Origin: Styela clava
Lineage: Eukaryota
DNA length: 64,000 bases
Direction: 5' to 3'
Assembly: GCF_964204865.1 (NCBI RefSeq)
Contig: NC_135253.1
Location: forward strand, 14,384,001-14,448,000
The position numbers were made by a program, and so were the translations under genes. Positions 1 through 64,000 of the stretch are shown here, piece by piece; position 1 is the stretch's first letter, and each line of letters opens with the position of its first letter. The notes under the pieces are model-generated. The model was given only the letters and a program-made list of their open reading frames with translations, ran no database searches and had not been told where the DNA came from.

Positions 1-446
1 CATGTTAAATTTCAGACTCAGAGTCCCTGCATATGGGCGGGTCGGCAACCTTTAGCACTGAAAGAGACATTTGCCATCCTTTTCATGTAACTCAAACCTA
101 CTGAGCCGCAACAACTAATCTAATGTCAGCGGCTATTAAAAATCTCGGAAAACCACTTATGATGCAATATTCTAGTTTTTACCAAGAAAAAGCCAAATAA
201 ATGATGAATGATGCAATAATTCAGTTCACGACAAATTGAGAACTTGGAAAATGAAAAGAAAATTCTTGTTTCGACAGATATGAATTACCTTAATGCGACC
301 CCCTAACTTTCATTGAATCCCTACGGCTTCCCACAAAAAACTATTGTAGCCACTTTGATTAACGCGAAAAACAAAATGCCACATGCAGTTCCAGAACCAC
401 AGGTTGCTGATTATTGCACTATGGAAATGTTTTCTAGCAGACATAC

Positions 447-3400
447 CTCCGATAAATAATAATATTTTTCACTGTAGTGATGAGCCACTTCCCTGTAAAT
501 ATTTCGAGCTTCGCATGCAACGATGTGAACTGTTTCTGCGAATTGACGGAAGCACAAAAGTGCAATAAGTACAACACGATCCACAACTTTGAAGAATACT
601 TTATCATAATCCGGATAATCTTGAATGATCGAATAGATGAAATCACTAAGAAAAAAAAATAGGAATTTTTCGTTAGGGTTTCGTTAAGTTGCAAATTCAT
701 GTTAAGCGAAACAAATACTATTAATAAATAACAAAATTAAAGACAGCATCCAAATTTGTTTGTTGGTGTTATTGATCAGTAATCCGTCAATTAGTAGTTT
801 ATTTTTCCACCCTGGAGAAAATACATACTAAACACACAGATCTGGGGTGAAGGGAGAATTGGAAAACCAACACTGGTTATTAAATAGTGACATCTTTCAG
901 AAAGTCTAACAGGAAATAGTATGAGGAGTAGTATGAGGAGTCGCGAAGGACATAGTGTGTCATCTATTCAGTAACACCTTATTGCTGAATTCAAGCAACA
1001 AATATAGCAAAGAAACAATATTTTGAAGAAATACTTAAACTACACAATCGTGAATAGAACAACAGATTAATGAGAGGAACTAAAGCAACCTTTTACTGAC
1101 CGCGTACCACTTTTGTGTTTTTTACCATGGCCGCGTACCACCGACGAAACCGCTTTTGTGGCGGGGAACAATGGCACAAGAAACGCTCTATGGTAGTATT
1201 TTATGTGGAACTACATCCATTTTTAGAGCTTCTTTTGTAGAAGAGCAAAGTTTCAACGTATTAATTATATGCAGTAACAACGTAATAATTGCGTGCAAAA
1301 TCACGAGAGAATTTTGCGTCGTTTACCGTCGGCTGTAACCCACGTACCACACAGGTTGAGAACCACTGAACTAGAGGAATGAGAAAAACCATTGGGAACA
1401 GCAGAGCTGGGACGCATAGTAGAACTGGCACATAGTTCGTTGAAGAGCATTGTTTCGCATGGCACAGGGTTGAGGACAAAACAGAATTTCCTGAGTACAC
1501 AGCCTACCAAGTTGTTGTTGAGTAGGTTATAAACACAGTTGGTCAAGTAACAAACAAAATGACATATTTGGGAAGAAAAAAGATAATATTGAATGTACTC
1601 ACAAAGCAATACTCAACTGCCCAACTTATTAGAAGGCCATGTCGCCCATGATATATATTGTCAAAGAAAATCATTAAAATGAAGTTAATGAATCAGCATT
1701 AAAATTATAGCTGATGTAAGTACTTACACCACTACTTTCATAAGTTCGTTCTGCTTCGTCTCATTCAGTGCTCTGTCTACTTCAGTAGAAGGAATCTGTC
1801 AATGTTTTATTCTAATTTAATAGACACCTTCAAATAGGTATTAAATTGGTATTAGGACCAAATTGCAGATAGGTAAATTAGAAATTTAGTGAATTGGGTA
1901 TGCTATGAAGAACTGCCAATTTTAATCAGGGTAGATAAATGACAACAATTGGTTGTCGGTTGTCGGTTATACGGCTTTATTGCTCTAAAGACATAAAAAG
2001 GAAATATTGCATCATTTTCTGATTATATCAAAATAAAACGAAACATTTTTAAGCCAATACAGTTGCTCCATTATCAATATGAAGAATTCGGAAAATTCAT
2101 AAAATTGAGAAATCGCAATACCAAATGCTATCAATTCAATTGATTCATTTTATTATCAGTCAGTTTTACAGATATAAATTTGCTATAGTAGCAACTACTA
2201 ATCATTGTGCAGTGTGCACAATAACTTGATTCTATAAATTGCAAGCGAGTTTTAATCATCCACCATGTTACAACATCAGCTCAACACGGTATATCCAACA
2301 ATGTAGGCTTCTAGAATAAATTTGGTGTCAATTCGAAATTTATTTGTCAAAGCGTAAGATAGATGTATACAGAATGTTCTCGAAAGTTTAAAAAAATGGC
2401 ATGAAAAATCCAAGAGTATGTATAGATGTATATACTGACAGATGGTATAACACACTACTAGGGCTGCGCATCTCAAATCGAAAATTATCCAAATCAGTTC
2501 ACATTATGAATCGCCTCCATCGTGTTTTTTCTTTCCACCAAAGGCGGGTCAATTTATTTATTGAAGACATATTTTATTAATGCAATTTTACAATATGACT
2601 CTTTTCTGTGTGGATGCTCAGCAAACCATCTGAGTGATGAATTTTATGTTTTCAATGATTCACGCGTTAAGAGGATCCATCACATAAAAGTCCTATACAA
2701 TTCGATATCTCAAAAGTTTTCTAGATTCGATTCTCAAAGTATAGCCTATATAAGATTCGATTCTGAAATCATCGAGTAATCGAAAATGTCCAGCCCTACG
2801 CTCTACAGACCATGTCCCTGGCAAGTGTTTGCTCAGCTCAATGTTCCGAATATAAAACTGCGGGCACCATTGTAAAACAATAAATCTATCGTGTTTACAT
2901 ACAGTCCAATTCTACTAATTCAAACATACATAACAGTACTTACATTTCTAATAGAATGCATCATCTTCAAGATGGCTTTAACATTCTTCCTCTTTTCTGC
3001 AAGACGTTGTATTCTCTTTATACCAACTTGAAGCAATCTTGTTACAAGATAATGCTCACGAGAAATAGCTCCCGATGGTAGTTTTCTACAAATATATTGA
3101 AACCTTATAAACTAACATAGGATCTATTACATCTGGCATTCGTACATAAAAGGCAAATATTGGCAGAAGGTCGTTCCACTAGTGAGTGGTGAGACATTTT
3201 GAACATTATATTAAAAAATATATCAAGTACAATCTATTAGTCCACGTGACTTGCAAATAAACTCAACCTGCCAATTTATAACTGAATCTACTCAGTGAGC
3301 CACAACAATTATTAAACACAAAGTGGACCTACCGTATGTAACGTTTTGTTATTAAATTGTTGTTCTTGTTGGTATTTTTCTTCTTATTGTTATGAAAAAA

Positions 3401-5477
3401 AAACGCTTTTCTTTTCAATTATCGGACCAATTGCTGAGGGATTCTCAGTGGTTAAAGATTGTATTTTTCACTTTGTGTTACTTTTTAATTTTTTTTTTTG
3501 GAAGTGAAAGGCATGACTCACCTGATTTTAAAATCAAAATTTATTATCTTCTTCAAGCTTGCCCATCTGATCCACTTTTCAGGAATAAGCAGTGTTTGAA
3601 ACAAAAAAGGCGAATAGATAATTCTCTCTATTGCATTAAAAGTGTTAACCTCCATTTCAATGTATCTTTCCCATCTTTCACTTTGTAGGCCTGAAAGTGA
3701 GAATGTTGGAATGATTGTTTAAACTTTCAATCAAGGATGGCAAATAACAAAAAAACATATAAAATGATATAAAATTAACATTTAAAATTAAAAATAGCCA
3801 AAAAGAAGTTAAAGAACATCAAAACATGGTATCTGTGAAAATATTATAAAGCTCAGAACAGTACTGGCTCCATCTAGCATCCTGCTAACAACATCAAGAA
3901 GACAACAAACCAAAAGTGCAGAAGAAGATATCTATAACCTTGTCTGACTTAAACTAGCGATGATGTGAGAAGGTAAGATCCACCAAATAATTGGGGTACA
4001 GTGGAAACTCCACCTACGTACGAAAATTATTACAATTTATACAAATATAATGTCCAAGTTTTGTGTGGTCTTGGAACGGATTGGAGCATTTACATGTAAA
4101 ATAAAAATGCGTCCCTACTTAAGGAATTTTCTACCTACGAAGGGGCTTCCGAAACAAATAAATTTCGCAGGTAGAGTTTCTACTGTATTATATTTTCTTC
4201 ATTTAATACAACCATATCCTTAATTCAGTCTATGACAAGTTCCAAGTAAAGCAGACAGCAAAAATTAAAGAGCTATGGAATTAAAGAAATAGAAAGAGCA
4301 AGTAGCGATCCTCTCTGTTAAACTGAATACCTAGTAAAGGTTGGAGAAGATAGAGATTGATCCTCGAAAAGTAGGAATAGTTTTCCAAAACTTTTCATGT
4401 ATTAATTGAGATTTATTACAGAAGCACATCAATTAGTTTTCCACAATTACAGTCCCTAAGTTAAGAGCTTGTGATCTTAATTTGGAAAAAAGTTTTTGTG
4501 AAAAAATAATGTAATATTGAATATTGCCATTCAAAATGAGAATTGATATTTCACATGTAGTGTAAAAGGTTAGATTGAAATTGAGCCGTACCAAATAAGA
4601 TTAGTAGAGAAAACTCACAAAATTTTGTCTGTGTCTGTGGTTCATCATCCCACGGTAACCCTCCACTTATTTTTCCCAATTTCTTTCCCTAAAAAAAGAC
4701 ACACTTGTCAATATAGATAGTCACACAATTCAAATTGCAGATATTCTATTCAGAGTAAACTGGGATAAAAATATTATTCCTATGTTGGATTAAATGCAGA
4801 AGCTGGTTATCATAGATATAAGAATGCATCTGGTACAAAATAACTGTCTAATTGATCCCATATTCGACATGGACAGAAAACCGGATGAGAGGCCGTGGTT
4901 TACCATAGGAATATGTCGTCTCATTGGCTTTCCTCGCTCCTGGAATAAATATGTAGAATAAATCCTTTCGTAAAAATGACACTAAATGGAGAGATGAACT
5001 TTGGTATACATTGAACGAACAAAGAATATAAAAACTATGATTCAAGATTTTATATAATATCTGAATATAGTTTAAACTGAATAAAACATAATGTTATTTA
5101 AAAAAGAAGTTTTTTCCCCTAATTCAGTTGATAAAAAACTAATGAATGTTTTTCATAAAATTTGCGAATTTCAAAGTTGAATGGTGATTAATGAAACTTT
5201 TTGTGTTTTTTATTATTGTTATTGCATATTGTTAGAATCTATTCGTATTTATATTCTCAAATTGATAAAAAGCTTTTTTATTTTTGTTAGTTTATATTTA
5301 ACATCCATCGAGATCCATTTTTTCATATTGATAAATTGTAGTCGATCAAAGTTATGGTAAAAAAATTGATAATCATACAAGTTTTTCATCTTCATCTTCT
5401 GTATCTGTTGGAGAATCAGCAAGATCGGGAACATCACAGTCATTATCCAATCCTCCGCTCACATTGATCACATCCAT
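447..5477 (-). CDS. Uncharacterised multi-exon protein, 5' part only (261 codons here; continues off the left edge). Exons 5379-5477, 4904-4939, 4619-4688, 3522-3690, 2944-3085, 1728-1795, 447-645
   Basis: Seven GT-AG-bounded exons join with compatible phases (0,0,1,2,0,2) into one stop-free frame: MDVINVSGGLDNDCDVPDLADSPTDTEDEDEKLERGKPMRRHIPMGKKLGKISGGLPWDDEPQ...RWERYIEMEV...KLPSGAISREHYLVTRLLQ...DYPDYDKVFFKVVDRVVLIALLCFRQF...KYYYLSE. I do not recognise the family. A likely non-coding 5' exon lies at ~5785-5846. Confidence 0.75.
2459..2798. mobile_element. Old hAT-like MITE
   Basis: TAGGGCTG...CAGCCCTA ends, GATTCGATTC subterminal repeats, degenerate 8-bp TSD cacactac/cgctctac. Confidence 0.55.
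3999..4185. mobile_element. Tigger/pogo-type MITE
   Basis: TA|CAGTGGAAACTCCACCTACG...CGCAGGTAGAGTTTCTACTG|TA, imperfect TIR with TA TSD. Confidence 0.7.
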
Positions 5478-8400
5478 GTGTTAGATAAGTATTAGAGTTT
5501 AACTCGTTGAAATAGCAGTAGGCTTTAATTGCTATAAATTTTCTTTCTATATAAACGAAGTCAAGAGTTCAGGAATCAGGAACACGAAATAATGAGGTTG
5601 AATTTTCATTGCTTAATATTTCTGTATTTGTAATTATATTGAAATTGGGTGAAAAGACTACTGCACTTCTCACAGTTGTATGGTGGTTCATGTAACAGCT
5701 AGTTGGTTATGGTTTATTCACTACCTGACTAGCGACAATGCATCCGAAACTAAAAACTGGCCAACTATTCCCATACAGCCATACCTGACCATGGATTGAA
5801 GCCGTGGTTTGCAATATGATTAGGTCATATTATAGGCTTTCCTAACCTGCAGAATAAATATAAAAACCCTATACTATTCAATCCATCATTCGAGTCCACG
5901 TCGTTTTTAACGAGCCTATAATCAGTTCTGTTTTTACCAATTTACGCCTATGTTTGTACTTTTATCCCTATAAATCTCACTACATAAATTAACTACCGGT
6001 AGTTGAAATTCAAAGTTAATATTTAACAATATCACTCGTGTGTATTATAAACACTCCTAATAAAAACTCAGACAGATATCCAGATAATATAATGCAAGGT
6101 AAAAACTATTGATAGCTTATGACAATGATGCGCCAGTCGCCTTCACACTATCTATCCTTTTTGGTATACATGTGGTACACAATAAAATATGTGTTAGCGC
6201 AATATTTTTGAGATTTCGATTCGCGTTAATGAATATAAAACATGCGCAGGATCAACCCAAGGGGGAATCTCATCAATACCTCTTATAAATCGAGTTTATT
6301 ACGTGCAATCCTTTCTCTAAAAAAAGGGAGCAATGGAAAGCATGGAGCGTTTTAGAACGTTTACATGAACTACTAAATTGCAAGCATTGACGATGAGTGG
6401 CATCTCTCTACCATTTGCACACGCGACATAGTAAATTTAAGGTTAGAAATATCTGGAATTATGGGAAAGCATTGTAGTCGAAAGCTTTTTATTTTTCTAT
6501 TTGACATGTAAGAATTTCTAAATAGCCGCCCAGAATTGACGCAAGGTGGTGGGCTGGAAATCCAGTTCACAGCCAAGGTGCACATTGACCCACGTTTACG
6601 ATTGTATTATGGCAGCCAAAAAAGAAGAAAAATATATTTTTAAATTGATTCAATAGCTATCTGCGGAACCAATAGACAAAAATATGAGCTACGACGTGTT
6701 TGTGAGCGTGCGATGCTGTAGTATGGTCAAAAACGTGTTTTTCTACTTTTACATTGTGGCGTCACGGACTCGGAGGATTCGAGTCCTTGACCTATTACTC
6801 GGATCCGTCGAATCTCTGTAATGCCGGACTCGTCCTATTCCTACTGCCTATAATCGTAATTCATTCAAAAAACATATCTATCTTTCGTATTCCATAAACA
6901 GATTAAAGCACAATTATGTAAAATGGATAAATGTACCGTACCAAACAGATAAAACCAGGCTTATGAAAATAAACTAAACCTTTGACCGATGACAACACAC
7001 AGGAGTAATCTGAAATCGACTCAATGAACAGAATAAAAACTACTGCATCAGTGTATGGGCAGATCGGGGACAACACCGTTTGTACAGTCAGAAATATGAT
7101 GCATGGCAAATACCGGTACCGGTAGGCCTTCAAAGTTGTACATTCAAATGCGATATGGTCATACAGCCTATCTAATAACGGTACTAAATAACGTTGTGGC
7201 ATGGTCAAAATACGCAATCAAATTAACAACAACATTAGTGATAACGAAAAATTGAAATAACAGAAAATCAACGCGGACTTGAACTAACTCACCAGCATTC
7301 ACGGTTCTGAGGTACAGCTCTCTACTACCATCGGTGGTCATTATACTGAAGAACCTATGTTGGCACCAGGGGAATACCCCAGAATAAGTTGAAGGTAAAA
7401 GTGCTGACGCGTTCGAAACGATCGATATGGTGTTTGTTGGTTTCATTTAAACATGAGGTACGCGCTAATGGCGTGGCTTATTGCCTGTCATTAGAAGACG
7501 ATGAAAGTTATGTTTCAGCAACACGTTCCATTCAACAAAATTGCTCATTTCCATCATTTATTAGTTACTGTATTAGGACTATTTCGCTTAAAATTTTCCC
7601 AGTTGAATTGTCATCCACGTTACTGCGTTTAAACGGGTATTTAGAACTTGCAACTTTTCTACAAATCTACGTATTTTACTTGAACGCTATTTCTCATTCT
7701 ATTTTTATATACTTTTCGATTTCTATAGGATATTTCCACTACAAATTCTGTCTATTTTGCAGATATTGCTAACCCTGTAGGCTAAGATCGTGAATATATA
7801 CTTCTACGGTTGATTACGTCAGACCAGTCGGCCATCTGTTCAACAAAGTTCATTGCTCAGCTGCGCCCTTCCAGTCGGATAGGGTACCCAACGGGTAATG
7901 CGTTAGCCTATCCGGTAGTCATTGGATCTTCGTATGCATACTTTAAATATGGCCCAATATTCTTTTATTTGTGACATAACTTTGGTTTTTTGCAGACTTA
8001 TATATGTGAATGAAGAAGTGTATAGCCGATTAACACAAATCCCATTTCTACGCCTGGCACCGAAAAATTCAAGTCAGCTTTTTTTTTAATTTTGCATTCA
8101 ATACTGTTACAAGAGGGTAAAGGCCTACTCAAACATACCACGCATCGGTACGGTACATTAAGGCCTTAGCTGTTCAGCTGAGAACCGAGTGACAAATGAA
8201 GCGTTGTTGTGAATTAAAATGTAAAACAGCAAGTTTGTGGTCGGAGTGGAATAAAAAATTATAGCCTACATGAGTCGTTATTTTATACTTTTGAATATGA
8301 GGTGTAAGAGTAACATTTTTCAAACATAAACTAAACAGTCACGCATACGAGCAGGTTTCATTGGTCGAAATTTGGTTATCTTAGAGTCGGGAGCTAGATT

Positions 8401-8684
8401 CATAGTCATACTTGTTTGAACTCGGAGCAAAGTGCCGCCATGGCAGTAAGAAATTTGTAAACGGCTTGAAAGACGGCGTACATCAATTTTTTTTTTGAAC
8501 GGTTAATAGTCAGATGGAGCCTTGCTCCAACTCAACGGCCCAGCAACCCTGGTTTATATATTATTAGGCTGAACAATTCTATTTTATGAAATCTATTTGC
8601 CGATAATAAGTGATAATTTTAGTACGATAATATATATATTTTATAAATAAAAAGAAGCATTTGTTCTGATGCACATGTAATCAT

Positions 8685-11600
8685 TCAATCATTCTTTTGC
8701 TTGTTTGCAAAATGAGCTGCAAGTAATGCCACAGTATTTTTATCGTTGAGAAAATTAAAGTAATCTGTAGTGGCCGAAGTACTAGTATTTAATAAGAAGC
8801 CGAAACTACAAATAGACGTAGTGAAGTATAAAAAACAAATGAATGCATTGACGAGGAATAATCCAATTGTTTCCGCCTTTCTTGGTATTGTACATAACAT
8901 ACATACATTTTCGTGATAAAGAACGTCGCACCTGCAAAATACAAAAATGAACAAGATCGATAATTTTTTGTAGTGTAGAATATTATGCTACATTGAATAA
9001 GAAAAGTGGCGGATTCTTGCTGCAAACCTTGCCAATATCATTAGCAAATTTCAGACAATCTGATCGCACGCAATATTCAAAAGTGGTAATTGCATCAATT
9101 GTTTCACTGTGTAAAAAGCTAATATATACGTGTGCTTTGTTAAAATCAACACTGTATCTTGTACCATTTTTTTTATGGCTAATCGCGCCATCAAAAAAAT
9201 TCATTATTACGGTATTGGAAAAATTGTAGACTTCTCTAATGACAGCCAAACAAACAATTAGTTTCCAGGAAAAACATAGAATCTTATATTTTAAACGGAA
9301 ATGGTTTAAAGTGAATACTCACAGAAAACTTTCCGTATTCCAACCGCTGTTAACCAGATAGACTAGGACAACAATCACTAAGCAGCACGATATTACAGCA
9401 ACTAAGATTCCGATTATTCGACTTATAAAATATTCTTTAACGATAACACTTTTATTGAAGTTATTTTTATGGCACCAATGTCGAAGTAAAGCACTCTTCA
9501 TTGGCAATTCATTGTTTTTCCCAATCGTGTCATACTGCGATATTGCAAGTTGAAAAATCGATGCGACATATGGATGTTGAGAGAAAGATGACAGGTTTTC
9601 GTGACAAAGAGTGGAAAATAAATCTCTATCTGAAATTCCGAGGAAACGTGCCGGTAAGTTCTAAAAACAATGTTACATGATAACGATACTTAATTTCAGA
9701 TATGTAAGAGAAGAGTTGCCTTTAGAAATTGTTGAATATTGAAATACCAACAATCTTTTCAGACAAAGCACTTTTATAAAATGCAAAAAGATCACAATAA
9801 AAAGTATTTTAGTGGTTTTTGAAAACAAAAGAACAAATTAAAAATGAATACTTCATCATTGCAATCTTTCTGGGCTTTGAAATTTTTCGTGCAACATCCA
9901 CAATTTCCCTTCTCTGGATCCGGTTGTTGTGCTCTGTTTTCACTGCTTCTCATCAATCCCACATTTTCGCTGTATGATTCACTGAAGAAATTTGTTTTAA
10001 AACTCATTTTCTTCCAATATGGAAAAACAATAAAACAGAAAAACATCGAATTGTAATGCAAACACACGGACCTCGAAGTGCAACACCTCACAGTAGCGTT
10101 CGCCCCTCTACCTAACATAACTGCTGGTGGTATTCAAAGCAAAGTGCAGAAAACACACACGCGAGCTTCTATTGGGTGACTGTGCATATCGTCACGCTAA
10201 TAGCCGAATTGCGTAAGTCATTTTTGGCGATTTTGAGTTTTTTTTATAAAATAGGTATTTATGTAATGCTGCGCACCTGTCTGTTAACTCAGATTTTATT
10301 TTAAGAATTCCGAAACTCATAAAAATGGAGATTTAGTATGACATGCACATTTGAGCAATTGTTTCGTCATAAAGAATTATCATTGTCGCCGCAGGACTAT
10401 TGTGACGCCGCAACGGCAAAATAACCCCGGCGAAGTATTTTCGAGTTTTTGCATCTCGGATTCTAGCTCAGCGCGTATTAATTTGAATTCATACTACAGT
10501 GTAGGAAGACGTGCACTTGTGATATTCACTGTCCGAGTGCAATTCACCTTGGTTGGCTTTCATATTGAGTGCATTGCTGTTTTATTCTTTATATTTAATC
10601 TTAATCTAATTTCGGGGGGTGTGCAGAACGTGTTATATTGATGAAATATATATTTTTAAACATAAAAAATTATGTAATTGAAACTGATTAGCTATTTTGG
10701 GGATTGGACATTGCAGATAACGAGAATCACATTCGTTTTTGAAATGTGTAGTGTTCAGGACTTCTGCATATAGTGAAGTTGCAAAATTGCGTATGTCCCC
10801 AAGTCATAGACACATTTCTGCCTAAGTCACAGTGCGCCATTATGACGTCACTTAACTGCGTCATACAAATTAACTTAAATCCGGCTACGATCAAAAAATT
10901 GACCATGGCAAATTATTGACTCTCAATGGCACAACAATATCATTAGGAAGATTTTTACGTTTTTCTCTAAACTGCTAAAAATGACTTACGCAATTCGGTT
11001 ATTAGCGTGACGATATTACATTCACTATTTTTATCACAATTTTCAACAACGCCAAATGCATAATTCGAAATAATTATTATTCAATTAATGAAAAAATATT
11101 GATAAAGCGTTCTCTCTAATACTTCATGTCTCTTCGTTGTAAACATCCTCGATCCGTTCAATTTCATCATCAACACGTTTACAATTTAAAATTGTTCGTT
11201 TATAAAAACTATTATCTCTATATTATGTATCAGCATAAAACGAATAATAGTCTTGAGTCTTACTTCATGTAGATTCCTCCGGGAATATTCATCAAATTCT
11301 CATAAACATCTTGTAAAAGTAATTTGACAAACTTCAAATGTCCCATCATCCTTGCACCAACTCTAAAATGCCACCAAGCAGAAGGTAGAGCAAACGCAAA
11401 TGCCTGCAACGTGGATAGAAAAATTAATACACATGATTAAAAAGAAAATACACATAAAAAGAGTTATTGCCATACTCTGCTATCAGAGGCATCCTTAATA
11501 AAAAAAAATACAAGGCACAGAATATATAGATAGGCGGTTTTTTGAGATAAGCAATACCAAAACTGCTTCAATGTCAGCAAAATTGGCCGATAATGATGAT

Positions 11601-12995
11601 TCTGATGACGTTTCAAATTACGTATATATAGCGTAACACGTGTAAATTGCGTTATTTTCTATATCTCACTGTATTTGTAGAGAACTGGGAGTGGAACCAT
11701 TCTCGTAACGTTGAAATCTGGAATTTCAAACATGCCAGTTCCTTACATTCAAATTAAAATAGAAAATTAATTCTTGATCTTTACAATATTATGAAATATT
11801 GGCCAAAGTAACTTTCAAAATTTCTGATTGAATACTAATATCAATGAAATGATGTTCATAATACCCGATGCGATAAAATGAATCGAATAGTACAAATACT
11901 AAATTAGAATCACGAAAAATATAGTTAGAATTTCTCACTTTCCTGGTATTCCATACTATTGTTCATCTTATGATAATAAATAACCACAATTAACTAATAT
12001 ATTGTACCAAACCTCTAAGAGCATGCAGTAAGGAAGCCATTGGATAAATCTTTTGATGAAAGTTGGATTTGATAAAAACATGTTATCAGTTATTTTAAGT
12101 TGATCTTCGAGTATAATACATGATCCAACGTCGTTGGATGTGTTGTTCGATACATGCAAGGTACTGGAAATGAATGAAAAATTGTAGAAATATATGAAAA
12201 TCATAAGTTTCGTAAGTGCCATATTATACTCCCACTAGTTGTTCGTTTAAAAAACATTTGGCTTCATTCATAAGATAAAAGTCATAGATGAGGTAAATGT
12301 GCTTATTAACAACAAGATGATCATCCACGATCTTTTGTACTATTGCTAATTGCTATTATCAATGTATTTACATTGTCAATCGAGAGCAAGTGTCTCATCT
12401 AACGGTATTCGTACAATAAACATAATAAATCGTTACAACCAACGAAGCTTTATTAAAATCACAGTATATACAGAAAATAAAACTTACGTGTTTGAAGATT
12501 CCCAGCAATAAACGTTCGCATATTTTATAAAACTTCCTTTCACGTTATGAGTGTTTGTCACGGGGAAACATGACAACTTTGCACCTGAAAAACATTCGAA
12601 TCAACCTCAAATCACTATGTAAGAATTCAAGTATCATTACAATTTGGTTCGCTCTAAAAGTAATTCATTGTTTTCTTATTTTATTATATACACAATAATA
12701 TTTATTATAGTTTGTTAGAGTTGCATAAAAAAAATTTCATTCCGTTCTGTATTCAAGAACTATTTGAATTGTGTTGGTCTGCTATACTTAAACAGTTGTG
12801 AACCTTACAACATTAGATATATGAATATCCAATTTTACCAGCCACTTCCGAAATTTTCGTTACAATTGCCAGCAGAACCAAAAAATAAACTCCCAAAAAA
12901 TGTAGAAATCGATCAGATGGAAGTTCAATAACAATTTCCTTTTCGTGCTTTTGTGAAGCCTTTTCTAGTCCTAAAAATATTTCTGCATGGCTCAT
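8685..12995 (-). CDS. Pannexin/innexin-family channel paralog A, ~419 aa, 7 coding exons: 12839-12995, 12488-12584, 12013-12163, 11264-11403, 9852-9981, 9323-9660, 8685-8931
   Basis: Exon lengths sum to 1260 nt in one frame with canonical splice sites. Motifs: IELPSDR-TM1, LSCFP...YCWES, FIQWLPY-TM2-LPSAWWHF, GHLKF, TM3-ESFLC...C..CT-TM4, i.e. the four-TM pannexin layout. Confidence 0.88.
10190..11012. mobile_element. Unclassified MITE with ~36-bp TIRs in intron 4 of paralog A
   Basis: CGTCACGCTAATAGCCGAATTGCGTAAGTCATTTTT and its near-perfect reverse complement ending at 11012; ATAT on both flanks. Confidence 0.82.
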
Positions 12996-13634
12996 ATTGT
13001 GGAATAAGTAGATATAATATGTTCCGATATTAAAGAGGCTAAAAAACAGAATAAAATAATCAACATTAATATATTTGTACATAAAAATCAAACATATTTT
13101 TCATTTGCATTAGTTGGTTTATTTTCAGACACAACTCATGATTATTTTTGCATTGTGAGATAAATTTTTCTCCGGCTGTGGTATTGAACATATATTGTGC
13201 AATGTGATCGTTTGTTTGAAATAAATAACAAATTATATAAACAAAAACTGCTTTTTCAGCACTCCAGTACAGTGTTTCTTATATAATCAATTGGTAGTAG
13301 AAAAACACACAGTAATTGTTTACAGCAAGTTTTTTCATTATTTTGGTAAGTTGGCAATCATGAATTATAAAATCCAGCTGTTATATGAAATTGCTTACTG
13401 CAATTTTTACCATGGGCTAACTGATTTTAATAAAATAGTAGATGAAGGAATTAGATTTTCTTAAAGTTGCAATGAATTATATATATGCTGCATACTCAAC
13501 AAAAATTAATTAGGTAATGACAAAAAATTAATGTCTTGTTACGTTAGTATTAATCGTGAATGTCTCCGTTATGAACTCCGAAATAAAATTGAATGTTACG
13601 TTGAACACGGTGACTGAAAATTATGGATACGTTA

Positions 13635-13823
13635 GGGCCCATTCACATCTGTTCACACCACTGCGCTATTCTCTGATTGTTCAAGTAAACGTCCTGCACC
13701 CGAAAATTATGACCTTTTGACTCGACATGCGTTGCTGCACCGCAGTGTGAACAAGTTCAACGCATTGCGTTTGCGTCTACGTAAAAATATAACGCAACGC
13801 ACTGCGTTGGTGTGAATGGGCCC
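13635..13823. mobile_element. PIF/Harbinger (Tourist-like) MITE
   Basis: TIR GGGCCCATTCACA / TGTGAATGGGCCC flanked by TTA on both sides. Confidence 0.8.
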
Positions 13824-14131
13824 TTAGCCATGTAGCTTAACCAAAAAGAACATCTATATACTTTTACATTTTGCCGTGAAAAGTGAGACATGGTTTATCA
13901 TGAATGAAAGTAACATTTGAAACTATACTGACTGAATGAATGTCGGATGATAAATTCGAACATGCCATAAACCATAAAAGCAGTGCTGGCTTTTCTGTTA
14001 AAATTCCTAACTCACGGATAACGTGATCGACTACTTATTCTGAATCTTTACTCCATTTACACCCAGTTCAAAGTGTTTAAAATAAAATAAGATTGCGTTG
14101 ATACATATATAATATCAAATTGTTCATATAT

Positions 14132-17100
14132 TTATGAGTTATTTTTCTCTTTGTCCTGCATTTCACGTAGTGCTGCCAACATCACTAGGCTTCCTCGATT
14201 TTTGATATGTTCAAAAAATAAGCTCGTTTGCCGATTGCGACTTCTTGAAGTAAAATATAAGTGACTTGAAGATATAATCAGATATATAGTAATAATTATG
14301 AAATTAATGACAAGAAACGCCAGCATTTCGGTCTTTCTGTGGAGAGTGCAGACAAGGTGTTCATTTTCATAGTATAAAACATTGCACCTGAAAATATAGT
14401 TTGAAATATATTGATGATGTGAGAGATTACAAATTATATACTAACACACGACAAAAAAATTATTGAAAAACTATAAAACATACACGTATGGATGTATCTA
14501 TGTAGATTTATCTATGTAGCATTAAATTTACAATGTTTTGGTGGAAATTGTACTCATTCCCGTTGCCTATGTTCCGAATGCTCACAATTCTTTATGTTTT
14601 TAATTTCTTGGTTTTTGCGGTTATTGGATTTTAGAACCATGCTCCTCAATGTGTTGTTGAGTGAACCAGATCTTGCTTAGCGCAAACTTAGTACAAAATA
14701 TAAATAAAGCAGTGGAGAAAATCAATATACTTACAGAAAGTTTTCTGATTCCCATATGTCAGATCCCAGAATTTCAAAAACAAAAGCTGTTGCTCTAATT
14801 ATCGCCAATGATATGATAATTGAAAATACGTGTTTCAAGTAATATCTGATAACCAGAAATCGACTGCTGAAATTTTCTTTGTGACACCACTGGTGTAATA
14901 TTGCGTCATCCATTGGATAGACACCTTCTTGGTCTTCAAAGTGTTTTAAGAAAGTCAGTCGAAATATAGAGAGTAGGTATGGATAACATTCCAGGGAAGA
15001 AAAATTCTCGTAACACAGCATTGAAAATAAGTGTCTGTCAAGCATTTTGGATTCATCACGCTGTGTAATTCCTTGTGTCGAATTTATTGATTTCGTTGTT
15101 TCATTTTCGGGATCTTCATGATTAATCTCTTTCTGTTATATATTTTGAAATATTAGATATGTATTCATATCAATTTTGAAACACCATATTAGATTTTGTG
15201 TAGTACAAGAGAGCAATGCTAAAATGAAACTTTTTACTTACAATTCCCCCCAAAATCATATCCAGAATAAAGCTCGAACTGTGGCACAGCTACCGTAACT
15301 TAGCCCACCAGTACTGGGGTACCGGTACCCAGATTGTCCTAGATCAGGGGTGGGCAACCCCTGGCACGCGTGCCAAACTTGGCACGCGAGCTCATTTATT
15401 TGGCACGCGAGGGATTCCTCGAAAGCGAAATCATTAGGCTTCAGATAAAAAGTTTCAAGACTCTGAATTATCTGATGAAACTCGGTGTTCGTTTATTCAT
15501 TATCGTTTGTTAACAATCCGCTATTTATTCAAACTCGTTTTGTCTTTTCATGACATATGGCTGCAAAGAAATACATTATGACGTAACAAATGAGTGAGCT
15601 ATCGTGCAATTTTGCCGAGAAGAGCGCAGCATTCATTTGGCTACATTCTTATGTAATATAGTTCGTCCGTGCCACCCTTTTCGTTCATTTCTGCTCGATT
15701 TATAAAGTTGTAGAGCTCATGTTGGTTAGAGTTACTTGCTAATTTACTGTTATAATTTGATTTCGAAGAAAATATAAGCGATTAGGGAACGGAATACAAG
15801 AGAGAAGTGCAGAAAACAAACTATTGCGCGATTAGTATGCCATTCCCGAAATTTTTCGTGTCTTAAAAACTTTGCAACTGCATTACTCTCCGTGTTTTCA
15901 TCTACATATGCTTGTGAATCTCCGTTCTCAGTTATGATCTTTATTAAGTCTTGTAATAGTAGTAGCCTGAATAGAATAAGAAAAGTAATCAAATCTAGTT
16001 GTGGACTGATATTTTCCCGAATAGCGAATATGTCGGTACATTTTCAAACGGTTTATTATTGTGTGGTTCTGCGATGAAAGTAGCAAAAAATTGTTTTTAA
16101 GTTTGGTCGGCACGCAGTAGCATTTTGTCGTTAAATTCAGCCGATTTTGGCACGCGAGCCAAAAAAGGTTGTCCACCCCTGTCTTAGATGCATGAAAGCA
16201 GGCCCCGTGACAAAGATTGTTCCAGGCTGGATGTGAATCAGAATATTAAATGATTCGAATCACTGCAGTATCAGATCTTCTACAATCTACAGTACCGGTA
16301 GCGTACGCACACTCGCAAAACATTGCGGAACAGTCACGCGGTGTGCAATTTTCATGACGTCATCACACAGAACTTCGGAGTGAAAAACGAATCCAATACA
16401 GCCAAAAGAATATTCTGAAACAAATAAATGTAATAGCCTCCTAGCGACAATAACAATTTTTAAACACTAAAAATTTCAAAGCAATTGGTTGAAGGGGAAG
16501 GTGATTTTAACAACAACATAATAATACTAACTAAACTATGCATGGGTCGACTTCGAGTTTAATAAATGTAAAATATTGTAGAAGTATTCATATAAAATAA
16601 TGTTTCAGCATCTTGAATTCAGCCATTACTCACGTCATTTTCCCGGGTTAAAGTGTGTCCTCTGACCTTCCCCAGTAATTCATTGACTTCATCCCTAATA
16701 CCCGGGGTATCATTGTTAACCAGAACTACTTCGCCGTCTTGATGTCGTGAAGAATGTTCCCAACCGTTAACATGTAGACTACCATCATAGTATTCCCTCC
16801 TATAGATATATAAGAAACTACTTTAGTAAATAGAAGAGGTTTATTGCACACAAAAGGGGGCTGAAATCGTATCGAAAACATTGGTCGTTGCTGCAACAAA
16901 AATTATTTTTTTAACTAATGGGTCATCTGCTCGTATATAGTTTCCTAGAAGGTGATTATACTGTTATGTTTTTAATTTTTTTTAATATTTAGAACTCGGT
17001 TTCAGATCGAATTTAAGTAATTTTAAAAAATGCGTCATCGGATAGATCAGTCCACTGGGCTCAAAAATTCCAAACAAAAACATATCGCGAGACTGCGATA

Positions 17101-20100
17101 GCGTACTTACTTCTTGTGCAATTATTTCAGCGGTTCTGTATTATCTCCTAACTAATTATTGAAAGTTGTTGAAATTGCTCCTAAGGGTGTTACACGGCCC
17201 GTGTACCGATAAAATATTAACTAAATTATTATTAATTTAATAGGCATCACTTTCTATATATAATATAGTAGGGCGGGGAAAGATGGCCCCCCTTATTGAA
17301 AATTATCTATATTTCGAAAACCTTTCTTCGAATATTCCTAAAACTTAGCCAGTACATACATAAAGGGCTAAACTCTTAAGCCACACGCCGGCGTCCGCCG
17401 GTCGCCAACCATCGCAACAGCAGAAACGTTTTTATGCAAAAAAAAATTGAGGGGAAGTTGGACATATGGTCGGATATGACGGACATGTGCTAAAATCGCA
17501 TTAAAATACTGAAAATGCTTTCTGTTTCCTAGCAGAATATCAAACTAAACAATGTATTTGCAATTTTTTTGGCCAATTTGAAAATTTCTCTTATGTCCAT
17601 CTTACCCCATGAATGTTTGAAGTTGTGAGCCCATAGAATCGTCCACGAAAGTATGATAAGACACCCCCTAGGAAAACAGGAAAGAATTTTATTTTGCTTA
17701 CACCCTCACACAAACTCTCAAACATAACACCAAAAAAACTCCTAGGATAGCGTGAAAGCTATCGACATGTACATGCGAAAGAAAATATTTATACAAGAAA
17801 AGCTTCAAGCAGAGCAGTCATCACATTGGAAGGACACAATACGTTTTCCATAAACCCCGGCGCAAATATCGTGAAGCCACTTTTGGCATTTCTGGCACTG
17901 AATCCATCCCTCGTCCTCTTCGTCGTCAAAAAAATTGCCGTTGCAGACAGCGCAGAGGTTGCTCAAACAATTTCTTTCTTGTCTCTCATTCTTACGTTTA
18001 TTTTCTTTTTTCCTCCTAGGAGCTGCAACTTTCTTAGACGAGCTAGATGAAATTATTTCTACAAGCGCTGTAGCCTTCTTCGACGAGCTAGATGGCATTG
18101 TTTCTGCGAGAGCTGACAGTTCGGCTACATATTTCTCACTAGTTAATACTCTAATTCCTGTCTGAATGGCTTTCTTCCTCTGCTTCTTGGCTCTCTGAGT
18201 GGCCACTGGAAGAGGCAAAATATCTTCAAATGATTCATCTGATAAACTGGTGCTATCAGGTTCCCTGCTATTTTCCTGCCTCAAAGAATCACGGACTTTC
18301 TCAGAAGCTAACTGAACTCCTGATGAAGTTCTACTTAAATTCGGTAGAGAGCAGCATGGTTCACCTGTGACACTTTCTACCTCTGTCGTGGTGTTAACCT
18401 CATGAGATGGTACGTCGTAGTCTCTATTCGTTATATTGTCTGACTCACCAGATCTCACTATTGCTGTTGTCTGAGAAGGCGCGAATGCATGCTCTGGAAT
18501 CTGCTCAATATCAAGTGGATACAGGCCGGTAGCACGGAAAGATGTTACTGCGTTGCCGACTGTGGCAATTTTGTAATAAGCCTTGCTGAAGAGTGCAGGG
18601 AAATCAATTCTGGATATCCCTGCTCCGGGGTTGTTTCGGTGATGAACTCGAACTGCTTCTTTGAAATGATCCTTTAGTGGTTTAAAATGTACTTTGTCCA
18701 GAGGTTGTAAATAGTGACTCGTATGAGGCGGCATACTGACTATCTCAACATTGTGGCTTCTAGCATATTCCAATACTTCAAGGCTGTGAGTGTGGGAGTG
18801 ATGCCCATCCACTACAAGAAGTGTTTTATCGCAGTCACTTCTCTTGCTTGTGCAAAAATGTTCCATCCACGCAAGGAATAAATCTTTATTTATGTATCCG
18901 GATTCACTGTACTTCACTATTGAACCAGCAGGTAAGCCACGATCCAGTGCTGGGTTCACTCTCTTTCCTTTATATATAACCATTGGAGGGATATAATCTC
19001 CAATAGCATTCACACCCACAACGATAGTTTGAGACAGCCCACGCTCTCCGGCGGTTATTTGGCTTGATGACTTTGATCCCTTTTCTCCAACAATATTTTT
19101 GACACCAGGAACGAGGCTAAGGCCAGTTTCATCAACGTTATAAATTTTGCTGGGCTGATCGAAAAGACAGAGGTCATTCATGACACTTTCTAACATGTCA
19201 AAATACCTTTGAACGATCGGTTTGTTCAGGTGGATTGCTCTCTGAATAGAAAGTGGCTGAGGTTTTCTTATTGTTATAATATCATTGTGCCGAGCTCTGA
19301 AGCCGGCCCACCAATCTTTACCGGCCATTTCCAGAGACTTTGAAAAGTTGTTTTTGATTCCATTGCGTATAGCAAACTCGTAAGCCAATTGCCTTATGTC
19401 CTTTACTGTTAGTGGAAATCCTCTCCTCTCGAAATCTAGAATATGCTTAACAAGATTTTCTTCTGTATTTCTTGGAAGTATAGAACTAGGACCAAGAATT
19501 TTTGATGCCACCATCTTCTTGACCGAGCTGAACACATGCCTCCGTAGAGTTGTTCTGGGAACGCTATGAGTACGTGCTGCACTCTTCAATCCCTCCCCTT
19601 TTTGGACAGCTTCCACTGCCATTCTCATGACAGATTCTGACCAGGAGCCTCTGTTTGATATTCTTTGGTATTTTCTTGGCATTCTTTTAGATTTCCTTCT
19701 TCCCATGCATTAAAAAATTGCATCTGGAAAAAACATGACAGTACATTGGGGTAAGATGGCCACCTCCCATAATTTGATAAGATTATTGAAATTCTCCCAA
19801 AAGTGTTTTGACAAGTAAAAGCAATTACAAAATAAAAGAGAAGACTTTCAGGTATATTATCACAAAGAAGGGGCTTGAGTGATCAGATTGAATAACAAAA
19901 CCAAAAAACGCAAAAAAATTATTACCCCATAATAACCCCCCTTTTCTACATGATACCTTGCTGAGGGCTGTAGTTAGTTGCTAGCTGGCACCAGTCGCAC
20001 AGTTAGTCCTAAATCATAGTGCATAAGTACAAACTTACCAACAAAGGCGCGATTCCGAGTTCCTTGACTGAAAATGAGCATATAGTGCCTCCAAGAAAAA

Positions 20101-21509
20101 CGTGTTCTTACTAAATGCCCTTTTTTCACCCTTCAAAAATCACAAGCCACGTGGAAAGATACACAACTGACGAACTACGCCAAGCGCTAAACCGAAATGG
20201 CTAGAACGAATTCCCTCCTTAGCAACGAACTCACCAATGGCATTTGTAGAATCAAGCCCCATAAGATGTCGCCAATAGGTCAATTTGAAAAAAAGTGTCC
20301 ATCTAACCCCGTGTGTCTATCTTCCCCCGCCCTACTATACAATATGTCCCCCGTTTTCCTAAAATTATACGATTAGAGGTGTAAACACGTGTGTGTTCCT
20401 GACGCTATAACCCTATAGTCACTTACTTTCCCGGAAATTTTTCTGAAGATCTAGTTCATAAAATTATATATTAATATATTAAAACTCACGAATGGTATAC
20501 TCCTGCAGGAACATCTTTGACTTTCTCATACATTCTTTCAATAAATAGTTTCATAAATTTCAAATGTCCCATCAATCGCCCCCCAACTCTTAAGTGCCAC
20601 CATGCAGAGGGAAGAGAGAGCAAAAACGCCTACAATAAATAAATAAATACTCTAGTGAGGAAGCCATTGCTTTCGTATAAAAACATTTATGAAATATTGT
20701 ACTTTTTAAAAAACGAATCTAGAATTTGTAATTTGGGCTTTAATTGTACGGTCACCGTAATTTGGATACAGTGACACAATGGAATAACTCAAAACCACTC
20801 ATGGCATAACGGTAGCGAGAACGTAAGATATATTTAAAAAACGGTTTTAAGCAGTCTTTGAATTATGCTTATTTATTGTGGCCTAACTGCTAATGGCATT
20901 ACATTTTAGCAGGCAATTGGTGCACATATGAATCATTCAATTGGACGGATGACCAAGCAATAAGTACAATGTTTAGACTACCTGAAAAAGCATTGCATAA
21001 GGCATCCATCTCATCACATTTATTGCTTCATTTGGTTGTTTCAGAAGTTTTCCATCGTTTACATTAAAATCGTTTTCGCACAAGTTGTGGATGTTATTAT
21101 CATGGACATATTTTATCACTGGTGATTCCCAGCAATAAGTTTCACAATATTTGATGAAATCTGAGGAATATCCAGTTTCGTTTTTCACTGGATGACACGT
21201 GATATTTCCGACTGTAAAATTATATATATATATAAATTAAAAGTCGATAGTATCGAAATATTTCAGATTGGAAACAAAATACAACATTTTAAACGCTCAA
21301 AACAGTTTCATATTTCAAGTAGAACTGTAACTCTATAATTATTACTCACCGATCAGTTCAGTCAATTTGACAGCGATTGCTAGAATAATAACCAGGCGAA
21401 CACCAATAAACTGCAATATGCGATCCGGTCCAAGTTCTATTACTGTCTCACTTTCATGCAGTTGAAACGCTTCATCTAAAGCTGTCAAAATCGTATTTTG
21501 ACCTGACAT
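14132..21509 (-). CDS. Pannexin/innexin-family channel paralog B, ~449 aa, 6 coding exons: 21350-21509, 20982-21211, 20490-20629, 16634-16799, 14735-15132, 14132-14387
   Basis: Exons sum to 1350 nt with an open frame and canonical sites. Motifs IELGPDR, ITCHP...YCETYCWES, MRWMPY, LPSAWWH, GHLKF, DRHLFSMLCYENF, ENFLC...VCTLHRK. Intron 3 contains the pogo transposon. Confidence 0.88.
15345..16181 (+). mobile_element. Internally deleted hAT element (Charlie/SPIN-like) in intron 4 of paralog B
   Basis: TIR CAGGGGTGGGCAACC / GGTTGTCCACCCCTG with 8-bp TSD tcctagat/tcttagat. Retains a remnant of the hAT C-terminal dimerisation motif FSSTYACESPFSVMIFIKS (ORF 15892-16077). Confidence 0.88.
17266..20337 (-). 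mobile_element. Full-length pogo-family (Tc1/mariner superfamily) DNA transposon, ~3.07 kb, in intron 3 of paralog B
   Basis: TIRs TAGTAGGGCGGGGAAAGAT / ATCTTCCCCCGCCCTACTA flanked by TA on both sides. An internal GGGGWARGATGGMC-like motif recurs (~17275, 17451, 17593, 19748, 20295). Contains an intact transposase ORF. Confidence 0.92.
17805..19706 (-). CDS. pogo/CENP-B-like DDE transposase, 633 aa, with N-terminal HTH domains and a C-terminal PHD finger
   Basis: HTH_psq-like (AARTHSVPRTTLRR) and CENP-B-type HTH (AGKDWWAGFRARH) regions. Catalytic motifs YNVDETG, LVVDGHHSH, LQPLD (36 residues between 2nd and 3rd Asp). C4HC3 finger CAVC...CQKC...HDIC...CDDC. Confidence 0.93.
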   Translation of the reverse strand: MGRRKSKRMPRKYQRISNRGSWSESVMRMAVEAVQKGEGLKSAARTHSVPRTTLRRHVFSSVKKMVASKILGPSSILPRNTEENLVKHILDFERRGFPLTVKDIRQLAYEFAIRNGIKNNFSKSLEMAGKDWWAGFRARHNDIITIRKPQPLSIQRAIHLNKPIVQRYFDMLESVMNDLCLFDQPSKIYNVDETGLSLVPGVKNIVGEKGSKSSSQITAGERGLSQTIVVGVNAIGDYIPPMVIYKGKRVNPALDRGLPAGSIVKYSESGYINKDLFLAWMEHFCTSKRSDCDKTLLVVDGHHSHTHSLEVLEYARSHNVEIVSMPPHTSHYLQPLDKVHFKPLKDHFKEAVRVHHRNNPGAGISRIDFPALFSKAYYKIATVGNAVTSFRATGLYPLDIEQIPEHAFAPSQTTAIVRSGESDNITNRDYDVPSHEVNTTTEVESVTGEPCCSLPNLSRTSSGVQLASEKVRDSLRQENSREPDSTSLSDESFEDILPLPVATQRAKKQRKKAIQTGIRVLTSEKYVAELSALAETMPSSSSKKATALVEIISSSSSKKVAAPRRKKENKRKNERQERNCLSNLCAVCNGNFFDDEEDEGWIQCQKCQKWLHDICAGVYGKRIVSFQCDDCSA

Positions 21510-22379
21510 CCTAACACTGCCTTGAAAATTACGTACCAAAGAATGTGCTTACCAGCCTTAATAAAATGTTCTCTCAGTCTGACTTACACAATGGCAGTCA
21601 GGGCTTATCGTTTCCTGCAACGGTCTGTGATTTTGAATGCCTCGATTTACTCATAGTTTCCTAACGGGAATAAGGTAAATATAATACAAAATTTCAACTT
21701 AATTTTTCGTTTTTGTCTATTATTAAGTTGATAGCGCGTAGGGTAAATCAGTAAACGCATATTTGTCCGTATGTTTTTAATTTACTTCCGTGATTTAAGC
21801 AAGGACGTAAAATTGCGATTTAAGTGATTAAAACATGCAAACAAACTTCTAATTGATAGAGTGCACGAAGACCAACAAAGACGATTGTTTAGTTTCAGTA
21901 CATAAGGGCCCGGTTCACTTATATACCCTAAAAAGTAATTGTCGTCAAGCTGCAACTTCGGCCTTGCAATCGGGAATGCAATTGTTTTGAGAAAAAAACT
22001 TTTGACTTGAGAGTTTAGTTTAAGTACTGGCCTCGGGTACACTGTAAATTCAAATATGCTGTTGCTCTATCGGATGTTGGGAACATCGAAACTCCAGTTC
22101 CATTTTTAATCTATGAAATCAAACAAATTGTGTACATTTTCTGTGTATCAAAACTTCATTGATCTAACATTGTGCATTGTGCAAATATTATAGTACCCGT
22201 TCATTAATGGTACTATTTTGTAAAATTTATATGGGGTGCCTTATCAAAAACTGCTCAACGCAAATATTCAATCATAACCTAAAAATATTTAGAACAGTTC
22301 CCACCAAGCATTTGGAATTCCGGAAGACCGAAATGCTCGCGTTTTTCGTCTTTGTTATGAGATAATGATCTATTAGCTG

Positions 22380-22999
22380 TTGTAATATGTTCACCTTTAC
22401 TATCATTGCCTTTACATTGTCAATTGAGTGTCGGTGTCTCACAAAACGGTATTGTTCCATTTCCATTTAATATTGTAAAATTTGTAACATGCGTCGACAC
22501 TTTAAATAAAACTACAGCATAAATGTGAACAAATCGTGGGATTCTGAGGATTCCCAACAGTGAACGTTTTCATACTTTATAAACGATTTTTAACGTTGTG
22601 AGTATTTGTCACAGCCACAGGACAACATGACCATTGCACCCCAAAAACACTGATTTCGACGTCAAGTATCAATATACTCTGGTATATTCGTTTTTTCGCA
22701 TATTTTGTCGGCATATACACAATCGTGGCATGTTTATAAAACTGCACGAGAAATTTCACTTCGAAGGTTTAAATTATGTTGGTGTGTTCCAGTAAACGTT
22801 ATTGGACCTTATGCCTTTAGTTTTGTGAATATTCAGATTTACCGGCCACTTCTGACATTTTCACAACAACAGTCAGCAATTCCAAAAAATAAACTTCCAG
22901 AAAATGTAGAAATTGCTCAGATGGAACCTCCATAACCATTTTCTCTCCGTGCGTTTGTGAAGCTTGTTCCAGTTCTTCGAATATTCCTGTTTGACTCGT
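22380..22999 (-). pseudogene. Degenerate copy of paralog A exons 1-2 plus part of A intron 2
   Basis: The 157-nt exon-1 homolog at 22843-22999 starts with ACG instead of ATG (TSQTGIFEELEQASQTHGEKMVMEVPSEQFLHFL...). The exon-2 homolog at ~22535-22640 (VTNTHNVK) has a lost acceptor AG and a frameshift/stop. Confidence 0.8.
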
Positions 23000-23890
23000 G
23001 TTGTAGCATAGCTATTAATAAATAAAAACGCCTTGGGCAGTGGTTCCCATCCTTTTTCGTTATATTCCTTCCTTCGCCTATTTTAGAACTCTTTATTCCC
23101 TTTCCTTATGCAAAAAAATGCTTTATTTATTTAATTTTCATCGTAATAGTAATTCATATCAATAATAGAAAATCAAAGACTATTAGTGACGCTACTGAAA
23201 ATACAAAATGAAATTTTTAGAGGGGGATTTCGTCTTCATTGGGAAACATGGCTATAAAGTTTTTGAAACAATGATCAAATACTATTGCTTATGCGCGTAT
23301 ACCACTCTTCCCACTATATATATCTGCTAGTCTCTCTGCTCATCATGATTCATGACATGCTCGTTTTCTGAAATAGAAATTCAGAAACGTGGGAAAACTG
23401 TAAATATTGTTCATGAGATATAACTTTTCACGTCACACTTATGTGGCCCGCTAGTCTTGGTGGACAATATTTATGACCCCTGGTCAAAAAACCTTGCCCA
23501 ACCCTGCTCTAGATGACAGTTAAATATTATATTTTTTCGCAGTCATCAATTCTGGTTAAAACTTGCCATTGGTGTTCTGTTATAAGCAACAAATACAAAG
23601 CAATTGATAAGAAGACAGTCATTAAATTGCAAAGCATTTCATTACTTTGAAAATAGATTGGCAACCATGAATATTAAAATCCGCTGTTATGAAATTGCTT
23701 CGTGCATAGTCTACCATGGACAAATTCATCTCTGTTTTCAATAAAATTTTAGATGGAGGCATTGGAATTATTTAAAATTGCAATACCTTTATGCTGTATA
23801 CTTAAGATGAAACTAATTAATTCAATTAATGACGAAAAAGTCCTGTTTCACTACTATTAATCGTGAATGTCTCCGCTATGAGCTCCAAAA

Positions 23891-24282
23891 CATTTTTTAT
23901 CACTGGTGATTCTCAACAATAAGTTTCTCAATACTTGATGAAATCTTTGGAATATCCAGTTTCGTTTTTCACTGGATGACAGCTGATATTTCCGACTGTA
24001 AACATGTATATACAGTATAATATATTTTATTATAATCCAACTAAGAGGCTATAGTATTAAAAGCCTTTAAACATGCTCAAAACGGTCTCAAATTTTAAGT
24101 AGATTTGAACCCTATAATACTCACTCATCATTTCAGTCACGTTGACAGCGATTGTCAGCATAATAACCAGACGAACACCAATGAACTGCGATGCGATCCG
24201 GCCCAAGTTCTATTACTGTCTCCCTTTCATGCAGTTGAAACGTTTCATCGAAAGCTGCCAAAATCGTATTTTGACCTGACAT
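23891..24282 (-). pseudogene. Truncated copy of paralog B exon 1 and the 5' half of exon 2
   Basis: Collinear with 21100-21509. The YCWES Trp codon has become TGA (~23912), exon 1 has indels, and the sequence is truncated at ~23891. Confidence 0.8.
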
Positions 24283-24939
24283 CCTAACATTGCCTTGAAA
24301 ATTACGCACCGAAGAAAGTGTTTGCCAGCCTTAATAAAATGTTCTTTCAATCCGACTTACACAATAGCAGTCAGCGCATATCGTTTTCTGCAACGGTCTA
24401 TGCCTTGTAAATGCATACTTGTCCGTGTGTTTTTAATTTACTTTCATGATTCAAGCAATGATATAAAATTGCAATATAAGCAATTAAAAACATGCGAACA
24501 AACTCTTGATTGATAGAGTGCACAAAGACCAACAGGTCGATTATTCAGTTTCAGTAAACAAGGGCCCGATTTACTCATCACACTTAAAACGTAAACTTCG
24601 GCCTTGCAATCATGTATGCAATTGTTTTAGGAAAGAATTTTGACTTAAGAGTTCAGGTAGAATACTGGCCTTAGGTACACTTTATATTCAGATACGCTGT
24701 TGCTCTATCGGATGTTGTGGGAATATCGAAACTTGTGTATTCTGTATTCTCTGTGTATATCGAAACTTCAAAATGCATTGATCTAACAATGTGCATTGTG
24801 CAAATATTATAATATCAGTTCGTTCATGGTACTATTTTGTGAAATTTATATGGGGTGCCTCATCAAAAACTGCTTAACACGAATATTTCTTCAGTTCTCA
24901 TCAAGCATAGACGGGAATGCTCGCGTTATTCGTCTTTGT

Positions 24940-25540
24940 TATGAGATAATGATCTATGAGCTTTTGTACTAGGCTCACCTTTACTGTCATTGTATTTAAA
25001 TTGACAACTGGCTAGCGGTGTCTCACATACCGATATTCTTCCATTGAACGTTGTATAAATGGTAACATTCGACGACACTTCAATTTGAAATTATATTATA
25101 AATGTGAATACAACAAACCGTGCGTGTCTGAGGATTCCCAGCAGTAAATAATCGTATACTTTATAAAAGATTTTTAACATTGTGGGTATTTTTCACATGA
25201 CAACATCGATTGCACCCAATAAAACATTGATTTCAACGTATTATTTCACTATTGTATACTCGTTTTATTTTGAACCCAATCTGCATCTGGCCTCATGTTC
25301 ACCATACCTCTACGATTACTTTACGCCAACGACACTGATGGGTGCTGCGGTGATTAAAGTATTAATAACATAATTAACAGGTTTTTATCAACGCAAAATT
25401 GACTATATCTGACGAAGTCGATGAGAAACAGACGTTTTCCGCTAGTATATAGTGTATGCTATGCATAACATGTTCAGATAAATTTCCCCTTTGCGTGTTT
25501 TGAAACCTTTCCCAACTTTGCATGAAAACTCTGTTTCCAT
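24940..25540 (-). pseudogene. Second, more decayed copy of paralog A exon 1/exon 2/intron 2 region
   Basis: 25120-25220 matches A exon 2 (YCWES: gattcccagcagtaaa). 24940-25110 matches 22350-22530. 25475-25540 is a weak exon-1 remnant. Confidence 0.6.
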
Positions 25541-26187
25541 TATTTGTTCAATCCTATATTGATCATTAGTGATACAAGCAACTCACACTATGGCTTTTGT
25601 ACCGTTTAATTATTTGGAGTATGTATTACAATAATTGCAAATAAGTGAACAAGATTTGTGAAACTACGCTAAATATTAAATGATATTTCCTCCCCAGGAA
25701 CATGAAAATTCCTCAAAATTTCTCCCCGGTCGGAAAACTATGGTATAACCAAAGGAATAAAAAGTAAATCAACAATAACATATCTTGTACATGAAATTCA
25801 AGTATATATTATATTTATTTGCAGTCATCAATCCTGTATATATAACTTGCTAAAATTATATGAACAAACTATTACCTAGCGAGGGCAAAGCCATGTTATT
25901 TCAACACACAAATATAAACTTGAATATTTACGCAATTAATAACAAGAAATGGGTGTTTAGAGAATATAAATTACTGATATGATAACCATTACATTCCATA
26001 ATCTATCCTGAATGCGAGCAACATTAGAAACGATAGCGACTGAGGAAATGTCGAAATTCAAACAGAACGTTGAGCCGACAAATATCTGATTCTTCAGACC
26101 ATTCATATCCGATTTTAAAGTGTTCAAATATTAATATAAATACACGAGGTTTTAGTTTATAACATTATATCAAATTCTTGTCTTATT

Positions 26188-29100
26188 TTACTTTTTGTCT
26201 TGCATTTCACGCAGTGCTGCCAACATCGATATGCTTCCCAGGTTTTGGATATGTTTCAAAAACACGCACGCTTGTCGATGACGACTCTTTGAAGTAGAAT
26301 ATAGGTGACTCGAAGAAATAATCAGATATATAACAATATTCATGAAATTGATAACAAGAAACGCCAACATTTCGGTCTTTCTGTGAAGAGTGCAGACAAT
26401 GTATTCGTTTTCATAGTATAAGACATTGCACCTGAAATAATTGAAATTTATTTCAAAATAGTGGTTGGCGAGACAGTTGTCGATAAATATACATACATAT
26501 TTGCAATACGTTGTTCACGTCTATTCCCTTTCATCAAGATTTTTCTCAAATAATGTGGATGATTAGGGATTTTTTCAACTAGACTTTATTGAAACAATTG
26601 TTTTAAATCAATTTTTTTACCTGTTTTGTTAAAATCAATGTCCTAATTGTTTCTATTGTATTGAATGTATTACAGCAAAAATATCGATGTAAAAACTCGA
26701 CTTATTCTTATCGTCAATATAGCTAGCTGACGAAATGCATCATCTTGCCGTAGTTTCACGGCGATGCGAATGGGAGACAAAACAATTTCTGACTCAATAG
26801 TCCTTGATTTAAAACGGGCTATTAATGATGATGTCCATAATGATTCAAATCCCATGTCAACCCGAATCTACTGATCATACAATTAGGTCACATAGTCAGC
26901 GTGTATAATGAACCGGAGGTCGATTGCTACACTTCGTTTGTTACCATTTATCTTGGTTGTTCAGTGACTTTGCTTAGCTCAAGCTTGAATACAAAATGAA
27001 AAGAAAGAAGTTGAGCGACTTACAGAAAGCTTTCTGATTCCCATATGTCAGATCCCAAAATTTCAAAAACAAACGCTATTCCTCTAATTTTCGTTAGCGA
27101 TATGATTATTGCAAAATACGTGTTTCAAGTAGTATCTGATAACCAGAAATCGACTGCTGAAATTTTCTTTGTGACACCACTGGTGCAATATTGCATCTTC
27201 CATGGGATACCCTGGTCTTCAAAGTGTTTTATGAAAGTCAGTTGGGATATAGACAGTAGGTATGGGTAACATTCCAAAGAAGAAAAATTCTCGTAACACA
27301 GCATTGAAAATAAGTGTCTGTCAAGCATTTTGGATTCATCACTCTGTGTAATTCCATGTGCCGTATTTCTTGATTTCGTTGTTTTCTTTTTTGGGATCTT
27401 CAAGATCATGGTCGTTCCGCTATATTAAAATAAGTGTTCATATAAACACGTGTGCTCTTTACATACCGAACGTAAAATAAATTCAAAACTGTAATAAGAA
27501 CGATTCATATTAAGTGTGTATTAATTCATATTAACTATACATAGTGTTTTAACAACATCAATTAAACCATAACCCACGTGAATTTCCATGTCTACCGTTT
27601 GTCCTCTGGCTTTCTCAACTGCTTTATCGAGGTCATTCCTTATACCCGGGGTATCATTGTTAACTACTTCGCCGTTTAGATGTGGTGAACGTTGTTTACA
27701 ACCGCTAACATGTAAGCTACCATCGTAGTATTCACTCCTATAGATATATTATAATCTACGGTATATACTTTGTTAAATAAATAGATTGAATATTGTTTAT
27801 TTAACACAAAAGGGGCCTGGAATCATTTCATAATATTGTATTTGTTGTTGCAACCAAAATTTGGCATTCGCTGTTATTGATGAACAAACTGCTTCTACAA
27901 TCTATTAAAATCTATTCTACAATCGTTTAAATTTTTTTCCCCAAAGGCTATCGCGTTCACTTGCTTTAAAATTTTCGTTTGATTATTTGAGGCCTCAGTT
28001 TCACATAGAGTATTAGCACTTTGAAATATTGCGCCACAAAATGGAGCGGTCGACTACGACTATGAATGTTCGACCAAAAGAGCACGAAAGAAGCGTGTCA
28101 ATTTCGTGTCTAATTATTTGAGCAGTTCTCTCTTATCTAGTAACAACTATTTGCAAGTGGTACAAATGACATATTGCGATATATACCGATAAAAGAAAAA
28201 AGGCCCAGTGTTATCTACATATATATACAGTACACATACAATTGAGCAACCCATGTTACATTCAAGTGAAAATAGTAGTGTCCCAGGCTAACCTTCGAGA
28301 TCTATCATCCGAAGAGTTTTGTAATATATTTAATGAAATTAGAGTAGCTTTACAAAACTATGCAACTCACTCATCGTATATTCCTGCAGGAACATCTTTG
28401 ACTTTCTCATAAATTTGTTTGATAAATAGTTTCATAAATTTCAAATGCTTCATCAATGGTACCCGAACTCGCAGGTTCCACCACGCAGAAGGAAGAGATA
28501 GCAAAAACGCCTAAAATAAATTTGAGCACAGAAGGCATTGTTATTGCACAAAACGCTAATATTGAGCAGTCAGAGCAAATGATCTGATTTTGAACAATAT
28601 CATAATCAATTTGCATATTTAAAATTATGTTTATTTATACTGACGTATGTGATAGAAACATTGTACTTTATCAAACCATTGGAGCACATATATATATGGT
28701 TCATTTTATTTGAGGGGTGACACAACAATAATCATATAGTGTCCGAATAGACTACCTGAAAAATCATTACATAGGGCATCCATATCATCACATTTATTGC
28801 TCTTTTTGGTTGTTGCAGGAGCTTTCCACCGTTTGCCTCGTTAAATTCGACATTGCACAAGTTCTGGATGGTATTATCATCGACATCTTTTATCACTGGT
28901 GATTCCCAACAATAAGTTTCACAATACTCGATGAAATCTGAGGAATATTCAGTTTCGTTTTTGACCGGATGACAGCTGATATTTCCCACTGCAAAATTAT
29001 ATGCAAGGTATCGTCATAACCAGTTATAGGCGATAGTATTACTATTGAAATGTAGCTTTAAAATACTCACCGACTAGTTCATTTAACTTGGCAGCGATTG

Positions 29101-29230
29101 CTAGAACAAGAACCAAACGAACGCCGATGAACTGTAAAATGCGATCTGGTACAAGTTCTGTCACTACCTCACTTTCATACCGATGTTGAAACACTTCCGC
29201 TAAAGCTGTCAAAATCCTATTTTCTGACAT
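26188..29230 (-). pseudogene. Pannexin-like paralog C, a close duplicate of B, disrupted in exon 5. Exons 29071-29230, 28756-28988, 28371-28510, 27578-27737, 27024-27419, 26188-26431
   Basis: Aligned to B, exon 5 carries +1 nt (~27385), -7 nt (~27210) and +1 nt (~27112). The first shift leads to TGA about 26 codons into the exon. The conserved GxRLMGHLKF has drifted to RVPLMKHLKF. The other exons remain open with intact splice sites. Confidence 0.8.
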
Positions 29231-30892
29231 CTTATTATTCCAATTACGCACTGAAGAATTCAAGCTAGGTATTGAATCTGTGCGCCAGCTTCATACAAGC
29301 AATCAGGAATTTTTTTAATGTATAGAATTGGGCCAAAATTGTGACATTTAACCTGAACGTATTCAAAAGAACACGTTACAACATCTATACCACAACTATG
29401 ATTAAGCCAAACTTGAATGTCGCACAATTCAAGGCTATTATAACTAGACATATGAGAAGAAGGACCAATTTGTCGACCGAACAAAATAAACGTCGACGGT
29501 TGTAAAATCTCATTGATCAAATCTAGTTTCCAGAATTGATTAAAAACAAGTAATCAATTGTGTTTCATTCTTCAAATTGGAACAGGTTAAATTAAAGTAT
29601 GTAGATATACATTCATGTGTTTAACCGATGCCGTATAAAATAGTAGTGGGAAATAGTGCTATGAAGCATATACAAAAGAGCACAATAGCTATTCTGTTTT
29701 CAATATAAGCATACGTCAGAAAAAGAGCAAAAGATAGCGCTGAGAAATCTTTTGTTACTGCTCGTATGGTGAGAGTCAGAATATTGTTGTAAGTTTTGTA
29801 TTCTGTGAATGAGTAATGGTTGGTTGTATGTGATGACAAACGGTAGATAAATCTTGTATGGCTTACTAAATTCGATTCAAACTTATTTATATATTACTCG
29901 ATGTAACGTATTTTCATGCCTGACTAACTGGTTACCGGTCAATTGAACCAGAATGGTTGTTTATTCCCCCAAGTAATGTACAGACTAATACAGCAATAGA
30001 TGAATGATGTAGTGATGAATGAATAGTTAGTGTCTCGAATTCGGAAAGTAATGGCGATGTTTCATTTAAGTCTAAAAATATATATATTAGGTCATGGAAG
30101 CGTCAACATTTTTGCAAACAGTTGAGGTAAATACGTACGACCTTACTCGTTTATTTCGTAGATCCCGGCTGTAAATGTGAATATCCTTGCGAGTGAAAAA
30201 TATCACAAACGTGGAGAATGCATGCTTCACTGCGATTCTTTAACGTCGCTTTTGAATAGAATAACATTCTATCAAACCTCATAGCGATTCGTTACCGCGT
30301 TCAATAACTTAGACGACCGAAACTTGGCGTGTTGACTTAGGTTAGAAGGCTGTAAGAAAGTCAATAGGGCTTGTTTGTCGAAACTTGGTTCTAGATTTAT
30401 TAAAGAACAAAGTATAAAAGGAAAGAAATTAATGTCAGTGAACAGTGAGTTTTAATAATTGTGAGAATCAAGTTTAAATGTAACTGTTGAATTTTCATGG
30501 GTATCATCAATAAAAAGCGTTCATAAAATTTTAAGCTTGTCGTTTGGGATTTGCACGTTAACGATAGTGTTACACAATCATTTTATACGAACTCTCGTGT
30601 CATGAATATAATTCCTTGATTACATTTTCTAGCAGTAAATCATGTTGGAAATAAATAACAATACAGAATAATTTGTTTAATTCCCGGTGAAATACACTGT
30701 ATTTGTAATATACAATGCCGCAACGCTAATCTCATACAGGAAAAGAATTACGTGCATAGTTTTTTCAGTATCAAATCTTATTACATGACTCTCTTCTCTA
30801 TAATTCTATTGAAAAAAAATAAAATGAAAGATGCAATAATATCAGTAAAATAACGTTTACTTTTACAGTGATATATACATAACAGCAATAGA

Positions 30893-33800
30893 ATGAGTCA
30901 AGCTGAAACATTACAAGGTTTAGATACAGCATCTCAGAAACATGAGCAGGAGCTTGTTATTGAGCTGTCATCTGACCGAATTCTACATTTTCTTGGAGTA
31001 TCATTACCAATACTTCTAGCGGTAGTTACCAAAATTACAGAAATAACAGATAATATATTTTACTTAATCTCTTTACCTCAAGTATTTCGGGTTCTATGTT
31101 AGTATTTATCAAAAAAATTGATAACTGACTATTGACTACGGCGCACTTCGTGAATGAAGCGTGTTTGATTGATGCTGTTTGCTTTTTATTGCACTATTCC
31201 TAAGATCTGAGTTTTGATAAAAAAAAATGGACAATAGTCACCCTGGGTGGTGAGCTCAGATCAACTAATAAAACGAGAATATCGGTCGGAGACGGAAGAC
31301 TTATCGATCGGAGGTTAGGGGATCCCCCAAAACAGCGCTCTTACTCCATAGTGACACCGTGTGTCCCATCACTAATTAATTAACAACTCGCTAATAATTA
31401 TATTACATAATTATTAATTATACGACATAATTTATCGAAAATCAATAGGCTTCTGTTCCGAACTATGATGAATGCACATGCAAAATTTGGAGCAGATTCA
31501 ACCTCGCTTTCGTGAGATATCGCGTGCATCTAACAGACAGACAGACAAATACCTATCAACATACTTACCGATCTTAAGATCGATAAGTAAAGAAAGTAAA
31601 ACATTTGAGCAACTTTCCAATAGATAGCACTTTGTGCATGAAATATGTGTCAAAATACGTATTCAATTTATAGGGCTTACCTTATTTTTTGTTATGCCTC
31701 CATTAATTTCTGATTAAAATCATTCAGAATCAGGTGGTGCAACATTGTATTTTTCACAGGCATAGATATTTTATGCAATTATGTTCTAAAGGGGAATATA
31801 TAACGAATAAAATTGATTTATTTTTGTCGTATAAGAACTTTCTATTTTCCCGTTAATCTCATTCCAAATTAAAAAGCTGGTCTTTATTGAATATTTTTCA
31901 GGTAATAATCTTTCGTGTTTTACTATTAATGAACAATCAGCATCTGCAAGCTATGTCAAACATGCTACAACATATTGTTGGGAAGAATCGCAAACCTTGC
32001 ACACGGTTAATATATCATTTTATGGACAAAATGTATCTTCGTGTGAAAAAGCGTTTGGCGAGAATAATTTGAGCCATTCATACAATCCTTCAGATTATCT
32101 TGATTGCTCTACAAGAGTTAAAAGATTCATACAATGGGTGCCATACGCAATGCTCCTGGAGGTAAGAATTACTTGCTTTGTTCGTGCATATACTCAAACC
32201 CATGACTATAGATAGACAAGACAAAATCCGAAAATCTCTACCCTACTTGTCCATATATAAATGAAGAGATAAATATATAGGAGGATCATTTAAGTTTACA
32301 TTTTTTCGATCGCCGAGCACGCTAATCAATACCAATATTACAATGTAGAATGAAAAATTCGATTCAAGAATCAACAAACAGTCGTAAGCCAAATAAAATA
32401 TTTTAATTTTAAAACGGAAATGTTCGGAGCAATATTATCTGCATAGTTAACAATTAGTCATTGATTTCTTTTTAGCTAGTCATTTTCTTATTAATAATTT
32501 ATCTCATATTTTCAACACAGGCGTTTTTATTTGCTCTTCCAATGGCATGGTGGCATTTTAAAGTTGGAGCAAGAATGATGGGACATTTAAAATTTATGCA
32601 AAAACTACTCGAAGATATATACGAAAGCGTCAAACAAATTCCCGCGGGAATATATAGATGGTACAGTTTAAGATAGATTTTATGTTATCGTAAATTTAGA
32701 TTGGCGGTAATTTTAAAACAAAACCAGAATTGCTATTAAGTTATCACTGCTGTTCGAATTTGTACAAAATATTTGCCCTCGTGTAATGGAATTACCGATA
32801 AAATATACAAAAATGTGTCCAGAGTAATCGTGTGCACGTCAAAGCCTATTTCTGAAAATTAAAGTAATGTACATTGTCACATTAGCGTGGAGAGAACCTC
32901 GAAGTAAAGTCATTTCACTGACTATTTTTGCGTCAATTTTCTACTATTTTCTTTACAGTGAACCATATGACCAAGACGGGGATTTACTCAATTGTTGGGG
33001 TAAAGTTAAAATAGAACAAAGCGAGGCAACTTCGAAACAGTCAATCACAGCTTCATCCACAAGTCCAGGCCCAAGTATTCAAGACCAACCTTCAGCAGGT
33101 GTGACATACAAAAAAGACGGTTCCAAAGTATCCATACTATCATCTGAAAACGATAGCAGCAGCAACGATGTACAACACTCAAATAATGATATAAATGCCT
33201 CGGTGAGTAGAGTATCATCTAGCTCTCAGCCAACGACAACTCCCAAAGCAGACTCTAAAATTGTTATTGCACAAATAGAATCAGTACCAACTTTACAAGC
33301 AAAGAATGGACAAAGAGATGGTGAAAAGTCAAAGGATGATCACATCAAAAATTGCCCAAAAGATGATTCGAGAACTGAAAAAACGGAAAGTTCTGTTTCA
33401 GCAAAAGAGACTACCACCGCAATGAATTCGTCTACTTCGCAAGAATCTCTTACCCAACGAAACGCCGAGGATAAAGAAAAGTCTGTTTCGTCACAGACAA
33501 AAACGGCCAAAATAGGCAAAACTCGTAAACCTTCTAATAGTTCATCAGAAGAAAACGGGAATTTTGATAATGACGAAAATAAACCACTTCTTACTCAAGA
33601 GAATTCAAGTTCTGATAACATCAAAAAGGCCATTGTTAGTGAAAAGCCATCGGTAACACAAAAAGATGAAAATATGGGTAAATCTTCTACCCAAAATAGC
33701 TCAGGCTCCCAAAATCGTACAGACGTGTCCAATGTTGTTGGAACTTCAAATGAAGAGGGAGAAAATGTATTTGATGCGGAGAAAAGAAGTATAAAAACAG

Positions 33801-35598
33801 TTATAGAGCATATTACAAAACCAGATTTTCACAGATGTAAGGATATCGAAAAAACTGGTAAATTTTTAGTTGGATTATCTTGAACGTACAAAATGTTTCG
33901 TGCAGTTCGATGAGAATTTAAATTATACCCAATCTAGGAATCAGAGGCGTAATCGAAACTTCACTTATACTTTATTTTTGAAGCCTATTTAAACACAAAT
34001 TTGTTTATATAACTATAGCCCAAAAACTGATATTTCAAGTCTGTTAAGGATGATAAATGTATTCACACATATGTAAATATCATGAGTGCCTGTAATTCCA
34101 GTGATAGTTTTGATAAACTTCAATATTCACATAAAAACCTCTTATTTTCATGAGAAGCTTAAAATTTAAATTTTTCTGTTCACTTTGATAATTACCAAAA
34201 TGAACTTCAATGTCTAATTTCGTTTTAATGATTTATCAACTATTATTTCATATTATTCAAAATCTTTATATAAATATTTTAAATTTCAGATGATGATCTT
34301 TCTTCATCCCCATTTGAAGAAAAACTTTTCAATAGAATGGAAGATCGTCACATATTTTCAATGCTTTGCTTTGAAAATTTTGCCTCCTTACAACATCAAC
34401 CTTACCTAAAATCAGTTCATCAGTTACTGACTGTTCCAGAATACGAAGAAGATAAATTACGAATACTGCCGTTAAAAGATGGCGTCATGCGTCAATTTTG
34501 TCACGAAAACAATTTCAGAAGTCGCAGCATTATCAAGATTTACCTATTAAAGTGCATTATGAGCATCACTATTGCTTTATCAATATTCATATCATTGTGT
34601 TTTTCGTTCGTCTACGTGATATTGCCTACTCTTCAAAAAACTACATTTCTGTAAGTATTACAGTTTTATATACTCACTTTTGTAGGCTTTTAATAAATAA
34701 CTTAACTTAGTTTTGTTCGATTTCAATATGGCTAATGTGATGCAAGCACATACTCTTTACAATGATAACTGACACAGTCACATAGCTATTATTTTGCTTG
34801 GAACAAAAAATTGTTTACTTGGTGAACTCGGAATTATTTGTATTAAACCTGGCCTGTATATACCTTCTGTATATTTCAGCTGTTACAATTAATTAGTAAT
34901 TGAAACGCTATACCACTGTAAATAACTTTTGTACAATATGATATAGCAATTGCGGGTCGCTGATGCCTGGTAAGGCTGTAGTTTTAAATTATTTGGACCT
35001 ACAGTGCCGGTAACTTTCATATCGCTTGAATACTGTCTCGGAATCGCCACTTAGTGTTCAATTTTTTTTCATTTCAATGACGTCTTTGCGCAAAATTGAA
35101 AACGAATCCCAAAGAACTCACAGAAATCTCTGAAATAACTAAATAATAATAGCGTTTCAGCGAAAACAACAATCTTTTATCACTAAAAGTTCTAAGCAAT
35201 TGGTCCAGAAAAATACCAATAATATTACAAACAAAACAAATAATCAACACAATAATCCATAAGGTTCATTTCGTGCTCAATAAACGGACTATCTTCCATT
35301 TCAATACCACCCCGTGTTTTAGTGCTTGTGAGTAATCATAAATAACCATTTGCTTTATAGATGCGAGCTACCATACCATGCCGAATGTTTCAGTTGTACC
35401 TTATCTGGATTAATCAACGTTCATGCAGCTTTCTTTGCGAATTGCATTGTCGTGACAATTTACTTCGTCCTCTCCTGTTGTCAACTGTATTACATACGCT
35501 CAGGTTCTAAGTTGAAAATGAGCCAATTCTTTGAAGATATACGGACGCTCAGTTCAGTTGCTCTCGTTGCTGCTCACAAGGTTCCCCAGGATAAATAA
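30893..35598 (+). CDS. Pannexin/innexin-family paralog D, ~684-700 aa, with a very long low-complexity cytoplasmic loop. Exons 30893-31049 (or -31097), 31902-32161, 32521-32660, 32959-33857, 34290-34650, 35361-35598
   Basis: Exons 2-6 splice in frame with canonical sites. Motifs IELSSDR, LSCFT...YCWEE, FIQWVPY, WWHF...GHLKF, DRHIFSMLCFENF, TFLC...C..CTL. The first donor at the conserved position reads AT, not GT (31050-31051), so functionality is uncertain. Confidence 0.72.
31262..31591 (+). mobile_element. Helentron/DINE-1-like non-autonomous element in intron 1 of paralog D
   Basis: Subterminal inverted repeat CTTATCGATC (~31300) / GATCGATAAG (~31578), (ACAG)n microsatellite at ~31533, and 3' hairpin CTTACCGATCTTAAGATCGATAAG. 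Confidence 0.6.
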
Positions 35599-35692
35599 TG
35601 AACACAGCTTTTACATAACTTATTATTATATTGATAAGCAATTTCATTTGTGTGAAACGCTTTATTGTGATTAAGAAAAGATTAATATAAAT

Positions 35693-36232
35693 CAGGAGTG
35701 GCCAATCCGCGACTCGCGAGCCGCATGTGGCTCTTGAACCGCTTTTATGTGGCTCTTTTCGCCTTTGGTTATTTAACGGAAAATATAAATTGCAAACTAC
35801 GATTTATCATTTACGATTAAACATTATAATTCATCGTGCATTTTTCTTTTACGTCGAAGATACGCCTTCATTCACTTTACCATGCAACTTCCATTATTAC
35901 GTCACAATTAAATTATTTTAAATAGTTTCCCTCTAGTCTCAGACGAGGCTGCAACTGAGTTGAAGATGATCGATCTTTATGAGGAAGACCAATTGAAATT
36001 CCATTATTACGTTATAATAAGTCCCACTAAGTAGCATGCATAATATTAATAAATGGCTTTTAAATTTCTGCCATAATCATTTCGGTTAGTGATATTTAAA
36101 ACAGCATTCCGGCACAGCTGAATAAAGGTATATATATCTGATGTTCATGTCTATTCTTGTTTATAATGTGGCTCTTCGCGGTATCAAAGTACGAAATGTG
36201 GCTCTAGGTCCCTGACTGGTTGGCCACCCCTG
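35693..36232. mobile_element. hAT-type MITE between paralogs D and E
   Basis: TIR CAGGAGTGGCCAA / TTGGCCACCCCTG, perfect 8-bp TSD ATATAAAT, subterminal TGTGGCTCT repeats. Confidence 0.88.
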
Positions 36233-36845
36233 ATATAAATGGTAAATATTGTAAGAAATCAATTGTCAGAACAATGACTGAAAATTATTTTCCATTATAA
36301 GAAAATTTATATTGTTGATTGGACAATTATCTAAATGATTTTTTTCTTAAATTAAAATACGTTTCTTACAAAATTCCATTTGATGAAGTAAATTTCACAA
36401 TCCACTACGACAAGACATGGTACATATGCAACGGTTCATGAACTACGAAATCAATTTTGTCATTGAGCTACTCGACATTGAGTGGTTACGTGATATGCAC
36501 CAAATTTGGTACCGAAGTTTTGCAAATACGAATATTTATATATACTTAAAGTGGCCTAGTTGCTTCTGTTTTTGTGTCTTTGGCACAAATAGTTTTCTAC
36601 GTTGGGCGGGAAGCTTTTTCAAATGATTTATTAAACGCAGGTTCCTATTTGCAACAATCACTATAGCTGTAATCCTTGTAAATAATGCAATTAATGATTA
36701 ATAGTGTCCATGCTTATTCGTTTATCAGGCCAATATTTCAGTCGTTGGTACCTGGCAAAACCAGCACAAAGCATAATTCATATAAGCTATAAAACACGCA
36801 TGCTATTGATAAAACAGACACTGACACACAGTGTAGTTGACTATT

Positions 36846-39800
36846 TCACTTTGCCCCATTCAATGCCACACTTCCTGTGTCGCACATTTCTTCAAAGTAA
36901 TAACTTGATGCTCGATCTTTACTTCTCCGAATGAAAATCCAATGGGAAAATGAAATAATGAGATAAAAGACATTTACAACGATACTTGCTGTAAGATAGG
37001 CAATCAAATCTGTCTTCCTATTTATAGTACAAACCATACACTTCTCTTCGTGGTAGATGACATCGCATCTGAAACAAGAGAGAAATGCTCAAAACTTGCA
37101 CACGAAACTTACACATTGGTACCAACGCTGTAAGACTGGTAACCCAGCTGACAGAAAAAGATCTGCGAACAAGTGGAAAGCTATAAAAAGTATTTGCGCT
37201 TAAATAAAACAAATCATCTACATTTTGAGTAAAATAAATCGGGTGCTACAGAAATCGCAGCGGTTTTAAAAGTAAGAGTTATCTATCTCGTGGTTCTATT
37301 CATATTCAATTACTGGTAAATACCACCAGAAAAACAGCTATGGAGTAAGTGAATTTCATCAGTTACATCCTGAAATATTATTCATATCCTGGCCTAATAC
37401 AGAAAATTGATATTGTAGACTTTGTTGTGAACAAGCATGACATAAGATACTATCTTCTAATGATAGAATCTTTGTAAGATTAATGCAAATACATTTGAAA
37501 TCTGACATGCACTAACCGAAAACTTCCGGAAGTCCAGCCATCCGATCCGAGCACGACAAGTAGCCAGGACGAAACAGCTAGGGACATAACCGAAACCAAA
37601 AATCCAAAAGCATGTTTCATCAAATAAGAACGAACAAGAAATATTCCGTTGAAATTTCTGTTGTTACACACGAGGCGTAAGATGCATTTCGTTTTCGATT
37701 TGCCAGTAAGCCCTTTACTAGAATCTTCTCGAGTTGTCATTGTGACTTTATACACGGATAAAATGTAGGGATGTTGTTCGAGTGAGAAGAAATTTTCAAA
37801 GCATAGCATTGAGAACAAGTGCCGGTCCAGCATTTCGCCTAAGATTAATTTCCTCATGATACCTTGTTGCTGTTTCACCTATATATAACAAAAACTTAAG
37901 TAAAGATAAAATGACTGTAATGAAGAAATGATGAAAATTTTACTTCCAAACACACGAAGTCAACCAAATCAAACTCTGTCTCGTGTTGTATACAGATACA
38001 TTTACGAGCATAACTCACAGAAACATAATTTACTTACATTCGTCTCCGTGCCCTAATTATGTTATGTCACCTGTTGTAGCCTATATGTTATTTTGCTGGT
38101 AGGTGAATTTTGGCATGAGATCGATCGGGTTAAATCTGCCTGTATCCAAGGAGCTTAGCAAATTTAAAGCTAATAAATTTTCTTTCTGGCGGTGCACTCT
38201 CTCCAATCAATACGAATAAACGAATCTTTTCCTATAACAGCGTTGAATATTCACAAATATTTACCTCGTTATCCGAGTTTATAGGAATAACACAATTGTT
38301 GTTTGAATTGTTCGAAACATCATTTTTATCTCGTTTGTCAGTTTGTGCGTCGGCGTCGACAGGCGTGTCACCGTCGGCGGGCTTTTCATCGTTGTCGTTC
38401 TCAACCTTCGTGTGAGGTATATTGTGACTTTCTTGAACGCTGGTTGCACTTTTAACAGGTTCAACAGAACTTTTTAGCTCGTCACGTTTGTATTCAGGTC
38501 TATACTTCACCCAACCATCAAGAAAATAACTTTCAGAGTCATATGCGGAATTTCTGAAATAATTGTAACAAGGAAATAACACATTTTATGAGGAAATACT
38601 TATGTGCATCACATAATAATAAGATGGCGCACAACCTGAACTCATGTTGTGTACCCGGTTAGGGTTCAGGTTATGCGACATCTTGGTGCGCATACTTCAG
38701 GAGTTCCCAGATAATTTGTTTTTCTCCGAATTTTTTAGAATCTCAGCAATACTCCGTCCTAATTTACGTTTTCGTTTCGTGACGAATATTAGCGACAATG
38801 TTCAAGCCCTCTATTGGTACAGATAGATCATCAAAAAAATATTATAGAGGTTAATACAAATACCCTTGATACACTCCTCTTCCTTTCGGTTTCACTGCAT
38901 TATAAATGTCATCAAGCAAAAGTTTCATAAACTTTAAATGACCCATTAATCTTGCACCAACTCGAAAATGCCACCACACAGATGGAAGAGCAAATAGAAA
39001 AGCCTGTAAATAGAATAAAATGATTACATTCTTTGGTAAATAGAAGTGCTTGATTGTATTGCGAGGTTACTTTCTTAATGTTAATAAAACTGCAAGTCTA
39101 ATTAAACAACATTTAAAATCAACGAACAAGTATTTAAATCCGAATAACTTTGATTCCTTCTAACAGCTTATGATAACAACAGCTCAATAAATCGGTCGAA
39201 GCGGGTGCCTTCTCAAACTGATAAAGAAGTGTGCTTAGATTAGGGTATATAACAGAGGTGGGCAAGGTATTTGAACCAGGGGCCAAAAATTTTGCCCACT
39301 TAGACTGTCGGGCCAATATAGTGTGACGTAAAGAGTTGCATTTTTGAACAATATTTACAGTGTTACAAAAATAAAATTCTTTGAGCTTTCAAAATTTGGT
39401 TTCAGTTTGGTTGTGGCAGCATAAGGCGGGCCAGATTGAATAACCCAACTGGTCGAATTTGGCCCGCGGGCCGGGCTTTGCCCATGTCTGGTATGTAATA
39501 TATTTTCATAGTACATGTTACATAGTACTAAATCATTTTTAGCAAACGTTTTGAACATTTTACCTCAAATAACATTCCATAGGGCATCCATTGCAAGAAT
39601 GATTTAAAAAATGCCGGATTTTGGAGCAAATTTTTCTCATTAAGATCGTTATGTTGTAAATTACAACTGGTTACAATGCTTGGAGTATTCATTTCATTAG
39701 TCGAAGAAACAGCGAATGACTCCCAACAGAAACTCTTCGCATAAGCAATGAAACTGACATCAACTGTTATGTTTGACGGTGCTAGGCTTGCACGTAATTG

Positions 39801-42493
39801 ACAAAAATCAATTCCGTAATTACGGAAAAATCAATTACGTAATGACCCCGTAATTGCGATATTTTTCCACGCATTTAAACCTATCATAACAACCAATTGA
39901 ATCCACTTCTTTTCCGAAGGGGACATTGATGTTGGGTTTTCATATTCTTGGCAGTACTACACGCCGGCGGCAGATGTTAAATACAAATATCAAGGAGTGA
40001 ATTCAAATTAATTTTATTCTGATTTTTATCTTTTGTGTTAGCTTTGGTTTCCCTTTATCACCTTCGCAAATTAACCGTCCCATTTTTATGCGATCAATTT
40101 TATTTTATCATTACCGACACTGGTATACGGATATTTATGAAAACGATAGTTTTTTAAAACCACCTTAGTACTGAATAAAAATTGCGGGTTTCTAATTTAT
40201 TAACCAACGAGGAGCGTATTCTCTCGTTTGATTATACTTGCGATTTCCTCGCTACGAAGACTTGTTTTTGCAGCGTCTTCTGCATTATCCGACATTACTG
40301 CCTTGTTAGCATTTTATAATAATAATTATTGATGTCGACTTATTGACGATATTCCGATTACCATGCTTCATTTTACATTTAATCATTTCGCGGACTGAAT
40401 GTTTATAACATTATTTGCGATAAATTTAGATCAAATATTATTTATTTGAGTATAATTTAAATATGGAACTTATATGATATGCCTTCTCCGAAAATACAAA
40501 GTTATATCGCAAAACAATTCATTTTGTGACATTTATTTTACACTCACGACATTTATTTGCTAACTCAAGTCGGCGATCCTATCGGCCAAGATTGACACAA
40601 GTTTGGTCGAGTGCCGGTGGTATTCAAGTCGACGATAAACCAAAATAAGTTGCCGCATTTGGTAAGACAGTTAATCATATATGGCCGAAATATTGAGAGG
40701 AATTGTGAAAAACATCATGAGCAAGGCCAAGTCAGGACTGATATATAACGATAAAACCGTTAACAGAACATCAAGATTTTGTAATAAAAAATGGATCTCG
40801 CACAGAATAAACACACTGGCTCATATTTGATTATATATGATAGCAGTTAAATTTTTAGCGGTCCGCGAGGAATCCGTCGTTTTGCTGTTTCTCTGCCGTC
40901 TCAATCGCTTTACCGATGCCGAGAAGACGAAGTTGCGTTGGTTCATTACGCAATCTCTCTTTTGTCGTCATATTGCTATTTGATAAGCGCGACATTAATT
41001 ATCACGGCGAGGTATTGGCGCGAGTGATCAATCGCTCTTTTCGCTTATTTGGTTCCAATTCGTCGCGAAAGCTCTTCGTTAAATTTCACATGATCGTCGT
41101 GTTGAAAGGTTATGGATATTTTCCTGTTTATACCCCAAGTCTGAAATAAAACAGCCAAAAACAGTATGATATTCCATGTTCATATATCAAGTGTTGATAT
41201 TAACAATAAAGAATGGTTAGGCATTGCTAATCCACACTTGGTGGGGAATTCCCACTATTTAAACGCGTGACTATAAAATAGAAACGGAACATATATACCA
41301 TAAGTAACGGAAAACTGGAACAAGTAAATAATAAATAAAAGTAAAATGGATACAAATGTTTGATAGACCATGTTTGAAAGATTGATCTCCTGCGTTCATT
41401 AGTCATTTCACCCGAAGAAGTTGAAACCGTGCGTGTTAGCGTCCATCGGTCTTAACACAATTCTTCCCCCTATCTACGGTTAATATGTACATTGGCCATG
41501 GCCATGCTAGATAAGATGCGAGAGAAGTTGAAACCAGGTGTGTTGGCGTCAATCGGTCTCAACGCAATTTTATCCCTTATCTACGGTTAAGTTACGGGAG
41601 AAATTAAAACCAGGTGTGTTGGCGTCAAACGGCCCTACTCAATTTTTCCCCCTTAACTACGTTAATAATTCACATTGGCCATGCCAGAGAAGTTGATAAT
41701 AGGTTGGTAAATGGCAACGCGCCATGACTTCCTTCACCTACCTAACAAGAGAGAGAGAAGTGAGAAAAACGGCTGCGAATACCGGAACTCTAACTTCTTC
41801 TACTTGTTGAGCTTTCATTTTTCGCAATCGACGAAATTGACTGCTTTGAAGAAAGCTCGTTTCAATGCAATAATTACGACTTTACGTAATTCGTAACTTT
41901 CCTTCCGTAACTCCAAATAATTACGTAATTCCGTAAATCCGTAAATTACGTGCAAGCCTATAAATTGACGCTGGGTAACACGAAAGTTTATCGCCTGCAA
42001 GATAATGAACTTTTTCAGTGGCAGTTAGCCCGTGTAGAATTTCAAGTTCTCTAGATCAGCTTTATCGATATTTTACGCCATAATACCACGCAAGTATCAA
42101 TGTATGCGTAATGAAATATCTCAAAATAATAACAATTAATAATAAAACGAAACAAAAATATGAATTTCATATTATTATACAAACTATTCGTTGCGAGTTT
42201 AGGTTTTATTGACTGCATCTTGTACCGTTGATTTATAATATACATTTTTGAGTTTTTTTTTTAATTATGTCTCACTTTTATTATTTTAATCATCAAAATT
42301 TTAAATAAATCGAACTTATCGACAGGAATATACCTACGACTTCCGAAAGCTTTGAAAGCATGGCCAGTAGTATAACTACATAAACTCCAATATAATGCAG
42401 TATTCGATCTGATCCAAGTTCGATGACAATTTCTTTTTCATGCTTCTGAGACGCCTGTTCCAGAGCTTGTGCAGCTTCGTAAGGGTTAGACAT
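36846..42493 (-). CDS. Pannexin/innexin-family paralog E, ~478 aa if the exon-2 transposon is spliced out. Exons 42334-42493, 41950-41994, 39564-39781, 38864-39003, 38265-38553, 37517-37878, 36846-37068
   Basis: All exons are open and phase-compatible (1437 nt). Motifs IELGSDR, LSCYP...FCWES, FLQWMPY, WWHFRVGARLMGHLKF, DRHLFSMLCFENF. Ancestral exon 2 is split by the 39783-41960 element, so the gene is either rescued by splicing or recently disrupted. Confidence 0.75.
39253..39490. mobile_element. hAT-type MITE in an intron of paralog E; a partial copy of the same family lies at ~23440-23506
   Basis: TIR CAGAGGTGGGCAA / TTGCCCATGTCTG, TSD gtatataa/gtatgtaa, GCGGGCC subterminal motifs. Confidence 0.8.
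39783..41960. mobile_element. Non-autonomous TIR DNA element (~2.18 kb) inserted in exon 2 of paralog E
   Basis: Perfect 17-bp TIR TAGGCTTGCACGTAATT at both ends, dense subterminal CGTAATT/AATTACG repeats, and three internal ~60-100 bp repeats at 41417-41665. The flanks carry an imperfect 9-bp duplication (ttgacggtg / ttgacgctg) offset 1 and 4 nt from the TIRs. Confidence 0.88.
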
Positions 42494-45400
42494 GATAAAC
42501 TTTACTTGAATGCAAAATAACAAATCGCCTATGTTTCGATTTATATTTCTTTTAAGAAGAATGAGAACCAGAATACCGGATCAGGCAATAGCTTGATCTA
42601 AGATTTTTTTGTCACTTCAGAGGAGGTGGTTCTATACTCATACTCTACACTGCTCAAAGTTCTCGGTTGGAGTATTTCATTTCCAGTTGGCCAATCGTAA
42701 TCCTTCAATATTTATGTTATAAACGTTTGTATAAACGATCTTCTGCCCACTTTGCTACTTTTATTATTCCGGAAATACAGTGCCGATGATTCAATCCTCT
42801 CCTACTTGCACAATCATTAAGATTATTCCCAGACTTGTGCCATGTCTATATTTACCAAGAACACTCTTAATGAAAACCGTGTGTTCATACTTGATCGTGG
42901 ATATATTTTGTAAAAATTGACTACTGAAGTCAATGAATAATTCAGAAACCAATGTGTCATGGAAGCATTCGATCGAATGCCCAAGACGAAAGAGAATAGC
43001 AACGAAGAAGTAAAGAAAGTGTAAAATACATTAGTTCCTCGTTACATGTTATGTAGATCTTAAGTAATACATATATTCTTTAACCTCATACAAGATTTCT
43101 GATTTACTTTATTTTTAAATACTTTTATAAAATTTTCTTCTATTCGAGCTCATGCACCCTATATCATTATACAGTAATCAGTAATCAGTAGTTTATTTCT
43201 CACCATACTTAAAATAGGCACAAACATACAAATTGCAATAAATTAAATTATAAATTGGCCATATTTCAGGGTGAAGGAGACGCGAGAAACCAATACTGGT
43301 TATCGAGCAGCGGCACCTATAAAATAAGTCTAACACTATAATATAAAAAACAAAAACAAAAAAACGAACTAAGTTTAAATAAATTGAGGAAAAAAATACA
43401 TAAAATATCTCGAGACGATCTGCTGTAACCAGCAATCGCTCGCTTCAACCAAAGTGACTATAATAGTCACTTAGGCTTCAACAAAAGAAAAGACAACTCC
43501 GAACACCACTGATTCGGTAGCCATGGAGATGGCGTTAGTGGATTGTATCACAACAATACTATTGTGAAGCCCATTAGCTAACAATGGGCAATAAATGTCA
43601 AATTCTGATGGCGCATGGTTATTGGTTACAGTGGAACCCATGGTTTGCTGAGGGCGACAACAGGATCACCAACGAATAAACCATACCTTTATGCTAGAAA
43701 GGAATTGAGGTACCTGTTAATGGGATCTAGTGATTGGCAGCTGGAGTCAGGGCTTCACATAACGTTACAGGAAATCTAAAATCAGGGAAGACATGAAATA
43801 CCAAACGAGGCCCTCTCCTGATAGACAATAACGAAGCCCATTAAAAAGCAATGTCATGATTGGATTATAACGTGAATTCATTTGCAATATTTAACATGAG
43901 ACCATTAATTATGTTGCGAAAAGAAAAAATAAATTGACAAATAATGGTCTCCTTTCGAAGTACTGGCATAATTTAAATATCCAAACTTAGCAAACGGAGT
44001 TACATGTTTACGACAGACTTTTAGTCTGTGGTGAGGATAACTAAACTAAAAAGTCGTTCCAAGCAGATGAAAAAGCAAAATGAATGATACATTTTAAAAC
44101 TTTAGCAATGAATTGATATCATACAAATAAAATATTTTTCGTTGTTTTGTAAAGAGTTGACAATTTCTTTTTCATGCTTCTGAGACGCCTGTTCCAGACC
44201 TTGTGTAGCTTCGTAAGGGTTAGACATGATAAACTTTACTTGAATGCAAAATAACAAATCGCCTAAGTTTCGATTTATATTTCTTTTAAGAAGAATGAGA
44301 ACCAGAATACCGGATCAGGCAATAGCTTGATCTAAGATTTTTTTGTCGCTTCAGAGGAGGTGGTTCTATACTCATACTCTACACTGCTCAAAGTTCTCGG
44401 TTGGTGTATTTCATTTCCAGTTGGCCAATCGTAATCCTTCAATATTTATGTTATAAACGTTTGTATAAACGATCTTCTGCCCACTTTGCTACTTTTATTA
44501 TTCCGGATATACAGTGCCGATGATTCAATCCTCTCCTACTTGCACAATCATTAAGATTATTCCCAGACTTGTGCCATGTCTATATTTACCAAGAACACTC
44601 TTAATGAAAACCGTGTGTTCATACTTGATCGTGGATATATTTTGTAAAAATTGACTACTGAAGTCAATGAATAATTCAGAAACCGATGTGTCATGGAAGC
44701 ATTCGATCGAATGCCCAAGACGAAAGAGAATAGCAACGAAGAAGTAAAGAAAGTGTAAAATACATTAGTTCCTCGTTACATGTTATGTAGATCTTAAGTA
44801 ATACAACTTTAACCTCATACAAGATTTCTGATTTACTTTATTTTTAAATACTTTTATAAAATTTTCTTCTATTCGAGCTCATGCACCCTATATCATTATA
44901 CATACGAGGCCCTCTCCTGATAGACAAGAACGAAGCCCATTAAAAAGCAATGTCATGATTGGATTATAACGTGAATTCATTTGCAATATTTAACATGAGA
45001 CCATTAATTATGTTGCAAAAAGAAAAAATAAATTGACAAATAATGGTCTCCTTTCGAAGTACTGGCATAATTTAAATATCCAAACTTAGCAAACGGAGTT
45101 ACATGTTTACGACAGACTTTTAGTCTGTGGTGAGAATAACTAAACTAAAAAGTCGTTCCAAGCAGATGAAAAAGCAAAATGAATGATACATTTTAAAACT
45201 TTAGCAATGAATTGATATCATACAAATAAAATATTTTTCGTTGTTTTGTAAAGAGTTGACAATTTCTTTTTCATGCTTCTGAGACGCCTGTTCCAGACCT
45301 TGTGTAGCTTCGTAAGGGTTAGACATGATAAACTTTACTTGAATGCAAAATAAGAAATCGCCTAAGTTTCGATTTATATTTCTTTTAAGAAGAATGAGAA

Positions 45401-48400
45401 CCAGAATACCGGATCGGGCAATAGCTTGATCTAAGATTTTTTTGTCACTTCAGAGGAGGTGGTTCTATACTCATACTCTACACTGCTCAAAGTTCTCGGT
45501 TGGTGTATTTCATTTCCAGTTGGCCAATCGTAATCCTTCAATATTTATGTTATAAACGTTTGTATAAACGATCTTCTGCCCACTTTACTACTTTTATTAT
45601 TCCGGAAATACAGTGCCGATGATTCAATCCTCTCCTACTTGCACAATCATTAAGATTATTCTCAGACTTGTGCCATGTCTATATTTACCAAGAACACTCT
45701 TAATGAAAACCGTGTGTTCATACTTGATCGTGGATATATTAAAAATTGACTACTGGAGTCAAAGAATAATTCAGAAACCAATGTGTCATGGAAGCATTCG
45801 ATCGAATGCCCAAGACGAAAGAGAATAGCAACGAAGAAGTAAAGAAAGTGTAAAATACATTAGTTCCTCGTTACATGTTATGTAGATCTTAAGTAATACA
45901 TATATTCTTTAACCTCATACAAGATTTCTGATTTACTTTATTTTTAAATACTTTTATAAAATTTTCTTCTATTCGAGCTCATGCACCCTATATCATTATA
46001 CAGTAATCAGTAATCAGTAGTTTATTTCTCACCATACTTAAAATAGGCACAAACATACAAATTGCAATAAATTAAATTATAAATTGGCCATATTTCAGGG
46101 TGAAGGAGACGCGAGAAACCAATACTGGTTATCGAGCAGCGGCACCTATAAAATAAGTCTAACACTATAATATAAAAAACAAAAACAAAAAAACGAACTA
46201 AGTTTAAATAAATTGAGGAAAAAAATACATAAAATATCTCGAGACGATCTGCTGTAACCAGCAATCGCTCGCTTCAACCAAAGTGACTATAATAGTCACT
46301 TAGGCTTCAACAAAAGAAAAGACAACTCCGAACACCACTGATTCGGTAGCCATGGAGATGGCGTTAGTGGATTGTATCACAACAATACTATTGTGAAGCC
46401 CATTAGCTAACAATGGGCAATAAATGTCAAATTCTGATGGCGCATGGTTATTGGTTACAGTGGAACCCATGGTTTGCTGAGGGCGACAACAGGATCACCA
46501 ACGAATAAACCATACCTTTATGCTAGAAAGGAATTGAGGTACCTGTTAATGAGATCTAGTGATTGGCAGCTGGAGTCAGGGCTTCACATAACGTTACAGG
46601 AAATATAAAATCAGGGAAGACATGAAATACCAAACGAGGCCCTCTTCTGATAGACAATAACGAAGCCCATTAAAAAGCAATGTCATGATTGGATTATAAC
46701 GTGAATTCATTTGCAATATTTAACATGAGACCATTAATTATGTTGCGAAAAGAAAAAATAAATTGACAAATAATGGTCTCCTTTCGAAGTACTGGCATAA
46801 TTTAAATATCCAAACTTAGCAAACGGAGTTACATGTTTACGACAGACTTTTAGTCTGTGGTGAGGATAACTAAACTAAAAAGTCGTTCCAAGCAGATGAA
46901 AAAGCAAAATTAATGATACATTTTAAAACTTTAGCAATGAATTGATATCATACAAATAAAATATTTTTCGTTGTTTTGTAAAGAGTTGACAATTTCTTTT
47001 TCATGCTTCTGAGACGCCTGTTCCAGACCTTGTGTAGCTTCGTAAGGGTTAGACATGATAAACTTTACTTGAATGCAAAATAACAAATCGCCTAAGTTTC
47101 GATTTATATTTCTTTTAAGAAGAATGAGAACCAGAATACCGGATCAGGCAATAGCTTGATCTAAGATTTTTTTGTCACTTCAGAGGAGGTGGTTCTATAC
47201 TCATACTCTACACTGCTCAAAGTTCTCGGTTGGTGTATTTCATTTCCAGTTGGCCAATCGTAATCCTTCAATATTTATGTTATAAACGTTTGTATAAACG
47301 ATCTTCTGCCCACTTTACTACTTTTATTATTCCGGAAATACAGTGCCGATGATTCAATCCTCTCCTACTTGCACAATCATTAAGATTATTCTCAGACTTG
47401 TGCCATGTCTATATTTACCAAGAACACTCTTAATGAAAACCGTGTGTTCATACTTGATCGTGGATATATTAAAAATTGACTACTGGAGTCAAAGAATAAT
47501 TCAGAAACCAATGTGTCATGGAAGCATTCGATCGCATGCCCAAGACGAAAGAGAATAGCAACGAAGAAGTAAAGAAAGTGTAAAATACATTAGTTCCTCG
47601 TTACATGTTATGTAGATCTTAAGTAATACATATATTCTTTAACCTCATACAAGATTTCTGATTTACTTTATTTTTAAATACTTTTATAAAATTTTCTTCT
47701 ATTCGAGCTCATGCACCCTATATTATTATACAGTAATCAGTAATCAGTAGTTTATTTCTCACCATACTTAAAATAGGCACAAACATACAAATTGCAATAA
47801 ATTAAATTATAAATTGGCCATATTTCAGGGTGAAGGAGACGCGAGAAACCAATACTGGTTATCGAGCAGCGGCACCTATAAAATAAGTCTAACACTATAA
47901 TAAAAAAAACAAAAACAAAAAAACGAACTAGGTTTAAATAAATTGAGGAAAAAAATACATAAAATATCTCGAGACGATCTGCTGTAACCAGCAATCGCTC
48001 GCTTCAACCAAAGTGACTATAATAGTCACTTAGGCTTCAACAAAAGAAAAGACAACTCCGAACACCACTGATTCGGTAGCCATGGAGATGGCGTTAGTGG
48101 ATTGTATCACAACAATACTATTGTGAAGCCCATTAGCTAACAATGGGCAATAAATGTCAAATTCTGATGGCGCATGGTTATTGGTTACAGTGGAACCCAT
48201 GGTTTGCTGAGGGCGACAACAGGATCACCAACGAATAAACCATACCTTTATGCTAGAAAGGAATTGAGGTACCTGTTAATGGGATCTAGTGATTGGCAGC
48301 TGGAATCAGGGCTTCACATAACGTTACAGGAAATATAAAATCAGGGAAGACATGAAATATCAAACGAGGCCCTCTCCTGATAGACAAGAACGAAGCCCAT

Positions 48401-50922
48401 TAAAAAGCAATGTCATGATTGGATTATAACGTGAATTCATTTGCAATATTTAACATGAGACCATTAATTATGTTGCGAAAAGAAAAAATAAATTGACAAA
48501 TAATGGTCTCCTTTCGAAGTACTGGCAAAATTTAAATATCCAAACTTAGCAAACGGAGTTACATGTTTACGACAGACTTTTAGTCTGTGGTGAGGATAAC
48601 TAAACTAAAAAGTCGTTCCAAGCAGATGAAAAAGCAAAATGAATGATACATTTTAAAACTTTAGCAATGAATTGATATCATACAAATAAAATATTTTTCG
48701 TTGTTTTGTAAAGAGTTGACAATTTCTTTTTCATGCTTCTGAGACGCCTGTTCCAGACCTTTTGTAGCTTCGTAAGGGTTAGACATGATAAACTTTACTT
48801 GAATGCAAAATAACAAATCGCCTAAGTTTCGATTTATATTTCTTTTAAGAAGAATGAGAACCAGAATACCGGATCAGGCAATAGCTTGATCTAAGATTTT
48901 TTTGTCACTCCAGAGGAGGTGGTTCTATACTCATACTCTACACTGCTCAAAGTTCTCGGTTGGTGTATTTCATTTCCAGTTGGCCAATCGTAATCCTTCA
49001 ATATTTATGTTATAAACGTTTGTATAAACGATCTTCTGCCCACTTTGCTACTTTTATTATTCCGGAAATACAGTGCCGATGATTCAATCCTCTCCTACTT
49101 GCACAATCATTAAGATTATTCCCAGACTTGTGCCATGTCTATATTTACCAAGAACACTCTTAATGAAAACCGTGTGTTCATACTTGATCGTGGATATATT
49201 AAAAATTGACTACTGGAGTCAATGAATAATTCAGAAACCAATGTGTCATGGAAGCATTCGATCGAATGCCCAAGACGAAAGAGAATAGCAACGAAGAAGT
49301 AAAGAAAGTGTAAAATACATTAGTTCCTCGTTACATGTTATGTAGATCTTAAGTAATACATATATTTTTTAACCTCATACAAGATTTCTGATTTACTTTA
49401 TTTTTAAATACTTTTATAAAATTTTCTTCTATTCGAGCTCATGCACCCTATATCATTATACATACGAGGCCCTCTCCTGATAGACAAGAACGAAGCCCAT
49501 TAAAAAGCAATGTCATGATTGGATTATAACGTGAATTCATTTGCAATATTTAACATGAGACCATTAATTATGTTGCAAAAAGAAAAAATAAATTGACAAA
49601 TAATGGTCTCCTTTCGAAGTACTGGCATAATTTAAATATCCAAACTTAGCAAACGGAGTTACATGTTTACGACAGACTTTTAGGCTGTGGTGAGAATAAC
49701 TAAACTAAAAAGTCGTTCCAAGCAGATGAAAAAGCAAAATGAATGATACATTTTAAAACTTTAGCAATGAATTGATATCATACAAACAAAATATTTTTCG
49801 TTGTTTTGTAAAGAGTTGACAATTTCTTTTTCATGCTTCTGAGACGCCTGTTCCAGACCTTGTGTAGCTTCGTAAGGGTTAGACATGATAAACTTTACTT
49901 AAATGCAAAATAACAAATCGCCTAAGTTTCGATTTATATTTCTTTTAAGAAGAATGAGAACCAGAATACCGGATCAGGCAATAGCTTAATCTAAGATTTT
50001 TTTGTCACTTCAGAGGAGGTGGTTCTATACTCATACTCTACACTGCTCAAAGTTCTCGATTGGTGTATTTCATTTCCAGTTGGCCAATCGTAATCCTTCA
50101 ATATTTATGTTATAAACGTTTGTATAAACGATCTTCTGCCCACTTTGCTACTTTTATTATTCCGGAAATACAGTGCCGATGATTCAATCCTCTCCTACTT
50201 GCACAATCATTCAGATTATTCCCAGACTTGTGCCATGTCTATATTTACCAAGAACACTCTTAATGAAAACCGTGTGTTCATACTTGATCGTGGATATATT
50301 TTGTAAAAATTGACTACTGGAGTCAATGAATAATTCAGAAACCAATGTGTCATGGAAGCATTCGATCGAATGCCCAAGACGAAAGAGAATAGCAACGAAG
50401 AAGTAAAGAAAGTGTAAAATACATTAGTTCCTCGTTACATGTTATGTAGATCTTAAGTAATACATATATTCTTTAACCTCATACAAGATTTCTGATTTAC
50501 TTTATTTTTAAATACTTTTATAAAATTTTCTTCTATTCGAGCTCATGCACCCTATATCATTATACATACGAGGCCCTCTCCTGATAGACAAGAACGAAGC
50601 CCATTAAAAAGCAATGTCATGATTGGATTATAACGTGAATTCATTTGCAATATTTAACATGAGACCATTAATTATGTTGCAAAAAGAAAAAATAAATTGA
50701 CAAATAATGGTCTCCTTTCGAAGTACTGGCATAATTTAAATATCCACACTTAGCAAACGGAGTTACATGTTTACGACAGACTTTTAGTCTGTGGTGAGAA
50801 TAACTAAACTTGAAAGTCGTTCCAAGCAGATGAAAAAGCAAAATGAATGATACATTTCAAAACTTTAGCAATGAATTGATATCATACAAATAAAATATTT
50901 TCCGTTGTTTTGTAAAGAGTTG
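42425..50922. repeat. Tandem array of six near-identical units (about 1734, 1099, 1730, 1730, 1100, 1104 bp) containing the first 23 codons and upstream region of paralog E
   Basis: The unit start gacaatttctttttcatgcttctgagacgcc recurs at 42425, 44159, 45258, 46988, 48718 and 49818. Short units share one ~630-bp deletion junction (tcattataca|tacgaggccc). Confidence 0.95.
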
Positions 50923-53900
50923 CAATCGAACTCGGAAATTTGCAAACTTTCAACTTCGATTCAGAAGAATAACTTTGAAAGATTAAAAAGAAAAGGTTTG
51001 ATGGACATAAAATGGCTCCTTGTGTAACACTACAGTCTCGTTACCGTTTGAGGTTTTAAATATTTCATAATAAAGTTTGAAGTCACGTTCGAGCAATAAT
51101 CAACCTAACATTGCATTATTTTTTTTGTTTAAATCTTAAAATTGCCTCAGTTTGCTTAATATCTATACATTCTGTGTATTTGATTTTCAACGGACAATCT
51201 TACAATCAAGAATCATGTCAGAATGTTTATGAAATCCTGCTTAAATTTTTTAGTATTTATATTTTTTTCGACGATAAACGAGAAACTATTTTTGCACAGA
51301 AGCATGTTGATGAATATTATTTGAACTTTGTTATTTATCTATATTCTAAAATCATTCTGATAGAACGAATTGTTTTCTATCCACAAAAAAAAAAAATTAA
51401 ATTGAAAAATATCGATGATGATAAACTTAATTTAGTAAATTGAATCAGTTTTATGCATTAAAATTTCTTTCACAATTACACAGTCTTGTCTGAGCAGGGT
51501 CACTCTCTCTGGACAAGCAAATTCTCAAATTATTGCCAAGCGTTTTTTTGCAGATAGCCTAGCCCTAGATGAGAAATTGCTATCGCACTGTCGAGACAAG
51601 ATTTGAGTAAAAATTGAAAGCAACTAATGGTTAATATACCAATAAAGTGGAAAAATTGAAGTTTGAATCAAAAGTAGATTTGGAATATCAGGAAAATCAA
51701 TTTAAAATTTATATAAAATCCTCTCGATGTTATTTTATTGAATGTCATGGATATTTACTGAAATCTGAACGTTATATTTTGAAATAAATTACATACAATT
51801 CTCTTCCATAGGAATAATCTATGTGAATACTGGTAATGAATATTCAACATACTTTTGACCAACTCCATGTTCCAACCTTTGTTCTCAGCCGGGCAGATTT
51901 TATAAAGTCTATAGATTCTGTCCGAAAGATTTTCAGTTTTCAGACAATCGGCCAATGCATCATCGGGAAGCTTGATTTTCTTGTTATCCTTGTTTATCAC
52001 TATAGGCATGAATTACGGAACCGTAGTTAATATTTGACTTTATGCCGTAAAAAAAGAAATCAGTTGTCTCATGAAAAATTGTCTGGGTCGAAGAATTCCA
52101 AACAGATGCTCACATCAAATATTGGTTCATGATCGCCACCAAGAGTATGCTAAACAGTTTGGATTTATACAAAACAACAGCGTTAAACAACTTTTTTATT
52201 TAACAAACTTTTTATCAGACATGAGGTGGAACTTATTGTTGCAGTTTTGTTATCACTTGTCTGAGTAACTACTGGATAAATATCAAATTTTCAATAATCT
52301 GGCTATTTTATTTTAATACTTATTCACGTGACTTAACTTTTCATCCTTTTTGATGATTTGTTTTGATTCATGGGAACACTAGGTTGACTTTCAACTTTTG
52401 CGTTCATATATTAAAGCATTACAGTTATAATCTGTTATTCGTGTACAAAATACGTAGGATGACTTATATAAGTGGCCTAATATGAATTGATTTATATGAA
52501 AATTTAGAGCTAAGTATAAGAGGAGACGAACCAAAAATGCAATTTTTTAATAGTCAATCATCCTTTTTTGACCAGAGGAATTGTTCTCGTTTCATCCAGT
52601 TGTGCGCAGTGTGGTGGATTTCCAACTGTTGCTGCGCTTAAACAGGGTGAGGAAAACCGAATCATAAATTCATCCCTATTGCTAACTCTAGTGCGCTACC
52701 AATTTTCTGTTCAAGACGAAGCTTAGCGATCATTAGTCCGAAGTATGAGCTAAATGTGAAAATTATTCGGCCTCTAGGGAAGATGGCGATGGGCATATGC
52801 AAAGTATTGCAAACATACTGGTCGTTGTAAATTGAAGTGTTGCGTTAATGAGATTTTTGTTTTAAAATGCGATTTTTTTGTTCCAGTTGCAAGTGTATCT
52901 GTAATGTAAGTGTAACAAATTTCTGTTAAGTATGATTGTATTTAAAAAAACTGGCGGTAGCTTTCATGCGCTTACAACATTTAACTGAATACGCCTCATT
53001 TTTGTAACCCTTTTTAACGTCAATTTCATTCTGATATTTCGCTAGTTACAGGAATAAGATTATATTTTACGCGACTGGTGTTGATAAGTTTGGTAAAATC
53101 TTTGGAAAATACTTTAGTTTTACTTATTATTTTGTAACATGCTACGAAGATCCTAATTTAATTTGTGTTGATTTCTCATTTAGGACATCGAAATTTTATT
53201 TCATATCATTTTATAAAAAGTCAGTCTGCCATTAGTGGGCAAAAAGAAAGGGATAGATAATCTTTACAGATTGCGTGCATATATAAGTCTTATGAATATA
53301 TAATTTAAAAGTTTTACTGTGAACGTAATCTTTGTATCTGATAAAATATGAGATAACCAATTCAGTCTCAATTTCCTACGACTGAGAAAGGTTGCAGTTT
53401 CCTCTCATATTTCCATCCATATTTATGATTTCAAATCCCTCACTGTATTGCGAAAAACTAGTATGGTATCGTGAGGTTTTTGGCTTAGATATAGTAGTTG
53501 ATGTCTATTATTATATACACGACTAGACAGGCTGAATGCCAGTTGTAAAAAGTATTTAAATTTTCAGTTAATAAAGCGTTGATCACCACTTATGAAAAAC
53601 AGATAACGAATACTTCTAAAGATATAAATACTCCTAAAATTAAGTTGTTCTAGTTTGTAAATCTGTACTTCAGGAATTAATTAAATACATTTTCGTTTAC
53701 ATGTCATAAATATTTTTAGATTTAGACCCCCGAACAGGAGGACCACGCTCAGAAGTCTTATAATTCTCGGTCTACTTACAAATAATACAAAACTAACTTA
53801 GAAACTGAAGACTGAGGCAGCTTATGGCAGTGATTATTATTATAGCCTGAAATAATATCCTCTTCCTGTTTTTTAGTATGATTTTTATTCTTAATCTTTT

Positions 53901-54886
53901 TTTTCTCGAGTATATAAGTTTTCATTTTGCATGAGTATAGCATAATGTGTGTAACTGACAGATAGTAGGCTACATTTTAATTAGTTCAACAGCAGCGTTC
54001 ATTAAAAAAGAACATGGATTTCTTTGGTGAGTATTGTAATTAAAACGCTTTTAGACTTAATAACATATATAAGTAGAATAGTGTGAAGTAAAAAACCTAA
54101 AAAGAACCAAAATAAATACTGCCTTTGTCAGTTAATAGCTTTATTGATAATGTCGGTCTGTCATCTTGGTTTTATTTTGTTTCAACTACATTTGAAGAAG
54201 AATTTAGTAATTGAAGAATGAGTTTGATAGCAATGCTTTTGAAGAAATCTTTTAGCTTTTATAATCTGTTATTATAATTATAATAACTTTTTATGCCAAA
54301 CTCTCCCATTGACGGCCAACAACACGGAAATGTATGTTCCAGCAGAGGTGTGTTTTTGGTTTTGTTTTCAGTATATGTTATTTTATACATATATATTTAA
54401 ATACTCTACAGCTTATATGCAATTTATTTACAATATAAACGTAATCACAAATGGCCTTTTGTTTTAATTTTTGTGAGTTTGGGATATGTTACTAACGCGG
54501 GTTGCTTTGCTGCGATCCAAGTAAATTCATCTTTGTTAAGATACGTTGGTTAACTTAGTAAGTATATATTATTTCAGCTGTGGATGATTTGTAAAAGATA
54601 GCTCGCAATTCGTTTTGCAGAGACTTTCCAGTCAAAACATCCTTTACGGGTTTAACGTGGTACGATCGGTATTGCTTTTATTTACTACTAGGAAATAGTA
54701 ATGATATGGCACTGGCTGGAAATACGCTAGTGGTATGATTATGAGATAGCTCGATATAAAACTATACTATGTCCATTCTTTAATAGCAACTTCTATGATT
54801 ATCAGATTAACTATTATTTATTGTAATCTACACGAATGGTGTGATATCAAAAACTACCATCACCATTAACTGAGTTGTTGGGGACA

Positions 54887-57800
54887 ATGGCGAGCGCTTC
54901 TGAAGTTGCCCAAGGACTTGAAAATGCTTCTCAGAAACAAGAAAAAGAAATTGTAATCGAACTCGGATCAGATCGAATTTTGCATTACATCGGCGTTTAT
55001 CTTGTACTATTTCTCGCTGCAGTATCTAAGTTATCAGAGGCCATTGGTAGGTGAATGTATGAACATTTTGGGTATTTTGAGTATGATATTTTAAAACGTT
55101 TCTAATGAACTCTGTATCTTCCAGCAATATTACTTGACCTATATTATACAGTTTTGCGGAGTTGTTTATTGTGGACTGTGTTGTCGTTTTGTTTCACAAT
55201 GCCAGAACGAGTTCCCCTTACTTTTGTTTGAAGAAAACTATGCTTGATAAAACATTATTCATTTCATTCTGAAAGGTCCCAATTTATCATGTTACCCTGC
55301 TGGGAATGTAACTGTGGAATCAGATTTCATTTCGTACGCAACATCATATTGTTGGGAATCATCGAATGTGTCATTGTCAGAAACCAACAGCAACGGCAAC
55401 AACAACGCTTGTAATGTGGATACAAACATTTCTTCAGAAAATCTTTCAAAACATCCATCATATCTAAAGACATTTCTCCAATGGATGCCTTATGGGATGA
55501 TAATCGAAGTAGGTGTAGATTTCGCCGCTCTTGGAACTGTTAATTGTTAAAATTTTCCCTGTTTGGGTAATTACCCCTTTCGATGAATTGAAATGAATAA
55601 CTTCAAAAATGTATCAGAAAAGAAGACTCAAATTTACGCGTAATGACTCACATAAACTGTATTCTTTCAAAAAAAAGAACAGTTTTCGATGAAAAAAACA
55701 TAAATATATAAAATCGGCTAAGTATACTTCAGAAAGCTTACTGAAAAATATGCTTCATTCTAATCTTTCTTAAATCATATGGTAGATAGAAATAAATCAT
55801 AGGGAATAACTCACCCAATTGGATATTATGAAGATTCCATGCATTAAATAAATCATAAAACATATTCTAAATTGTGAAATTTTTCTCAGGCTTTTTTTTT
55901 TGCGTTGCCGTCTGTTTGGTGGCATTTCCGTGTCGGTGCTAGATTGATGGGACATTTGAAATTCATGAAAATATTGATAGACGATGTCTATGAATTTGTG
56001 AAGACAAAGAAACGAGGAACATATCGCAAGTAAGTAATATTATTTACAGGCTTGTCCATGGGACAAATTTTTCTGTCCAATTCCAATCCCATAGCATTTA
56101 TGCCTGTTCTATCCCATCTCATGAGATTCCCATTGGAAGAAAATTCAATAAAATATTTTAAATCTAGGTTTAGCGTCTACTAAGTAAGGCTACATGTACG
56201 AAGGGACATGCAAAACAACAAAGTTTACGGTCTTTGTTAACTTTATATTCATAACTATCATACATGTGTCCATCAGCCCCTTCACGAAGTATATTGTTAA
56301 TGCTGAATATGTTTTGCTCTTTATGACTAACAAGAGATCTATGCTCAAATATATGGACACGAAGTCCATCACGAAATGTTTTACCATCATTTCCCCGAAA
56401 ATCATACGGTTTTCGTGTCCCACGTATGCCATGGGATATACAAATGTGTGCTGTCCCATCCCATCTCATGAGACGTTTCCCTTGGACGAGCCTGATTATT
56501 TAAAATTATGCAGGTTTATAATAATTACTTCATAAATTAATCTCGCATTATTGTGTTCTTGAGGCTCTATCAAAATGTTTGATAATAAAATACAGTATTT
56601 CGTGGCTCATTTCTAATTAGACTGCAGAAATCTATCAAATATTACTTTGTTTGCAGTGCAATACTCGCAAGTTTTTTTTTCACAAAATCCTTTGTGGCTT
56701 CTTCGCCAATGACACAAAATTTTTCTCATAAATCCACCCAACAAATATCACACTTTTACTATTTGTCATGACATTCTCTTTAGAGGTTCAACCTATGACA
56801 GTCGGAGCTATTATTTAGATGGATGGAGCAGCTATGATCCACAATACAAACGACAAGGATTAGACTCAGATACTGAATCTGAATCATCGGATCCAGAAGA
56901 TTCGAATCCTTCTCCAAACACTGCAACAGGAATCAGACAAAGGAATGGAAGAAATGTCAATTCTGACAGTGCAGAAGACGCACCGCTCGATTCATCAAAA
57001 AAAGCTGCTGGTCAGTTAGAAGAAGTCTCAAGTCATGCTAATCCCTCAGCTTCAAGGATACAGCAACGCAAAAATACACAGAAGGTCAAAACGAAGAAGG
57101 TAGAAGTATGCGGGTTTCAAATAGAACTATAATAATTTTTAGGTGCTATAATCTTTCTGATTCATTCCTTATTTATTGAAAATCAAACTTCAGCATTATC
57201 ACTGTACTGAAACTAGTAATTGATATATTATAACAATTTTAATTTCTCAGAAAAGCATAGAGGACAGCTGGTACGTTCGATTATTTTTCGGTAACATGCG
57301 CGATAGAAATTTATTTTCTATGCTTTGCTTCGAAAATTTTGCTTCACTCGAGCAATATCCTTACATCTTGTCCGTGTACAAAGTCACCGATATTGAAGAA
57401 GACAAAAAGGATAAAGATTTGATAGGACCGAAGACTCAGTGTATCCTGCGACTTGTGTCAAATCAAAAGAACATGAGTGGTCGTTTCCTAATAAAAGCAT
57501 ATCTTCTTAAACATGTTTTTGGCTTCCTTGTTTCCTTATCTGTACTGGCTGTGACTGCGTGGGTTCTCGTGACAATTGGATCTGATGGATGGACTTCTGA
57601 AAGCTTCCAGTGAGTATAGAATGTAATTATTGTAGTTACTGTGATTTAGGAAGCTTTACTGCCACCACGCAGTACCCGTAGGATCCAAAGTAGCAATTGC
57701 TACTCAGCCATCTATTTACATTTCAGGCCGTTTTGTACTTTGTTACTTTATACGCGATATCCAATTTAGTTGTTTAGTTGCCAATCGTTTCGATCAATCT

Positions 57801-58560
57801 CATACAGTGGATGAATCCTAACTTTATGTGGAAAAGTAGTGAATAAATTACTTTGACCTTGGGGTACCGATCCCCATAGTTGGAAGCTTGTGGAGGTGTT
57901 GAAAAGTTTCACAGAGGGCGAAAAAATCTAATAGCAAAACCTTGTCTCGGTGTCGACTCCTAAAATTACATCCCGGTAACAACTCACAGTTCCGACAGAA
58001 ACACGTATAAGTGAAATTGGTAAAGGCAACGGAAATGTAACTTGGTGCGCACTTTTCCGTGCAAATTTATATTGCCATTAAAAACGAAATTCACTTGAAT
58101 ATAATACTGTACAAAACTGTACCCTACAAAGGTTGCTAACCCTAAAAGTACTCAATTGCTAGAAAGCATTTTACCTTATACGGCCCATCGGGCGTCTATG
58201 CCTTCCAACCAATGGCCGATATAGTGACGTTAATTATAGCTTATTTTATATTTTGGCGTTTTTAGTGTTAAAAGTTGTTTAAATCGTAAATATGATATCT
58301 AATATTATTTTTGTTTTAGGTGTGACATCGCCTATCACGAAGACAAATGCATGATTTGTACTCTGCATCGGAAGAGAGACATGATCGCATTTCTCGTGGT
58401 TAACCTGTTAGTGAACTTCGCATATTTACTTCTCTCTGTTTCCCAATGGATATTCATCCGAAGAAGTGAGAATCGCGCAACTTGTTATTACCTGGAAGAC
58501 ATACGAGATCTCGGCAGTGTTGCGCTGCACCAAAAGAAATGGAAAAAGGGAGGAAACTGA
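54887..58560 (+). CDS. Pannexin/innexin-family paralog F, ~482-484 aa. Exons 54887-55046, 55276-55508, 55890-56029, 56784-57099 (or -57105), 57251-57609, 58320-58560
   Basis: Six canonical exons in one open frame: MASASEVAQGLENASQKQEKEIVIELGSDRILHYIG...LSCYPAGNVTVESDFISYATSYCWES...FLQWMPY...LPSVWWHFRVGARLMGHLKF...DRNLFSMLCFENF...ESFQCDIAYHEDKCMICTLHRK...KKGGN*. Most similar to E. Confidence 0.9.
56047..56494. mobile_element. hAT-type MITE in intron 3 of paralog F
   Basis: TIR CAGGCTTGTCCA / TGGACGAGCCTG, perfect 8-bp TSD ATTATTTA, TCCCAT repeats. Explains the spurious ORFs at 56170-56535. Confidence 0.88.
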
Positions 58561-59848
58561 GAATATATAAGATTACATGTGATTAGAAATAACTGAAGTA
58601 GAATGAAGAATATAAGTATCCATAGATAAATGAAATAGGAAATGTCAAATTTGCTTTAATGGACCTCCGAAAGCTGACTTTATTGTAATGCAATTTTATA
58701 TACACAATGCACTGCTGCTGTACTTCATCCTTCACAAACCTTCACTGATTTGAATATTTTAGAGTACTTCATCCTTCACAAACTTCAAATTTTTTTACTG
58801 TTTTCATGATTTGCTAATGTAGTGCTTTATCGTTCGAGTTTTCTATACAATTCAACATCGTTCGTGTCAATCAGGAGATGCGCGGATGCAGTAAAAATGC
58901 AGATCGATCGCCCAAACGCAATTTCAAATGTCTATTTCCCATTTCAGAAAGTTGATAAATAATCTTCAAGTATGAAAAGAGAATCATCTTCACATATATG
59001 TAATGCTTTATTACTGTCTTGCTAACAGTCGTTGTGCAATGCTATCGCTGAGGTCTTTGTCGAGCACTATTACGTAACAATAAAGGGAATATTAATGGAT
59101 TTGTGATTGCTGATTCGATGCGTGTCAAACATGTTAACTGCAGAGCCAGGGCATGGTTCAGAGAACGTCATCAGTACATTGAAATGACTGGAGAGACCTC
59201 AGACTACTTTGTAACCATGACTTATGTAAGAATTATCTCTATACCAGAAACATTGACTTGATTACGATAATTTAACTGATAATTCAGTCTTCAGTTAATC
59301 GAAAGACACAATATAATTATAGGCAATAAATTAAAACATTATAATTTGAACAATATTTATCGCAAGACACAATCAAAAATTCCACTTCATACTTTTACGT
59401 TAACCATTTCACCCTGCATTGGGACATATGTGCTAAAAATTGGACAAATGTGGGTCGCGGCATTTGGGGGACACCGATTAAATTGAAATTCCACACCCTA
59501 TTATATAATCTTAACTTATCATGCTAAAAATGAAAAGAATAAATTCAAACTAAGTCTGGAAAATAGTATTCACATATACTCGAAACCACGCAGTTAAAAT
59601 GCAGATGCAACCTTTTCATTTTTGTAGTGCATAAATATTTTATTGAGCCTAATCGGTGGGATTCTACTCATTTTTGTCAATCGTCTTTTTAACTGAAACT
59701 ATATCACACAAAATTTTCGAGGCAACACGCGAGAGGATAGAGACATTAGGGCATTCTAGTTCACGCATTCTTTTGACTTTATTGACGCTATGTTACGACT
59801 CGAATAGCGAGATATTTTGAACAACCTCGTTGAGGCCGAACTCTAGAA

Positions 59849-61360
59849 CAGTGGTTCCCAAACTTTTTGTACCATCGCCCCCCTACAGTAATTTATACAA
59901 CTTCATCGCCCCCTGGCACTACAGAAAAATGTAAAGTCCGAAACGAACGATACAGACCAAATAAACAAAAAGACAAATCAAAGTTTATAGTGTTTTCAAA
60001 TGAGCTTGGTGATCTCCAGCGAGTTTTTTAATATTATGTATCAAGCACAATCTCAAATCTCCCCGTTTACTGATGGAAAGACGATTTCATTGTTTTGATA
60101 GCAATAGTGTCACGGCTGAAATCCCTTTTCCACCATATAAGAGGTCGGAAATGAAAGAATCCGGGGCTCTATCTCTATAAACATCGCCCGGTATCACCTG
60201 ATGACCTGCACCAAAATACATCATAACAATCTTCGGTAAAATTCCTCTTTGATTCCTCATCATGTACCACGGCTTCCAGTCCGGTTACCAGTCCATAGAA
60301 TTAATCAGCCATTTATATTTTTTTTGAAATTTATGAACTTGAAAGTGGGGGAAGCCCTAACCAACCACCGGCTATGCCAGGGTTCGACAGCCTTTTGTCG
60401 CCCGCGGGACAAAATAAAGAGTTGCGAGTCCCGGCGGGCCGCACATATTTTTTGAAAGTTAAAAACAGTACAGCGTGCGAAGACTGCGACAGACAATTTG
60501 TGAACTCAACTCAGTCGTCAGAACTCAGAAAAAAATTACAAATGACATTTAATGTGACACTGTCTAGTTGCTGCATCACGCTTAATAGCTTTTCGACGGC
60601 ACACTAAATGAAGCCAAGATTGGAACATTTTCTAAATGGGCATCACAACCCTAGTTCTCTGCTTGTTCTTTGTAATGTTCATTTTCCAAAATAATTGTTT
60701 GCACACATATAGACTTCCAAACATCAGAGTGAATTTTTTCGCATGGTTTGTAAAATTTGATAGAGATTTTTTTAGGAAGATACATTTTTATAAAAATCAA
60801 GCAGTGATGCATTTCTCGAATAGAATATGAATTTTATTTCCTCATTGCATTTCATCTCAAGGAGCTCCATTTGAGTATTTTCCGATCTATTGAAACCCTG
60901 CACTCAGCATCAACTCTTCTGCGTGTTGCCATTTGACTAAGTATAATAAAATTATAGGATCGTTAAACGAGTAGCTGTTCACTAAATTGTTAGATTATAT
61001 ATAATATAATTTAGTCTAAACGTGTCTCACGATAAATTCTGTTACGTAAAAAAATATAATATACTCCACGAGCGTAGATTATAAAATTAATTCATCGCCG
61101 CCGTTTTGTCGCAACAATTCAGTGAAGCGTCGCGGGCCGGATTATTTCGCTTCGCGGGCCAGATCCATAGGTTGTCGACCCCTGGGCTACGCGAACTACC
61201 TCACAGCGGGGAGCAGTCCAGCAGTCTTCTCGCGTGTGATTATCGCCCAAGGGATTCAAATACAGTAATCAAGTGCACGATGCGCCAGCCGCCGAACAAA
61301 ATCAAGTTTCGCCAAATTGCCCCCTTCGGCTTTTTCGCCCCTGTATCGTTTTCGCCCACC
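59849..61360 (-). mobile_element. Degenerate Buster/Charlie-type hAT element (right end not seen)
   Basis: Starts CAGTGGTTCCCAAAC with CGCCCC subterminal repeats at both ends. Carries a minus-strand transposase remnant FPTSYMVEKGFS...RGDLRL (~60040-60150). Confidence 0.7.
60378..61184. mobile_element. hAT-type non-autonomous element nested inside the Buster-like element
   Basis: TIR CAGGGTTCGACAGCC / GGTTGTCGACCCCTG, TSD ggctatgc/ggctacgc, GCGGGCC motifs. Confidence 0.82.
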
Positions 61361-62082
61361 GGGTGACGATTGTTAGCGAGAATCATAACGTGTTTCTAAT
61401 TTGATGACGTTTTACGTTGTTACGCAGACGTTGCAAACGTATCGACGCAGCATTATTGCGACAGAGTCCTGTTTCTCGATTAATCCCGGGAATTCTAAAT
61501 TATCGCCACGCTGCTTCGATGAGTTGGCACCTTCTGTCCTTGTATACAGTGTAATCTATTGCGCTAGGAGTTGTTTATCGTGTTTAATATTGGGTTTACT
61601 ATTCGTGGTTAGGATAAACGATTCGAATTGAAGTTATTAATTGGGTTTAAAATCAACGGTTCATACTGGAGTTGTAAAATAATGTAGGGATACCGGCTAG
61701 GGTTGTAATATAGTCCAAATAGAATGATAAATGCTGTTTCTTGTATTTAGTCACATAAGTTAAGTTGTATTTACTTTGGATTATAAATTGTTGAATTGAG
61801 TTGCCTGGAGATCCTAAACATTCGGTATGTAAATATTGTTTTATCTTGTATGATTCATTCTGTAATTTAGCATTGTGAATACTATTTTATCCTATGGGAT
61901 TTAATCTGTACATAATTGTGACATATGGTTATCTGCTAATTGATGTGAATTGTTATTGCTTGTAAAATGGTAATGCTGTTATATTTGATTAATTGTGCCA
62001 TATAATCTATTTAGTTTTATCTATTATTTTGGCAGAAAACCGTTCCATTAACAACGTTCCTTTACGTTCCTCATAGCCGGTA

Positions 62083-64000
62083 TCAGATTCAGATTCAGAT
62101 AATTTATTTTCGTCGTGCAAGAAACATTATGAACAACACAAGCATAGTAAATCAAGGCAAAAGAAAACAACAGACACATAATGTTTCGACTGCAATTAAC
62201 GAGGAGCCGCGAAAGACTATCAAGTCATCGACACCATTAAAGCTGAATGACGTCAAAAAAACGTCAAATGATTAAGGTTGAGTTATATATGATCAGGGCA
62301 AAAATTTGGAAAACGTAAATCGAATCGAGAGAGTAAGCCAAATGAGAAAAGTTTAAATAAAAAGTATGAATGGAATCAAGAGAGTCGGGGAAGAAATGAT
62401 TAATCTAGAATTAAGTTAGCTCAGGGGAAATTTAGAAAACATAAATCGAATCGAGAGAGCAAGTCAAAAGAGAATGGTTTGAAAAGAAATGTGAAGGGAA
62501 TCGAGAGAGAAATGTTTAAATGGGAACAAATATCCATCGTGTCGAGTAAAAGTCAGAAAAAACGTGTTTACGATAAATCAGTATGTCAGTCTCGCAGCGT
62601 CATGCTCGGGTGATCGCAATCACAATATGAAATTGTTGACTGGCAGGACGCTGCAGAAACTTAGCAACTGAAGGGGAATTCCCAGCAACCATAACAGGGG
62701 AAGCCGGGTTGGATTAAGTATCGGTACTGATACGGCAATATATAAATAAATAAATATATAAGTACAATTCAGACAGGAAAAACAGTTTTGATGGGAAAAG
62801 TTCATTCCACATGTACTTTGGGCAATGATGCAAACTCAGTGATAATGGTCGTGCTCTGTGAGGACAACAAAGAAAAATGGTGACAATGCCAATGGCATTA
62901 AGAGGTGAAAAAAGTCACGATCGTTTAGGTAAAATAGAGATCCTGGACCGAATGACCAGTTATAGAAAAATCGAGCCACACAAAAGGTGGGGGACATGGG
63001 TTGTATACGGTACACTACTATACTTATAAGGGATCTATACCACTTATTGAAGCAGACTAAAAGGATACATAGGAATCCAGGTAAAAATTTTTCAAAGCTT
63101 GTTTGAATGAATTGTAATTCATAATTCGAATGTTATCGGATACAGCATTCCATAATTTAACGCCTGTATATTTTATCGAATTTTGAGTACGTTTGGTTGA
63201 AAAATGAGTTACATAATAGGAACTACTGGCAGAGGATCGTGTTCTATAAGAATGCACGCTGCTTTGTTTCAAGAAATAATCAGTGAATGTAACAGGGAGT
63301 TTTTTGTTGTGATGTTGGTGCATCAATTTCAATATCTCTAATTTATAAATATCCACCATTTTAATAATACGAAGTTTATAATAGATTGGATCAAGTTGGG
63401 CATAAGGTCCACTGCCAGAGACAGCACGAATGGCCCTATTCTGCATTATTTCAATTTTGCGTAAAAGAGTTTTATCAGCGGAGCCCCATGCAGAAATACC
63501 GTATTGAATATGGGCTTGGAATAACGAGTGGTAAACCATACGTAAAGTTGAAATTGGTATAAAATGCCTGAGTTTGTACAGTATTCCCACCGACTTAGAT
63601 AACTTAGCAGCCAAGTTAGTTATATGAATATCCCATTTCATTTGACTGTCTAAATATATGCCCAGATATTTATAAGAATTGACTTTTTCTAATGTAATGT
63701 TGTCAATACAGATTAATAAATTATGATTGGCTTTATGTTTATTTGGTGAAATAAGCATAGACTTAGATTTATCGATATTTAATGTCAATTTGTTAGCCTT
63801 CATCCAATTAACCACTTTTACAATTTCAGAGTTCACTCGTGACTGTATAGCTGGTAGAGATTTGTCACTATCTAGAAGTATAGTGTCGTCAGCGAATAGT
63901 TTTGCGAAGAAAGAAGAACAGTGGGTGAGGTCATTTATATAGACGAGGAATAATAATGGACCCAACGTCGAACCCTGTGGGACCCCGTGAGTCACTGGTA
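62083..64000 (-). mobile_element. 3' end of a non-LTR retrotransposon (CR1/L2-group LINE), continuing off the right edge
   Basis: RT ORF followed by a ~970-bp 3' UTR, AATAAA at ~62103-62108 (minus strand) and a (TCTGAA)n tail at ~62083-62100. Confidence 0.85.
63057..63995 (-). CDS. LINE ORF2 reverse transcriptase, C-terminal part
   Basis: GVPQGSTLGPLLFLVYINDL, LFADDT and YKYLGIYLD motifs; no stops over 312 aa. Confidence 0.92.
   Translation of the reverse strand: MTHGVPQGSTLGPLLFLVYINDLTHCSSFFAKLFADDTILLDSDKSLPAIQSRVNSEIVKVVNWMKANKLTLNIDKSKSMLISPNKHKANHNLLICIDNITLEKVNSYKYLGIYLDSQMKWDIHITNLAAKLSKSVGILYKLRHFIPISTLRMVYHSLFQAHIQYGISAWGSADKTLLRKIEIMQNRAIRAVSGSGPYAQLDPIYYKLRIIKMVDIYKLEILKLMHQHHNKKLPVTFTDYFLKQSSVHSYRTRSSASSSYYVTHFSTKRTQNSIKYTGVKLWNAVSDNIRIMNYNSFKQALKNFYLDSYVSF

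Follow-up and report, generated by a model that had tools for sequence, protein, structure and literature searches.

The DNA described here is, with a probability that we put at about 0.9, the proximal part of a tandem array of pannexin/innexin genes, about 160 kb long, that encode four-helix subunits of large-pore channels and that is still turning over. The array lies within a single chromosome-scale contig from Styela clava, an ascidian. Exons from the window (the whole 64,000-nucleotide stretch analysed) matched RefSeq proteins of S. clava at 100% identity, which confirmed the invertebrate chordate host supposed in the preliminary description.

All-against-all comparison of the open frames of the window resolved positions 8685–58560, bounded by the stop codons of the outermost genes, into six paralogous loci (A to F) on strands - - - + - +. 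Six homologous exon sets encode the N-terminus and TM1, extracellular loop 1, TM2, TM3 and TM4. Splice-aware models gave a TM2 exon of exactly 140 nt at all six loci and largely shared intron phases: 1,2,0,2,0,2 in A and E (seven exons each), 1,0,2,0,2 in B (six exons) and F, and 1,0,2,1,2 in D. Once spliced, the models of A, D and F equal RefSeq proteins exactly and those of B and E come close to them, RefSeq models being present for five of the six loci. For B, C and E, searches and folding used database proteins that equal or nearly equal the spliced models, in place of the models themselves. Reading frames are clean in A, B and F, and C, D and E are each damaged. The preliminary description was thereby borne out in its order of loci, its 140-nt exon, its intron phases (phase 1 at intron 4 of D, one extra intron in A and in E) and its count of three intact, two conditionally intact (D and E) and one frameshifted gene (C).

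Gene A (LOC120327271, 8685–13082, minus strand) is intact and encodes 448 aa in exons 13082-12839, 12584-12488, 12163-12013, 11403-11264, 9981-9852, 9660-9323 and 8931-8685; its extra intron, of phase 2, lies within extracellular loop 1, and the model equals P0001/XP_039249659.2 residue for residue. Gene B (LOC120327270, 14132–21509, minus strand; exons 21509-21350, 21211-20982, 20629-20490, 16799-16634, 15132 (or 15126)-14735 and 14387-14132) is also intact, with 447–449 aa, zero internal stops and 98% identity to P0085, a protein from the older assembly. Its third intron holds a pogo/Tigger-type DNA transposon (17258–20345, minus strand) with 27-nt terminal inverted repeats and an intact 633-aa transposase ORF (17805–19706) that matches Pfam DDE_1, HTH_psq, HTH_Tnp_Tc5 and PHD. 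Beyond B, between 22515 and 25173 on the minus strand, exon families and weak tblastn matches revealed relics derived from exons 1 and 2, which are A-like at 22515–23011 and 25099–25173 and B/C-like at 23931–24330, all without downstream exons. The third intact gene, F (LOC144422261, 54887–58560, plus strand), encodes 482 aa in exons 54887-55046, 55276-55508, 55890-56029, 56784-57099, 57251-57609 and 58320-58560, and is identical throughout to P0067/XP_077968387.1.

The three damaged loci lie between B and F. Gene C (26188–29230, minus strand; exons 29230-29071, 28988-28756, 28510-28371, 27737-27578, 27419-27024 and 26431-26188) is a pseudogene recognised by nucleotide alignment to an intact paralogue, C' (P0003, LOC120325950), with which it shares 95–99% nucleotide identity per exon. 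Every splice site is preserved, but exon 5 carries indels of +1 (near 27385), -7 (near 27210) and +1 (near 27116) relative to C' and is readable only across three frames. Gene D (LOC144421989, 30893–35598, plus strand; exons 30893-31097, 31902-32161, 32521-32660, 32959-33857, 34290-34650 and 35361-35598), whose model equals P0056/XP_077967764.1, encodes 700 aa and includes a serine-rich cytoplasmic loop exon of about 300 aa. Comparison with its paralogue D' showed that the canonical exon-1 donor has changed from GT to AT (G to A at 31050), and D is readable only if splicing shifts 48 nt downstream to a cryptic donor, which lengthens the protein by 16 residues after TM1. Gene E (LOC144421990, 36846–42493, minus strand; exons 42493-42334, 41994-41970, 39786-39564, 39003-38864, 38553-38265, 37878-37517 and 37068-36846) is interrupted inside exon 2 by an element of about 2.2 kb (39787–41969) that bears TAGGCTTGCACGTAATT and the complementary sequence as terminal inverted repeats; the element is not in the paralogue E', whose exon 2 is one 239-nt piece. 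Only with this element spliced out does E encode 473 aa; the RefSeq model (457 aa) omits 16 residues, including the first conserved loop-1 cysteine. A repeat search and exon comparison further revealed a six-fold tandem amplification of the 5' end of E (42424–50960, minus strand; periods about 1100 and 1730 nt, 97–100% identity), each unit comprising the 5' flank, the start codon and the first 23–29 codons. At 1.1–1.7 kb this repeat exceeds the longest period of Tandem Repeats Finder (500).

Genome-wide, profiles of the TM3 exon and of the TM2 exon each recovered the same 16 loci, 15 of them at C4:14.39-14.55 Mb in the one array and the remaining one on C9. The array contains a second, very recently duplicated C-D-E-F block, made up of C', D', E' and F', which differs from the window block by a dS of only 0.007–0.03. 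The two blocks have different flanks (B and relics against a B' fragment) and are separated by F2–F6, of which F3–F6 are without exon 1; truncated F copies form a tandem array of 4.8 kb. Such close blocks (98–99% nucleotide identity) raise the concern that C', D', E' and F' are the other haplotype, making the copy number largely an assembly artefact and the true family about 8–10 loci; the annotation of the older assembly, with a single copy per type, and RNA contigs showing variants of either form would fit. We nevertheless consider this unlikely, given the absence of any N run in the 204 kb examined and structural differences that include, besides the flanks, the transposon of E, the indels of C and the donor mutation of D, each confined to one of the two blocks. 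The six window loci are in any case unaffected, since they are deeply diverged from one another (dN 0.39–0.64, dS saturated).

In the phylogenetic tree all S. clava copies, together with one further transcript, formed one clade (support 99/99) separate from the copies of Ciona, Clavelina and Oikopleura, in a comparison confined to tunicate family members. Judged from these sequences, the expansion is lineage-specific within a known family, as had been proposed. The old subfamilies are A, B/C, D and a sister pair of E and F, and probably arose after the Styela lineage had parted from those of Ciona and Clavelina. The Clavelina copies have consecutive accession numbers, a mere hint of tandem arrangement there.

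The birth-and-death mode of evolution that had also been suggested has left clear traces: besides a pseudogene and the relic exons, two copies are damaged and some duplicates are very recent. Turnover would be ongoing, through the duplication of the C-D-E-F block, the truncated F array, the fresh pseudogenisation of C, the recent damage to D and E, the relics and the transposon insertions. A more extreme version is that most loci are decaying and non-functional and that one or two members do the work (A, B or the single locus on C9, for instance). The frameshifts of C, the lost donor of D, the transposon in an exon of E with an E/E' dN/dS of 1.6, the missing first exon of F3–F6 and the relic exons all lean that way. 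Against it, dN/dS is 0.27–0.35 for D/D', F/F', F/F2 and B/C', the old subfamilies retain all family motifs despite saturated dS, and frames are clean in A, B, F and the copies of the second block. Transcripts also speak for function beyond one or two members. Contigs from three RNA-like runs (three studies) were spliced at exactly the predicted GT..AG junctions, 34650>35361 in D and 37068>37517 and 37876(+2)>38263 in E; the E junctions were not in a DNA-like run, which reads through the E introns and leaves the D intron uncovered. These contigs do not tell D and D' apart, nor E and E', and their support is for D-type and E-type genes, which still means that transcription extends beyond a single gene type. 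Widespread decay is rather improbable.

Several methods agree on the pannexin/innexin family membership originally proposed. With Pfam PF00876 (Innexin; curated cut-off 25 bits), nearly all full-length members scored above the cut-off, among them F (P0067, 43.9 bits), A (P0001, 41.4), E' (P0068, 41.2) and D (P0056, 30.0), the check that had been suggested. The match is limited to profile positions 5–134 of 333, corresponding to TM1 to TM2, and the TM3–TM4 half is recognisable by fold only. Single exons did not pass Pfam thresholds, the sole Innexin match being sub-threshold (F exon 2, 14.6 bits), and a six-frame PF00876 scan of the genome was uninformative, since introns break up the coding sequences. 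A tunicate family profile matched, in the PDB, only chains of PANX1 (2.6e-9 to 1e-5), PANX2 (7e-4), PANX3 (2e-3) and INX-6 (0.011), and zero LRRC8 chains. An AlphaFold2 model of F (pLDDT 75.9, pTM 0.71) has helices at 4–20, 27–53, 114–169, 362–394 and 421–454, with loop 1 containing a strand plus a helix and loop 2 a hairpin, and thus predicts four transmembrane helices, an N-terminal helix and two extracellular loops. Foldseek with this model returned pannexins (PANX1/2/3) as all of the best 40 matches, VIA-align gave Z scores of 16.3 (PANX2), 16.2 (PANX1) and 15.8 (PANX3) over residues 15–482 (19–23% identity, 215–264 residues aligned), and the closest protein-atlas clusters were chordate pannexins. 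Among 29 family members, 19–25 share the loop cysteines C59, C79 and C99 (loop 1) and C404, C413 and C416 (loop 2) and 26 share the TM2 proline P138; C59 and C79 align with both loop-1 cysteines of PANX1, and the CW motif is also conserved. Placement on the pannexin branch is suggested, indirectly, by the E-value order PANX1 < PANX2 < PANX3 < INX-6 and by identity in the structural alignments.

That the genes belong instead to another branch of four-helix large-pore channels (LRRC8-type, CALHM or connexin) is very improbable: LRRC8 pore domains do align to the F model as well as pannexins (Z 15–16), the C9 paralogue has a sub-threshold 17-bit match to PF12534 (Pannexin_like, LRRC8) and the three-plus-three cysteine pattern is connexin-like, but identity to LRRC8 is only 10–14%, Pfam found no leucine-rich repeats (the C-terminal domain of LRRC8) in any family member, and connexin and CALHM had no Pfam match in exons or full-length proteins even at E up to 0.1–1. 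On this Pfam and profile evidence connexin, CALHM and LRRC8 identities were rejected.

As pannexin/innexin proteins, the subunits would be four-helix membrane proteins that begin with a short helix, have two extracellular loops rich in cysteine and carry a cytoplasmic loop that is long and disordered, and by homology several of them would assemble into a large-pore channel, both assembly and channel activity being presumed by analogy. Loop 1 carries N-glycosylation sequons in A (N113/N120/N121), B (N56/N64), D (N71/N105/N112/N124), E (N67) and F (N56/N64/N84/N104/N109). Because of these sequons, single-membrane, pannexin-type release or conductance channels are most likely, and not gap junctions, the glycosylation and the role being putative readings of the sequence.

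According to the current account, innexin diversity was lost in early chordates, in which a single glycosylated pannexin-type gene survived, and tunicates have mostly one (PMC8769644). A 16-locus, actively duplicating family in S. clava means that, for one tunicate lineage at least, the published figure is an underestimate, and that a renewed expansion of pannexin diversity is possible in chordates. Intact, freshly damaged and dead genes adjoin each other here, a compact natural series for the birth and death of large-pore channels. A bolder and doubtful extension would be that pannexin diversity was rebuilt after the proposed early-chordate bottleneck, with at least five maintained Styela subfamilies, and an independent eight-member radiation in another tunicate-like taxon, that might be cell-type-specific or heteromeric, and a third disulfide in each loop that might permit gating, or even docking, unlike that of vertebrate pannexins. 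The result corrects and extends a known family and is not a new kind of system; the suggestion of an undescribed one did not survive the RefSeq models for five of the loci and the presence of A and B in the catalogue of PMC8769644.

Of known systems, vertebrate PANX1/2/3 provide the best profile and fold matches and share the four-helix layout, the N-terminal helix, loop-1 cysteines in an SC...CW context, the TM2 proline, the loop-2 beta-hairpin, extracellular-loop sequons and, as chordate genes, a multi-exon structure. Unlike them, the tunicate proteins conserve three cysteines in each extracellular loop, where pannexins and innexins typically have two, do not conserve the residue aligned to the PANX1 pore tryptophan W74, have a cytoplasmic loop that is long (100–500 residues) and disordered, and are too diverged in the TM3–TM4 half for the Pfam model; and where vertebrates have three dispersed genes, S. 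clava has 16 loci, all but one arranged in tandem. Protostome and cnidarian innexins, in which large, tandem, lineage-specific families are usual, share the Pfam family and have a pre-TM2 motif, YYQWV, comparable to the F/I-Q-W-L/M-P-Y of the tunicate genes, but the sequence match of protostome innexins is far weaker (C. elegans INX-6, E 0.011) and they form gap junctions, whereas the tunicate loop-1 sequons argue against docking. The pore domain of LRRC8, the volume-regulated anion channel whose members form hetero-oligomers, is equally similar in fold and differs in its leucine-rich repeat domain and in its lack of a significant sequence match. The same family appears in the innexin catalogue of Welzel & Schuster 2022 (eLife 11:e74422, PMC8769644), who gave one innexin for most tunicates and, in supplementary file 6, three S. 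clava proteins from two genes: Tu_Scl_03 is gene A (XP_039249659.1 = P0055), and Tu_Scl_01 and Tu_Scl_02 (XP_039249658/7, with sequons at N56 and N64) are consistent with being isoforms of gene B. The features reported there, more than two cysteines in loop 1 of tunicates and loop sequons in every chordate innexin, also hold in the S. clava copies. Set against those two genes, the family size in the current assembly, with its 16 loci and five or more old subfamilies, seems to be new.

The AT-rich window (32–40% G+C) carries six predicted channel loci, A to F, and an all-against-all comparison of its open frames recovered the same homologous exon families from each of them, one copy per locus. 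These are an N-terminal/TM1 exon (TM1 to TM4, transmembrane helices), an exon for the first extracellular loop (loop 1) with the motif C...YCWES...C, a TM2 exon (AFLFALPSxWWHFRVGARLMGHLKFMK), a poorly conserved loop exon, a TM3 exon (DRHLFSMLCFENF...) and a TM4 exon (CDxxYHxxxCxxCT...). Splice-aware models guided by database proteins reproduced the six-locus expansion of the preliminary description: the order A (-), B (-), C (-), D (+), E (-), F (+), a TM2 exon of 140 nt in all six loci, intron phases 1,0,2,0,2 in B and F, phase 1 at intron 4 of D, and one extra intron each in A and E, of phase 2 and within loop 1. The outer limits described for the group coincide with two stop codons, that of A at 8685 and that of F at 58560. 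The cytoplasmic loop of D is encoded by a single 899-nt exon (32959–33857), with about 300 residues rich in serine, asparagine and lysine; it is far longer than that of the other paralogues and gave no Pfam match.

The assignment of these genes to a pannexin-like family was likewise right. Single exons did not identify the family in Pfam searches, and full-length proteins scored 30–44 bits against Pfam Innexin (cut-off 25 bits), the profile proposed for this check, over its TM1–TM2 part only. When a profile of ten family members was compared with PDB sequences, it matched chains of the vertebrate pannexins PANX1 (2.6e-9 to 1e-5), PANX2 (7e-4) and PANX3 (2e-3) and of C. elegans INX-6 (0.011), with no other credible match. 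The AlphaFold2 model of F, made with 29 family sequences (pLDDT 75.9, pTM 0.71), has a predicted N-terminal helix, four long helices, a strand and a helix in loop 1, a hairpin in loop 2, the second extracellular loop, and a disordered loop at residues 201–283. The structural match that had been called for was found: pannexins took the first 40 places of a Foldseek search with this model, and VIA-align gave Z scores of ~16 to PANX2, PANX1 and PANX3 at 19–23% identity. The pore domains of LRRC8, a related large-pore channel family, reached equal Z, but at 10–14% identity. F also adjoins the chordate pannexin clusters in the protein atlas, and each extracellular loop keeps three cysteines across the family, as TM2 keeps its proline. 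In the Pfam scans, leucine-rich repeats, a connexin signal and a CALHM signal were all absent from the family, which argues against connexins and CALHM channels. Together, the family profile, fold, cysteines and absence of these other signals identify the window genes, at the level of sequence and predicted structure, as members of the innexin/pannexin family with vertebrate pannexins as their closest relatives. Orthology to the pannexin branch is what we infer from the order of the profile E-values and from the higher identity to pannexins in the structural alignments.

Window exons matched S. clava RefSeq proteins at 100% identity. Our models of A (P0001, LOC120327271), D (P0056, LOC144421989) and F (P0067, LOC144422261) agreed exactly with the annotated ones, that of B (P0085, LOC120327270) at 98%, and that of E (P0083, LOC144421990) was identical except for a skip of 16 residues; all five carry the name "uncharacterized protein". 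B, C and E were represented in searches and folding by database proteins and not by their own joined models.

The reading frames of A, B and F are clean, D and E are damaged and C is frameshifted, in agreement with the earlier count of three intact, two conditionally intact and one frameshifted locus. Intron 3 of B holds a 3.1-kb transposon of pogo/Tigger type (17258–20345). Its terminal inverted repeats are 27 nt long, and its transposase ORF runs without interruption for 633 aa and encodes a C-terminal PHD finger, so that the transposon may still be active. Gene C, to judge from its sequence, is a young pseudogene, because it shows 95–99% nucleotide identity per exon to its intact paralogue C', 110 kb downstream, and has kept all its splice sites, with +1, -7 and +1 indels in exon 5. 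The exon-1 donor of D at 31050 reads AT, as against GT in its paralogue D', and the RefSeq model splices instead from 31098, a cryptic donor 48 nt beyond the lost one, which adds 16 residues at the TM1/loop-1 boundary. Coding exon 2 of E is interrupted by an element of ~2.2 kb (39787–41969) that its paralogue E' lacks and whose 17-nt terminal inverted repeats (TAGGCTTGCACGTAATT) are perfect. Splicing from a GT just inside the left flank to an AG in the right repeat would remove the element in frame, at the cost of three added residues; the RefSeq model instead makes its 16-residue skip here, the first conserved loop-1 cysteine being among the residues lost. The element also contains a 76-nt tandem repeat (41522–41665).

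Besides these loci, the window holds relic copies of exons 1 and 2 (22515–25173) and, at 42424–50960, six tandem copies (97–100% identity) of the 5' flank, start codon and first 23–29 codons of E, with periods of ~1100 and 1730 nt; past the shared codons, each extra copy gives way to unrelated sequence. A minus-strand open frame of 312 aa (63057–63995), which runs off towards the end of the window, resembles the reverse-transcriptase region of a non-LTR retrotransposon.

Searching the 377-Mb genome with a TM3-exon profile and with a TM2-exon profile gave one and the same set of 16 loci, 15 of them at C4:14.39–14.55 Mb. The only member outside this array, LOC120346273 (C9:13751685–13752909), is also the sole one with a weak match to the LRRC8-type Pannexin_like family of Pfam. 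Mapped over 204 kb around the window, the array begins with A, B, relics, C, D, E and F and continues with F2, a full copy of F type, four 4820-bp units without exon 1 (C4:14468499–14486186; LOC144422030, 359 aa), a B' fragment, and a second block of C', D', E' and F'. Each 4820-bp unit comprises exons 2–6 of an F-type gene, exon 2 being diverged (57% identity), and our models of C', D', E', F' and F2 are exactly the RefSeq proteins. Between the two blocks dS is 0.007–0.03, with dN/dS of ~0.3 for D and F and of 1.6 for E/E' (12 non-synonymous versus 2 synonymous changes). B and C' are separated by a dS of 0.38 (dN/dS 0.32), and between subfamilies dN reaches 0.39–0.64 with dS saturated. So great a similarity of the two blocks is what would be seen if the second were a haplotype duplication in the assembly, an explanation that we regard as unlikely and that would in any case not affect the window's six loci, which are diverged.

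Only 54 relatives were found when the TM3-exon profile was run against 1.84 billion representative proteins, and all the named ones are from tunicates (Styela clava, Clavelina lepadiformis, Ciona intestinalis and Oikopleura dioica). In a maximum-likelihood tree of 34 family members, all S. clava copies and the transcript P0005 fall in one clade (support 99/99), within which the C9 member (P0014/P0065) has a long branch. Outside this clade lie four loci of Ciona, three of Clavelina and a diverged, well supported clade of eight ENA/JGI proteins (P0022–P0024, P0027, P0028, P0031, P0033 and P0049). The contigs bearing these eight are of megabase size, and their clade hints that a further tunicate-like organism has independently undergone an expansion of its own. 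The separation of the S. clava clade from all of these indicates an expansion confined to ascidians on the Styela side, old in its subfamilies and still active. The lineage-specific birth-and-death process proposed earlier is thus upheld by the single clade, the near-identical blocks, pseudogene C and the relic exons.

Transcription was assessed over 34200–38600 with contigs from four runs, three of them RNA-like, each from a different study, and one DNA-like. The RNA-like contigs contained the junctions 34650>35361 (intron 5 of D), 37068>37517 and 37876(+2)>38263 (two introns of E), exactly where GT..AG sites had been predicted; contigs of the DNA-like run passed unbroken through both E introns, and none crossed the D intron. 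At 97% likeness, the RNA-like contigs support D-type and E-type transcripts, D and D', or E and E', being inseparable at this level. A 3-nt deletion in two of the runs corresponds to the allele of the older assembly.

The view of this array as an undescribed system has to be given up: the family is known, the genes are annotated and two of them already stand in a published catalogue. In the library searched, no paper treats Styela and pannexin together in a relevant way. What seems new is the scale: the family has 16 loci, falls into five or more old subfamilies and is still undergoing birth and death. The published catalogue counts one innexin in lancelets, lampreys and most tunicates (Welzel & Schuster, eLife 2022, PMC8769644), a low number for tunicates that the S. 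clava family corrects. Its supplementary table lists three S. clava proteins, of which XP_039249659.1 is gene A, and XP_039249657.1 and XP_039249658.1 fit isoforms of gene B because both have sequons at N56 and N64. The same study reports more than two loop-1 cysteines in tunicates and an extracellular glycosylation sequon in all chordate innexins (PMC8769644). The window proteins resemble those innexins in their loop sequons, and the presence of loop-1 sequons in all five readable proteins argues for non-junctional channels.
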